The notes beneath the pieces are model-generated. The model ran no database searches. It was not told the DNA's origin and saw nothing but the letters and a program-made list of their open reading frames with translations. Below are positions 1-64,000 of a stretch of 64,000 nucleotides of DNA, piece after piece. The translations under genes and the position numbers were made by a program. This stretch comes from Mobula hypostoma (Eukaryota): NCBI RefSeq assembly GCF_963921235.1, contig NC_086097.1, positions 136,960,001-137,024,000 of the forward strand. The letters run 5' to 3'. Within the stretch, counting starts at the first letter, position 1. Each line of letters starts with the position of its first letter.

Positions 1-25
1 ACGTATGGGTTAGTAGGTTAACTGA

Positions 26-250
26 GGAGCAGCACTGGCGTGTAGAGGTTGCTGAAGTGCCAACAACCCAGTTTCAGTTCCACAGCTGTTGGGAAGGAAT
101 ATGTACATTCACCCCATGACAGTGCGATTTTCTCTTGGGTGCTCCCGTTTCCTCCCACTTTCCAAAGATGCACAGGCTATCGGGTTAATTGGTCCACAGG
201 GTTTTAATTTGGCACCGCAGGCGCATGGAGCCAGAAACCTGTGACCACGC
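26..250 (+). mobile_element. tRNA-derived SINE, HE1/V-SINE-like
   Basis: Decayed tRNA-like head followed by the ttctcttgggtgctcccgtttcctcccactttccaaagatg core. Related copies occur at about 18600-18770, 44830-44980, 48930-49080, 49870-50060 and 52500-52700. Confidence 0.65.
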
Positions 251-599
251 TGTATTTCTACATAAAGTAAATAACCTGCTCTGAATTGTAGGATAATCCG
301 GGTTCCCGTCACTCCTGGTTGAAAAGGTGACTGAGAGATCGGATCGCAGATACAGTAAATCCACCTGACGGGGGTTCATTTTAAAATCTCAGTCTCTAAG
401 GCAGCACCTCCAGCAGATGCTTATGGTATTTATCTGAAAACAGATGAGGACACACCTGGCAGTAGCCACGCTCTCCGTCCATCACTGACTGTTGGTGGGC
501 CTGTTCCTGGGCCTTATCATTGCCCTAACAGCCTGTGCTCATTCAGAGATGAGGAGTGAGATTGTGATAGCTGACAGAAGTCAAGCCTTTTCCTTTTCA

Positions 600-3025
600 C
601 GGGATCACAAGACAAAGGAGCAGAAGTAGGCCATTCAGCCCATCGAGTCTGCTCTGCCACTCCACCATGAGCTAAACTATCCTCCCATCTAGTTCCAACT
701 TCCAGCTTTTTCCCCATATCCCTTGATACCCTGACTAATGAGATACCTATCAATCTCCTCCTTAAACACCCTCAATGATCGGGCCTCCACAGCTGTATGT
801 GGCAACGAATTCCATAAATCCATGACTCTCTGGCTAAAAAAACATTCTCCTCATCTCTGTTTTAAATGGGTACCCTCTAATTCTAAGTCTGTGGCCTCTT
901 GTCCTGGACTCACCCACCAAGGGAAACAACCTTTCCACATCGACCCTGTCCAACCCTTTCAACATTCGAAATGTTTCTAGAAGATTCCCTCTCATTCTTC
1001 TATACTCTAATGAATACAGTCCAAGAGCCGAAAAACGCTCCTCATATGTTAGCCCCTGCATTCCAGGAATCATCCTCGTAAATCTTCTCTGAACTCTCTC
1101 CAACATCAGTACATCCCATCTAAGATAGGGGGCCCAAAACTGCACACAGTATTCCAAATGAGGTCTCACCAGTGCCCCATAGAGTCTCATCAACACCTCC
1201 TTACTCTTATACACTATTCCTCTTGAAATGAATGCCAACATAGCATTCGCTTTCCTTACCGCCAATCCAACTTGGTGGTTAACCTTTAGGGTATCCTGCA
1301 CGAGGACCCCCAAGTCCCTTTGCACTTCTGATTTTTGAATTTTCTCCCCATCTAAGTAATAATCTGCCCGATTATTTCTTTCAAAATGTACAACCGTACA
1401 TTTCTCAACATTGTATCTTATCTACCATTTCTTTGTCCACTCTCCTAAACTGACCAAGTCTCTCTACAACCTTTCCGTTTCTTCAACACTTCCTGCTCCT
1501 CCACCTGTCTTGGTGTCATCTGCAAACCTAGACACAAAACCAATTAATCCAAAATCTAAATCATCGCTATACATTGTAAAAAGAAGCCGCCCCAACACCG
1601 ACCCCTGCAGAACACCACTAGCAACCGGCAACCAATCAAAATAGGATCCTTTATTCCCACCCTTTGCTTTCTGCCTATCAGCCAATGCTCCACCCATTCC
1701 AATCTTTCCTGTAATTCCATGGGCTCTCATCTTATTAAGCAGCCTCTTATGCGGCACCTTATCGAAGGCCTTTTGAAAATCCAAATACACAACATCCACA
1801 GCCTCTCCCTTGTCAATCTTATTTGAGATTACCTCAAAAAATTCCAATAGGTTGGTGAGGCAGGATCTTCCCTTTATGAAACCATGCTGGCTTGGGCCTA
1901 TTTTGTCATGCACCTCAAGGTATTTCATAACCTCATCCTTGAGGATCGCCTCCAATGACTTTCCAACTACTGAAGTCAGACTAATATGTCTGTAATTTTC
2001 TTTTTGCTGCCTCCCTCCTTTCTTAAACAGCGGAACTACATTTGCGACCTTCCAGTCCTCCGGAACCATGCCAGAGTCTATTGATTCTTGGAAGATCATT
2101 TCCAATGCTTCCACAATCTCCAAAGCCACCTCCTTCAGAACCCGTGGGTGCACCTCATCTGGTCCAGGAGACCTATCTATTCTTAGTCCATTTAGCTTCC
2201 CAAGCACTTTCTCTCTAGTAATCTTGACTGTACCTAATTCTATTCCCTGAGACCTCTGGCTATCAGGTATGTTGCTAACGTCTTCCACTTTGAAGACCAA
2301 TGCAAAATACTCATCCAGTTCCTCTGCCATCTCTTTGTTACCCATTATAATTTCTCCAACATCATTTTCAATCGGTCCTATATCTACCCGTGTCACTCTT
2401 TTACTCTTCATATATTTAAAAAAACTTTTAGTATCCTTTTTTATGTTAATTGCCAACTTCCTTTCATAATTCATCTTTTTCTTCCTAATGACTTTCTTAG
2501 TTTCCTTCTGCAAGTTTTTAAGAAGTTGTCCAGTCCTCAGTTTTCCCACTAATTTTTGCTTCCTTGTACACCGTCTCTTTTGCTTTTATTTTAGCCTTAA
2601 CCTCTCTTATTAGCCACATTTGTGTCATTTTTCCATTCATGATCTTTTTTCTTGGAATATATTTTTCCTGCACTTTCCTTATTTCTTGTAGGAATTTCAT
2701 CCAATTCTGCTCTACCGTTCCTCCATCTGGCTTACTTTTCCAATCGACTTGGGCCAGTTCCACTTTCATACCACTGCAATTTCCTTTGTTCCACTGAAAT
2801 ATCAATCCACCTGGTATCAGCTTCTCCTTTATAAATTTGAAACTGAACTCAAACATATTATGATCACTACTTCCAAGCGGTTCCATTACCTTCAGCTCCT
2901 TAATTGCCTCAGGTTCATTACACAGCATCCAATCCAAAACAGCCAGTCCCCTGGTGGCCTTATAGAAAAGCTGCTCCAAAAAGCCATCCCGTAGGCATTC
3001 TACAAACTCCCTTTTGACACTCACT
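600..3025 (-). mobile_element. CR1-clade LINE, 5'-truncated, about 2.4 kb with frameshifted ORF2 and 3' UTR
   Basis: ORFs 2518-3024, 1464-2549 and 834-1325 carry CR1 endonuclease-end and RT motifs (SDH, SPGPD, PEDWKVANVVPLFKKG, YLDFQKAFDKVPH, QGSVLG, FADDTK, RPHLEYCVQFWAP). Confidence 0.95.
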
Positions 3026-3441
3026 TAGCAATGCCCTTGAATGACCTCCCTTGTGCAACTGGGTTTAGCAAGGGTCAGGATCTTAGTGAACAGGCAATTT
3101 AGATAACGCTTAAGCCTACTGATAACAGAAGCATCCACCAGCTGCAATATGCACTTATAATGATAATTTCAATTCAGGTTAAAATAAATAACAAGACAGG
3201 ACAGGTGACATTTCCCATGTGCCTGAGCAATGCCTAAGGTTATCAATCTTTCCAACAATTGTGTCCAAAACACAGCAGTATTTTATGCTGCCTTATCAAA
3301 TTCAAACTGATAATCAGATATTCTGAAATAAATATAAATATGCAAAAATACCCGATGTAAAAGGAATAACTATAATTAAGTGGTAGCATTCATATACCAT
3401 TCTAATTGCTGAATGACTGGGTTAACATATTAAATGCATAC

Positions 3442-3495
3442 CTGATGACCGATGGGACCAATCTGCCCTTTCTCGCCCTTTTCACCAGCACTCCC
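3442..3495 (-). CDS. col14a1: col14a1 exon, Gly-X-Y (GSAGEKGEKGQIGPIGHQ)
   Basis: 54-nt exon, acceptor tccacag, donor gtatgc. Confidence 0.93.
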
Positions 3496-4398
3496 CTGTG
3501 GAATTGATAACACCATTCAGACATCAAACTTCACCTTCGACAGTCAAGAATAATGGGAGGATTTCCGCCCTCAATTGAGCTCAGAGAAGTTATTAAAGGG
3601 ATCACAAAACATTATTCATAATTTCCCTCTGGACAGCAAAACCTCATTAATAACTTAAGCTCTGGTGCAGGGTGGTAATGGAAGAGTTTCTATAAGGGAG
3701 GTTGAATTCATCCCAAAGTGGCAGATCCAGTTTCAAAGTTCAAAGTTCACAAAGTAAATTCATTACCAAAGTATGCATATATCATTGTATACTACCTTGA
3801 TATTTATTTTCCTGCAGGCATTCATAGTGAAGCAAAGGAATACAGTGCAAAACTACACACAAAGACTGACAAACAATCAATGTGCAAAAGAACAGAAACT
3901 CCAATAAATAGATAGATAATTAATTAATATTAAGAACACGAGTTGAATAGTCCTTAAAACTGAGTCCACAAGTTGTGGACTCAGTTCAGAGTTAAGGTGA
4001 GTGAAGTTATCCACACTGATTCAGAGTGCTGATGGTTGAAGTTATCTTGCACCATCCACTCTATCACAGGGAGAATAGTCCCAATGGTTTAAAACTGACC
4101 AGCGACAACCCCAACACGATACGAGTCAAATTCACTGTGACTTTTCTCTTCACTGTCTTGTACAATTTATATTCTGCGTGCTGTCTGTACCACGTGACCA
4201 CGTGCCTGGTGATGTTGCTGCAAGCAAGCTTTTCATTGTACCAGCCCCCTACTGTATGACCCCTGGTCTGTGTTGTTCTACTGCCCACAGGCCATTCTTA
4301 TGTTCAATCAGATCAGACCTCAGGAAAGCTAAAGAAAACTTTCTACTAATGTCAAAGAGTTAAGGACCCCACGGGGGGATGGGGTGTAAACCACTCAC

Positions 4399-4494
4399 CG
4401 GAGGACCTTGAATCGAGAGTCCACTTGGTCCCTGTGGCCCAGGCTGACCCTGAAGACCTGGCATGCCCATCTCACCCCGCTGACCACCAGGACC
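4399..4494 (-). CDS. col14a1: col14a1 exon, Gly-X-Y with GLSIQG imperfection ([32 protein letters not shown])
   Basis: 96 nt, acceptor ggtgcag, donor gtgagt. Confidence 0.94.
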
Positions 4495-4970
4495 CTGCAC
4501 CAAACAGAGACACATCAGCAGCCAGGTCCGAACAGGCAGTGGCCTGATGATGCAGCCTGAAGCTCACGTAGACCTACAGACTGTAGCTTCAAACTTCTGA
4601 GACACAGAGATCTGAAGACTGAATGACATTGTCTTTTGCCCAGGGATTTTGGGGGAGGGTAAGGCTGGGTGGGATTGGAAACGGGTTGGGAGGGATGGGG
4701 GCACCATGAGGTGTTGGATGGAATCATATTAAGGACGTTGGAGGGGTCGGGATGGTAAGGCTAAATGGGATTGAGAGAGGTGGAAGGATCAGGGAGGGGC
4801 AAGGTTGAGATCCGGGTTGGGGGGGGCATTGAGTTTTCCACTTCCAGTTCCAGCGTGGATCTGTAGCAGTAAATGTACTGAATATCATCATCATTTTCAA
4901 AAGGAAAAAATAAAGGCTTTTGCATGCTAGGTTAACAGGCTTTTTGTAAGTTTGTATTGGAAACTCTTAC

Positions 4971-5024
4971 CCGTTGACCTTGTTCTCCCCTCTCACCTCT
5001 TGGCCCTCGTAAACCCGGGCTGCC
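4971..5024 (-). CDS. col14a1: col14a1 exon, Gly-X-Y (GSPGLRGPRGERGEQGQR)
   Basis: Classic 54-nt collagen exon, acceptor tttacag, donor gtaaga. Confidence 0.94.
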
Positions 5025-6270
5025 CTGTAAAAGAGACATCAATAGGAAAGTTCTGTATCAGTGGGAGATTTTTAGATCAATGGGAGAGTTCATTATAAAC
5101 TGTATTAGTGGAAGAGTTCTATGTTAATGAGAGCCCTGTGTGAAGGGGCGAGTTCGATATCAATACTTCTGTATAATGAGTAGCAAGAGTTAGATCCCAT
5201 CAAATGATCAAGTGTCACACACAAACTGCTGAGTCTGGTTTTATCGCTGTGCACTTTGATGGAAATACAAACTACTTGCTGGCAGGTGCCAAACAGTGTC
5301 CCCATCACTCCTGCGGACTTGTTGCCATCGATATTGTCAAGGCACGCAAGTCATTGCTGAGACTCTGGGAATACTGCTCTAAGGAAGACACCTTGCAATG
5401 AAATGCTGAAACAGTTATAACAGAAGCGTAAGCACTGTTAGAAATGGGAAAAAGTTCAAAAAGAATTAACAATCAAGACACAAGCTATTCAGCCCAACTG
5501 TTTCTTGCCAGGAGTTCTGCTTCAATGAACAGCTCCCGCCCATGTTCACCACCCCATTTGAAGTAATCCTGGAATTCCCCAAAGGATTTTGTGGCTGCTG
5601 AGAATATTCACACCCCACATCCATTCTTGATGCCAGGATGCCTGGAATACTCAGAGACCAACAGGAACATTCTGACCATTGGGACTTATCACAGCTGCTT
5701 CCCTATTGAGTACCAGTGTGGCGGCAGGCTGCCTCCCCCAGCCCTGTGATGTCTCTCCCCATCCCTGCTCCCTGTGTAACAAGCTTGCCCAATCCTTGTC
5801 TTGTTCCGGGAGACCCGGTGCCCAACACTTGCTTCAACCAGTTTTACCTGTCTCTCTCAGTGCATGCCTGTAGCAAAGTCAAAGCTCAGGAGCTGATTGA
5901 GCTGGAGAACAGCAGCTTCAAGCAAGTGGGATTCCTGTTTGAATACCCTGATCATATCTTCCATTTACTTCCTCTGCTCTGACCTCAGCTTCTCTCCTCA
6001 GGACTGAAGTCTTTCACCCCTAGAACCATTCTCTTCCACTCCATCTCCAGAGCCTTGATATCCCCCCAAGTGGCAGTGCCCACAGATTAGATGCTCAATC
6101 CAATTGTCTATAAAGGTCTAACTTCCTCCCTCAGTAGTAATACTGAACTCAAGAAACTAATACCATATTATCAACAACGAAAAGCTGAAGAAACCAAGTG
6201 ACGCTGCATTTTTTTTTTTACAGACCAGTTTTTTCTTCCAATTATCCTCTTTCAAACCAAACCCTCTTAC

Positions 6271-6357
6271 CGGAGGACCCAAGGGCCCAGGTGGTCCTTT
6301 ACTGTCTTGAGAACAAGTGCAGGCATGAGGAAGGGCTGGACAGTTGCCTTCATCTCT
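6271..6357 (-). CDS. col14a1: col14a1 exon, NC3/COL2 junction ([29 protein letters not shown])
   Basis: Acceptor ctttcag, donor gtaaga, 87 nt, phase 0/0. Confidence 0.94.
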
Positions 6358-7601
6358 CTGAAAGAAATAATCATTTCATCATACCAACAACCAGTCGTTC
6401 CCTTCCAGATCTCCCACCGAGTAAACGGATAAATTAGTTTATTGTTGTGCATGTACCACAGTACACTGAGAAACTTTATTGATCATTTCATCCCACCAGT
6501 GCTTTGTGGTGGTAGAAGGGGAAAGCAATAATAGAGTGTAGAGTAAAGTGTTACGGTTACAGATAAAGTGCAGTGCAGCCAGACAATAAGGTGCAAGCCC
6601 ACGACATGGTAGATTGTGAAGCCCAGAGTGCATCTCATCATACTAGGCGCTGTTCAGTAATGTAATTGCTGGGGATAGAAAGTATCCAGCTCTAGGCAGA
6701 GTTTCACCAGTGTGGTGACACTATTTTTCTCCTGTAAACAAATCCTATTGCACTCAAGGCCAAGGTATCATTTACATTCATGACTGCTTGCTAACCCTGA
6801 ATGCCTGTTCTCAATGACTGGTGTACAAGGACACACAGGTCACTTTCCCCACTCTATCACCATTCAGATAATAATGACCTTCTGTGTTTGTAACCAACAT
6901 AGATAACTTCACACATTTTCACATTAAACTGCATCTGCCACGCATTTGCCCACTCAGCCAACTTGCCTAAGTCACATCAGAACAGGGAACAGTACAGCAC
7001 AGGAATAGATCCTTTGACCCAAGATGTCTTTGCTAATTATGAGGCCCAATGAAACTAATATATTTTGGAAAAGGATACAGTGTTATTTGTAATATAATCT
7101 GAATAGAATTTATATCCCTGCTTTCCCTGCACATTTCTGTATTTGCCTAACAGACTGTCAAATGCCACTATCATATCCGTTTCCACTACTACCCCTTGCC
7201 AATTCTCACTTTAATCCCACTTTTAGAGTGAGATTACCTACATTCATCGAAACCTTAGGCAGTTCACAAGCCCTGTGTACTAAATCTCTCCTCAGAGGTC
7301 AAACCTTGCCTCTTGCTCCCAAAAATCAATGCAGTGAACCGTCATTGTCAACCGTCACTAAAGTGGGAAACGACACATTAGAGTAAAAAGCAAAAAGCTT
7401 TGGAAATCCAATGGAGGCAAAGTGATAGTTGATGTTTCAGTCAAGACCCTGAATAAAGGATGTACAAGAGCAGTATGCATACTAATACTACCACATAATT
7501 ATTACATAATTTTACTGGAAACATTGTGGTATGTACATAGTAGTCTTGCTGTTGCTAATATGTTTTATAAAGATTCCACACATTTTCTCTTAATTTTATA
7601 A

Positions 7602-7738
7602 CGCAAACACCAAGAATTCGGCAGATGCTGGAAATTCAAGCAACACACATCAAAGTTGCTGGTGAACGCAGCAGGCCAGGCAGCATCTCTAGGAAGAGGT
7701 ACCATCGACGTTTCAGGCCGAGACCCTTCGTCAGGACT
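7602..7738 (-). mobile_element. Short solo PLE terminal-repeat insertion carrying a hammerhead motif, with 11-bp flanking duplication
   Basis: Near-identical to the PLE 3' end at 26620-26750. taattttataa occurs at both 7591-7601 and 7743-7753. Confidence 0.8.
7703..7738 (-). ncRNA. Minimal type I hammerhead ribozyme motif (PLE-associated), core intact
   Basis: Minus strand: AGTC-CTGACGA-AGGGTCTCGGCCT-GAAA-CG-TC^GATG. Stem I is weak. Confidence 0.65.
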
Positions 7739-7950
7739 TTTATAATTTTATAATCCGTGCCTTAGTTCATGAATGCAAGAACTTCATACATCTTATTCAC
7801 TATTTCATTCAGGGGTCTTGAGACATTTGCTCTCTTTATTCCTCTATATTTCCCAGTTGGCCCAACAAACTGTACCTTGCCTTGTTTGTCTTCCCCAGAA
7901 TGCATGACCTCACACATCCACACTGAGCTCCATTTGCTATCTATGTGAGC

Positions 7951-7985
7951 AACACACACACACACACACGCACACACGCACACAC
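7951..7985 (+). repeat. (CA)n microsatellite
   Basis: aacacacacacacacacacgcacacacgcacacac. Confidence 0.9.
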
Positions 7986-8284
7986 CCCAAATGCTAGAGG
8001 AAGCCAGGCAGCATCTATGGAAATGAATGAACCGTCAAAGTTTTGGGCCAAGACCCTTCATCAGGGCTGTTGCTATTTCTTCGCCTACCTCACAAATCCA
8101 TTAAAACATTCCCTTTAGAATTACAGAGCTATACAGCATGGAAACAAGCCCTTCAGGCCCAAATAATCCATGCCTACCAAGATGCATGTCTAAGCAAATT
8201 CTATCTGCCTGCATCCCTCTAAGCCTTTCCTATCCATGAACCTGTCTGCACCTCTCCAGCCCCTCTGGCAGCTCTTTCCATACA

Positions 8285-9237
8285 CACTCAGTGGCAACTT
8301 TATTAGGTACGGGACTGCAGGATAGTTGTTCTACTTAAATACTTACCTGGCATTTGTCGGTAATTTCCAAGCCAATAAGCATTAACACAACTTTTTAGTT
8401 CTTGGAAAGCAAATGGATTTTGTGATGTTTAATAGAACAATTCAAGTTATCAACGTTGCTGCAGAAAAATAATAACTGGCTCTTCTACAGGGTCCTTGTG
8501 ACTCCTTTAGAATGTCCCAAAGCATTTTACAATCAATGGTACTAGTTCAGATTTAGATTAGCTTGTTATCCTATATACCAGAGGGCAGATGAGAATGGCC
8601 AAGGAGGCAGATATCCTTGATCAACACTGTTAGCCTTCCTAATGCAACGGACCAGGAAGATGGACGAGATGGAAGAAGTGAAGTGTAGCCACTGGTGTGT
8701 TATAGAAAACACAAAGACCAGTTTATTGTCACATGTCTGCTGCTATAGCCCATCCACTTCAGGGTTCGACGTGTCGTAGATGCAGACGTGCTTTTCTGCA
8801 CACCACCTTTGGAACATGTGGAAATTTGAGTTATTACTGCCTTCCTGTCAGCTTGATCCAGTCTGACCATTCTCCTCTGACTTCACTCATTAACAAGATG
8901 TTTTCACCCACAGAACTGCCACTCAGTGGGTGTTTTTTTTTTGTTTTTCCACACCATTCTCTGTAAACTCTAGAGACTGTTGTGCATGAAAATCCCAGGA
9001 GATAAACAGTTTCTGAGATACTCAAACCATCCTGTTTGGCATGAACAATCATTCCACAGTCAAAGTCACTTAAATCACGTTCCTTCCCCATTCTGGTATT
9101 TGATGTGAACAACAACTGAACCGTTTGTCCATATCTGCATGTTTTCATGCATTGAGGTGCTGCCACATGATCGGCTGATTACACATTTGCAGTAAGGACC
9201 AGGTGTACATCTGACCTAATGAATTGGCCACTGAGTG
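8285..9237 (-). mobile_element. Tc1-like DNA transposon, internally deleted, inserted in a CR1 3' fragment
   Basis: TIRs cactcagtggcaactttattaggt and acctaatgaattggccactgagtg, followed by TA on the right. ORF 8834-9166 encodes a Tc1 N-terminal HTH (MGKERDLSDFDCGMIV...GLSISETVYLLGFSCTTVSRVYREW). Confidence 0.85.
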
Positions 9238-11511
9238 TATTACCACCCCCTGTATGAAAAACCTACCCCTCAATCCCTCATAAATCATTGTCAATCCCTT
9301 ATAAATCATTGTCAAAGCTATAATCTCTGATAAACTCTGGGGAAAGCAGAGCAACTCAATGCTGCTCAATGTTAAACACCTCTCGACAACGTCACATCTC
9401 AGTCTCCTTTCTCTCCAAGTAAAATAATCCCAGCCTATCCAATCTCTCCTTATAACACAAACTCCCCGTAGTCTAAACTTTCCTTTTGACTATGAACACA
9501 CACCATTTTATGCACTCTCTTCGAATCTTTCACCTATGCTCCAAAATTTTCTCTGTAAATCTCTTCTCCTTGCAAAATGGCTTTCCGATTCAGATTCATT
9601 TGTTTAGCACATGCACATCAAAACATACAGTGATAAACACAAGGGATTCTGCAGATGCTGGAAATCCAGAACTACACACACAAAATGCTGCAGCAACTCA
9701 GCATGTCAGGCAGCTTCTATGGAAATAAATCAACAGTCAATGTTTCAGGCCGAGATCCTTCTTCAGGACCGAAAAGGAAGGGGGAAACAGTGATGTGTGT
9801 CATTTGTGTAGACAACCAACACCTAAGAATGTGCTGGAGGCAACTTGCAAGTATCGGCACACATTCTGGCACCTACAATGCTCGCCAGAACAACACAGAA
9901 TACAACAAAACGGAACACAAAAGGCAACCAAACAACAACAACAAAGCAAGCCCCTTTCCACCCTCCCACCCACTTGCGCACACGGACAGTCCTCCAACTC
10001 AAACCCCAGGACAGTCCCCAAGTCCACCCCTAAAAACAGCTGAGTCTGAGCTACAGGCTTGACAGAGACCACACCATGTTGACCAAAAGATTTTTTCCTG
10101 CAAAGCAGTTTCACTCCCGCCCCTCCCAAGCCCAGGAATAAAAAGATCCCATTCTCATTCGTTCTTATGCACATGTTTAAGATCATAACAGTATTGCAAA
10201 TTCATCCCTTTTGAGTGAGGGTTCATGAACACGTGGGTGCTTTAATGAATTGGGAATGCTGTTCCCAATGCCGGTGGTCCTGATGCATTCTGCAAACTAG
10301 AGCCACAGTATGGGTCAATCTTCTCAGACAGTGCTAGGGAAATCAGGGGAGTGGAGAGAAATCCACAGCTGCGGCCCACACACCTGCTTCATGAAAGCCC
10401 TTGGAGGCTACTTAGCTCCAACACCATTCTCTTTCTTAATGACTGAAACCAGTGGGCAGAAAGCCATTGTAAATTGACAAATTGAAGCTTTTACAATCCT
10501 AACACAAGTTTGGCTTTTATGTTATGGATTTATGGCATTAAACCCAAATGCAATTAGAAGCCCACATAAAACATTTTAAGACATGAGGTATTGAATGAGA
10601 AGACCCTGAAGGCTTGAAGAGAATGATCGGGCAGATCCAACATTAACATGTTTCTACTCTCTCTGCAGATTCTGCCTGATCTGGTATTTCTATGGATTTC
10701 TAGTATTTCCTGGTTTTATTTATTTCCATATCTACTACAGTGTTAGCAACTCTATAGATTTTTGCTTAATGTTAATCCTTTCAATTATATAACTCAAGGG
10801 AAATCCAAAAATTTACTTCAAGCATGTACAATGCATCCTCAAGGAATCTGATGCATGGGAAAGGCTGTAATCACCCAAAGTCCAGTGTTGTTTAATGGGT
10901 AGACAAGTTAGGCACCTTATACGCCGGTTGTGTGAACCTCTCCCACCCCAACTACATCCCGTTCCTGTCATCTGATTCATATGCTCTCTTTACATTGTCA
11001 TTAAACAACCAAGGGCAAAGTACATTGTGACATTCCCTCATATTGTCAACTGGATTGTAGTGTCACTTCCAAACAAATTACCATTCACTGAGAATGCCCG
11101 CAAAAATAATGATAACTGTGCCAGAGTTAGCTAGCCCTGTGTAAACTGACAGAAGCCTGAAGTCTCGTACCACCAGGTTCAAGAACCTTGAACCACCACA
11201 TTCTTCAACCAACCGACACAGCCCTGTTCACTACCTCAGTGTAGCAACACTCCAATCAATTTGACCTCTTTGCACCACAAAGGACCTTGTTAAAAATTCT
11301 AATTGTGTTCTTTCTTGAATTATTGAGTATAATTTATGCTTAATTTATGTTTATCATGTGACTGCTGTAACTGTGATGCTGCTGCAAGTTTTTCATTGCA
11401 CCTGTGCATATGACAATAAACTTGATTTGTACGTTCTCAGAATCATCTCTCTGCTTAAAAAAAAATCAGACAGTACATGCAGAAATCACTGTTATTTTAA
11501 TCATTACTCAC

Positions 11512-11589
11512 CAGAGCAGGAAGTTCGCAGCACTTGTCCTTGTTTGCATAGGACGTGGAACAGGAAATATCAAAGCCTTGCAACTGGAA
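11512..11589 (-). CDS. col14a1: col14a1 exon, TSPN end ([26 protein letters not shown])
   Basis: Acceptor atttcag, donor gtgagt, 78 nt, phase 0/0. Confidence 0.94.
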
Positions 11590-11699
11590 CTGAAATTTAA
11601 ATGAAATAATGAAAGGAAATCCTTGTGAGGCACCAAACAGTTTAAATCGGCAATACAACTCTGACTTGCTGGAAATCACTCTGCCCACATCAACCCTTT

Positions 11700-12345
11700 A
11701 AACTTGACCTCTCAACCATATTTCAAAACAAGCAGAAATGAACCACCTCCCATTAACATTCAGTGGTGCTAGCATCATTGAATCCCCCCGCCCACCTAGG
11801 ATCACTGTTCAACTGGACCAGCCACAAGAGTAGATCAGAGATTGGGCATCCTCCGGTAAACGATTCAACTGCAGAACTGCCAAAGCCTTTGAAATATCTA
11901 TAAGGCACAAGTCAGGCGTGTCATGGAATACCTCTCCCTTTGTCAAGATGAATGCAGCTTCAAAGCTCAATACAATCAGAACAACCAAGTTCCCAGCACC
12001 CATTCACTACCTGAAACACTCACTCCCTACACCACTGGCACACAGGGGCTCCAGCTATGTCCCAGGCCTCTCCAACACTGTGAACACCATCAGAAACAAG
12101 GACAAGGGAAGCAGGAACATGGGAATGCCACCATCTCTACAAATCACATACCATCCTAACCTGACACTAACCTGCCTTCACTGTCACTAAGTCTGAATCC
12201 TTGGACCTTCTCCCCAATTTCAGCATCATTATCATGTGGCTGGAAGGGTTCAAGGGGACAACTCACCTCCACCATCTTAAGGAGCAATTGGGGAGGGGTA
12301 GTAAATGCTAGGCTCACCAGTAACATCCTCATCAACTGAGAGAAT
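11700..12345 (+). mobile_element. Old, highly decayed CR1/L2-group LINE 3' fragment
   Basis: Degenerate RT C-terminal remnant (IYKAQVR-MEY-P) and 3' tail. A related minus-strand copy lies at about 61330-61790. Confidence 0.55.
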
Positions 12346-12589
12346 AACATAAGGGAGGAAAAAAATTTCCAGTGCTTCACTGATAGCATTTACAGGTCCT
12401 CCACGGGTTAGGACAGGGTTCTGTTCCAGTGAACAGTTCTTAGCCTGGACAGTAACAAGTCAGAAGTACTGCCACAAACAGTGTTCCCACCCGGGAGGGG
12501 GTTCATGCAGTTCTGTTGAAGCCAACAAGTGCATCCCAGCAGTCAGTCAAACGCACAATCGTAATGTATGGCTGTTCAAAACACAAACA

Positions 12590-12800
12590 CAAGAAAATCT
12601 GCTGGAAATCCAAAGCAACACACACACAAAGTACTGGAGGAACTCAGCAGGCCAGGCAGCATCTATGGAAAAGAGTAAACAGCTGATGTTTCAGGCCAGT
12701 CTTGATAAAGGGTCTCGGCCTGAAACATCGACTGTACTCTTTCCCATAGATGCTGCCTGACCTGCTGATTTCCTCCAGCATTTTATGTGTTGTTGCCTTG
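12590..12800. repeat. PLE-derived fold-back palindrome (inverted terminal-repeat pair)
   Basis: Arms ctggaggaactcagcagg...catctatggaa and ttcccatagatgctgcctgacctgctgatttcctccag flank a decayed hammerhead. Confidence 0.8.
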
Positions 12801-12905
12801 GGTGCTCATAACTTTTGGAGGAGCTGTTCTCTGACAATGCCCCTTATAAAGACTTGGACTACACAAATATACGGGTATAAGGTCTGAAATGGATAACATT
12901 CAGGT

Positions 12906-13148
12906 TTTTTTGTGTGTGCCCCATACTCTGCCAGAGCCTCGGCAACCACTTTTTTCAAGTGGTTGTCTTGGAGGAAAGATTCTGTGAGTTATCCCCCACG
13001 TTCTTCTCACAGCGCAGTTTTTTTTTACGAGGCCGGGTTGCGAGCTCAACACTCAACCCGAGCGTGCCCAGGAGCGGCCTGACTGGATTCGAACTCGGGA
13101 ACCTTCGCTCCGGAGTCCGGTGCTGATGTCACCGTGCCACCAGCTGGC
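12906..13148 (-). mobile_element. Full-length tRNA-derived SINE with A-rich tail and 11-bp TSD
   Basis: Minus strand has an A box (TGGCACGGTGA), B box (GTTCGAATCC) and A-rich tail. TSD copies are aacattcaggt (12895-12905) and aatgttcaggt (13149-13159). Confidence 0.8.
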
Positions 13149-13639
13149 AATGTTCAGGTAATTGATGATAGGATGCTGATAAATCTTTACATGGAAATCC
13201 AGCTTCCCCGCTCATCTTCAGTAAGTAGCAAAAAAACCTTTCCCATCCAGATGAGAGAGCAAACAGCACCTAAGTGTAACAGCTCAGCTGAAAGCCAACA
13301 CCCCTGGTCACGCAGTGCTCAGTCAGTTCTGCAATACCTTGGCCAGACTCCCGGCAGCTGAACCCACTGACTCAGAAAGGTAAGTGGGACCCTCTGCTGG
13401 TATCACCAAGATCCAGGGGCCCACCTCCATAAAGCAATGCAATCTGCCATCGAGGCTTTCAATATCCCTCACTCAGTTGAAAGATATGAAAATCAGAAAA
13501 ACCCTCTTTACACCAACTCTGTCGGTGATGTGTACAGCACAGGCAGTGTGACCACATCAGTTTCTCCACTAACAAAGCAGTGAAGAGAAAGTCAAAACTA
13601 CATTCAATGGTTCTTTGCCCTCACCTCAACAATAAGCAA

Positions 13640-14900
13640 ATGCTTTGAGAGGCTGGTCAAGGATTACATCTGCAGTTTGTTACCACGCAAACTGGACCCC
13701 TACAATTCGCCTGCTGACACAACCGATCGACAGACGACGCAATAGCCACTGCTCTACAAACCGTCCTTACACATCTGGAGAAGGAGGATGCTTATGTGAG
13801 AATGCTGTTCTTGGACTACAGTTCAGCATTCAACACCATAGTTCCATCCAGGCATGACAAGAAGCTCAGAGACGTCGGCCTTGACCCTACTTTGCGCAGC
13901 TGGATCCTGGACTTCCTGTCAGATCACCGGCAGGTGGTAAGAGTGGGCTCCCTCACCCCCAACCTTCTGACTCTCAATACAGGAGCCCCTCCTGGCTGTG
14001 TACTGAGTCCCCTCCTTTACTCCCTGTATACCCATGACTGTGTCACCACCCACAGCTCCAATCTGCTAATTAAATTTGCCAACAACTCTACACTGATTGG
14101 CCTCATCTCAAACAATAACGAGGTGGTCTACAGGGAAGAAGTTATCTGTCTGACACAGTGGTGTCAAGAAAACAACCTCTCCCTCAATGTCGCAAAAACA
14201 AAGGAGCTAGTCGTGGATTACAGGGGGAATGAAGACAGGCTAGCCCCTATTGACATCAATGGATCTGAGGTTAAGAGGGTAAACAGCTTTAAGTTCCTCG
14301 GCATCCACATCACCGAGGACCGCACTTGGTTTATACACACCAGCTGTGTAGTGAAAAAGGCACAACAGCGCCTCTTTCATGTCAGACAGTTGAGTAAGTT
14401 TGGAAGGGCCCCCAAGTCCTAAGAACTTTCTACAGGGGCACAATTGAGAGCATCCTGTCTGGCTACGTCACTGCCTGGTATGGGAATTGTACCTCCCTTA
14501 ATCGCAGGACTCTGCAGAGAGTGATGCGGACAGCCCAGTGCATCTGTAGTTGTGAACTTCCTTTGATTCAGGATATTTACAAAGACAGGTGTGTAAAAAG
14601 GGTCCATAGGATCTTTGGGGACCCGAGTCACCCCAGCCACAATCTATTCCAGCTGCTGCCATCTGGTAAACGGTACTGCAGCATAAAAGCCAGGACCAAC
14701 AGGCTCTGGGACAGCTTCTTCCACCAGGCCAACAGACTGATTAACTCACGCTGATTTGAGTGTATTCTATGTTACAATGACTGCTCTGTTTATTATAAAT
14801 TACTATGATTGCACATTGCACATTTAGACAGAGAAATACGTAAAGGTTTTTACTCGTCATGTATGTGAGGGATGTAGGAAATGAAGTCAATTCAATTCAA
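13640..14900 (+). mobile_element. Rex1/Babar-type LINE, 5'-truncated
   Basis: ORF 13796-14422 contains [40 protein letters not shown] and KFA. C-terminal HPSHNLFQLLPSGKRY and a (ttcaa)n tail follow. Confidence 0.9.
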
Positions 14901-16880
14901 TGTGTACTTGGGTCACTCCAGATACAACCACATCTAGCAGACAACAATGAACAGACGCAGCATTTTCTCTAACAACACAGGGAAGTTTATGGTCCACTAT
15001 CCATCAGCCTCTGTCACCTTACTAAAGCAATCATTGACAGTGGAAAGCAAAAACCTTTTCTAACAAGTTATCTTTGGAATTACCTTGTGAACTTTTAAAA
15101 TGTAGACGTAACGATTAACTGAGCATTAATGTAAAGCCAATTAATGACATTGACCAAGGAAGTCAGTCACACATATTCAAATAAATTATAAATAACATAT
15201 TCACAAAGGGGCAACTTAGTAGAGGGTATTTCAAAATGTGTTACAAGTAATGAAAGACCTTTAAAGTGTTACAAACATTGTATTAAAGGGAACAAGGAAA
15301 AAGAATCTGTCGTACACATAACAACGATAGTGATGAGATCATCTATGGTAGTTGCAAAGTAAATCAGTCACCAGTACAACATCCACCTGAGAATACAGTC
15401 CAGACTTCATTTTAATATCTTCTGAAAAATCATATCCCTCGTGGTGTAGCACTCTCTTGGTTGGGAGAGACCTTGTTAGACGAGAGTGCTACACCATGAG
15501 CCAAGACTTACAGTTTACAATGTATAAGATCAGTGGAAAGACCAAAAGTATTTGGGCTGGAATTGATGGTTACAGGTGATGTTGTAAAGAGCTGTTAAAG
15601 ACAAGGAGATGGGACACAGGGGAAATCATGATGACTTTACTGGTCCAGATTGCATTCCAATAAAACACAGAGCCATCTCTTCTTTATAGGAAAAAGGTCT
15701 GCTTGTATGTATGTGAAAATAATATCTCATTCAATTAAACTTAACATTAAACCATGTTTGAACATTATCTACAAAGAAGCCAGGCGTAAACAAAAGTTTG
15801 ATGATAGCAAATGTTAGATCTTCCTCAGATTTGTCAAGTCCCTCAAAATCAGACAGTATAGCACTGAATAAAATCTTTACTGCATCTGTAAAGAATATCA
15901 TCTCCATATGAAACTCCAGCAAATTGAAAAACTGGGCAACACATTCCCAGACAGGAAACATGCGAGTGTGTCAGACAATGACATCACTGTTTGTGTCGTG
16001 CTCAGTGATGTCACTCTCCATGCACCACACAATGACATTATTCATTGGCCCTCCCAATCACATCACTATCCATGCACCTCCAGTTCCTTTCCATCACAAC
16101 ATGAACTGGAGCTGAGATAGTTGTACATTAAGGTGTCCCATATGCAACACCACCAGCAGCTCTCATTAGCCAGATTCAACTGACCTGGTTTCTCATTGTA
16201 CAGTGCTGTATAAATGCCTAGCACAGAGTTTGTCATTACAATTGAAAAGTCTTGCAATAGGCCTACTAGTCCACAGGGAAACCTAATCAACATCACTCCA
16301 TGAGCCCTGAACTTGACATTCCCAGTCCTTATGCAACTTTTACAGACTGTTAGGATGACCAACAATGCCATTTTAATGCCAAAATAGGAAGAATGGAACA
16401 ATTCCTAGGTCCCCGTTTGTCCTCTCTGTTCAGTGAATGGTGGCCAGACACTATTCTGAAAAGCTCTCCAATAGTAATCCCTCGAATAATAATATTAAAA
16501 CAAATCCCTGGTCACCACTGGATCATGGGAGATGGCCATGCTGTACATCAGCCAGTACAACTATGGCTTCAGAAGTGCCCATTTAGCAGTAAGTTGCTTT
16601 AGCTACAGAAGTACAAATCTCTTTCCTTCCTTCTTGACTAAAATTCCCATAGTTGCATGAAGTGAAGTAGAATTTCCCTTTGTTAGTTCAAATCTCTCAG
16701 TCCTTGGGAAATCCAGCTGCTGGCTGATTCAATTATAATATTGTTAGTACATATTTTACAAGCAACACTACCCCAATATGACCTCACCCCTCGACATTCT
16801 CCCAACCCCACATCAACACCTCTCCCCAGACTGATGATAAAATGACATGCACTTTCCAGGCGATGAACTGCATCACTTAC

Positions 16881-17039
16881 TGATGCAGAATTGTCCCTCG
16901 GGCTCCTGGAGCGCACCATCCGTCCCAGGACTTCCACCCCATTGGTGCTGATGTTTCCTGCTGCGTTGATCGCTTTCTCCCCTACTTGCTTGCAGTCAAC
17001 CACCAGCTTTGCTTGGGTTTTGGTGATCACCACGTGCAC
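16881..17039 (-). CDS. col14a1: col14a1 exon, TSPN ([53 protein letters not shown])
   Basis: Acceptor ctaacag, donor gtaagt, 159 nt, phase 0/0. Confidence 0.95.
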
Positions 17040-17479
17040 CTGTTAGCAAAGAATGCAGAGCGTCATCACAAAGACTCGTAGGTTATTTGAGAAAGGAGCC
17101 TCAGCTTTCCCATCCTTTCCCAATGGCCCATTCTGTCTTCTCTACACTTTCTATAACTGGGGTGCAAAGTACAAATGTGAGCATATAAAATACAAACAGG
17201 AACCGATCATTTGATCTCTCATACTTGCATCACCATTTAATGTTATAGACTATTCTGATTCTTTTCCTTTCCCCAATTCCCCTGGTATCTGGAAGATCAG
17301 TCAATCCCAGTCCAAGAATATACTCTGAGAAGAGAATTCCAAAGATTCACAACCTTCCTAAATGACCTGTCCCATATCCCGATTTTGTGCTTCAAGTTCT
17401 AGACTCTCCAGCTTTGGGAAACAACCTCGCAATACCCAACCTCTCAAGATTCTAGGAGGAAAAGGATACAGTAGGATAG

Positions 17480-18290
17480 AGATCAGTTTCAACTTAGGTG
17501 TAGAAATGGCAGATGATGTTTAACCCAGGCAAATGTGAGATGTTGCACCTTGTGAAATCAAATAGTCAGCAAAGTGTGCAGTAAATGGCAGGACCCTTAG
17601 GCATATTGATGTACAGAGGAATATTCAGGTTCCAGTCAGAAGTGGTGGTAAGAGGCATATGGCATGTTTGCCTTCATTGGTCAGGGCATTGAATGCAACA
17701 GGCGCATTGCAGTTATATAAAACTTTGCTTAACCTGCATTTGAAGAATTGTGTCTAATCTAGTTGGCTCATTAGAGGCCAGGGTTCCCATCCTAGGGTCC
17801 AGAGACCCTGTTAAAGGTCAAGGTTCATGACATAAAAAAGGTTGGGAACCCCTGATGTAGAGGCCTTGGAGAGGGACACAGAGAGGTTTATCAGCATGAT
17901 GCTTAGATTAGAGAGTATGAGCTATGAGGAGAGGTTGGACAAACTTGGATTATTTTCTCTGGAGCACCAGAAACTGAGTGGAGGCCTGGTGGAAGTTTAT
18001 AAAATTATTACAAGGTAGAGATAGGATAGGAAGTCTTTCTCCCCCAGAGAAGAAATGCTAAACACAAAAGGCGTAGATTTAAGATGAGAGGGAGAAAGTT
18101 GAAAGGAGATGTGTAGAACAAGTTTACAGTATTTTATACAGAGAGTAGTAGCTGTCTGGAACGTCCTGCCAGAGATGGTGGTGGAACCAAACACAATACC
18201 TGAGCTCAAGAGGCATTTAGATAGGCAACTGAGTTTAACTTGGCATCATGATTGGCACAGACTTTGAGGACCAAAGGGTCTGTTCCTTAA
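17480..18290 (+). mobile_element. Decayed CR1 LINE 3' fragment containing a small hAT-type MITE (about 17779-17854)
   Basis: CR1 RT C-terminal remnants. The MITE has termini cagggttccca and ggttgggaacccctg. Confidence 0.75.
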
Positions 18291-18999
18291 CCAATACATA
18301 ACCAGTACCGTTATGTTCTTTCACAATGCAGTGAGATCACCACTTCCATGCTCCAGATCCACACCAATCATTCTCTCTTCTAGGAATTCCCTTCCAGTGG
18401 GAATCGGTCCCTACTGCCTCCAAGGCAAATACATCCTCCTTTATATAGAAAAACAAATTGTGCACGGATACAAGCCATTCAGCCCACTGAATCTATACTG
18501 ACCATCAGCAATTCATTTACACTGATCACATCTAAACTAATCTTACTGTATTCTCCCCACATTCCCATCAGCTCCCCCTAGATTCCACCACTCACTTACA
18601 CCACAGGCATCAGACAGCAGTCAGTACTGCACGACCCTGGGATAGGGGAGGAAACTGAAGCACCCGAAGGAACCCCATGCATTTACAAGGAGAGCGTGCA
18701 AACTCCACGCAGGCTGCACCCAACGGCCGAGGACGAGACGGCACCTGCATCCGTCGGGACACTGTGCTATTCAGTCTGATCTGGAGACAATAGAAGTGCA
18801 AAGATGTCTTCCTTCTGCTCCAGCTCCCTCTGAAATAAAGGCTAGTGTATCTTTCTCCTTTTGAATTGCTTGTTGCTCCTTTAATTGCCACACCCCAAGA
18901 ATGTACACGAACACGTTCCATAATATTCAAGCAGAAGAAGTTGAGTAAACTTACACCTAATGCAACAATGGAAGTCTGTTAGCTAGCGGTAGAACTGAC

Positions 19000-19109
19000 C
19001 TTATGAAAACTGCCATAGAAAATCTTCTTAACCTCTGGATCATCGAAGGTGACAGTTTGGAACTCATCCTTGTAATCGTAGTTAAAATAAGTGAGAGCTT
19101 TCCTGCCAT
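19000..19109 (-). CDS. col14a1: col14a1 exon, TSPN ([37 protein letters not shown])
   Basis: Acceptor cgtttag, donor gtcagt, 110 nt, phase 1/0. Confidence 0.95.
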
Positions 19110-19699
19110 CTAAACGTAGCAAGTAAGAGATTAAAATTGAGGAAACACTTGTTTTTTCCTCCCATGTAACAATTAGCAGGCAACTTACATGGTCAAAATA
19201 AACTTATAGACAATTTTACAACTTAAAGCACTGGATCCCTTTTCAATTTTACAATTTAGTCAGAGCTAGTGACACATCTAGAGATCTTCTGTAAAGAACT
19301 AAAAGAGGATTGGTGAGGCTGATAAAGCGTTACTGGGTCCACGTGACAGATACCAGTGTTGGTTCAATGACAGCACAGCTTATACCCCGCTGTCAGCAGA
19401 TTCAGGGACGACCCCTCATACGCTAAAGATGAACTCTTGATCTCTCAATCTACCTCGCCGTGGCCCTTGCATTTAATTTGTCTACCTGTAATGTACTTTC
19501 TATGTCGCTGTATTACATATATGTTATATTACACACAGAATGCTGCGGGAACCCAGCAGGCCAAGCAACATCTATGGAAATAAACAAACAGTTGGCACAT
19601 CGGGCTGAGACCCTTCTTCAGAACTGCTTTTCTTTTTACTACCTAGATGCATTTATGTACGTTTTGGATGTCACACAAAACAAAAAGCTTTTTCCATAG

Positions 19700-20140
19700 C
19701 TTAGTACATTGGCCCACGATGTTGTGCTTGTTGACCTACATAAACCTACTCCACCATCAATCTGATCCTTCCCTCCTACACAACCCTCCACCTTTCTGGC
19801 ATCCATGTCCACTCTATCTTTGCCTCTCATAGTCTTATACTCTTCTATCAAGTTGCCTCTCCTTCTTCATCGCTCCAGGGAGAAAAGCCCCATCTTATGC
19901 AACCTTTCCTCATATGACATGTTCTCTAATCCAGGCAGCATCCTGGTACATCTCCTCTGCACCTTCTCTTATGCTTTCCTATCTTGTCTATAGTGAGGAG
20001 ACCAGAACTGAACACAATACTCCAAATGTGGTCTGACCAGAGTTGTAACGAGCTGCAACATTACCTTATGGTTCTTGAACTCAATCCCCCAACTACTGAA
20101 GGCCAGCACACTAAATGTCTTCTTAACCACCCTATGAACT
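19700..20140 (-). mobile_element. CR1 LINE 3' fragment
   Basis: Translates to VMLQLVTTLVRPHLEYCVQFWSPHY. Confidence 0.85.
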
Positions 20141-20299
20141 TGTACACGTGATGCAAAAAAAACCAAATATGAGTACCGGTATCGACGAGATCGCTCTCAA
20201 TACAGTACAAGAGGACAGCCATACTATCAGAAATGCGCTCTTTAATGTGAGATGTTAAACCAAGAACTTTGTTTGTCTGGTGATAAGGTTGCACTTAGG

Positions 20300-21451
20300 A
20301 ATGCATAGGACAATAGTAATACTACGTCAGGCTATCGTTCATTGGCTACAGCTCAGCATTCAACACAATCATACACTCAGTTCTAATCAAAAAGTTCCAA
20401 AACCTGGGCATCAGTACCTCCCTCTGTAACTGGATCCTTGACTTCCTCACCAGGAGACCACAAGTCTGTGCAGATCAGAAATAACATCTCCTCCTCACTG
20501 ACAATCAACATTGGTGCACCTCAGGGATGTGTGCTTAGCCCATTGCTCTACTCTCTCTACACTCACGACTGTGTGGCTAGGCACAGCTCAAATGCCATCT
20601 ATAGGTTTACCAACAACACAACTATTGTTGGCAGAATTTCAGATAGTGACAAAGAGCATATAGGAGTGAGCTGGTTGAGTGGTGTGGCAGCAACAACCTT
20701 GCAGTGAACATCAGTAAGAACAAGGAACTGACTGTGGATTTCAGGGGTGGTAAGTCAAGGAAACTCACACCAGTCCTCAAAAAGGGATCAGAAGTAGAAA
20801 GGGTCAGAAGTTTCAAGCTCCTGGTGTCAACACCCCTAAGGGTCTATCTGGGGCCAAACATACTGATGTAATTACAAAGAAGACACAACAGTGGCTATAT
20901 TTCATTAGGAGCTTGAGGAGAATTGGTATGTCACCCAAGACACTCGCAAATTTCTACAGGTGTACCATGGAGAGCATTCTAACTGGTTTCATCACTGTCT
21001 GGTTTGGAGGGGCCACTGCACAGAATTGGAAAAAGCTGCAGAAAGTTCTAAACTCAGCCAGCTCCATCATGGGCACTGGCCACCCCAGCATCCAGGACAC
21101 CTTCCAAAGGAGATGCCTCAGAAAGGTGGCACCCCCTCAGCCAGGACATGCTTCTTCCCATTGCTGTCATCAAGGAGGAGGTAAAAGGAACCTGAGGACA
21201 CAGCTCAGTGTTTCAGGAACAGCTTCTGCCCGTTCGCCATCAGATTTCTGAATGGACAATAAATCCATGAGCATTAGCTCAGTATTTACCCTTCCCCCTC
21301 TCTTTTTGCTCTACTTCTTTAATTTATTCTGATACATGTAGTTCTTATTGTAATTTATAGTTTTTATGATTATGTTTTGCATTGCAATGCTGCTGCATTG
21401 CAACAAATTTCATAACATATGCTGGTGATATTAAACCTGATCCTGATTCTG
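20300..21451 (+). mobile_element. Rex1/Babar-type LINE fragment
   Basis: Contains GAPQGCVLSPLLYSLYTHDC and NFYRCTMESILTG, with an (attctg)-like tail. Confidence 0.88.
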
Positions 21452-21809
21452 TATTTAAAAAAATAAGTTTGAATATAGGAATAAGACGAGGCACTTTCGT
21501 CTCCAGAGCCCCATCCACTAAACAAGATTAAATGCGTTGACACCAAAGATCTATTAAAGAAAAGCAACAATTCCTCCTTTTTGTATTCCTGCCCCCCCTT
21601 GAGGCCCATTTATATTTTTAATGCTATTATTTCCACCAGTTCTGCTGAGTGCTCAGGGAGACAGCCGGCTGAGAGGAAGCTGGGTGTGATTATTTGCCTG
21701 AAGCTCAGGAAGAGTAAGTTACATCTGTCTGCGGGCCACATGCTGCTTCATGCAGTCGGAAGGGACCGGATCCACTCTCACACAGCCCCTGCTTGAAGGG
21801 CTAACGCAT

Positions 21810-22980
21810 GACTCAACACGCAGTGGCTCAGTGGGCAGCACTTGCCCCTCTGAGTCATAAGGTTGTGAGTTCGTCCTATCCCAGGTACTTGAGCACCCAG
21901 TCTGGAGAGGGAGAGCCACGCTCTCAGACATGTGATCCTTTGGACGGGCCTTTAAATCAAGACTTGTCTCTGTATTTTGAAAGCTTTCCCCTGAAGATCT
22001 TGGCAAAATTCATCCCTCAGCCAACATTAACAATGTCAATCTTTCAGGTCATTTTCTACTGCCATTTGTGGGATCTTGCTGTGTACCACTTAAACCACCA
22101 TGTTTCTTATAGCAGGGGTCCCCAACCTTTTTGGCACCGCGGACCAGTTTAATATTGACAATATTCTTGCGGACCGGCCAACCGGGGGCGGGGGGGGTAT
22201 TCAAATAGGGTTAAACTCACCTCAACATGTCTTTTACGGTTAGGTTTGCCAACTTTCTCACTCCCAAATAAGGGACAAAAGTAGCAGTCAAATCCCGGGA
22301 CACTTTACCCCAGGAAAGACTACCATGACCATGAAGCCTTGCACGGGTACCTGTGTGCGCATGCGTGACCTGCACATGTGATGTGCGCATGCACGTATGT
22401 GCTGATTTTTTCCGCCCACAAATCGGTTTTGCCTTCATCTTCCCGACTATACTGTACATACATTATTTCTACTTTATATAGGCTGTGTATTTATCATATC
22501 ATTCCTGCTTTTGCTATATGTTAGTGTTATTTATTTTCGGTTTTATGTGTTATTTGGTATGATTCGGTAGGTTATTCTTTGGGTCTGGGAACGCTCAAAA
22601 ATTTTTTCCCACATAAATTAATGTAATTGCTTCTTCGCTTCACGCCATTTCGGCACGAAAGGTTTCATAGGAACGCTCTACCTTAGCGGGGGAAATATGG
22701 GACAAACCAATTTAGCCCAATATACAGGATGTCCCGGCAAATATGAGACAGTTAGCAACCCTATATTCAAGTTCAACAGTGCGTGACAGGGAATGAGGAA
22801 AGGTGCAGCTGACTGATATTGTTTCCTTACGGCCCGGTAGCACATGCTTTGCGGCCTGGTACCGGTCCGCGACCCGGTGGTTGGGGACCGCTGACTTATA
22901 GGATCAGGTTACACTTAAGAATCTTCGGTGGCTGTAAGATGTTTTGGTATGGGAAAAATTGTACATAAGTGTGATTTCTT
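21810..22980 (+). mobile_element. Old tRNA-headed SINE (DeuSINE/SacSINE1-like) interrupted by a hAT MITE
   Basis: tRNA-like head gtggctcagtgggcagcac...tgagtcataaggttgtgagttcg and body motif tttgtgggatcttgctgtg. The sequence resumes after 22901. Confidence 0.55.
22113..22893. mobile_element. hAT (Charlie-like) MITE with nested insertions
   Basis: TIRs CAGGGGTCCCCAACC and GGTTGGGGACCGCTG. 8-bp TSD tcttatag / acttatag. Confidence 0.88.
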
Positions 22981-23106
22981 CTATCAAACAGCTTTGGTTC
23001 ATATCCAGCTCTTGCTTGGGGTCGAGTCTGAGGAGGAAGGATGGGGACCAGCTGAAACCACACCCTGTGCTGAACAATCAAACAGAGGAAGATTGGAGGC
23101 TCTTAC

Positions 23107-23249
23107 CATCCAAGATGACTCCAACCAGGGGCTCACGCTGCTTGTTCAAGATCTCCCAGAGGGCAAAGGGCTCCTGGGGAGTGTCGGGCAGCAGGCGAAA
23201 CAGAAAGGTGATGGTGTAATCCGACGGCAGCCCCTCTGGGTGGATGTTC
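23107..23249 (-). CDS. col14a1: col14a1 exon, TSPN ([48 protein letters not shown])
   Basis: Acceptor ttcccag, donor gtaaga, 143 nt, phase 2/1. Confidence 0.95.
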
Positions 23250-24596
23250 CTGGGAAAGATGGACTGCAGTTAAAGCTCAGTGATCCAGGTTAATGAAATC
23301 CATAGGCAGCCAACACATTCAATGCACAGCACACAGACGGGCTGTCTCACCCACACCTGCCTCCACCTCCCCCCCACCCCCGAAACATGTCCTTCTGTTC
23401 CTTTCTCCTACGTGTGTTCAACCTGTAGTCCGTACACACATCAGTGTTCATCCCAGTCACTCTCCACTGGAATGGGGACACTGATGGAAATGTTTCTCCT
23501 AAATTCCCTACCTCACTTGTTAATGACCATCAATCCTGTAAGCAGAAATAACTTTCACTTATCTGTCCCACTCAACCCTCTCCAAAGACCTCTATTAAAC
23601 ACAGCAAACACACTGCTGGATAATCTCAGCAGGTCAGGCAGCATCTGTGGAGGGAAATGGGCAGTCAAGAGGTCAGATCGAGACCCTTCATCTGGACTGC
23701 ATCTACAGTCTGTTATGTCCCATCTCTACTAAATGATCTGGCAGTGTTTTGTTTTTTTTTTATTTCTAGAGTATCCCAGCCTGATCACCTTCTGATGCTT
23801 GTAAAACAAGCTGCACACGGCAATACACGTGCCATTACAGTGGACTCTCTGATCCATGAGCTGCTCCAAGGGACACACACCAAGGCAGAGGTCATCAACT
23901 CGGGTAAAGGACCCCCTTCGACCTTTCAGCAGAGTTAGCTGTCCGTTAGGGACTGCTGCTGGCCGGCTGCAGGAGTAGGTACTGAAGTTTGGTGCAGCCA
24001 GTATAAAGGCTCTGTGGGGAAGGACCACAGTCTAGGCCCCTGACTGCACATGGAAGGGTTGAGCCTTGGTGCAGAAGCCTCTTCAACATTGAACTGGTGT
24101 ATCGTTCCACCGGGCCATATTAAATCGCAATGGTGTTATGGTTTCTAAAACGAAGTCAACAGTACTGAATGTGAAGACTATGAATGCAAAAGTTTTGTAC
24201 TGTTTTCTTCTTCTGTATATTTTTTTTATTATGAATAAAGTTTATTTTTGAAATAGGGAAAAGGCAGAAGGTGCAGACAGTCCTGCAGCAGCTGGCAAAC
24301 CCAATCCGCCAGTATCCCAAACATACTTTCCTATGTGCAGACTGTACATAAGTCAGACATTCATAACCCATGAGGACTTGCATTAAAACTAATTACCTTG
24401 CCATCCTTGCAGTATATAAGGAATGTGGGATCTTGCTGTGTGCATACTGGCTGCTTTTGTTGCTACAATTAACACCCCGAACATGCTGCAAGGTGTTACA
24501 AAGATACTAAGCAGAGAAGACATTCTATAGCCTTCTGATCAATTGACATGCTGATTACACAGAGAAATATTCGTAATCTTCGGTTTTGACACCTAC

Positions 24597-24735
24597 CTTG
24601 TAGGTTGTGAAACAAGGGCGTTTCTGTGAAGCCTGAAACAGGGGAAGCTGTTGAATGAGCCAGACTCCAATGACACACCTTCTACAGAAGCATATTCCTT
24701 CTCAACCAACCCAAACATTTCCATCATTCTAAATC
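24597..24735 (-). CDS. col14a1: col14a1 exon, TSPN ([46 protein letters not shown])
   Basis: Acceptor cttgcag, donor gtaggt, 139 nt, phase 1/2. Confidence 0.95.
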
Positions 24736-25134
24736 CTGCAAGGAAAATTTACAGTGTTTTCACATTATGATATGAAATTGGGAAAATACTCCAAACAGTT
24801 CAACTAGTAACTTTGGCACAACATTTCTGTTTTGAATGTTAATAAACTTTCTTATTAAAGAATGTATGTGTTCCCAACCTGGGGTCTTCGATAACGGAGA
24901 GTTGAATTGTTACTTGCACCTCCTTCTCTAGTAGTTCATGAGAATGCCCCAGTTGTTCTCTCCTCTCCACTGTTCTCCTCAGAAACAGTGGTAATTGTGG
25001 CTATGAGTTCCACATCTCTCAATGACAGCACCAATATAAGGGAAGTGCAGTCAAGGGGTTTAGATAAATGGGTATTACAAGCTCACAACACAAAGAGGTC
25101 TTGCAACCAAGTTACTTCTGTTGCTTCTTTGAAA

Positions 25135-25770
25135 AAGTTCAAAGGAAATTTATTATCAAAGTACGTAACTGTCACCATAATCTACTGAGATTCATTTTCT
25201 TATAGGCATTAACAGTAGATACAAAGGAGCACAATAGAATCAATGTAAAGATGGACAAACAACCAATGTGTAAAAGACAACAAATTTTGCACATACAAAA
25301 AAGAAAAACAAACAAACAAATAAATAATATTGAGGACCTGAGTTGCAGTGTCCTTGAAAGTCAGTCCATATTGTGTGGAATCAGTTCAATGTTGGGGCCA
25401 GTGAATTTATCCCCTCTGGTTCAAGAGCCTGATGGTTGAGGGGTAATAACTATTCCTGAACCTGGTGGTGTGGGACCCAAGGCTTTTGTACCTCCTTCCT
25501 GATGGCAACAGTGAGAAGAGACCATGGCCTAGATGGTGAGGGTCCTAGATGATGGATGCTGCTTTCCAGAAACAGCACTCTTTACAGATCTGCTCAATGG
25601 TATGGAGGGCTTTACCTGTGATGGACAGCTGCATCCATTACTTTTTTAGACTTTTCCGGTAAGGGCATTGGTGTTTCCGCGATGCAACAGTCAGGACACT
25701 CTCCATTGTGCATCTATAGAAGTTTGTCAAAGTTTTAGATAACATGTCAAATTCTCACAAACTTCTAAGT
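25135..25770 (-). mobile_element. Rex1/Babar-type LINE 3' fragment
   Basis: RT C-terminal remnant (ttgtacctccttcctgatggc) and a 3' UTR shared with copies at about 3730-4040 and 45280-45540. Confidence 0.7.
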
Positions 25771-26254
25771 ACCACACAGACTCAACTTCACTGGAGCTTT
25801 GCAAATGTTTCCTCTACCCAATTCTCTTTCTTCAACATCACCTCTGACTCCACTGCCGATCCACTAGGACCTAACTGGCCACATAATTAGCACTTCTCAA
25901 CCAATTCCATTGCCAAGAGGAGTGTGTCACAAACCTCTTCTGATGAGCCTTTCACACTGAAAACAAATGCTGAATATCTACTCACACCCTACATCATATG
26001 TCCATTTATTCCGTGCAAGGGGGACTCTCACTCTGCACATCTAATGACAGCTGAAGCAATCTGTCAAAACCACAGAGGATCAATAGATTAACAAGCTGCT
26101 ATTCGTTCTTTCCACATTATAACAACCAACTACATTTTGAAATAATTCATATCTTCCCCTCTTGTTCTACTATTTGTGTCTTCTATTAGACCTCTTGCTA
26201 ATTGAAATAGTTTCCCTTTATTCCAGCAAAATTAAACCTTTCCTTTGCTTAGCA

Positions 26255-26450
26255 ACATATACAAAATGCTGAAGGAACCCAGCAGGCCAGGCAGCATCTA
26301 TGGAAAAAAGTGCAGTCGACGTTTTGGGCCAAGACACTCGGCAGGACACTGAAACGTCGACTGTATGTTTTTCCATAGATGCTGCCTGGCCTGCTGGGTT
26401 CCTCCAGCATTTTGTGTGCGCTGCTTGGATTTCCAGTGCAGAGTTTCTCT
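26255..26450. repeat. PLE-derived fold-back palindrome
   Basis: caaaatgctgaaggaacccagcaggccaggcagcatctatggaaa is inverted against tttccatagatgctgcctggcctgctgggttcctccagcattttg. Confidence 0.85.
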
Positions 26451-26611
26451 CCTTTGTGATTGCTTTCCTTAACTTGCTGAGTTTATGCAGAATCGTCCCA
26501 ATTTCTCCAATCTCTTAAGCAAAAACGTTTTTTGAAATGTATTTGTCTTTTTAAGGGAGGAAAAAGAAGCAAGAGAACCCCTTTTTTTTTCTCATTACAT
26601 CCTAACCATGC

Positions 26612-27885
26612 TGAAGACAACAGGAATTCTGCAGATGCTGGAAATTCAAGCAACATACATCAAAGTTGCTGGTGAATGCAGCAGGCCAAGCAGCATCTAT
26701 AGGAAGAGGCGCAGTCGACGTTTCAGGCCGAGACCCTTCGTCAGGACTAACTGAAGGAAGAGTGAGTAAGGGATTTGAAAGCTGGAGGGGGAGGGGGAGA
26801 TGCAAAATGATAGGAGAAGACAGGAGGGGGAGGGATAGAGCCGAGAGCTAGACAGGTGATAGGCAAAAGGGGATACGAGAGGATCATGGGACAGGAGGCC
26901 TAGGGAGAAAGACGGGGGGGGGGTGACCCAGAGGATGGGCAAGAAGTATATTCAGAGGGACAGAGGGAGAAAAAGGAGAGTGAGAGAAAGAATGTGTGCA
27001 TAAAAATGAGTAACAGCTGGGGTACGAGGGGGAGGTGGGGCCTAGCGGAAGTTAGAGAAGTCAATGTTCATGCCATCAGGTTGGAGGCTACCCAGACGGA
27101 ATATAAGGTGTTGTTCCTCCAACCTGAGTGTGGCTTCATCTTTACAGTAGAGGAGGCCGTGGATAGACATGTCAGAATGGGAATGGGATGTGGAATTAAA
27201 ATGTGTGGCCACTGGGAGATCCTGCTTTCTCTGGCGGACAGAGCGTAGATGTTCAGCAAAGCGGTCTCCCAGTCTGCGTCGGGTCTCACCAATATATAAA
27301 AGGCCACATCGGGAGCACCGGACGCAGTATATCACCCCAGTCGACTCACAGGTGAAGTGATGCCTCACCTGGAAGGACTGTTTGGGGCCCTGAATGGTGG
27401 TAAGGGAGGAAGTGTAAGGGCATGTGTAGCACTTGTTCCGCTTACACGGATAAGTGCCAGGAGGGAGATCAGTGGGGAGGGATGGGGGGGACGAATGGAC
27501 AAGGGAGTTGTGTAGGGAGCGATCCCTGCGGAATACAGAGAGGGGGGGGAGGGAAAGATGTGCTTAGTGGTGGGATCCCATTGGAGGTGGCGGAAGTTAC
27601 GGAGAATAATATGTTGGACCCGGAGGCTGGTGGGGTGGTAGGTGAGGACCAGGGGAACCCTATTCCTAGTGGGGTGGCGGAAGGATGGAGTGAGAGCAGA
27701 TGTACGTGAAATGGGGGAGATGCGTTTAAGAGCAGAGTTGATAGTGGAGGAAGGGAAGCCCCTTTCTTTAAAAAATGAAGACATCTCCCTCGTCCTAGAA
27801 TGAAAAGCCTCATCCTGAGAGCAGATGCGGTGGAGACGGAGGAATTGCGAGAAGGGGATGGCGTTTTTGCAAGAGACAGGGTGAG
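26612..27885 (-). mobile_element. Penelope-like retroelement, 5'-truncated: RT thumb/linker, GIY-YIG endonuclease and 3' terminal repeat
   Basis: ORF 27042-27368 gives GVIYCVRCSRCGLLYIGETRRRLGDRFAEH...VATHFN...EEQHLIFRLGSLQPDGMN (GIY-YIG). Upstream HPVSCKNAIPFSQFLRL and CKRNKCYTC are separated from each other by one apparent frameshift near 27545. Confidence 0.92.
26712..26749 (-). ncRNA. Minimal type I hammerhead ribozyme motif, intact
   Basis: Minus strand: TAGTC-CTGACGA-AGG(GTCTCGG)CCT-GAAA-CG-TC^GACTG. Confidence 0.75.
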
Positions 27886-27929
27886 AGGAAGAATACATGC
27901 TGAAGACCTTTTTTTTCCAGGTACTCCAT

Positions 27930-28365
27930 AGACATTGATGTACGGCAGGAAGCATTCGGACCGATTGCATCACAGCCTGCTATGGAGGCTCCAATGCACA
28001 GAAAGCTGCAGGGGGCTGTGGACTCAGCCAGTTCCATCACGGGCATAGCCCAATCCACCTTCAAGGACATCATTAGGAGGCGGTGCCTCTTACCATCCAG
28101 GACATGCCCTTTTCTCATTACCACCTTTGGGGAGGAGGTACAGGAGCCTGGAGATCTACACTTACTGATTCAGAAACAGCTTCCTCCCCTTCGCCTTCAT
28201 ATTTCTGAACTGTCCATGGACCCATGAACACTACCCCATTATTCCTTGGTTTCCTGCAACATTTATTTCTGCTGTAATTTATAGTAAGATCATGCCTTTG
28301 CTCTGTACTGCTGCCGCAAAACAAAAAATTTCACATCATACAAGTCAATGATAAATCTGATTCTG
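27930..28365 (+). mobile_element. Rex1/Babar-type LINE 3' fragment
   Basis: Contains RKLQGAVDSASSITG and an aaatctgattctga tail. Confidence 0.75.
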
Positions 28366-28419
28366 AAACCTGCCCCAGCAGCATAGCACTAAGAGAAACT
28401 TCACATCATAATCACTATA

Positions 28420-29980
28420 CCCATAAAGGCAGAGGAACAAATTAGGCCAGCCAGCCCATTGGGTCCGCTATGCTATTCCATCATGGCTGATTTATTATCC
28501 CTCTCAACCCCATTCTCCCACCTTCCCCTGTAATCTTGACATCCTTACTAACCAAGAACCTGTCAAGCTTAACTTTAGATTTTCCAAATGATCTGACCTG
28601 CACAGCTGTCCGAGGCATGGAATCCCACCCTCTAGCTAAAGAAATTCCTCCTTATCTCTGTTCAAAGGGGAACCTCCTTGTGTTCAGAGGCTCTGCCCTT
28701 TGGTCCTAAGCTCCCCCAGAATGGGAAATACTCTGACTACATCTACTCTATCTAATCTTCGAAGCATGCTGGTATCTTTCCTGGCTCTTATCTCACTTCA
28801 CAGCCTCATATGCAGCACCTTGTCAAAGGCCTTCTGAAAATCCAAGTAAACAACTTCTGCTGCCTCCCCTTTGGAATGCCTGTTATTTCCTCAAAGAATT
28901 CCAACGGACTTATCAGGCAAGATTTCCCCTCAAGGAAGTCATGCTGACTTCAGCCTATTTTACCATGTGCCTGCCGCCAAGTACCTTGAAACCTCATCCT
29001 TAATAATGGACTCTAACATCTTCATAGGTCAGTCAACTGGCCTATAATTTTCTGCCTTTTGCCTCCCTCCCTTTTTAAAGAGTGGTGTGACATTTGCAAT
29101 GTTCCAGTCCACCAGAGCCAATCCAGAGCCTAGTGATTCTTGAGCTACCTCTCTCAGAATCCTGTGGTGTACTTCATCTAGTCCAGTTGAATTATCTACC
29201 TTCAGACTGTTCAGCTACCTAGTAATACCAGCAGTCACTTCTGCCCCGACATTCTTGCATTTCTGGCATACAGCTGGCATCTTTCACAATGAAGGCTGAT
29301 GAAAAATACTTAGAGTTTATCTGCCATTTCTTGACCCCCATTATTACCTCTCCAGCATCATTTTCCAATGGCCTGTCTCTTGCCTATCTTCTAGTCTTCA
29401 TAGTTCTGGAAAATACCATTAGTACCCTCTTTAATAATACTATTGGTTAGCTTACAGTATTTCATTTATTCTCTCATTTTTTTAATTGCCTTCTGTTGAT
29501 TTTTAAAAGATTCCCAATCCTCCACCTTCTCACTAATTTTTGCTATATTTTTATGCCCTCTCTTTCGCTCCAGTGCTGTCTTGTCAGCCATGGTTGCCTT
29601 GTCCTCCCTTTAGAATATTTCTTCTTTTTTAGGATGAATCTATTCTGTGCCTTCCAATTTGCTTCCAGAAACTCCAGCCCTTGCTGGTCTGCCATCATCC
29701 TTGCTAGTGTGCCCTTCCAATCAACTCTGGCCAGCTCTTCTCACATGCCTCCGTAGTTCCCTCTACTGCACTGTAACACTGATACATCTGATTTTAAGCT
29801 TCTCTATCTCAAACTGCAGGGTGAATTCTATCATAAGATGATCACTGTCTCCTAAGGGTTCCTTTATCTTAAGCTCCCTAATCAAAGCCAGTTCATTACA
29901 CAGCACTCAACCCAGAATTGTCTTTTCCTTAGTGAACGTGACCACAAGCTACTTTAAAAAAACATCTTGCAGGCATGCTA
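28420..29980 (-). mobile_element. Decayed CR1 LINE with internal deletions
   Basis: Collinear similarity to the CR1 at 600-3025 (3' UTR, ccttgtcaaaggccttctgaaaatccaagta, tttgcctccctccctttttaaa). Confidence 0.85.
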
Positions 29981-30814
29981 CAGGATGTTCACTGCCACTG
30001 ATGGTGGATTTTTAGACATTCATGTTTCAACCTTTCTGGAATCAATTGCCGATGAAGTTCTCCCACACATTTCACCCATACCAAAACTGACAACAAGTTC
30101 AGGTGTCAACACAGGCAGAGAAACTGCCCAGTCACTGGGGTTTATCGAGGGGAGTGACTGTGTGGTATCTCTTGAAGTTCATGTTCCAGTTAGTGATAGG
30201 AGTAGAAACTCTCAGAAGACATTCTGTGGCAGTACACCAGGAGTGTCACAGAGATGTACAACACGGAAAGAGAGCTTTCAACCCACCATGTCCATCCTGA
30301 CCTTCTCAACCACTCACATCAATCCCATTTGCCTGTATAAAATTGCACCCAGTGCTGTCAAACACAGAACAGTATAGCACACACTGGAACAGTCCCTGTT
30401 GTCCATGATATCCATGCCAAATTAAACCAATCCCTTCGGCCTGCACATGCTCCATATCCCTCTAATCCCAGTGTATTGATTTGTCTACTTAAAAGTCTCT
30501 TGTATGCCACTATCATACCTGCTCCCTCTACAACCCTTTGCGGTGTTCAGGCACCCACCGCTTGGTGTAAAAAAAAAACCTTGCTCCGTACATCTCTTTT
30601 AATTCCCCTCCTCCCACCTTAAAACTATGCCCTGTAGTATCTGACAAAAGGTCCTACTGTACCCTATCTGTGAGTCACATAATTCTGTAAATTTCTATAC
30701 GGAGTTCTCTCTTGCCTCTTTCATAGTCTGGCTAAATGCCTCTTAAACACAATGACTATATCTAACTCAACCAACTCCCCTAGCAAGACATACCAGTTAG
30801 TAGAATGGTGTCAC

Positions 30815-31030
30815 AGCCCACGTCAATAAAACCAAAGGACTGACTGTAGACTTCAGATAGGTAGGACGAGCCAACACACACCAGTCCTCAGAAGTGGAGA
30901 GAGTGAGAGATTTCAAGTTCCTGGGTGTCAAGATCCCTGAGGACCTAACCTGGACCGAACATTTCAGTGTAGCTATAAGGAAGGCAAGACAGAGGCTATA
31001 TTTCATTAGGAATTTGAGGAGATATGGTAC
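30815..31030 (+). mobile_element. Rex1/Babar-type fragment
   Basis: Contains KTKGLTVDFR, FKFLGV and ARQRLYFIR remnants. Confidence 0.75.
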
Positions 31031-31067
31031 GTACTTCCGGTAAGTGATGCTGGAGAGCGAGCTGGTC

Positions 31068-31240
31068 CAGATATCATAGGAGCCTATCGTGATATCCGAG
31101 GACCCCACTGGGATCTTGAAGGAGCCCGGCGGGATATTGGAGGAGATGACCCCACTGGGATGTCGAAGGAGCCTGCTGGGATATTGGAGGACCCCACTGG
31201 GATGTCGTAGTAGCCCGTCGGGATATCGGAGGAGATGACC
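31068..31240. repeat. 21-bp tandem repeat with 42-bp higher-order alternation (8 cores)
   Basis: GGGATRTYGRAGG-like cores at 31068, 31089, 31110, 31131, 31157, 31178, 31199 and 31220. Confidence 0.85.
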
Positions 31241-31349
31241 TGGCTGCAGCCTGTGTTGCTGCCCATTACTCAGAAGCATCAAAGTTGGTGAAATATAACT
31301 ATGGGAGATTGTCCCCTCCAGTTCCGGATAACCCCAAGATAGAAAACAT

Positions 31350-32925
31350 GACCTAAATTCCAGTGAGTACAGGCCCAAAACTGCCAAATGCTCCTCATAT
31401 GTTAACCCCTTCATTTCTGGAATAATCTTCGTGAACCTTCTCTGGACTCTCCCCAACAACATCACATCCTTTCTGAGATATGGGGTCCAAAACTGTTGAC
31501 AATATTCCAAGTGTGGCCTGACTAGTGTCTTATAAAGGCTCGGCATTATCTCCTTGCTTTTATATTCTATTCACCTTGAAATAAATGCCAACATTGCATT
31601 TGCCTTCTTTACCACAGACTCAGCCTGCAAATTAACTGTCTGGGTCTTGCACGAGGAATCCTAAGTCCCTCTGCACCTCTGATGTTTGAACATTCTCCCC
31701 AGTTAGATAATGTTTAGATAATATCCACACTATTGTTCCTTTTACCAAAATGCATTATCATACATTTCCATCTGCCAATTTTTTGCCCATTCTTCCAATT
31801 TGTCTAAGTCCTGTTGCAATTGCATTGCTTTCTCAGCATTACCTACCCCTCCACATATCTTCGTATCGTCCGCAAACTTTGCCACAAAGCCATCAATTCC
31901 ATTATCTAAATTACTGACAATGTGAAAAGTAGCAGTCCCAATACTGATCCCTGAGGAACACCACTAGTCACCGGTAGCCAACCAGAAAAGGCCCCCTTTA
32001 TTCCCACTCGCTGACTCCTGCCTCCTGCCTATCAGCTATTCCTCTATCCATGCAAATATCTTTCCTGTAACACCACAGGATTTTATCTTGTTAAGCAGCC
32101 TCATGTGTGGTACAGTATGAAAAGCCTTCTGAAAGTCCAAGTAAATGACATCCACTGCCTCTCCTTTGTCCACCCTGCTTGTTACTTCCCCGAAGAACTC
32201 TAACGGATCTGTCAGGCAAGATTTCCTTTTACAAAAACCATGCTGACTTTGACTTACTTTATCATGAGTCTCCAAGAACCTCAAAACCTCATCCTTAATA
32301 ATTGACTCCAAAACTGAGGTTAGGCTAACTGGCGTATAATTTCCTTTCTTTTGCCTTCCTCCCTTTTTAAACAGTGGAGTGACATTTGCAATCTTCCAGT
32401 CCTCTAGGACCATGCCAGAGTCAAATGAATCTTGAAAGATCAACACCAATGCATCTGAAACCTTTTCAGCAACCTCTCTCAGGACTCCGGAATGTAGTCC
32501 ATCTGGTCCAAGTGACTTATCCACCTGAAGATCTTTCAGTTTGCCTAGCACTTTTTCCTTTGTAAAAGCAATGGCATTCACTCCTGTTCCCAACGCTCAC
32601 GGACCTCAGGCACACTGCTGGTGTCTTCCACGGTAAAGACTGATACAAAGTACCCATTAAGTTCATCTGCCATTTCTTTGTCCCCCATTACTAACTCAGT
32701 AGCATCATCTTCCAGTGGTTCAATATCAACTCTCACCTTGTTAACTAATTGAAAAAAAACTTTTGGTGTCCTGCTTTATATTATTGGCTAGTCTGCCTTG
32801 ATATTTCATCTTTTCTCTTCTTATAGCTTTTGTAGTTGCTTTTTGTTGGATTTTAAAAACTTCCCAATCATCCAACCTCCCACTTACTTTTGCTACCTTA
32901 TATGACCTTCCCTTGGCTTTTCTGC
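31350..32925 (-). mobile_element. CR1 LINE ORF2 fragment
   Basis: ORF 32036-32593 contains EDWKIANVTPLFKKG and IYLDFQKAF. RPHLEYCQQFWTP lies near 31500. Confidence 0.92.
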
Positions 32926-33154
32926 AGTCCGTAGCATCCTTTGTCATGGACTCAGGTGGGCAGGCTGGGGCTCTGTTTATCTCCAAGGCAACTCTTCAAA
33001 CAGTGCAGCATTCCCTCAGTGTCCCAGAGAACCACCAGCCAGGATCTTTGTGCTCACAACCTCAGACCAGGACTTCAGTGACTCTGAATTGGATACCCTG
33101 AACTATGACAGACAGGTTGCACTGATTTAACACACATACATTAGGAAAATAATA

Positions 33155-33890
33155 AACGCAAGAGATTCTGCGGATGCTGGAAGTTCAGAGCTAAGCACGC
33201 AGAATGTTGGAAAAACTCAGCAGGTCAGGCAGCATCTATGGAGGGGAATGAATAGTTGAAATTTCAGGCCAAGACTCTTCAGGACTGGAAAGGAAGAGGG
33301 AAGACACCAAAATAAAAAGGACGGAGGAGGGGGAGGAGTTCGAGCTGGTAGATGGAAGGTAGGTGGGTGGGAAGGGTAAAGGGCTGGAGAAGAAAGAATC
33401 TGACAGAAGAGGAAAGTGGACCATGAGATAAAGGGAATGAAGGAGAAATCAATGTTCATGCCATCATGTTGGAGACTACCTAGGCGGAATACGAGGTCTT
33501 GCTCCTCCACCCTGAAAGTGGCTGTATCATGGCAAAAGAGGAGACCATGGACCAACACGACGGTATGGGAATTGGGATAGGAACTTAAATGGTTGGCCAC
33601 CAAGAAATTCCACTTTTGGAGGATGGAGTGGACATGCTCCACAAAGCGGTCCCCCCAATTTACATTGGGTACCAGCAATGCCGATGAGGAAACATAGGGG
33701 ACCCCGGATACAGAAATCGACTACAACAGAATTGCAGTCGAGGTGTTGCCTCAACTAGAAGGACTGCTTGGGACTGTGTATGAAGGTGAGGAGGAAGTAA
33801 ATGGGCAGGTGTAACATTTCCGTCACTTGCAGAGATCTGTGCCACGTGGAAGAATAATTGGGAAGGACGAATGGACAAGGGAAAAGCTTA
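33155..33890 (-). mobile_element. Older PLE copy (GIY-YIG C-terminus and 3' repeat)
   Basis: Translates to GDRFVEH...VANH...HGLLFCHD...EEQDLVFRLGSLQHDGMNIDFS. Confidence 0.85.
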
Positions 33891-34138
33891 GGAAAATAAT
33901 TTTTGTTTAGTTTTATAACTGTGAGAATATATATCCTTGAACAAATTATTGCTTTATAGGTCACCATGGAGCTTTGATTGTGATGCGATCATTTCCAAAT
34001 GATAGGGAGACAATAAACAATTTCAGCAGAACATCAAAGAGAAATCAAAGGGAAACTCAACAGTCTTCCTCAGTATATGAGTACACCATCGGCTGGAGAC
34101 CTCCAGTGAATGATGACGTGTCAGCTGATGTCCCTCAC

Positions 34139-34177
34139 CTGCCAGGTTGTTTTCTCCAATGTGGACCATCGGGCAAG
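34139..34177 (-). CDS. col14a1: col14a1 39-nt micro-exon, VWA-TSPN linker (TCPMVHIGENNLA)
   Basis: Acceptor cttccag, donor gtgagg, phase 1/1. Fits the TCPxxHxxxxxLA linker expected between the neighbouring exons. Confidence 0.88.
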
Positions 34178-34589
34178 CTGGAAGTAGAACAATTACACAC
34201 GTCAGTGCCAGGAGTCATTCCACAACCCCATTCACAAAGGCTCCTAGCTATCCAAGACACACGGAGCTCACATTCCTGATCACAGACTCCCAAACACATT
34301 TACCGGATCCCAAATTCCCAATCACACATTCCAGATTTCAGACACTGGGTCACACATTTTCCACCATAGATTCCAGATCCCACATTCCCAACACAGACAT
34401 TGGGTCAGCATTCCCAATCACCCACTCCAGATCCCCATTTGGTCACAGACCCTGGATCCCACTTGTTAGGGATTATTTTGGGGTTATGTCAATATAACAG
34501 ATATCAATAATAAATAAAACAGAAGCACTACACTACAGCAGAGAGAGGAGAGTGAACACATACACAGGCAGCAGGTTCACTTTTGTGAT

Positions 34590-35025
34590 GGAGCATTATT
34601 ACCTTATGGTTGAGTAAACTTGGACTTTTCTCCTTGGAGTGGCAGAGGATGAGAGGTGACCTGATAGAGGTGTAGGAGATAATGAGAGGCATTGATCGTG
34701 TGGATAGTCAGAGGCTTTTTCCCAGGGCTGAAGTGGCTAGCACGAGAGGGCGCAGTTTTAAGGTGCTTGGAAGTAGGTACAGAGGAGATGTTAAGGGTAA
34801 GTTTTTTTTTTCGCAGAGAGTGGTGAGTGTGTGGAATGGGCTGCCAGCGACGGTGGTGGAGGTGGATACGATAGGGTCTTTTAAGAGACTCCTGTATAGG
34901 TACATGGAGCTTAGAAAAATAGGGGGCTATGGGTAGACCGAAGTAATTTCTAAAGTAAGTACATGCTCGGCACAGCTTTGTGGGCTGAAGGGCTGGTATT
35001 GTGCTGTAGGTTTTCTATGTTTCTA
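34590..35025 (+). mobile_element. CR1 3' fragment inserted in the ERV
   Basis: Contains MRGIDRVDSQRLFP...FFSQRVVSVWNGLP and a ttctatgtttctatg tail. Confidence 0.88.
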
Positions 35026-37004
35026 TGACATGGGCACAGAGGGCTTTTGTAACCTCAACAGGTGCAGGCATTCAGCACGGGCACCCAATACAAGTACTGC
35101 TCAAAGCAGTGAAGTTGCCTGAAGAGGTGGCAGTGATTAAAGTAAGGCTCACCAGAGAAGGAAAAGTAATGAGCAGAAAGGGAATAAATGAGCAGACCTC
35201 AGGGCAAAAAGAGCCGAAGAAGAAAGCAAATCAATAGAAATTGATTTCTGTTGAAATTCGGCATAGAAGGAAAATCTAACACAGCCTATCTAGTAAAACT
35301 ATATGAGGATGTGGAAGCAGAGGAGAAGGAGAAGTGGAGAGGAGGAGGAACAAAAGAGGGACCAAAGGCATGGGGAAGGAATAGTTGTAGCCCCAGCATG
35401 TATTAGGCAGATACTGCTAAAGTTATATCATGGGTCAATGCATCAGGGAAGGCACAATATGGTCCCAACCCTCTTGGTGGTGACCAGAGATGGGCAGGGA
35501 CGTGGAGAAGTTTTGCTGGACATGTATCAGTTGTGCCCAATGTAACCGCGGAGGGATACAAAGGTGCAGCTAGCAAACCAAGTGGGGGGCTAGGAAATCA
35601 TCCAAATGACCTAATGGGACCCTGCCAAAAATCAGGGGGAAAAGCTACTGCCTGGTGATCGTGGATCACTTCAGCTGATGGGTAGAGGCTTTCCTGACAA
35701 GGCATTGTACCACCAGCACGGCGGCATGGATTTCACCTCAGGAAATCCTCCCCAGGGTGGGGAATCCCAGCCCAGGTGGACACCGATCAGTGACCACAAT
35801 TCACAGGAAATGTGATGAAGAAAATGTACAAGCTGTTAGGCATTCGACAACGATTCCATGTACTCTGTCACCCTCAGAGCTTTGGAACGGTAGAAAGGAT
35901 GGGCTAAACAATCAAAACTGCCTTAGCTAAACCTATAGACATGGGCTGATGCATTGCCAGGAATCTTGATGGGATTGCGAGCAACCCCAAACTGCCCGAT
36001 GGATCTCAGCCTCCACGAATTACTGGTGGGGCAAGCAACTCGATTCCCTTACGAAGTGATCACGGATTGCAGTAAACCTTGAACTTTTAGAGATAACATG
36101 GCCAGTATGCAAGGAACCTCTGTAAACAGCTTAAAGTGTTGAAGGGCCGATCAAAATAACAGCATCACCTTGCCAATGAGAGAGAGAGCCAGAGGAAGAG
36201 AAGATCATCCTCCCACAGCCAGGAGACTAGGTCATGGTAAGGGAGCTACCTGAAAAGGCTGGGTTCAATTCCAGATCAATAGGACCACAGGCGGCGCTTC
36301 TGACAAATGACACCTGTGTCTGTGCGCAGACACGGCGAGGCAGCCAGTGGAAACACTGGACCCAGGTCAAACTGTACGACTCACCTTGTCGCCCTCACAG
36401 ACAGAACAAGGGATCAAGTCCACCCATTAACAGTGTCATTACCGAGCTTCAGCAGCCTGCTGTGTCACATCTGACCACACCTGATGGAAGTAGACCCACA
36501 GATGAAAGAAAACAGAGATGTGAAAGCTGAAGGCACAGAGAAAGCATGTCAGCAAACCGTGAATAAAGTGTTGCAGTATACCAGGAACTGCACTCTGTAA
36601 TGATGGCTGGTTCTGGGAGGTAGGTGATTAGCTGGATAGATCAGAATAGGAAGATATTGGGGAAAATAGACAAGGGGGGATCAGAGTTATGGCAGAGACA
36701 TCAAGTTGCACAGCCTTGGTGGCAAGGCAGACCAAGAAAGAAGAAATTGTACCTAGCATCTGAAGGCAGCCACCCCAACCTGGAATGGGTGTGGACACAA
36801 ATGACAGGGGCTCTTTCAGTCTTCAGGCCAGCAATCAAAACGACAGACCAGGAAGGGGTGCCACCCGAGTGAGATCCAAATGGACACCACTCTAAACCCT
36901 CCCGTAGTTCGACTGAAAGGACTGAAAGACTTGCCAGATTATTCTGGCAATCCCCTGTCATGGCATGGAATGTGAACTGTTGCCTATGGCACAGAGTAAC
37001 TACT

Positions 37005-37490
37005 GAAGTCACACTCAGGTTGGAGGAACAGCACCTTATATTTTGTCTGGGTAGCCTCCAACCTGATGGCATGAACATTGACTTCTTTAACTTCCGCTAA
37101 TGCCCCACGTCCCCCTCGTACCCCATCCGTTATTTATTTATATACACACATTCTTTTTCTCTCTCTCCTTTTTCTCCCTCTGTCCTCCTCACTATACCCT
37201 TTGCCCATCCTCTGGTTTTTTTTCCCCCTTCCCCCTTTTCCTTCTCCCTTGGCCTCCTGTCCCATGATCCTCTCATATCCCCTTTGCCAATCACCTGTCC
37301 AGCTCTTGGCTCCATCCCTCCCCTCCTGTCTTCTCCTATCATTTTGGATCTCCCCCTCCCCCTTTCAAAACTCTTACTCACTCTTCCTTCAGTTAGTCCT
37401 GACAAAGGGTCTCGGCCTGAAACGTCGACTGTACCTCTTCCTAGATATGCTGCCTGGCCTGCTGTGTTCACCATCAACTTTGATGTGTGT
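37005..37490 (+). mobile_element. PLE 3' fragment inserted in the ERV; hammerhead core mutated (CTGACAA)
   Basis: Near-identical to the reverse complement of 26650-27135. Confidence 0.9.
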
Positions 37491-38919
37491 TATTGTTAGC
37501 CACTGTTCCGTTTTAGCTCTCAGATATTGAAGGGGCAAAGATAAGGATATGTAGACAGCAATGGACCAGCAGGGAAGGAGGCAACAAGCACATGAATGCC
37601 AAAGCTGCATTTTAAAGACTGGTTTATATCGAGAGGACAAAAGTATCCAAGAAGAGGATCTGATCAAATTTCTGAAATGTTTTATTGTGGTCTTTTCTTA
37701 GTCTTGTAGATACCCAATTAGGGATGATAGAGTAACATCGATGCATATAGGGACGTCATAGGTTAGCAATTGGGGAAGAGATCCGGTGAAGGGTATTCTC
37801 ACTGCCCTATTTAATTAGATACTCCTTAAAGTTTAGCCTTCCTGAGACAGATTGCTGTCTAGGAGTCAAGAGGAAGATATGTTAGGGAGTATTTTGGAGT
37901 TATGTCAATATAATAGATATTAATTCATGCAAGAACCAGTTTTCAGTTTTTATTGTAAATTACAAGCAGTAAACTGCAGCTAAAAATCCATAGATAAGGT
38001 TTGCATATTCATTACTCCAACATTAAGACAATGGGGTCGTGTTAATTGGCCTGCATCAAACCCGGCAACATGGGCTAAGTTGTTTGCACCATTGTGACTT
38101 GAGTGCAAGCTGGCAAACCAGATGGATATTCTCACTTAGCATATCAAATATGGTCACAGGTATTGACAATCAATATTTTTTGTGTAGACAGACAGTTCTG
38201 ACAACATTAATTTTGGGTGTCTGGCTCTCTGTCGTCAGAAGATTTTCAAATATCTGTGCTAATTATTTTCTCTCAACAAAGGTGTTTGAACCTTCAAAGG
38301 TGTTTTATCAATCACTGTAAATATGTACCTCAAAGGAATCATCCATCAAGCCAAAGTATTGAAGTAAGCAACGTCATTGTAACTATTGAAATTGCATTGA
38401 ACCACCTGCTGCTATCTTTGATCTTAAGGGTATAAAATTGTGATGTACCTTTGGGTTTATCAGCCTCTACCAAGAGCGTCTCCAGAATGAAGCTTGCTTG
38501 TCACAGCACCATTTTCCAATCATGACGCAGATTCACACATTCCAAATCCCAGACTCTTTTTTTTAATGCATTCCCAATCATGGGATTTCTGATTAGACAC
38601 TCTGATTTACACAATCTGAATCATAGAACAGGTATCATGGGCTATCCAATCATGGGATTCCCAATCATAGCCCTGAAGGTGAACTGAAACTGAGAGACTG
38701 ATGGATGTAAGTACTTGGCAATATACTCAGTGATGATATACCGTGACAGTCGAATAATTGAGATTTTCATTCGACATCCCTCAGTCATTTCTGCACCTGA
38801 CGTGCACCACGTTGATCAGGGTAAACTATAGGTAGCATACCCCAGCTATCAACCACTCTCTGTGTAAAAGTCTGTCTCTCAGATCCCCTTTAAAACTCTT
38901 TACTCTCATCTTAAGATTT

Positions 38920-39460
38920 GTGGCACTGAATACCATTATTCCCTCAGGATTAATCACCAAAATCTGGGTATCTGTACCTCCCTCTGCAACTGGATCCTCC
39001 ACTTCCTCATCAGGAGAGCAGTCAGTGTGGATAGGCAATGACATCTCCTCCACGCTGACAACACAGGTGCAGCTCACAGAGATGCCCATCTCTCACAGAG
39101 CCCACTGCTCTACCCTCTCTACAGTCATGATTATGTGGGTAAGCACAGAACAAATGCTTCTATAAATCCAACACTGACAATAGTAGCGTTGGTAGAATCT
39201 CAGATAGCAACAAGGTGGTGTACAGGAGTGAGCTGGGTCAGCTGGCCGAGTGGTGCCACAACAACAACCTTGCACTCAAAATGTCAGCAAGACCGAGGAA
39301 CTGATTGTGGACTTCAGGAAGGGGAAGTCGGGAGAACACACACCGGTCCTCATGGAGGGGTCAGCAGCAGAAACGGTGAGCAGCTTCATGTTCCTGGGTG
39401 TCAGCATTGCGGAAGGTCTATCCTGAATGCAAAAGCATGCCAGTAGCTCTACTGTGTTAG
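38920..39460 (+). mobile_element. Decayed Rex1/Babar-type fragment
   Basis: Remnants ctgcaactggatcctccacttcct, gaggaactgattgtggacttcagg and agcttcatgttcctggg. Confidence 0.75.
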
Positions 39461-40149
39461 CAATTTGACAACCTGCCCATCTACCCTATCTATGGGATCC
39501 AAGACTAAGTTTGCCTCAAATGGTCATGGCACCTGTGAAAGGAGAAACGGTGCCCCAGACCACTGGTCACACAACATAGCAGGAAAACCCTTGAGTGAGT
39601 GTGCAGCCTTTCCCAAGAGAGTTCTGCCAAAGCTGGGGGCATCGTCGGAACAGGATCAGCAATAAAATAGCACATGTGAACCGTAGAATCTGGATCAAAT
39701 TAAGTGTCTTCCACAGGGAACACTGGATGAAACACCTTGCATTGCTGAGTTGGGGTGATATTATGTTTGGAGATAAGATCCAGTCTGGAAACCGGAAGGG
39801 GGAACACGGCACAGCATGTGGACGGGAGGGTGACCCACGAGACCAGCAGTGAGGGTATGGGAAAGTTGGACTATCAGCTGTGTGTGAGCATCACTCAGAA
39901 CCCAGAGTCAGCTCGCCAAGCAGTGAGGCACACTGAACTAGTCACAAGACAAGACGCCTACTGAGAGGGAGGGAGAGTTGAGAGCAAAAAGGTATAATGA
40001 CCATTGACAGTTCCGCCACAAATCGCTGAATTGGGAGGCCAGTCTGAAACTCATACATATCAGCAGCAAGGGTTATATGGAGGAACTCAGCAAGTAATGC
40101 GGCATCGATGGAGGGAAGGGGACAGTGAATGTTTTGGGTCAGGACCCCT

Positions 40150-40235
40150 AACCCTGCACTATTTCTATCTGCTACCCAAGATTCACAAATAAGACTGCCC
40201 CGGTAGGCCCATTATTTCTGCTTGTTCCTGCCCTT
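40150..40235 (+). mobile_element. Isolated PLE reverse-transcriptase fragment
   Basis: Translates to FYLLPKIHK*DCPGRPIISACSCP, the characteristic PLE RT N-terminal motif. Confidence 0.75.
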
Positions 40236-40369
40236 TATAGAACCTCTCCGCCATGGCAAAGGCTCATCTCTGCTACCCACAACCTACCTGTTGACAAATC
40301 TGACCAGAGTCATTAAGAGAGACTAGGGAATGGAAGTCATGCCCCTTATCAGCCATGTGAATTTTGTAT

Positions 40370-40850
40370 CTAAGGAAGGTGTGCTGGTCTAGAAAAGGTT
40401 CACAAGAATGACCCAGGAATGAAAGGTTTAACGTACAAGGTGTACTTGATGTCTTTGGGCCTGAGCTCAGGATGATGGGGATTCTGAAACCTCCTGGATA
40501 CTGAGTGGTCTGGATGAAGTGGGCATGGAGAGGGTGTTTCAATCACTAGGAGTCTTGGATACGAGGGCACTGCCTCAGAATAAAGGGACATCATTTTAAA
40601 GCTGAGATGAAGAGCAATGTTCTCAACCAGAGGTAGGTGAATCTGTGGAATTTGATGCTGCAGAGGGCTGGGGATGCCAAGACATTAGGTGTGCTCAAGG
40701 TAGAGATTGATAGGTTTTTGATTAGTAAGGGGTTTAAGGGTGATGGAAGGAAGACAGGAGAATGGAGTTGAGAAAAAAAATCAGCCATGATTGAATGGAG
40801 GAGCAGACTCGATGGGCCAAATGGTCTAATTTTGCTCCTAGAACTTACAG
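40370..40850 (+). mobile_element. CR1 3' fragment
   Basis: RT C-terminal remnant and a 3' UTR (gagcagactcgatgggcc) matching the reverse complement of about 620-660. Confidence 0.82.
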
Positions 40851-41404
40851 TCGTGTGACAGATCTAGCCCTAATTCGAGGTGCCCACAGAACACCTTGAC
40901 CAACAAGATGGACATCAGGCACTGAATGAGTGAAGGCTTTCCACCACAGTGGACAGGGTGCATGGAGCTCCAGAGGAAAGCTTTCGATACACCCTCATAA
41001 ACTTATTGGTCCCCTTAATGCAGCGACAATGCACTTTAAACTTCAGACTCACCGACAGGTAATAAATCAACTGAATTCCAATGAAGATTTGGTCATCTCC
41101 AGATCTGACTAACCTTGAATTTCCATCACTTTACCACAAGCAGTCGTGTCTTCAGCTGGGTCCCAAGTTCTGGCATTTCCCCACCAATTCCCTTCAGCAG
41201 TCTGCCCTCAGAATTTCCCTGCAGATCCCCTCCCTCAAACTCTCCTTCCCACATGAATCCTTTTGCCCTAAAAACCTCCTTATACAGCTCAACTGCAGTT
41301 TTAACTTAGTCGCAGCACAGTGATCCCCACGGGATATTAAAATGCTGGAGGAGCTGTGGAAGTAAAGATTGTTATTATTAAAATATTTAGTCACAGGGAC
41401 TCAC

Positions 41405-41569
41405 TTGCAGAGGCCGTCTCACAGACAAAGGTGACAAGCTCATCCTCAATCTTCTTGAAGGCGTCAAAGTCGTCCACGAAGAAGGCATGCCTGCTGCTGG
41501 GTTTGTTTGCAATGCTGATGAGCTCTGAGTAATCAGCATCAGCGACGCCAACTGCAAAGATACTGTACC
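41405..41569 (-). CDS. col14a1: col14a1 exon, VWA end ([55 protein letters not shown])
   Basis: Acceptor gctgtag, donor gtgagt, 165 nt, phase 1/1. Confidence 0.95.
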
Positions 41570-42499
41570 CTACAGCAGAAGGAGAAAAGGAGGAGGGGAG
41601 TGTCTTAATCTCATGGGATCCTGGAAGGACTGGACTAAAGCTGGTTCACTCACACTCCCCTCCCCACACCCCATCCCTTGCAGTCTCAAAAACACCATCC
41701 AGATGGGCTTAAGACATACATGGGTCAAGGTACCCCAGCTATGGGAACTTCCATTTTAATTGCAATACAGAATGCTCCTGGTCATATTACAGTCTGTATA
41801 TGGGTTTTCACAGCTCAGACACAGGCCACTCAGTCCAAGGGCTCCAATGCTGGTGATTCTGTCCCACAACAGCCCCCTTACATCATTTCCATTTCCTTCC
41901 ACTATTTCTCCCCAGTACGTTTCTTTCTCTTTAGTGTATCTGCATTAATTGCCTCAAAACACTCAATGTCAGAGGGGCTTTGAAATAGTGGTACTCAACA
42001 TAAATTAACTCTCAATTTGTCGATCAGGAGAACACTGACTCCATGGACCTTGCCTCTGGTTTTATCCTCAGCTATCTAAAACAACCTGCGCTCGGGAACT
42101 CTCATCTCCATGCACCATCGTAAACACTTTGATTGCCCCACCTCCCCCTCCGGTTCCCCCAATCTGAATGAGTGCAGAGCCAGTCCACTCATCAAGTGCC
42201 TGTCCTGATACTATTGAAGCATCTCCACCAGATTTCTCATTTGTAACCACCATACGAGTTTCCTCCGATTCATTTTTAGCCACTTCAATAAAAAGTACTC
42301 AGGTTTTAGTCATTTCCTTTATAGAGAAAAGTTTCTTAGTGTTTAGCCTCTTTACATCCCTCAGTTTTGTGCATCTCTATCTGCTCTCCCCTCAAACTCC
42401 GCTGCTTTCCCACCTGATCCCAATGACCAGTGTCCAATGGCCTATCGATCCCAACATTGAATATTCTTGATGACTACACATCCCCAGGGAGATCCAGAG

Positions 42500-43056
42500 A
42501 TCAAGCAACGCACATCAAAGTTGCTGGTGAACGCAGCGGGCCAGGCAGCATCTCTAGGAAGAGGTGCAGTCGACGTTTCGGGCCGAGACCCTTCGTCAGG
42601 ACGAACTGAAGGAAGAGTTAGTAAGAGATTTGAAAGTGGGAGGGGGAGGGGGAGATCCAAAATGATAGGAGAAGGCAGGAGGGGGAGGGATGGAGCCAAG
42701 AGCTGGACAGGTGATTGGCAAAAGGGATATGAGAGGATCATGGGACAGGAGGCCCAGAGAGAAGGAAAAGGTGGAGGGGGGAGAAATCCCCGAGGATGAG
42801 CAAGGGGTATAGTGAGAGGGTCAGAGGGAGAAAAAGAATGTGTGTATATAAATAAATAACGGATGGGGTACGAGGGGGAGGTGGGGCATTAGCGGAAGTT
42901 AGAGAAGTCGATGTTCATGCCATCAGTTTGGAGGCTACCCAGACGGAATATAAGGTGTTGTTCCTCCAACCTGAGTGTGGCTCCATCTTTACAGTAGAGG
43001 AGGCCGTGGATAGACATATCAGAATGGGAATGGGACGTGGAATTAAAATGTGTGGA
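42500..43056 (-). mobile_element. PLE 3' segment, inverted partner of the adjacent plus-strand copy
   Basis: GIY-YIG C-terminus THFNSTSHSHSDMSIHGLLYCKD...NIDFSNFR followed by the terminal repeat. Confidence 0.9.
42568..42603 (-). ncRNA. Minimal type I hammerhead ribozyme motif, core intact
   Basis: Minus strand: CGTC-CTGACGA-A-GGG(TCTCGG)CCC-GAAA-CG-TC^GACT. Confidence 0.7.
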
Positions 43057-43064
43057 TTCCCTTG

Positions 43065-43965
43065 AAAATTCGTCCCCCCCCCCCATCCCTCCCCACTGAT
43101 CTCCCTCCTGGCACTTATCCTTGTAAGCGGAACAAGTGCTACACATGCCCTTACACTTCCTCCTTTACCACCATTCAGGGCCCCAGACAGTCCTTCCAGG
43201 TGAGGCGACACTTCACCTGCGAGTCAGCTGGGGTGATATACTGCGTCTGGTGTTCCTGATGTGGCCTTCTATATATTGGCAAGACCCGACGCAGACTGGG
43301 AGACCGTTTCGCTGAACACCTACATTCTGTCCACCAGAGAAAGCAGGATCTCCCAGTGGCCACACATTTTAATTCCATGTCCCATTCCCATTCTGATATG
43401 TCTATCCACGGCCTCCTCTACTGTAAAGATGAAGCCACACTCAGGTTGGAGGAACAACACCTTATATTCCGTCTGGGTAGCCTCCAATCTGATGGCATGA
43501 ACATTGACTTCTCAAACTTCCGCTAATGCCCCACCTCCCCATCGTACCCCATCTGTTATTTATTTTTATACACACATTCTTTCTCTCACTCTCCTTTTTC
43601 TCCCTCTATCCCTCTGACTATACCCCTTGCCCATCTTCTGGGATTTTTCCCTCCCCTCACCCTTTTCCTTCTCCCTGGGCCTCCTGTCCTATGATCCTCT
43701 CATATCCCCTTTGCCAATCACCTGTCCAGCTCTTGGCTCCATCCCTCCCCCTTCTGTCTTCTCCTATCATTTTGGATCTCCCACTCCCCCTCCCACTTTC
43801 AAATCTCTTACTAGCTCTTCCTTCAGTTAGTCCTGACGAAGGGTCTCGGCCTGAAACGTCGACTATACCGTTTCCTAGAGATGCTGCCTGGCCTGCTGCG
43901 TTCACCAGCAACGTTGATGTGTGTCGCTTGAATTTCCAGCATCTGCAGAATTCCTCGTGTTTGCA
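43065..43965 (+). mobile_element. PLE 3' segment (Cys linker, GIY-YIG and terminal repeat)
   Basis: Translates to PCKRNKCYTC...HFTCESAGVIYCVWCS*CGLLYIGKTRRRLGDRFAEH, with one in-frame stop. Confidence 0.92.
43828..43865 (+). ncRNA. Minimal type I hammerhead ribozyme motif, intact, 5-bp stem I
   Basis: TAGTC-CTGACGA-AGG(GTCTCGG)CCT-GAAA-CG-TC^GACTA; predicted cut after 43860. Confidence 0.78.
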
Positions 43966-44218
43966 GAGATCAACAGCTGTCTGAGTGAAGAAATTTACCA
44001 TCTCGGCTGACCTCTTATCTTTAGCTATTGCCCCTGGTTCGAGGATCTATTGCTTGTCACCATTCACCCTATCCATCCCTACAGAGCCTTTCACATCACA
44101 ACGATGCCAATCCCCAGCCCCCTAAACAAAAAGTGATCAAAATTCCCACTGAACCAAGCCTACGTCATTCTGAACAGTACATCCAATTGCAATTTCCAGA
44201 ACATTCCCTCCCCATTAC

Positions 44219-44362
44219 CATCCATCTGCATCTCTTGGGAAATCTTCTCAACTTCATCTTGGGATCGACCATCCGTGATGACCACCAAGACATTGGGGAT
44301 GCCTCTCTGCAATCCTGCCTCGACTGTGAACACGGAATCCCTGGCATGTTTTATGGCTTTAC
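44219..44362 (-). CDS. col14a1: col14a1 exon, VWA ([48 protein letters not shown])
   Basis: Acceptor cgttcag, donor gtaatg, 144 nt, phase 1/1. Contains the ITDGRSQD motif. Confidence 0.95.
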
Positions 44363-47300
44363 CTGAACGTTAAAATAAACATAGGTTAATTAGTTGATTA
44401 GAATATACACCATGCTGTGCAACAACCTAACCAAACCCATATACCTGCACATGAGCCATTCCCTGCCTGTCAATGGAGCTGCCTAAATGCCTTTATGTTT
44501 TGCTATCACACCTGCCTCCGTCACCTCCCCTGGCAGTGCATTCCAGACGCCTACGTAATTCTCCTTTAAACGGTGTGTCTCTGAACATAAAGCTATGCCT
44601 TCCTGTGCTTGCAGTTCCACCCCGGGGGAAAAGACTCTGCCTTGACACAGGAGGCTATAGACGCTGTGATCTGAGATTAGCTTTATTTGTGCTTCGAAAC
44701 ACACAGTGAAACGTGGCACTTACATCAATATCCGACACAGTCCGAGGATGGGCTGGGGGGCAGCCTGCAAGTATCGCCATGCTTCCAGCACCAGCATAGC
44801 TTGCTGGCAACTCACTAACTCTCACCACACGTCTGGAACGTGGCAGGAGGCTGGACACCCAGAGGAAAGCCACACAGATTTGAGGAGAACACACAACCTG
44901 CTCACATTCAGCAGTGGGAATTGAACCCCGATCTTGCAGGCTGTAAGACGTTGCACTGGCCGCTACATCACCACGCCACCTGATCTGCCGGAAGGACTCT
45001 GCCCATTCTGTGCAAGGAGAGGAACTGCTGACTTTTTGCAGGGTCAAGATCCTGCATGAGTTGAGAGGGAAGATGGCCTGTACAAAGACGAGATGCCAGA
45101 GTTGAGTGATGGACTGAAGGATGGTGGGGGTGAGGTTCAGGTTAATTGACAGTAGACTGAATCAGGTAGGGGAGGGGCGTAATGACATTCAGAGACGGAG
45201 GCAGAATGCTTGTTGCTCCAGATTCCAGCATCTGCAGTCTCTTCTGTCTTTCTGGATTCCAGACTACTCTTTGTTGTTCAAAATATATTTATTGTCAAAG
45301 TATGTGTACCATACACTGTACAACTTTGAGATTCGTCTTCTTGCAGGCAACCACAAAACAAAGAAACACAATGGAACCCGCTGAAATAAATCCCACACAA
45401 CAAAGACCATCAAACAGCCACTGTGCAAAAAAAGACAAATCCTGCAGACAATAAAAAAGTAAACAAATAATACACACAGCATGAACCGCAGAGTCTCCAA
45501 AAGTGAGGTCACGGTCACGGAGCCAGTTCAGTGCTGAAACAAGTAAAGTTCTCGGAGTAGAGAGCTAAACACCTGTTCATCTTTCACCCTCGGCCTTGAC
45601 CTTTTTTTTAATCTGGCTTGGTGCTTAAATCAGCTAAACATCAGTTTGTTTTCCACTCTCGGGCCTGGATACTGCTGCGTCCGTCTGGCTCCAAGTTTCA
45701 AAATGGCCACTGTGGATGTACCTGCATTATCGAGAGTCCAGTTCACTGGATCCCTCAGGTATCTCCCCAAAAAAAAGCCAGGTCCTACAGATGGTTCAAA
45801 AGCACATCTCGCAAAGGGAAATTACAGGCTGTGGATAGCAGTGATCTTAGTCCAGACAAAGTGTAATTAATAGAATAGTTTTTAGTTTTGTGTGCTGCCT
45901 ACAAAATGCTGGCTTATCTCGCCAGCACCATCTTGTTAACACCCAACTAAATTTTACTGGAATCTACAATCTAAACTCTATGATTTATAAAGCACGTCAT
46001 TAAAGAAAGATATACAACCTAATATCACCTCTTCCGCCGGCAACATGCTTGCCGCATGAGACCACATATGGTATTTGTAATTATAACCCAAGTATGGGTT
46101 CACGTTCACTTCAAGCTCTGCTATGCTTGCTTGTTTCAGCAAGCCCTGGCTATTTTAATTCTCAAATATCCTATCCTGGTGATTCAGTGAGAATGATGTA
46201 AAGTTTAAACTATGATTGCCTCTGAGTTTTCACTCGCTGATTGTAGTGCTTTATTGAAAGAGGAGATCTGGAACCCTGGGGCAAGTTTCTGATAATATCT
46301 GTTTGAGTCTTTTGTACAGTGTGACCGCACATCCATCCCACATGTACAGAATCAGCTCTCTTTTCACTGCTAGCTGCTTTCCTTTAACCACTTCAATTTA
46401 ATGGACGTTTTTAACTCTTTTACACCGCTGAACAATCTCACCCAGAAAATGCTGATCAACAGTTCTGTCTCTGCCACACTGTTTTGCTCTCAGGCAGATG
46501 TGAAATTAATTATAAATTTCTGTCTTTGATTAAGAATACAACAATTCAAATGCACAAAAATAGCAGCACATGGCCCCTCCTGCAGAGATAAAAGTTATTT
46601 AAAGTTCTTTGATAACTTCCATATGAAGTTCTTTGATAGCGTGCTTTCACGCCTTTGTTTGGTGATGGCGTGCAATCCTTTATATCAAGCGGGCTGGAGC
46701 GTAGAGGAGTAGTTGCACGTCCATCCTCCAGGTATGCCACACTTTGTGGCTCCAGAAGCATCCCTGGGAAGAAAGAAATTGTTGACATTTTGGGCCAAGA
46801 CCCGGCATCAGGACTGCGATGTTAGCTCAAAGAGCAGAGTGGCAATAGGAAAGATTCTGAGCTGATGGCTGGGCTGAGGATAGGTGTGAGATGACTGTCA
46901 GGTATCAGTAGGTAGTGGAGGTGCGCGGGGGTGGAGTTGGCAGACCGTGACAGGTGAATGATAGATGGAGGCAGACAAAGAGAGAGAAAAAAGAAAAAAT
47001 GCAGATGGAGTAAGGTGGGCGGAGGGTGGGGCGGTTCTGTGGAGATGGGAGACAGCTGCTGGGGTGAGATTAACAGGAACAGCAGCCAGGAGATTCTGCA
47101 GATGCTGGAAATCTTGAGAAACACACACAAAATGCTGGTGGAACTCAGCAGGTCAGGTGGCATCTAATGAGGGGAATAAAGTGTCAACATTTTGGGCACG
47201 GAAGGGTCTCAGCCCTTCACGTTGACAGGGATACCATGCTGGATTCTGGTGAATACCATGAGGGGAGTGGGGAGAGGTGATTGACAGTTGAAGCCAGTTG

Positions 47301-47829
47301 GGAGAGGGCTGTGGTAACCTGTGTGTAGTGTTGGTGGATGGAGGAGGAGAAAGGAATAAAGATGAGTGAAGTGTTCAGCACAGCATTGTGGGCCGAAGGG
47401 CCTTTATTGTGCTGTAGTTTTTCTATGCTTCTAAGTGGCTTTGGGGGAGGGTGGAAAGAGGGACAAAAATGGGAGGAATATCCGTCACAGACTTCCAACT
47501 ACGCCCCCCACCACACTCCTCCCTTTCCTGGCACGACCTGCCTGTTATCCTAGACCTGTCCTCAGTCCACCAATCACTCCAGAATCCGTTCTCACCACTC
47601 CCCGTTCTCTTTCTAGGCTGGCCATCTTGCCTCTCTACTCCCAGCCCTGAGGGTAGGCCTAAATCATTGACAATTCCTTTCCACCCACCAAGTTTCTCCA
47701 GCAGATTGTGTGTTGCTCCAGATTGCAACATCTGCAATCTCTCAGATTCAAATAATATGCTGGTTAGAACACCCTTATGAAGTATATATCGCCCCTGGAG
47801 GAAACACAGTATAGATCTACCATAATCAA

Positions 47830-48485
47830 AGGACAGTTCCTCTTGTGAGAGAATCTAGAATGAGGGACTGTTGTTTAAAAATAAAGTGTTGCCTATTTAA
47901 GACAGAAATGGTGAATTATTTTCTCCAAGGATCATGAATCTTTAGAACTCTTTTCCAAAAGATGGTGGAAGCAGAGTCCTGGCGCATTGTGAACAGTTTT
48001 GGTCACCTTGTTATAGGAAAGACGTCATTAAGCAAGAACAAATATAAAGAACATGTACGAGGATGTTGCCTGGCCTTGGAGGGGAGGTCAGGTAAGATTA
48101 GGACTTTGTTTCTTGGAACGTGGGAGATTGGAAAGCGGTATACAAGATCATGAGGGGCTAAAACAGGGTGAAAGCACATGGTCTGCTTCCCCCAGGGAAA
48201 GGGTGCTTAAGGGAGGGCAAAAGGCTTAAGATCAGAACTGAAATATTTAAAAGGGGCAACAAGGGGAGGTTCTTCACACAGAAGGTTGTGTGCATTTGGA
48301 GTGAGCTGCCAGAAACAGTGACTTAGGCAGGCACATTAGCAACACTTTTAAGCCATCTAGATAAGTATGTGGATAAGAGAGGTTTAGATGGTTATGGGCC
48401 GAACACAGGCTGACGGGACTAGCTCACTGGGCAAGCCTGTCGATATGGACAAGTTGAGTCAAAGGGTCTATTTCAATGGCTTATG
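47830..48485 (+). mobile_element. Decayed CR1 3' fragments
   Basis: Remnants ttcttcacacagaaggttgtg and tggagtgagctgccaga, plus a CR1-type 3' UTR. Confidence 0.7.
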
Positions 48486-48725
48486 ACTGGGACCGGGACT
48501 GTGACAGCAGAGACAGATTGATAAGCAAGGCTGTGAAAACTTACCGGGGGGGGGGAGGTGGGCAGAAATATAGGGTTCAGATAGAGTCAGATAACAGGTT
48601 TGTTGCGTTTTTTAAAAATGTAGTGCAGGCCCCTCCAAACCAACAAACCTGCACCACCCAATAATATCCATGGGACCAATTAACCTATTAATCCCATAAG
48701 TAAACACAAAATACTCTGCAGATGC

Positions 48726-48920
48726 TGGGGTTAAAGCAACACTGACAACACGCTGGAGGAACTCAGCAGGTTGGGCAGCATCCGTGGAAACGATCAGTTG
48801 ACGTTTCAGGCCGGAGTCCTGACGAAGGGTTCCAGCCCAAAACGTTGACTGATCATTTCCACGGATGCTGCCCGACCTGCTGAGTTCCTCCAGCGTGTTG
48901 TCAGTGTTGCTTTAACCCCA
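48726..48920. repeat. Near-perfect PLE-derived palindrome (about 90-bp arms)
   Basis: tggggttaaagcaacactgacaacacgctggaggaactcagcagg... is inverted against ...cctgctgagttcctccagcgtgttgtcagtgttgctttaacccca. Confidence 0.92.
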
Positions 48921-49343
48921 TTAAGTCTTTGGAATGTGGGAGGAAACCAGAGCACTTGGAGGAAACTCACACTATCACGGGGAGAACATACAAACTCCTT
49001 ACAAACAGCGGCAGAATTGAATCTGAGTCACAGGTGCCGTAATAGTGTTACACTAACTGCTACACTACTGTGCTGCCTCAGTGTTAACATGAGTCACCTT
49101 GTCCAGCAGAGCTTACAGCTGACAAGCATTGCTTCTAAGCTACATACCCACTACACTGCTTGGGGTCCCAGTTTCTGCATTGCTCCTTAAACTACATGCA
49201 ATGAAATGAGCTTGATTGTGCAAAAAAATGCATGATTTATGTTGTTTACGTACAAATATTCGCACGTATCCATGCAGTGCATCATTTTAGCGCAAGTTTT
49301 CTTTTCCCCGCAACATTGTATGTTTATCCCCCAAAGTCTGTAC

Positions 49344-49467
49344 CTGTCTTTGTGTTTCCACCCTTGTACCTAATGCGTTGGATAGCTTGGAGGAGCCTCT
49401 CTTTGTCATTGTACGTGTTAAGTTGAAATTCTGTTCTGGGATCATCACTGAACTGAACGATCGCAAC
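49344..49467 (-). CDS. col14a1: col14a1 exon, VWA ([41 protein letters not shown])
   Basis: Acceptor ttaacag, donor gtacag, 124 nt, phase 0/1. Confidence 0.95.
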
Positions 49468-50877
49468 CTGTTAAAATTCAAAGGTTAAACTTCACGTCAG
49501 TAAAGCACAATATTTATATACCATGTTACAATGAACTGAACAGTTTTCCTTGCTGTGCGGGGTCAACAGGCTGAGAAAAGAAATTTGTCAATAAAATCTC
49601 TTAACAATGTACAACCCAGTTTCTCATCAAATCAATCCTCACATCAGCAGATGGGACATCTAATATTTACAGGGAGCTGAGGTGACAGGATCTCTCCTCC
49701 ATGGACTCCATGGGTTGGGCAACATGTAGACAGGAACAATGCTACAGGTTTATTGCCCTATAACACAGAACAAAGCCATTTGGCCCATTAATTTTGTGAT
49801 ATCTTACAGATCAAACCCCTGCTCCCTTTAGTTATTCCTATAAACTTATTCTCTCCACATTCCCATGCCAAGTTCACTTGGGGGCATCATATAACAACCA
49901 ATGAAAGCATCGGTTCACATCTTCGGAATGTGCCAGGACGCTGGGGCACCCATGGAAAACCCAAGCAGTCACGGAGAACGTACAAACTCCACAGTCAGCA
50001 CTGGAGGTCACAAATAAACCGGGGTCACTGAAGCTGTGAGGTTGCAAGGCCACTGGGTCAATTTGAGCTAAATCAGAAATTTTGGTCATTTGGTTCATTA
50101 TTTGCACATGTATTGAGGTAGAGTGGGAAAAAAAAACTTTGATTTGCACCCATCTATATAGTTCACTTCATCACATCAGTGCACTGAGATAGCACAAGGG
50201 AAAGAAATTACAGAATTCAGAATAAAGTGTTACAGTTACAGAGAAAGTGCAGTGCAGGTAGACAGTAAGGTGTAGGGCCATAACAAGGTAGATTGTCAAG
50301 TCAAGAGTCATCTTATCATACTAGGGGACCATTGAATAGTCCTATAACAGTGGGATAGAAGCTGTCCTAGAACCTGGTGGTACATGCATTCAAGCTTTTG
50401 TATTTTCTGCCCTATAGGAGAAGAAAATGTTGGGGGGGGGGGGGTTCTTTGATCAGGTTGGCTGTTATACCAAGATAGCAAGAAGTGCAGACAGTGTCCA
50501 TTGAGTAGTAGCTGGTTTCTGTGATCTGCTGATCATTTTAAGTCTAAGAAAGGAATCAGATTGTAATTTTTACCGGAAATTTATATTCTGTATGATGTCT
50601 GTACCTACATGCTGCTGCAAGTTTTTCCATTGTATCTGTAGCTTACTGTACTTGTGCAGTAAAACTTGACTTCATTCAGTGGGCAGGCACAGACAGAATG
50701 GGCCAGCTGGCACTTGAGCCAATGCATTTGATGATTCAAAGCCTGGTGCTGCTGTGGTGCAGGAAGAATGTGGAGAGACCTTGTTCTTCTCGGCAATCCA
50801 ATAGTCACCAAGGCACCGCCTAGTCCAAGTCCCTACCTAGTCAAGCACAAGGCCCAACTCCCCCAGCCAGTGCTCAC

Positions 50878-51017
50878 CTGAGTCCCCTCTGGGCCGATCT
50901 TGTTCAGAGCTCCAATTGTGTTGTACAGGAAGCCGATGATCTTGACGAAGTTCTCATCCCCAATGCTCCACGAGCCATCCACAAGGAAGACTAGATTTGC
51001 TTTGGCAGCTTTGCAAA
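50878..51017 (-). CDS. col14a1: col14a1 exon, VWA start ([47 protein letters not shown])
   Basis: Acceptor gctgcag, donor gtgagc, 140 nt, phase 1/0. Contains the DxSxS MIDAS motif. Confidence 0.96.
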
Positions 51018-51529
51018 CTGCAGCCATAAGAACAATTAGAAGTTGTCCAAAATAAAAGGCAGTTGTTTACTGTAAGACATGAACTAGCATGGAAAGTGCT
51101 CGGAGTGTACTTACACCCACCCTCTCATTGGGCTGGTCCAACAGTATCTAAGCCTCATCTCCTCCCACCTTAAGCTTAAGCTTTAATAACCTGGACAAGA
51201 AAAGTCTATCAATATCATTTTTGAGAACATCTATCAATTCCCAGCCTCACAACTTTTCTTGAGGAGAGAGTTCTAGATTTTCACTGCCCCTGAAGGAGGG
51301 ATTCCCAACACCAGTCCAAAGCAGCCTCTCTGGAACTTTCTAGCACATTGTCTGAATTCCCTTTCCCACACAGTTTCTTTCCTCACCAAATCTACTTTAT
51401 ATATATATATACACACACACTTAATATATCAAAAGCTCTACATGAATAATCGATTAGTGTCATTCTAAACCATTGCAGCAACTAACAGCATGGCCATTAG
51501 CTAAACAAATTTGCATAAAAGGATTAATA

Positions 51530-52040
51530 TAGTACAGGAACAGGCCCTTTGGCCCACGATGTCCTGCTACACTAATTAGGTCAATGGCACCCAGCCCCTT
51601 CCTCCTGTACATGATCTATATCTCTCCGTTCTCTGCATATTCATGTACCTATCTAAGAGCCTCTTAAGTGCTTCTATTCTGGCTCCAATACCAACTCTGG
51701 AACGGCATTCCAGGCATCCACCACTCTGTGTTAAAAAATCTACTCCACACATCTCCTTTAAATTTACCCCCTCTCACCTTAAACACATCCCCTCTAGTAT
51801 TAGACATTTCAACCCAGGGAAAAAAGACACCAGCTATCCATCTACGCTTTGCGGATTTTTATAAATTTTTCTCAGGTCTCCCTTCAGCCCTCACCTCTCC
51901 AGAGGAAACAAGGCCAGTTTGTCCAGCCTCCCCGTACACTACATGCCCTCTAATCCAGCAAGCAACCTGGCAAACTCACTCTGCGCCCTCTCCAAATTTC
52001 CACACCCTTCCTGTAATGGGGCAACCAGAACTGAACGCAA
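51530..52040 (-). mobile_element. CR1 3' fragment
   Basis: 3' UTR caggccctttggccca and RT C-terminal remnant. Confidence 0.78.
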
Positions 52041-52210
52041 TTGACTGGAAAATCCATTCACAAGATAGGGTAAGAGCCACACAGAGTGGTATGGGAAGAG
52101 GTTAAAGCTCCCATGGTACGGTCAGTCATGAGCTTTTTCTTGAACAAAAACCCTGTAGATAATCTTATTCATTGCCCTCTTCACAGGTGAATTTTTAACT
52201 TTGGTCTTAC

Positions 52211-52285
52211 CCTCCCGGGCTGGTGGAATGGTTGGCAGCGGGACAGTTGTTGGAGGAGAAGTTGGTGGCTCCGTCGGAACAGGAA
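52211..52285 (-). CDS. col14a1: col14a1 exon, Pro/Thr-rich hinge (IPVPTEPPTSPPTTVPLPTIPPARE)
   Basis: Acceptor ggtttag, donor gtaaga, 75 nt, phase 1/1. PTIPPARE motif immediately precedes the VWA domain. Confidence 0.9.
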
Positions 52286-53831
52286 CTAAACCAAAAGAGA
52301 GAGACGGTGACAGCAAAGCCTACTCCCCACACGTAGGAAAGCCAAGCGCTCGCCAACGCGCAGAAGATTGAATGCAATACGGGAGAATCTACCTACAGCA
52401 ACAACTGCATTTATATAGTGCCTTTAACAAAGGAAAACACCCTGAAGTTCTTCACCCAAGTGTAATTAGAGAAAATACTTCAAAGTCTCATAAGTACTGG
52501 GTAGCACAATAGTTAATGTCACTGCCTCACAGCTAAAGTGACGATAGTTTAATTCTGACTTCTGATGCTGTGTGACATTTGTGACCATTTGGGCTTGCCC
52601 CTGTTGGTAGGCTAATTGGCCACTGTAACTTGCCCCTAGGGTGCAGGTGAGTGGTGGAGATGGAGGGAACGTGGGAAAAATACAATGGGATTAGTATAGG
52701 ATTAATGTAAACAATTTTGCCAAAGAATTTGGAAGGTGATGCGGCAGAGGGGAAAGAAGTTGTTAATGCTTCACAGTGAAACCCTGCGTCAGGACTCCAC
52801 TGACCAGCTGAGATCCTCCGGCAGACTGACTGCTGCTCCAGATCCCAGCATCTGCAATCTCTGGTGTCTCCAATGTAAATAACTGTTCGATGGCCAGCAT
52901 GGACGCAATGGGCTGAAAGGCCTGTTCCCCTACTTTGTGACTGCGTTGGATCAGCTGACCAAAGGTTTGATCATAGAGCTGGACTACAAGGAGCACCGTA
53001 AGGGGTCAGATAAAGCACAGATGTTTAGGGAAGGAATTCCAGAATTTAGAACCTTGACAGCTAATGGAAGAGTCAATAACGCTGGGGCGACTAAATTCAG
53101 AGATGACCAGTACAGGAGGCCAGAGGGGTGGTTGAAGTTGCATAGAAAATAGGATGGATAGAAATGGGGTGTAAGGACTATAAATGGTGGGTGTGAAATT
53201 TTATGCCAAGGGATTGCTGGATGAGGAGCCTATGAGAGGCAGTGAGCCCTGGGCTGAGAGGTGAGTGGACTAATGTAACTAGGACCAAGACCTGAGAAGA
53301 GAAACTACTGGAAATACTCCTCAAAAAGTACCTCCAGAGGTAGAACTATCTGCCCTATAGCCTTCCACTAGTAATGAAGCGGGATAAGGAGATATTGACA
53401 TGAAAAATGTCCTGATTCTGTCTCTGCAGATTCTGCTTGGGCTATTGGTTGCTTCTGGATCCACAGCTTCACAGTGTGGGCAGCAGAATTTGAGGGGAGT
53501 TCTAGATGCTGTAAGCAACAGTGGAAATGCAAAATAAGTCAATTTCCACAGCTTACAGGGAAATAATGGCATATAACTGGTTGAACACTGGATTTGACAT
53601 GCACAGTCTTGTCCTGATAGATTTTCTTTCAAATCATGAAATTCACATTGTATTAAGTCACAGCAGATATATAGTTCTTCGATTTTCTGTCAGAAATTTA
53701 GACCAGTGCAAACCTGAGCTGAAACGTTACCTGAAATGTTGCCTCTAATAACACGAAAGGCAAGAGGCTTTACGCTTGGTAGGCCAAGGAATGAAAGCAG
53801 AGAGTAAAGGTGAGGGTAAGTGGCTGCTTAC

Positions 53832-53978
53832 TTGTTGTTTCGAGTATGCTCACGGCCGGTCCCTCTATCTCCTGCAGCTGGGCGTGTACACTGATCTTGT
53901 ACTTGGTGTTTGGAATAAGATCATAAAAGCAGTGACGAGATGTCCCTCCATCAACAATCACTTCTTCCTTCCTTCCAC
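53832..53978 (-). CDS. col14a1: col14a1 exon, FN3 C-terminal half ([49 protein letters not shown])
   Basis: Acceptor cttccag, donor gtaagc, 147 nt, phase 1/1. Confidence 0.93.
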
Positions 53979-54324
53979 CTGGAAGTTCCCAAGAGGAATA
54001 ATTAGTTATTGGTCATTTATACAATCATGGTGGGGAGTTAAGGGCAGAGCCATTTCAACCAATTTGTGCTTGTGATGTGATTGACTACACGGTGCCTGAA
54101 TTAAAGGATTGACTTGACATTGAAGCCGACTAAAGAAAAACAAACATTTCTTCAGACCCCCTCCTGTAAAATGATGTGGAAATTCTTGACTTAACAACCC
54201 AGTAGCCGATGAAGCAATGCGACTGACTGGGCCAGCACAGTGCTCACTCAGACAGGGTTAATTAATTCTTGTTCTTGTGGATATTTTTCTTGCATTTTCC
54301 CAGAGCATGTTTTGGCCATGGTCA

Positions 54325-54700
54325 GATCATAGAATCATAGAAATCTGCAGCACATTACAGGCCTTTCAGCCCACAATGTTGTGCTGGCCATGTAACCTAC
54401 CCTAGAAACTGCCTAGAATCTCCCTACCGCATAGCACTCCATTTTTCTAAGCTCCATGTACCTATCTAAGAGTCTTTTAAAAGACCCTGTTGTATCCCCC
54501 TCTACCACCATTGCTGGCAGTGCATTCCATGCATCCACCACTCTCTGTGTGAAAAACTTACCTCCGACAGCCCCTCAGTACCTGCTTCCAAGCAAAACTA
54601 CGCCCCCTCGTGTTGGCCATCTCAGCCCCGGGGAAAAGCCTCTGGCTATCCATACGATCAATGCCTCTCATCATCTTGCACACCTCTATCAAGTCACCTC
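54325..54700 (-). mobile_element. CR1 3' fragment
   Basis: Reverse-complement similarity to 34640-35025, with a catagaatcatagaa tail. Confidence 0.82.
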
Positions 54701-54954
54701 TGTGGATGGATTTTTACATTCCTTTGAATTGGAATTGGATGAGTTTAAAGAAATTTAGCTCATGGGCAGGTGTGTGAAGAGTCTCCAGTCCCTCAACACA
54801 CTTCAGTTTTAAAGACACTTCTCCTCCACATTGATCAAGCTTCACCACACCAACACATTATGACTACAATGCATGAGTTACCAGTTTCTGCATGTGGAGG
54901 GTCTTGACCCAAACTGTTGACTATCCATTCCCTCCCATAGATGTTGGCATAGGT

Positions 54955-55690
54955 ACCAGCAGAACAAAAAAGCATCTCATTGATTTCAGGAAGGGAGCTG
55001 TGCACACACCTTTGTCCCCCTCAATGGTGCTAAGTTTGGGAGGGTTGAAAGCTTCGAGTTCCTAGGAATGAACATCACCAATAGACTGTTTTGGTCCGAC
55101 TGCATAAATGAGATGGTCTATAAAGGACACCAGCTCTTCTATTTCCTCAAGAGGCTGAAGAAATTGTGCATGCTCCCTTTGACCCTGACCGACTTTTATT
55201 GATGCAGCAGAGAAAACATCCTATCTGGATGCATCGTGGCTTGGTATGGCAACAAGAAAGTACAGAATTGTGGACATAGCCCAGCACAAAAGGGAAACCA
55301 GTCTTCCCTCCATGGACTCGGTCTACATTCTCCCTGACTCAGTAAAGCAGCCAACATAATCGAAGACCCCACTCACCTGGACATCCTCTCTTCTCACCCC
55401 TTCAATTGAGCACAAAACCCTAAAAACACAAACCACCAGGTTTAAGGACAGCTTCAATCCTTCTGTTTTAAAATTATTGAATGGTCCCCTCGTATGGATA
55501 AGATGGAGTCTTGACCTTACAAACTATCATGTTATGGCCTTGCACCTTAATGTCTGCCTGCATGCACTTTCCCTGTAACTATATTCTGCATCCTACATTT
55601 ACTTTCCCTTGTAACCTCAATGCACGATTGTAATAAAATTATCTGTATTGAAGGCATGTAAAAGATTTTCACTGTACCTTGGTGCAAGAA
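54955..55690 (+). mobile_element. Rex1/Babar-type 3' fragment
   Basis: Contains SFEFLG, LYFLKRLKK and ILSGCIVAWYG remnants plus a 3' UTR. Confidence 0.75.
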
Positions 55691-56329
55691 TAAACCAGGT
55701 TACCAATTTGCCTGACCTGCTGAGTTCTTCTAATTGCTTTTGTGTTGCGACAAGCTACCAGCAACTCTCATTTAAAAACCTCAGGTCAATTCTCAGCCTT
55801 CCGCATCTGAGGAAACTTAACTCAAGTGCAGAGTCTCCTTCTGCAATTAACCCCTTCATGCCTGAGTCAGTCTGGTGAAACTGTGCAGCAAGGCCTCCAT
55901 CTCCTGTTCTGAATGTGGTGCACAGAACCAAACCACAGTTACTCGAATTGAGTCACAATGAGGGATATATGCCATAATATACTGTATGTAATAACTTCCA
56001 CTAGCAGACCGCTCGCCAGTAGGAATCTATTGAGAAATCACATCTAATTAAGTCCAATTTGAATACTTTTGACTTAATGAAAGTAGTTACTTGATACTCG
56101 ATCCTTGAGCCATCCATTGGCAAATCAATGTACAGCTACTACAGAAGGCTTTAACAATAGAATCGCTCTTTGGTAAAATGCCAAGCCATTTTTTTCCTCT
56201 AATTGTTCACCCTCAGGGAGACTTTCTTTGGCAGAAAAAGAACAAAATGGAAAGCAGTTCTCGTTTATTATTGTTGAAGGATTATATGGAACATGTGCAA
56301 ACCACAGCAGGAGGCAGTCCACACTTTAA

Positions 56330-58765
56330 CAACTCTGCGGTAGAGAGATAAGGTTGCTGGGGCTACTCGGCTATCGGGAGCAGTGCACGAGGACACAGAA
56401 GCGCGGTAAGCACACCAGTACTCCAGCGACACTCAACGTGGATCCCTGCAGGCCCAAGCTCCCAACAAGTTTACTCAATTGCTAGAAACTAAACTGGATT
56501 ATCTGTGTCCGTGTCTGAGCCAGTGGGAGATGATGGCTTGTTGCACACCTCTTCCTGACAGGAACATGGCTCTAGGACACCACTTTAGACTTGGCCATCC
56601 AGCTAGAATGCCCAATCTCCTTTCGGGCAGACAGAAATGCTGCGACCTCCGGCAAGACCCACGGAGGGGGCCTGCGTGTCTATGTCAATAAGAACTGGTG
56701 TGTGAAGGCCTTGGTAGTATCGGCCCACTGCTCACCACAGAGATTTTAATGGTGAAGTGCAGGCCCTTCTACTTACTGCCATTGTGACTGTTGCTGTTTA
56801 CACTTCCCCCCCTCCCCCCGTGCCAGGGCTTGGACAGTGCTGCAGGAGCTCTACAGTGCCATCTGCGACCCCGATTGTTGTTGGTGACTTCAGCCATGCC
56901 AGCTTATAAAGTGTCCAGCCAAAGTTCTACCAGCATGTCGGGGGGCGGGGGGGCGGATATTCACAGACAGGGGAGCGAATGTATTAGACCTGGTTTATAC
57001 TAACATTATAAACAAGTCTGCCTTCCCCTCACCTTGGATACTCAGAGCACATATCCATTTTGCTAATCCCTGTATACAGACCAGGTTAAATGAGTCAAGC
57101 CAGTTTGCAGGGAGATCAGAATATCACCAGAAGGCGCCACCTTAGCGCTGCAGGACCGTTTCAAAAGCACGGACTGAAGTATATTCAGGGAGGCAGCGAC
57201 CTACGATCATCACGTCAACAGTGATGAATATGAGGGATCAGTGACTGGCTACATTGAAAAAGACACCGAGAACATCACCATGATTAAACATGACACTATC
57301 AGGGCTAACCATAAACCATGTTTGACTGCCAAGGTCCATGCACTTCTTAGAGATTGCCTTCATATGGGGGGATAGGCCAACCCGAAGGTTAGCAAGAGTC
57401 ACACTCTCTCATGCCGTCAGAAAGGCAAAGTGTGAGATCTCACAGAAAGTTCAGACTCCTTTGTGACACCAAACCATAAGAGATTACAATCCCACCCTGC
57501 GCGACAAGGACAGCAACGCCTCCCTTCCTGATAGGCTGAATGCTTTCCACACACAGTTTGACGCAATGAATTTGGCCCAGTTAGCAGAGGTCTTAAAGGA
57601 CATCTTTAATATCTGTCTGAAACAGTCAACTGTCCCTGCAGGCTTGAAGGCAGCCACCATCAACCTAGTGCCTAAGAGAACGATGGTAACTGGCCTAAAT
57701 GATTACTATCCTGTGGCACTTACTTCAGAAATCACAAAATTTTTTATGTGACTGGTAAAGGATTGTATAAAATCCTACCTTCCCACTACATTGGACACTT
57801 TCCAGTTTGCCTTCCTTTCAAACTGGCCAACTGATGACGCCAGAGCCTCAGCCCTCCACTCCGTCCTGTCCCACCGAGAAAACAACGCCTCATACGCCAG
57901 GATGTTGTTCATTGACATCAGCTCAGTGTTTAATACGATCATCCCTCAGAGGCTGGTGGGTAAACTGGCCTCACTGGGACTCAATACCAATACCCCTCTG
58001 TAACTGGATCCTGGACTTCTTGGCAGAAAACCCCAATCAGCCAAGTTGGCAACAACACCTTAAAGCTCCATCACACTGAGCGCTGGTGCTCCCCAGGGCT
58101 GTGTGCCCCGTCTGCTGACACACGACCGCACTGCCAGTTCAGCTCAAACCACGTTAGTATGGTCTCATCAGCGACAGTGACGAGTTGGCTTACAGAGAGG
58201 AGGTAGAGAGACTTGTCAAAGGCTGCAAGAACAAAAATCTGAGTCTCAAAGTGGACAAGGCAGAAGTGATGATTGTGGACTTCAGAAAGGTGCACACTCC
58301 ATTGCACATCAATGACTTTGCCATGGAGAGAGTGGAGGGCACGAAGTTCCTTGGTGTGCACATAACAAACAACCTAACCTGGACCCACAACAACTCCTCA
58401 CTAGTCAAGAAGGTACAGCAGAGTCTACACTTTCTGAGGAGACTCCACTCTAACAACTTTCTATAAGAGCACCATCGAGCGTGTCCTGTCTGACTGCATC
58501 ATTGTGTGGTATGGAAGCTGCAAGGTATCGGACTGCAAGATCCGACAGAGGATCGTAAGATCTGTCAAAGGGGGTCTCCCTCCCCTCTATTTGTGACATT
58601 TACCAGGGGTATTGTAGATGAAGGGCTTGAAACGTTGTTGAGGATCCCTACCACACATCCCACCATCTCCTTGTCCTACTACCATCCGGAAGGAGGTACA
58701 GGAACATCAAGACGAGGCCTTCCAGACTGAGTAACTGCTTCTTTCCTCAGGCTGTGAGACTAAAC
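56330..58765 (+). mobile_element. Rex1/Babar-type LINE, long decayed copy including endonuclease remnants
   Basis: Motifs in order: LETKLDYL, GG-CVYVNKNWC, GDF, DIFNICL-QS-VP, LNDYYPVALTS, ARMLFIDISSVFNTI, KFLGVHITNNLTW. Confidence 0.85.
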
Positions 58766-58989
58766 AAGTTCAAGATCAGTTTGTCATTCAACTGTACACA
58801 TGCATACCATCAAGCAAAACAACATTCCTCCAGCCCAGTCTGCACAATGCAGTATATTTAACTCGCACACTTAAAACGAACTAATATTACCAGTATTAAA
58901 TTAGCAAACAATAAGGTGCATTTATGCCACAAGGTAAGAAGTAAACAGTGTCGAACCACTGGCACTTCATACATGATGAGAGCAGAGTG

Positions 58990-59790
58990 GTGGCAGAGAG
59001 TTCAGTAGTCTTACGACCTGGAGATAGAAGCTGTTTCCCATCCTAGCAGTGCTTGTTCTAATGCCTGATGGTAGGGGGTCAAAGAGATTATTGGATCGAA
59101 GGGAGGGATCATTATCAATGCTAAGGGCCCTGCGTACACAACGCTTCTGATAAATATCTCTAGTAGGTGGATGAGAGACTTTGATGATCCTCCCAGCAGT
59201 CCTTGCAATCCTTTGTAAGGACTTGCAGTCAGATGTCTTCCAATTCCCATACCAGATGGTGATGCAGCCGCTCAGGATGCTCTCGATGGTGCTCAGGTAA
59301 AAATTGGTCAGAATGAAGAGGTGGGCAGACTCACTCATCTCAATCTCCTCAGGAAGTGGAGGCACTGTCAAAGAGGTGGTGTTCTTGACCAAACAGGGGG
59401 TGCTCCTAACTCTCCACAGAGCAGCCTTGTTTGTGCAGTGAAGAGCGGTCAGCCTGCACCTTCCTAAAATCCACAATCATCGCTTTGGTCTTGCCCATGT
59501 TGAGACAAGTTGTGGTTGCACAATTCTACTAGACACTCTATGCTCTACCTCCTCTCTGTACACCATCTCGCCATCACTGCTAATGAGGCTAACCACTGGT
59601 GTGTCATCCACAAACCTGACGATCTGTTTGAACTGGATCTAGCAGTGCAATCATACATCAGCAGTGTGAACAGCAGCAGGCTAAGCAGGCGACCCTGGGG
59701 AACACCAGTACTCAGCACGATGGAGCTAGAGATGTTTCTGCTAACACGGACTGACCTTCTGTCAGTGAGTACAGGATCCAGTTACAGAGA
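58990..59790 (-). mobile_element. Rex1/Babar-type 3' fragment, convergent with the previous copy
   Basis: Translates to TNFYLSTIESILSGCITIWYG...LFDPLPSG...NSFYLQVVRLLN. Confidence 0.85.
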
Positions 59791-62420
59791 GACACAACCG
59801 TGAATACTCTGCCACTAAGGCAGCGAGCTGCTTACTGTACTGTTTCCTGTTTATTTTGTGCTGTGTACTACATGCATTTTGAATAATATTTTATTAACTT
59901 ATTTACGGCAATATTTTGTTTTATGTTTGTGAGTGATATATGTTTTGTGGGTTCACCGTGGTCTGAAGGAACATCGTTTCATTTGATTGTATATATGTAC
60001 AGTTGGATGACAATAAATCTGAACATGACTTGACTCGATTTGAACCGTGCTGTTGTATCTCATGCTTTCTCTTACAGTGTGGTCCCTGCACTGGAGAAAG
60101 TTTCCAGGAATTTGTTCTTTGCAATGCTGTTGGCTAATTTAGAAAAGAACACAATATGTGCTATATATTGTAAGTGCAAATTCTATGATACTGATGTACC
60201 CTTCAGAACACTCTAAAACATCATGCAATCAACACACAACTTCTGGAAAGGTAGTATCTGTTGTAATGTAGGAAATGGCTGGCCAGCAAGACTCCAGTGA
60301 GAAAATGACCAGATTTTTTCTTCATCCGAAGTTAAAAGTGGGAAAATATTGTCCCTATCTTGAAACAGACTAAAGAATCTGCACACCACCACTGCATCCC
60401 CCCCCCACCCACGCAGAGGGAGGCAGAAACTGAGTTTACGCTCTCATGAGGATGACAGGACCTTAGATAGTGTACTGAACTCACAACGTTCACTTACCAA
60501 TAAACCAAACGTACCAAACTAATCCCAAACCAAATACATCAATCTATTCAGTAACCAACATTTTGCACTTAAAGCTAGATATTACTAGTGTTGGTATCAT
60601 ATTACACGCCATCTCATAACATCACCTCACTGTTAATAACTGAATAAACTTGTACACTTTGCTAAAAACTTAGCTTTTGCACAGCAACTAATCAATAGTT
60701 AAATGTAAGTGGATGCAGTTCTGTTGTGGTAAAAAAAAATGAGATGGACTCTGAAGGGACTCATTCACAGTCTGTCAGGAGAATTTCCATCTCTGCTATT
60801 ATAGAGGGCAGTGTCAGCTTTTCAATCTCTTGGGTTAGTTTATGTCTTCACTCCACAATGACTTCCCTCAGAATGTTTTCTAAAGTACAAGCAGATTAAT
60901 CTAAGGGAGAGTTAGCAACAGCGCATATTCATTTTGTAAGTAATGTATAAATTGGGCAGGAGGTATAGAAGCCTTAAGTCCCACACCATCAGGTTCAAGC
61001 ACAGTTTCTTCTCTTCAACTGATCAGCTCTTGAAACAACCAGCAAAATCATAGCCACCAAAGTTCAGCAACACTGCAGTCACTTTGATCACTTTGCACTA
61101 AGATTGACTTTTTTTGTTCAAATTGTGTTGTTCCTTGAGAAAATTTTGAAATATTTATGTTTTATACATGCTTTATTGTGAATGCAGTTTATCAAAAGGC
61201 TTGTGGTGCTGCTGCAAGCCAGTTTTTCATTGCACCTGTGCATTTGACAACAAACTCTGACTTTGAAATCCTCTCATGGTGGAGAAGGCTAGGGACAGAA
61301 GCTCCTAATCATTCCTCGTTACCTTACGGAAGGTGGTGAAGGGTGTCATCTTGAGCTGCTGTGGTCCTGCACTGGTGAAGGTTCTCCCACAATGCTGCTG
61401 GGCAGGGAGTTCCAGGATTTAGGCTCCATGACGATGAAGTAATGACAATATGCTTCCGAATCAGGAATAGTGAGTTACTTGGAGGGGAGGTGGGGTGACC
61501 CTATCCCCGTGCTACCCTTGTCCTTCTGGGTGGTGGGAGGTGCTGTGGGAATAGCCCAGATGAGAAACTGGAGTGCATTCTGTAGACGGTATATATCGCT
61601 GCTCTTGTGTACTGGTAGCAGAAGGAAGAAATGCTCAGGGAGGTGCTGCTGATCGAATGGGCTGCTTTGTGCTGGACACTGTTGACCTTGCTAAGTGGCA
61701 CTCATCTAGTGAGTGAACAGAAGTGAACAGAAGTCCATCACACCCCTGATGTTGGCCCGGTATGTGAGGGAAAGGCTCTGGCATTTCAGGAAGTGAAAAA
61801 AAAGATCTACGAAAACTGCTGCTCAGTTACCGTGATGGATATCAGCTTAACTTGACCAGGACCTGGCCAAGCATACATAGATCTTGCACTGGTAGAGGAC
61901 TGAAGGAATATTTTAATGGAAAACCTTTGGAGGAACAAGGAGCAACAAACCATCTGCGGGAGGAACTCAACAAGTTGAGCAGCATCTGCAGGAGGAGAGG
62001 AATTGTCAACATTTCAAACCAAAACATCGACAATCTTTCCCCCTCAACAGATGCGGCTTGATGCATTTCTTTTTCCACTAAATTGTTGATTGCTCCAGAT
62101 TCCAGCACCTGCAGTCTCATATCTCCTTTGGAGGAATTAATTGGATCACTCTTTCCAAAATAAGCAGTGTATGCAGAATGGTTCCTTCCTGTGCTTCTTG
62201 TTCCATCTTTCTCTAAATCCTTTCTGAAGTAAAATGATCAAAGTTTCCCCAAACTTAAGACAACTTGATCCAAATTGTTTGATTCCAACGAGATTAGAAC
62301 TACTCTCTCAGCTCTTTCCAACACCTACATTCCCTCAAAGTAACTCTTCCTGTGGATACCGGAGGTACAGGCTGGACCCTGTGCAAACCAATTGCAGACC
62401 ATTCTCTGACTTGGACTTAC

Positions 62421-62537
62421 CTTGGAGGGATTGGATAAGCACTCTATAGGTAGTGGCATGTTGGTGTAACTGCCAGCGGGTGCACATGGTTGTCATCCGA
62501 ACATCATACGAGGCAAGATTTGTCACCCCGAGATATA
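62421..62537 (-). CDS. col14a1: col14a1 exon, FN3 N-terminal half ([39 protein letters not shown])
   Basis: Acceptor cttgtag, donor gtaagt, 117 nt, phase 1/1. Confidence 0.93.
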
Positions 62538-63491
62538 CTACAAGAGAGATTGTGGTAGTGGACAGTTAGCTTCACGTGACAGAGGAGACACTCAAACTTA
62601 CACCATGCATTTATGATCCCAGTGGTGGGAATGAAGCATCTATTACAGAGTTGCAACCTGGAAATCTAATTTCACGCAAGTAACGTCTGGACTTCAAGTA
62701 ATGTAATCAGGTCACATGGGTGTGCGGAATAAGCCACACCTACAAAATATCTCTGCAAATCTTAGACCGATGGCAAAGCCCTATTTTGCCGTCTGCCAAA
62801 GCTGTCACGGATTTTATAAGCTTCTGAACATTCCTGATATTTGTCAAAATTCAAAGGATATTAGCAATGAAAAATAAATAAAACACTTCTATTTTTAAGA
62901 AATAAAAGTAAATGAATAATTTAAAATATTAAGATAGAAACAAACAAATCTGGTTTGTTGCTCTTAATGTCTTCACAAATTTGTATGGAATCCTGTACTC
63001 AGGAAGGTTGCATAGGTACACTAAGCAACAATCTGCTGGAGGAAAATTGGGTTTGAGCAACATCTGAAGTATGGTCTCAACCCAAAATATTGACAATTGG
63101 TTTCTCCCCACAGATGCTACTCGACTTGCTGAATTCCTCCAGCAGATAGTTTGTTGCTGTGTATTCCAGCTTCTGAAGTCTCTGGTGTCCTATGGGCATT
63201 CCCAACAGCAGGCTCCATGGAGTCAGTGCTGATGAATTTTGGGAGCATCCAGACGACGCAGGCTCTGAGCTGGAGCACTACCGTGAAAGCTCAAGCAGAG
63301 CTTGGCCAGGAAGATGGAAACTTCCACATAAATAGAGGAGATTTGGACTTGGCAGCACTGGCAACCCCATGGCACGGCCACTCCTCTCCGGGGAGCCCTA
63401 ACGTGCCGTTAAGGCAAATCCAAGATTCGGATGCACGCTTCAGGAAGCAGCACACTCCTCAGCATCAACACAGGCAGAGAAAACATCTTAC

Positions 63492-63641
63492 GTGTCTTGG
63501 CTCTTCCTATCAGCGGCTTGCTGGAACCTGTGGAGTACGTTGCAAACACTTTGACGAGGTATTCGGTTCCACTGAGTAGGTTAAGAATGAACATGGTGTT
63601 CACGTCATCTCCAACAAAGGTATCTAGAACTGGCCCAGGAG
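63492..63641 (-). CDS. col14a1: col14a1 exon, FN3 C-terminal half ([49 protein letters not shown])
   Basis: Acceptor ctttcag, donor gtaaga, 150 nt, phase 1/1. Confidence 0.93.
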
Positions 63642-63694
63642 CTGAAAGTGACAACAAATGCAGAGGAATCACACCGTGAACATCTCTTCTGGAG

Positions 63695-63777
63695 CAGGGG
63701 CTCCCAGCTTTTTTTTTAAATGCCATTGACCAATACCATCAAGCAAGGGTCCATGGGCCCCAAGTTGGGAACCACTG
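63695..63777. mobile_element. 83-bp hAT (Charlie-like) MITE
   Basis: TIRs caggggctcccagc and gttgggaaccactg. 8-bp TSD-like flanks ttctggag / ttccagag. Confidence 0.75.
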
Positions 63778-64000
63778 TTCCAGAGAAACTGAGAGCTGAA
63801 TCAGAAGTAATCTGAAAAAGATCCAAATCTGATATGACAAGCTTCTCACTGCATTATGGTGCATGTGACAATAATAACCCAATTTCAAAGTTCAGATGGG
63901 AATATGGACAAACAGAAACATTGAGTGTTAGTCCCAGATCCTTCATGAATTCTATCAGTTCAGTGGAAGGGTCTATCTGTATTGCAATAATGAAGTAAGA

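What the first reader, a model, noticed from the sequence alone, without database searches (positions are those of the whole stretch)
7703..43865. Dispersed array of PLE minimal hammerhead ribozymes inside the col14a1 pre-mRNA, three intact copies in the sense orientation
Seen: the motif stemI-CTGACGA-stemII-GAAA-CG-TC^-stemI' has an intact core at 7703-7738 (-), 26712-26749 (-), 42568-42603 (-) and 43828-43865 (+). Mutated copies occur at about 8035-8068, 9735-9769, 12697-12734, 37394-37431 and 48815-48850. A second subfamily (48815) has a different stem II loop (TTCCAG) but keeps the stems, which supports the fold. Established: PLEs carry minimal type I hammerheads whose helix III is reduced to the palindrome ACGU, and these cleave mainly as dimers. 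Inference: col14a1 is transcribed from the minus strand, so one nascent transcript carries three competent half-ribozymes in different introns. They could pair through ACGU and cut introns co-transcriptionally, affecting splicing or releasing defined intronic or circular RNAs.
Basis: partly seen in the sequence, partly recalled or inferred. Interest (0 to 1): 0.72.

Follow-up and report, generated by a model that had tools for sequence, protein, structure and literature searches.

The report
Penelope hammerhead debris in collagen introns
These motifs are end-pieces of a very abundant Penelope-type jumping gene scattered through the introns of a collagen XIV gene in what is likely a ray; they carry a tiny self-cutting RNA motif already known from such elements, but the three sense copies lie 16-35 kb apart, one is predicted to be locked in a long hairpin, and they likely do not cut the host transcript, so this is ordinary.

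Summary
The motifs are real. Four intact minimal-hammerhead cores lie at the stated places (chance 0.02), in introns of col14a1, which runs on the minus strand across the window. They are pseudo-LTR ends of a GIY-YIG Penelope-like element; a profile finds 29 remnants in 64 kb. The proposed intron-cutting dimer is not supported. (1) 42568 and 43828 are two arms of one fold-back insertion, so the sense copy is predicted to sit in about 560 bp of duplex. (2) 7703 and 42568 keep only 3 bp of helix I, and 7703 and 26712 lack G10.1-C11.1. (3) Partners are 16-35 kb and 2-7 exons apart. (4) Intact cores and orientation fit chance, and decay is CpG-driven. (5) The 7703 insertion is absent in one relative and probably a second. 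(6) A probable RNA contig splices exactly across all three introns. Published PLE hammerheads cleave poorly even in tandem. The scan has noted this element many times before, in this genome and others. Side observation: many stubs begin at the 5' edge of helix I.

The parts
7602..7742 (-). 141-bp PLE stub of the young subfamily that begins at the 5' edge of helix I. Hammerhead 7703-7738, core intact, predicted cut after 7707, helix I 3 bp, G10.1-U11.1. 11-bp target-site duplication at 7591-7601 and 7743-7753.
   Evidence: empty site in organism D and probably C, present in B
26619..27895 (-). 5'-truncated PLE: C-terminal part of the ORF with a CX4CX2C linker and GIY-YIG endonuclease (frame 27042-27563), then the pseudo-LTR with hammerhead 26712-26749 (core intact, predicted cut after 26717, helix I 5 bp, G10.1-U11.1). 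12-bp target-site duplication at 26607-26618 and 27896-27907.
   Evidence: (PF01541, 23.6 bits, cut-off 22.6)
42505..43055 (-). Left (sense) arm of a head-to-head PLE insertion. Hammerhead 42568-42603: core intact, G10.1-C11.1, helix I 3 bp, predicted cut after 42572. Predicted to be fully paired with the right arm in the pre-mRNA.
   Evidence: (I2, I4)
43058..43963 (+). Right (antisense) arm of the same insertion, with GIY-YIG remnant and hammerhead 43828-43865 (core intact). A 10-bp target-site duplication at 42495-42504 and 43964-43973 flanks both arms.
   Evidence: a contig of organism C leaves the window at 42494 and runs on for 340 other letters, one of organism B ends at the element
37004..37491 (+). 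5'-truncated young PLE copy, antisense to col14a1; hammerhead 37394-37431 with G8A, a CpG transition
8003..8068 (-). Old decayed stub that begins at helix I; core G12A, G16.2U, C17U
9635..9769 (-). Old decayed stub; core G16.2A, C17U
12600..12797 (.). Fold-back of two old pLTR arms joined at helix I; the plus-strand hammerhead 12697-12734 has C3U, G8A, G16.2A
26251..26449 (.). Fold-back of two old pLTR arms joined at the hammerhead; core destroyed
   Evidence: (I20)
48702..48920 (.). Fold-back of two old pLTR arms joined at helix I; the plus-strand hammerhead 48815-48850 has G12A, C17U and an altered loop 2
   Evidence: (I17)
33154..33882 (-). Older-subfamily PLE 3' end with a GIY-YIG-like remnant and a deleted hammerhead core
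3442..63645 (-). col14a1, 18 exons (residues 869-1542 of the stingray protein P0002). Host introns of the three sense copies: 41570-44218 (2649 nt), 24736-34138 (9403 nt), 6358-11511 (5154 nt).

Best explanation
These hammerhead motifs are the pseudo-LTR ends of truncated insertions of a very abundant Penelope-like retrotransposon in the introns of col14a1, and they likely decay as neutral debris without cutting the host pre-mRNA. Shown: the motif lies about 300 nt downstream of a GIY-YIG frame; the three intact-core insertions each have a 10-12 bp target-site duplication; about 23 insertions of different ages lie in the window; core changes fall mostly on CpG sites; one insertion is missing in a relative; the exons are joined exactly in a probable RNA contig. 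Inferred: the motif worked in the master element's own tandem transcript, as a double hammerhead (ACGU x ACGU helix III plus two swapped helices I), probably helped by the element's protein, as reported for other PLEs. Intact cores here mark young copies, not selected ones. Predicted: in the pre-mRNA the 42568 copy is paired to its antisense arm, which is transcribed about 1.2 kb earlier. The other two fold into local hairpins. A partner appears only 4-10 min later (at mammalian Pol II rates), after 2-7 exons, when the first intron is long complete.
For: Element anatomy. Abundance: 29 hits; summed contig depth about 6 million against about 50 on unique flanks in run X5 (order of magnitude only, the tool warns it is no copy number). 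Neutrality: among 5 young copies, core changes 1 of 70 against 19 of 395 elsewhere (Fisher p=0.34), and 2.5 intact of 5 expected against 4 seen. Orientation: 3 sense of 4 p=0.63; intact by orientation 3 of 18 against 1 of 11, p=1.0; 18 sense of 29, p=0.26. CpG decay: 18 of 65 CpG core positions changed against 10 of 117 others (p=0.001), 16 of the 18 being the expected transition (13 of 18 rows used; 5 with indels or poor alignment dropped); the 11.1/12 dinucleotide is TG 9, CA 7, CG 2 of 18. Sequestration: in 42450-44000, 1124 of 1551 nt are in long-range pairs, and helix I and II probabilities are 0. Polymorphism: a contig of organism D joins 7575 to 7743; one of organism C leaves at 7743. 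Splicing: one 7575-nt contig of run X9 places exon 41405-41568 at 2486-2649 and exon 6270-6357 at 3318-3405 with no mismatch, and the 668 nt between equal the six intervening exons, 39+139+143+110+159+78. Literature: no monomer and low dimer activity (PMC4209133); no cleavage without PLE protein and no RNA-seq ends at the site in Anolis (PMC11167929).
Against: The core is slightly better kept than the flanks in the young copies (1.4% against 4.8%). The difference is not significant, but five copies give almost no power. Sense copies are not depleted, which fits inertness but also tolerance. A spliced contig shows that normal mRNA exists, not what share of transcripts is cut; X9 is only guessed to be RNA, and contigs cannot show ends. 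The folding energies ignore tertiary stabilisation and had no positive control. 7703 and probably the fold-back are shared with organism B. An empty site for 26712 was not shown. No genome was available for a genome-wide strand test.
Confidence: 0.88

Rival explanations
1. One reading: the three sense copies on one nascent col14a1 transcript pair in cis through ACGU and helix I, cut two introns co-transcriptionally, and change splicing or release defined RNAs.
For: Three intact cores in sense orientation in one gene. Cross-pairing of helices I is possible on paper (4+3, 4+5 and 5+3 bp). An intronic ribozyme can tune splicing (CPEB3, PMC10274809, passages).
Against: 42568 is predicted to be in about 560 bp of duplex. 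The remaining pair, 26712 and 7703, is 19.0 kb and five exons apart and is the least stable heterodimer: the active fold lies 13-26 kcal/mol above the two monomer ensembles (secondary structure only, no positive control). The count and orientation fit chance. 7703 is absent in a relative. Dimers described so far are neighbours in tandem, and their activity is low (PMC4209133; PMC6765202, passages).
Confidence: 0.03
2. Incidental cutting: where the element's protein is made, it binds intronic pLTR copies such as 26712 and refolds them, alone or with a partner from another of the many transcripts that carry the motif. This would give a low level of intron cleavage across long genes, with col14a1 one target among thousands.
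For: The Anolis PLE hammerhead cleaves only when the PLE protein is added (PMC11167929). 26712 keeps the whole pLTR and a 5-bp helix I. The density is one insertion per 2.8 kb, and pLTR sequence is abundant in the probable RNA run (may be DNA).
Against: No RNA-seq ends at the cleavage site in Anolis (PMC11167929). No purge of sense or intact copies in this window. 26712 has G10.1-U11.1, and helix II probability is 0 with flanks of 60 nt or more.
Confidence: 0.07
3. Any effect on col14a1 RNA comes from the long inverted repeat, not from catalysis. The 1459-bp fold-back fills more than half of a 2649-nt intron and would form about 560 bp of double-stranded RNA, a likely A-to-I editing substrate that shortens the effective intron. 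This is compatible with the best explanation.
For: Arms 93-96% complementary; predicted duplex.
Against: The flanking exons are joined normally in the X9 contig. Editing was not tested. Such fold-backs are a common PLE insertion form (PMC8557442, passages).
Confidence: 0.1

Closest known systems
Minimal type I hammerheads (min-HHR) in pLTRs of metazoan PLEs, including fish Xena, Poseidon and Neptune (Cervera and De la Pena 2014, PMC4209133)
   Same: CUGANGA and GAAA boxes, no loop 3 with palindromic 15.2-16.2, one extra nucleotide between 9 and 10.1, short helix I, place in the pLTR, mostly single dispersed copies, pairs on opposite strands 100-700 bp apart
   Different: Helix II is only 4 bp with a 4-nt loop, against 7-8 bp in Schistosoma. 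Three of four intact cores have G10.1-U11.1. No cartilaginous fish is named in the main text read; its supplements were not seen and may list some.
Endonuclease-bearing PLEs with a zinc-finger linker, Neptune/Nematis type (described in Craig et al. 2021, PMC8557442)
   Same: C-terminal GIY-YIG, CX2-5CxxC linker, strong 5' truncation, adjacent inverted 5'-truncated copy, hammerhead in the pLTR
   Different: The RT core is not in the window, so the clade was not tested by a tree. Clear 10-12 bp target-site duplications are present.
Poseidon of Anolis (PAc; Frangieh et al. 2024, PMC11167929)
   Same: pLTR hammerhead; the 7703 stub sits in an AT-rich site; 3' ends lie about 100-135 nt past the motif with variable tails
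   Different: There the activity was measured (protein-assisted, not needed for insertion in vitro); here nothing was measured.
Non-LTR retrozymes (preprint 10.64898/2026.07.22.740005)
   Same: Type I hammerhead of PLE pLTR origin
   Different: No tandem units here: Tandem Repeats Finder shows none with the motif.
Intronic host-regulatory ribozymes (CPEB3, PMC10274809; ultraconserved amniote intronic hammerheads, as cited in PMC6765202)
   Same: A self-cleaving motif in an intron, in sense orientation
   Different: CPEB3 is conserved across mammals and self-cleaves with a 2-3 min half-life. These copies are young repeats, at least one lineage-restricted, and cannot form helix III alone.

Membership tests
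PLE minimal hammerhead (min-HHR) | Catalytic boxes CUGANGA, GAAA and UH in type I order | tested here: met
   4 copies with all 14 scored positions unchanged
PLE minimal hammerhead (min-HHR) | Helix III reduced to a palindrome without loop 3 | tested here: met
   A15.1 C15.2 G16.2 U16.1 in the 4 intact copies and in 37394
PLE minimal hammerhead (min-HHR) | [quoted passage not shown] | tested here: met
   One A, then a 4-bp stem, paired in 91.7% of cells over 18 copies; no covariation beyond shuffles
PLE minimal hammerhead (min-HHR) | Conserved G10.1-C11.1 pair | tested here: inconclusive
   Met in 42568 only; G-U in 7703, 26712 and 43828. The TG/CA/CG pattern (9/7/2 of 18) points to an ancestral CpG, so the family meets it and most copies have drifted.
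PLE minimal hammerhead (min-HHR) | Helix I of 4-5 bp | tested here: inconclusive
   5 bp in 26712 and, by inspection, in 43828; 3 bp in 7703 and 42568
PLE minimal hammerhead (min-HHR) | Position in the pLTR of a PLE | tested here: met
   About 300 nt 3' of the GIY-YIG frame in 26619-27895 and 43058-43963
PLE minimal hammerhead (min-HHR) | Self-cleavage as a dimer | not testable with these tools
   Needs an in vitro assay
Rfam hammerhead families | Covariance-model match | tested here: not met
   No hammerhead model at E<=1 in the window; not filed under an Rfam family
Endonuclease-bearing Penelope-like element | C-terminal GIY-YIG endonuclease | tested here: met
   PF01541 above its cut-off
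Endonuclease-bearing Penelope-like element | Telomerase-like RT upstream in the same ORF | tested here: inconclusive
   The longest copy is truncated at 27895; the upstream frame has no Pfam hit; no genome to look for a full copy
Endonuclease-bearing Penelope-like element | pLTR with hammerhead; inverted 5'-truncated neighbour | tested here: met
   feature as described in PMC8557442 (passages)
Neptune/Nematis-type PLE | CX2-5CxxC linker before the endonuclease | tested here: met
   CX4CX2C seen by eye in frame 27042-27563; clade not tested by phylogeny
Non-LTR retrozyme | Tandem units, each with a hammerhead | tested here: not met
   No such array
Conserved intronic regulatory ribozyme | Kept at the orthologous site across species | tested here: not met
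   7703 absent in organism D and probably C; the fold-back probably absent in C; 26712 not resolved
Conserved intronic regulatory ribozyme | Cleavage fast enough to compete with splicing | not testable with these tools
   Only contigs were available; they cannot show RNA ends

The most novel reading that the evidence does not exclude
In this lineage the PLE hammerhead is so dense (one insertion per 2.8 kb here) that every long pre-mRNA carries several intact cores. When the element's protein is expressed, for example in the germ line, it refolds them and cuts introns across the transcriptome, so a transposon would impose a protein-switched ribozyme load on host splicing, with the 26712 copy in col14a1 as one target.
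Probability: 0.06. Interest if true: 0.7.

Novelty: new member of a known kind. Interest (0 to 1): 0.13.

Why it matters
If intronic PLE hammerheads did cut host pre-mRNAs, a known but unexplained motif would gain its first effect on host genes, and in genomes with one copy every few kilobases the effect would be general. The evidence here points the other way: the copies behave as ordinary transposon debris, and col14a1 is not special. The part with some value is mechanistic and concerns the transposon, not the host: stubs and fold-backs start at the 5' edge of helix I, not at the cut site, which bears on how PLEs are copied. Earlier notes of this scan already report that on genome-wide counts.

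Tried and rejected
Whole-genome strand-bias test: no genome is held for this window, so it was not done. Rfam search: no hammerhead hit; the mir-1791 hit at 48762-48883 (43 bits against a gathering score of 75) is the fold-back hairpin and was rejected as a miRNA. Covariation as support for the fold: score 0.199 against 0.197 in shuffles, rejected. '48815 is a second subfamily': it falls in an unresolved group of older copies, so one copy does not define a subfamily. Retrozyme array: none. RNA ends at GUC: no RNA holder is listed as such and no raw-read run is offered; contigs cannot show ends. Empty site for 26712: a contig of organism D breaks at 28194, but that is 300 bp outside the element's boundary (27895), so it was not counted. 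Loose ends at 7738 (201, 169, 162 and 42 contigs in the four runs) were not used as proof of a genome-wide start hotspot, because the reference itself leaves the repeat there. Dimer energies: all six pairings come out unfavourable, homodimers included; without a known active control this ranks pairs but does not prove inactivity. Look-up of earlier findings by sequence: nothing. Lunse et al. on dimer cleavage (PMC5785218) is not held and is cited only through a review. Searches for a paper on PLE hammerheads in sharks or rays showed none in the 15 rows listed of 201 and of 249; this is no proof of absence.
Full report
Observation. The five mutated copies are also present. An exon at 16881-17042 finds collagen alpha-1(XIV) of rays and sharks as best hits (sawfish 96%, stingray 94%). 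The stingray protein maps 18 exons on the minus strand from 63645 to 3442, and one weak extra hit was dropped as chance. So the whole stretch is inside col14a1 of what is likely a ray, and the copies at 42568, 26712 and 7703 are sense copies in three introns of 2649, 9403 and 5154 nt. No Rfam hammerhead model matches.

What the motif belongs to. At 26619-27895 (-) the motif lies about 300 nt downstream of a frame with a CX4CX2C linker and a GIY-YIG domain above the Pfam cut-off, and the insertion has a 12-bp target-site duplication. This is the 3' end of an endonuclease-bearing Penelope-like element (PLE); the RT core is cut off. The 7703 copy is a 141-bp stub of the same young subfamily (support 100/100 with the four long copies) with an 11-bp duplication in AT-rich DNA. 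The copies at 42568 (-) and 43828 (+) are not independent: they are two arms of one head-to-head insertion, 42505-43963, with one 10-bp duplication, the inverted form described for PLEs (PMC8557442, passages). A profile of the motif plus about 65 nt finds 29 remnants, 18 sense and 11 antisense. By my pairing six are second arms of fold-backs, which leaves about 23 insertions, one per 2.8 kb. Summed contig depth over the element is about 100,000 times that of unique flanks in a close relative; the tool warns that this is no copy number.

How intact are the three sense copies? All keep the 14 scored core positions. But helix I is 3 bp in 7703 (one of them G-U) and in 42568, and 5 bp in 26712. 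Pair 10.1-11.1, called highly conserved as G-C in PMC4209133, is G-C only in 42568. Whether G-U is decay or the state of the master copy cannot be told from 5 copies. Folded in its pre-mRNA context (42450-44000), 42568 pairs base for base with 43828-43864, with 1124 of 1551 nt in long-range pairs and zero probability for helices I and II; the antisense arm is made first. So no sense copy has at once the canonical closing pair, a full helix I and freedom from a competing duplex. Monomers fold into other hairpins (helix I probability at most 0.11). The active double-hammerhead fold lies 8-28 kcal/mol above the monomer ensembles for all six pairings, and 26712 with 7703 is the worst heterodimer. 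These numbers ignore tertiary contacts and have no positive control, so they only rank the pairs.

Timing. The copies are 15.9, 19.0 and 34.9 kb apart, while each is 1.0-2.0 kb from its own 3' splice site. At the 3.5-4.1 kb/min quoted for mammalian Pol II (PMC10274809, passage) a partner appears 4-10 min later, after 2-7 exons; the rate in a ray is unknown. CPEB3, the best case of an intronic ribozyme that tunes splicing, self-cleaves with a 2-3 min half-life (same paper). PLE minimal hammerheads showed no monomer activity and low dimer activity, and a form with an engineered helix III cleaved mostly at non-physiological Mg2+ (PMC4209133). The Anolis PLE hammerhead cleaved only with the element's protein, and no RNA-seq reads ended at its site (PMC11167929).

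Selection. Among the five young copies the core differs at 1 of 70 positions and the rest at 19 of 395 (p=0.34); 2.5 intact cores are expected and 4 are seen. Three sense of four is chance (p=0.63), intactness is not tied to orientation (3 of 18 against 1 of 11, p=1.0), and sense copies are not purged (18 of 29, p=0.26). Power is low, and the slight trend is towards core conservation. Across 13 well-aligned copies (5 of 18 dropped for indels or poor alignment), core changes fall on CpG positions: 18 of 65 against 10 of 117 (p=0.001), 16 of the 18 being the expected transition, including the catalytic G12 and the G8A of 37394. That is the signature of methylated, unselected repeat DNA. The 48815 copy keeps its stems without compensatory change and has G12A and C17U; covariation over 18 copies equals that of shuffles (229 of 500).

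Relatives and RNA. Of 24 listed runs I laid four (X5, X11, X13, X9) on 24501-44500 and 6200-11700; all are contigs. A contig of organism D joins 7575 to 7743 with 14 letters between, an empty site; one of organism C leaves at 7743; one of organism B runs into the element. At the fold-back, a contig of organism C leaves at 42494 and continues for 340 other letters whose place was not shown, while organism B's contigs end at the element; this suggests, but does not prove, an empty site in C. For 26712 nothing was resolved. Run X9 (organism A, guessed to be RNA) holds a 7575-nt contig that joins exon 44219-44362 to 41405-41569 without mismatch and reaches exon 6271-6357 after exactly 668 nt, the sum of the six exons between, with splice sites read. 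Normal mRNA is therefore made across all three introns; how much transcript is lost to cutting cannot be read from contigs.

Mechanism and odds. Most likely (0.88) the motif served the master element, as a protein-assisted double hammerhead in its tandem transcript (inferred from the papers above), and the intronic copies are inert debris whose intact cores reflect youth. Incidental protein-assisted or trans cleavage gets 0.07. A non-catalytic effect of the 560-bp hairpin, compatible with the main reading, gets 0.10.

Side observation. Of 21 copies examined, 5 clearly continue into the upstream pLTR; 8 (7703, 8035, 12697, 23698, 26339, 48815, 52795, 63064) show no upstream similarity and begin within a few bases of the 5' edge of helix I; 8 are ambiguous. 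This occurs in both the young and the old group, and it is not the cut site. I noted it before seeing that earlier notes of this scan report it genome-wide.

Known or new. The motif class, its place in PLE pLTRs, its dispersal as single copies and its dimer requirement are published (PMC4209133). Four paper searches listed no description of this ray family, but only the top rows of the two broad searches were seen and no supplements were read; those of PMC4209133 may list cartilaginous fishes. A 2026 preprint found related retrozymes in one chondrichthyan and under-represented in Xenopus introns. The scan has noted the same element repeatedly: 1838 of 2891 notes in this genome fit the words hammerhead and Penelope, and eight listed notes on similar loci reach the same reading; these are unchecked notes, not support. 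Verdict: new member of a known kind, interest 0.13.

Papers seen: PMC4209133 and PMC11167929, parts 1-2 of 4 (abstract, results, discussion, start of methods); preprint 10.64898/2026.07.22.740005, part 1 of 5 and passages; PMC6765202, PMC8557442, PMC10274809 and PMC2288634, passages only (the last not relied on); Lunse et al., not held and known only from the review's citation. Hammerhead numbering follows the figure legends of PMC4209133 and my own recall.

Noticed in passing
window 7738, 8068, 12697, 23698, 26343, 48815, 52796, 63060: Stubs and fold-back junctions begin at the 5' edge of hammerhead helix I, not at the cut site, in both young and old copies (8 of 21 examined clear, 8 ambiguous). 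This suggests a template 5' end or an RT stop there.
   Followed up: partly
window 26750-26775 (-), 33287-33310 (-), 43800-43828 (+): The full pLTR has a polypyrimidine tract ending in CAG just upstream of helix I, like a 3' splice site. In D. virilis Penelope the intron end maps to helix I (PMC4209133). Sense copies could act as cryptic acceptors in col14a1 introns; none was seen in the one probable RNA contig.
   Followed up: no
window 42505-43963: The fold-back fills 55% of a 2649-nt intron and would form about 560 bp of double-stranded RNA, a candidate A-to-I editing site.
   Followed up: partly
window 48762-48883: The PLE fold-back scores 43 bits against Rfam mir-1791; such hairpins can be mis-annotated as microRNA precursors in these genomes.
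   Followed up: yes
window 47123-47230 (-): An old pLTR copy in which part of the hammerhead appears locally inverted.
   Followed up: no
window 834-3024 (-), 28780-29150, 30797-32596 (-): Decayed CR1/L2-like LINE fragments (RVT_1 hit in 1467-2585; family name recalled); the copy near 31078-31240 is interrupted by a 21/42-nt minisatellite.
   Followed up: no
window 13718-14754, 20754-21420, 27910-28240, 58967-59476: Fragments of another LINE family; the 26619-27895 PLE appears to have inserted at the edge of one of them.
   Followed up: no
window near 38500: Contigs of organisms B and C both leave the window at 38500 and run on with other letters, which suggests an insertion or deletion specific to the window's own lineage.
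   Followed up: no
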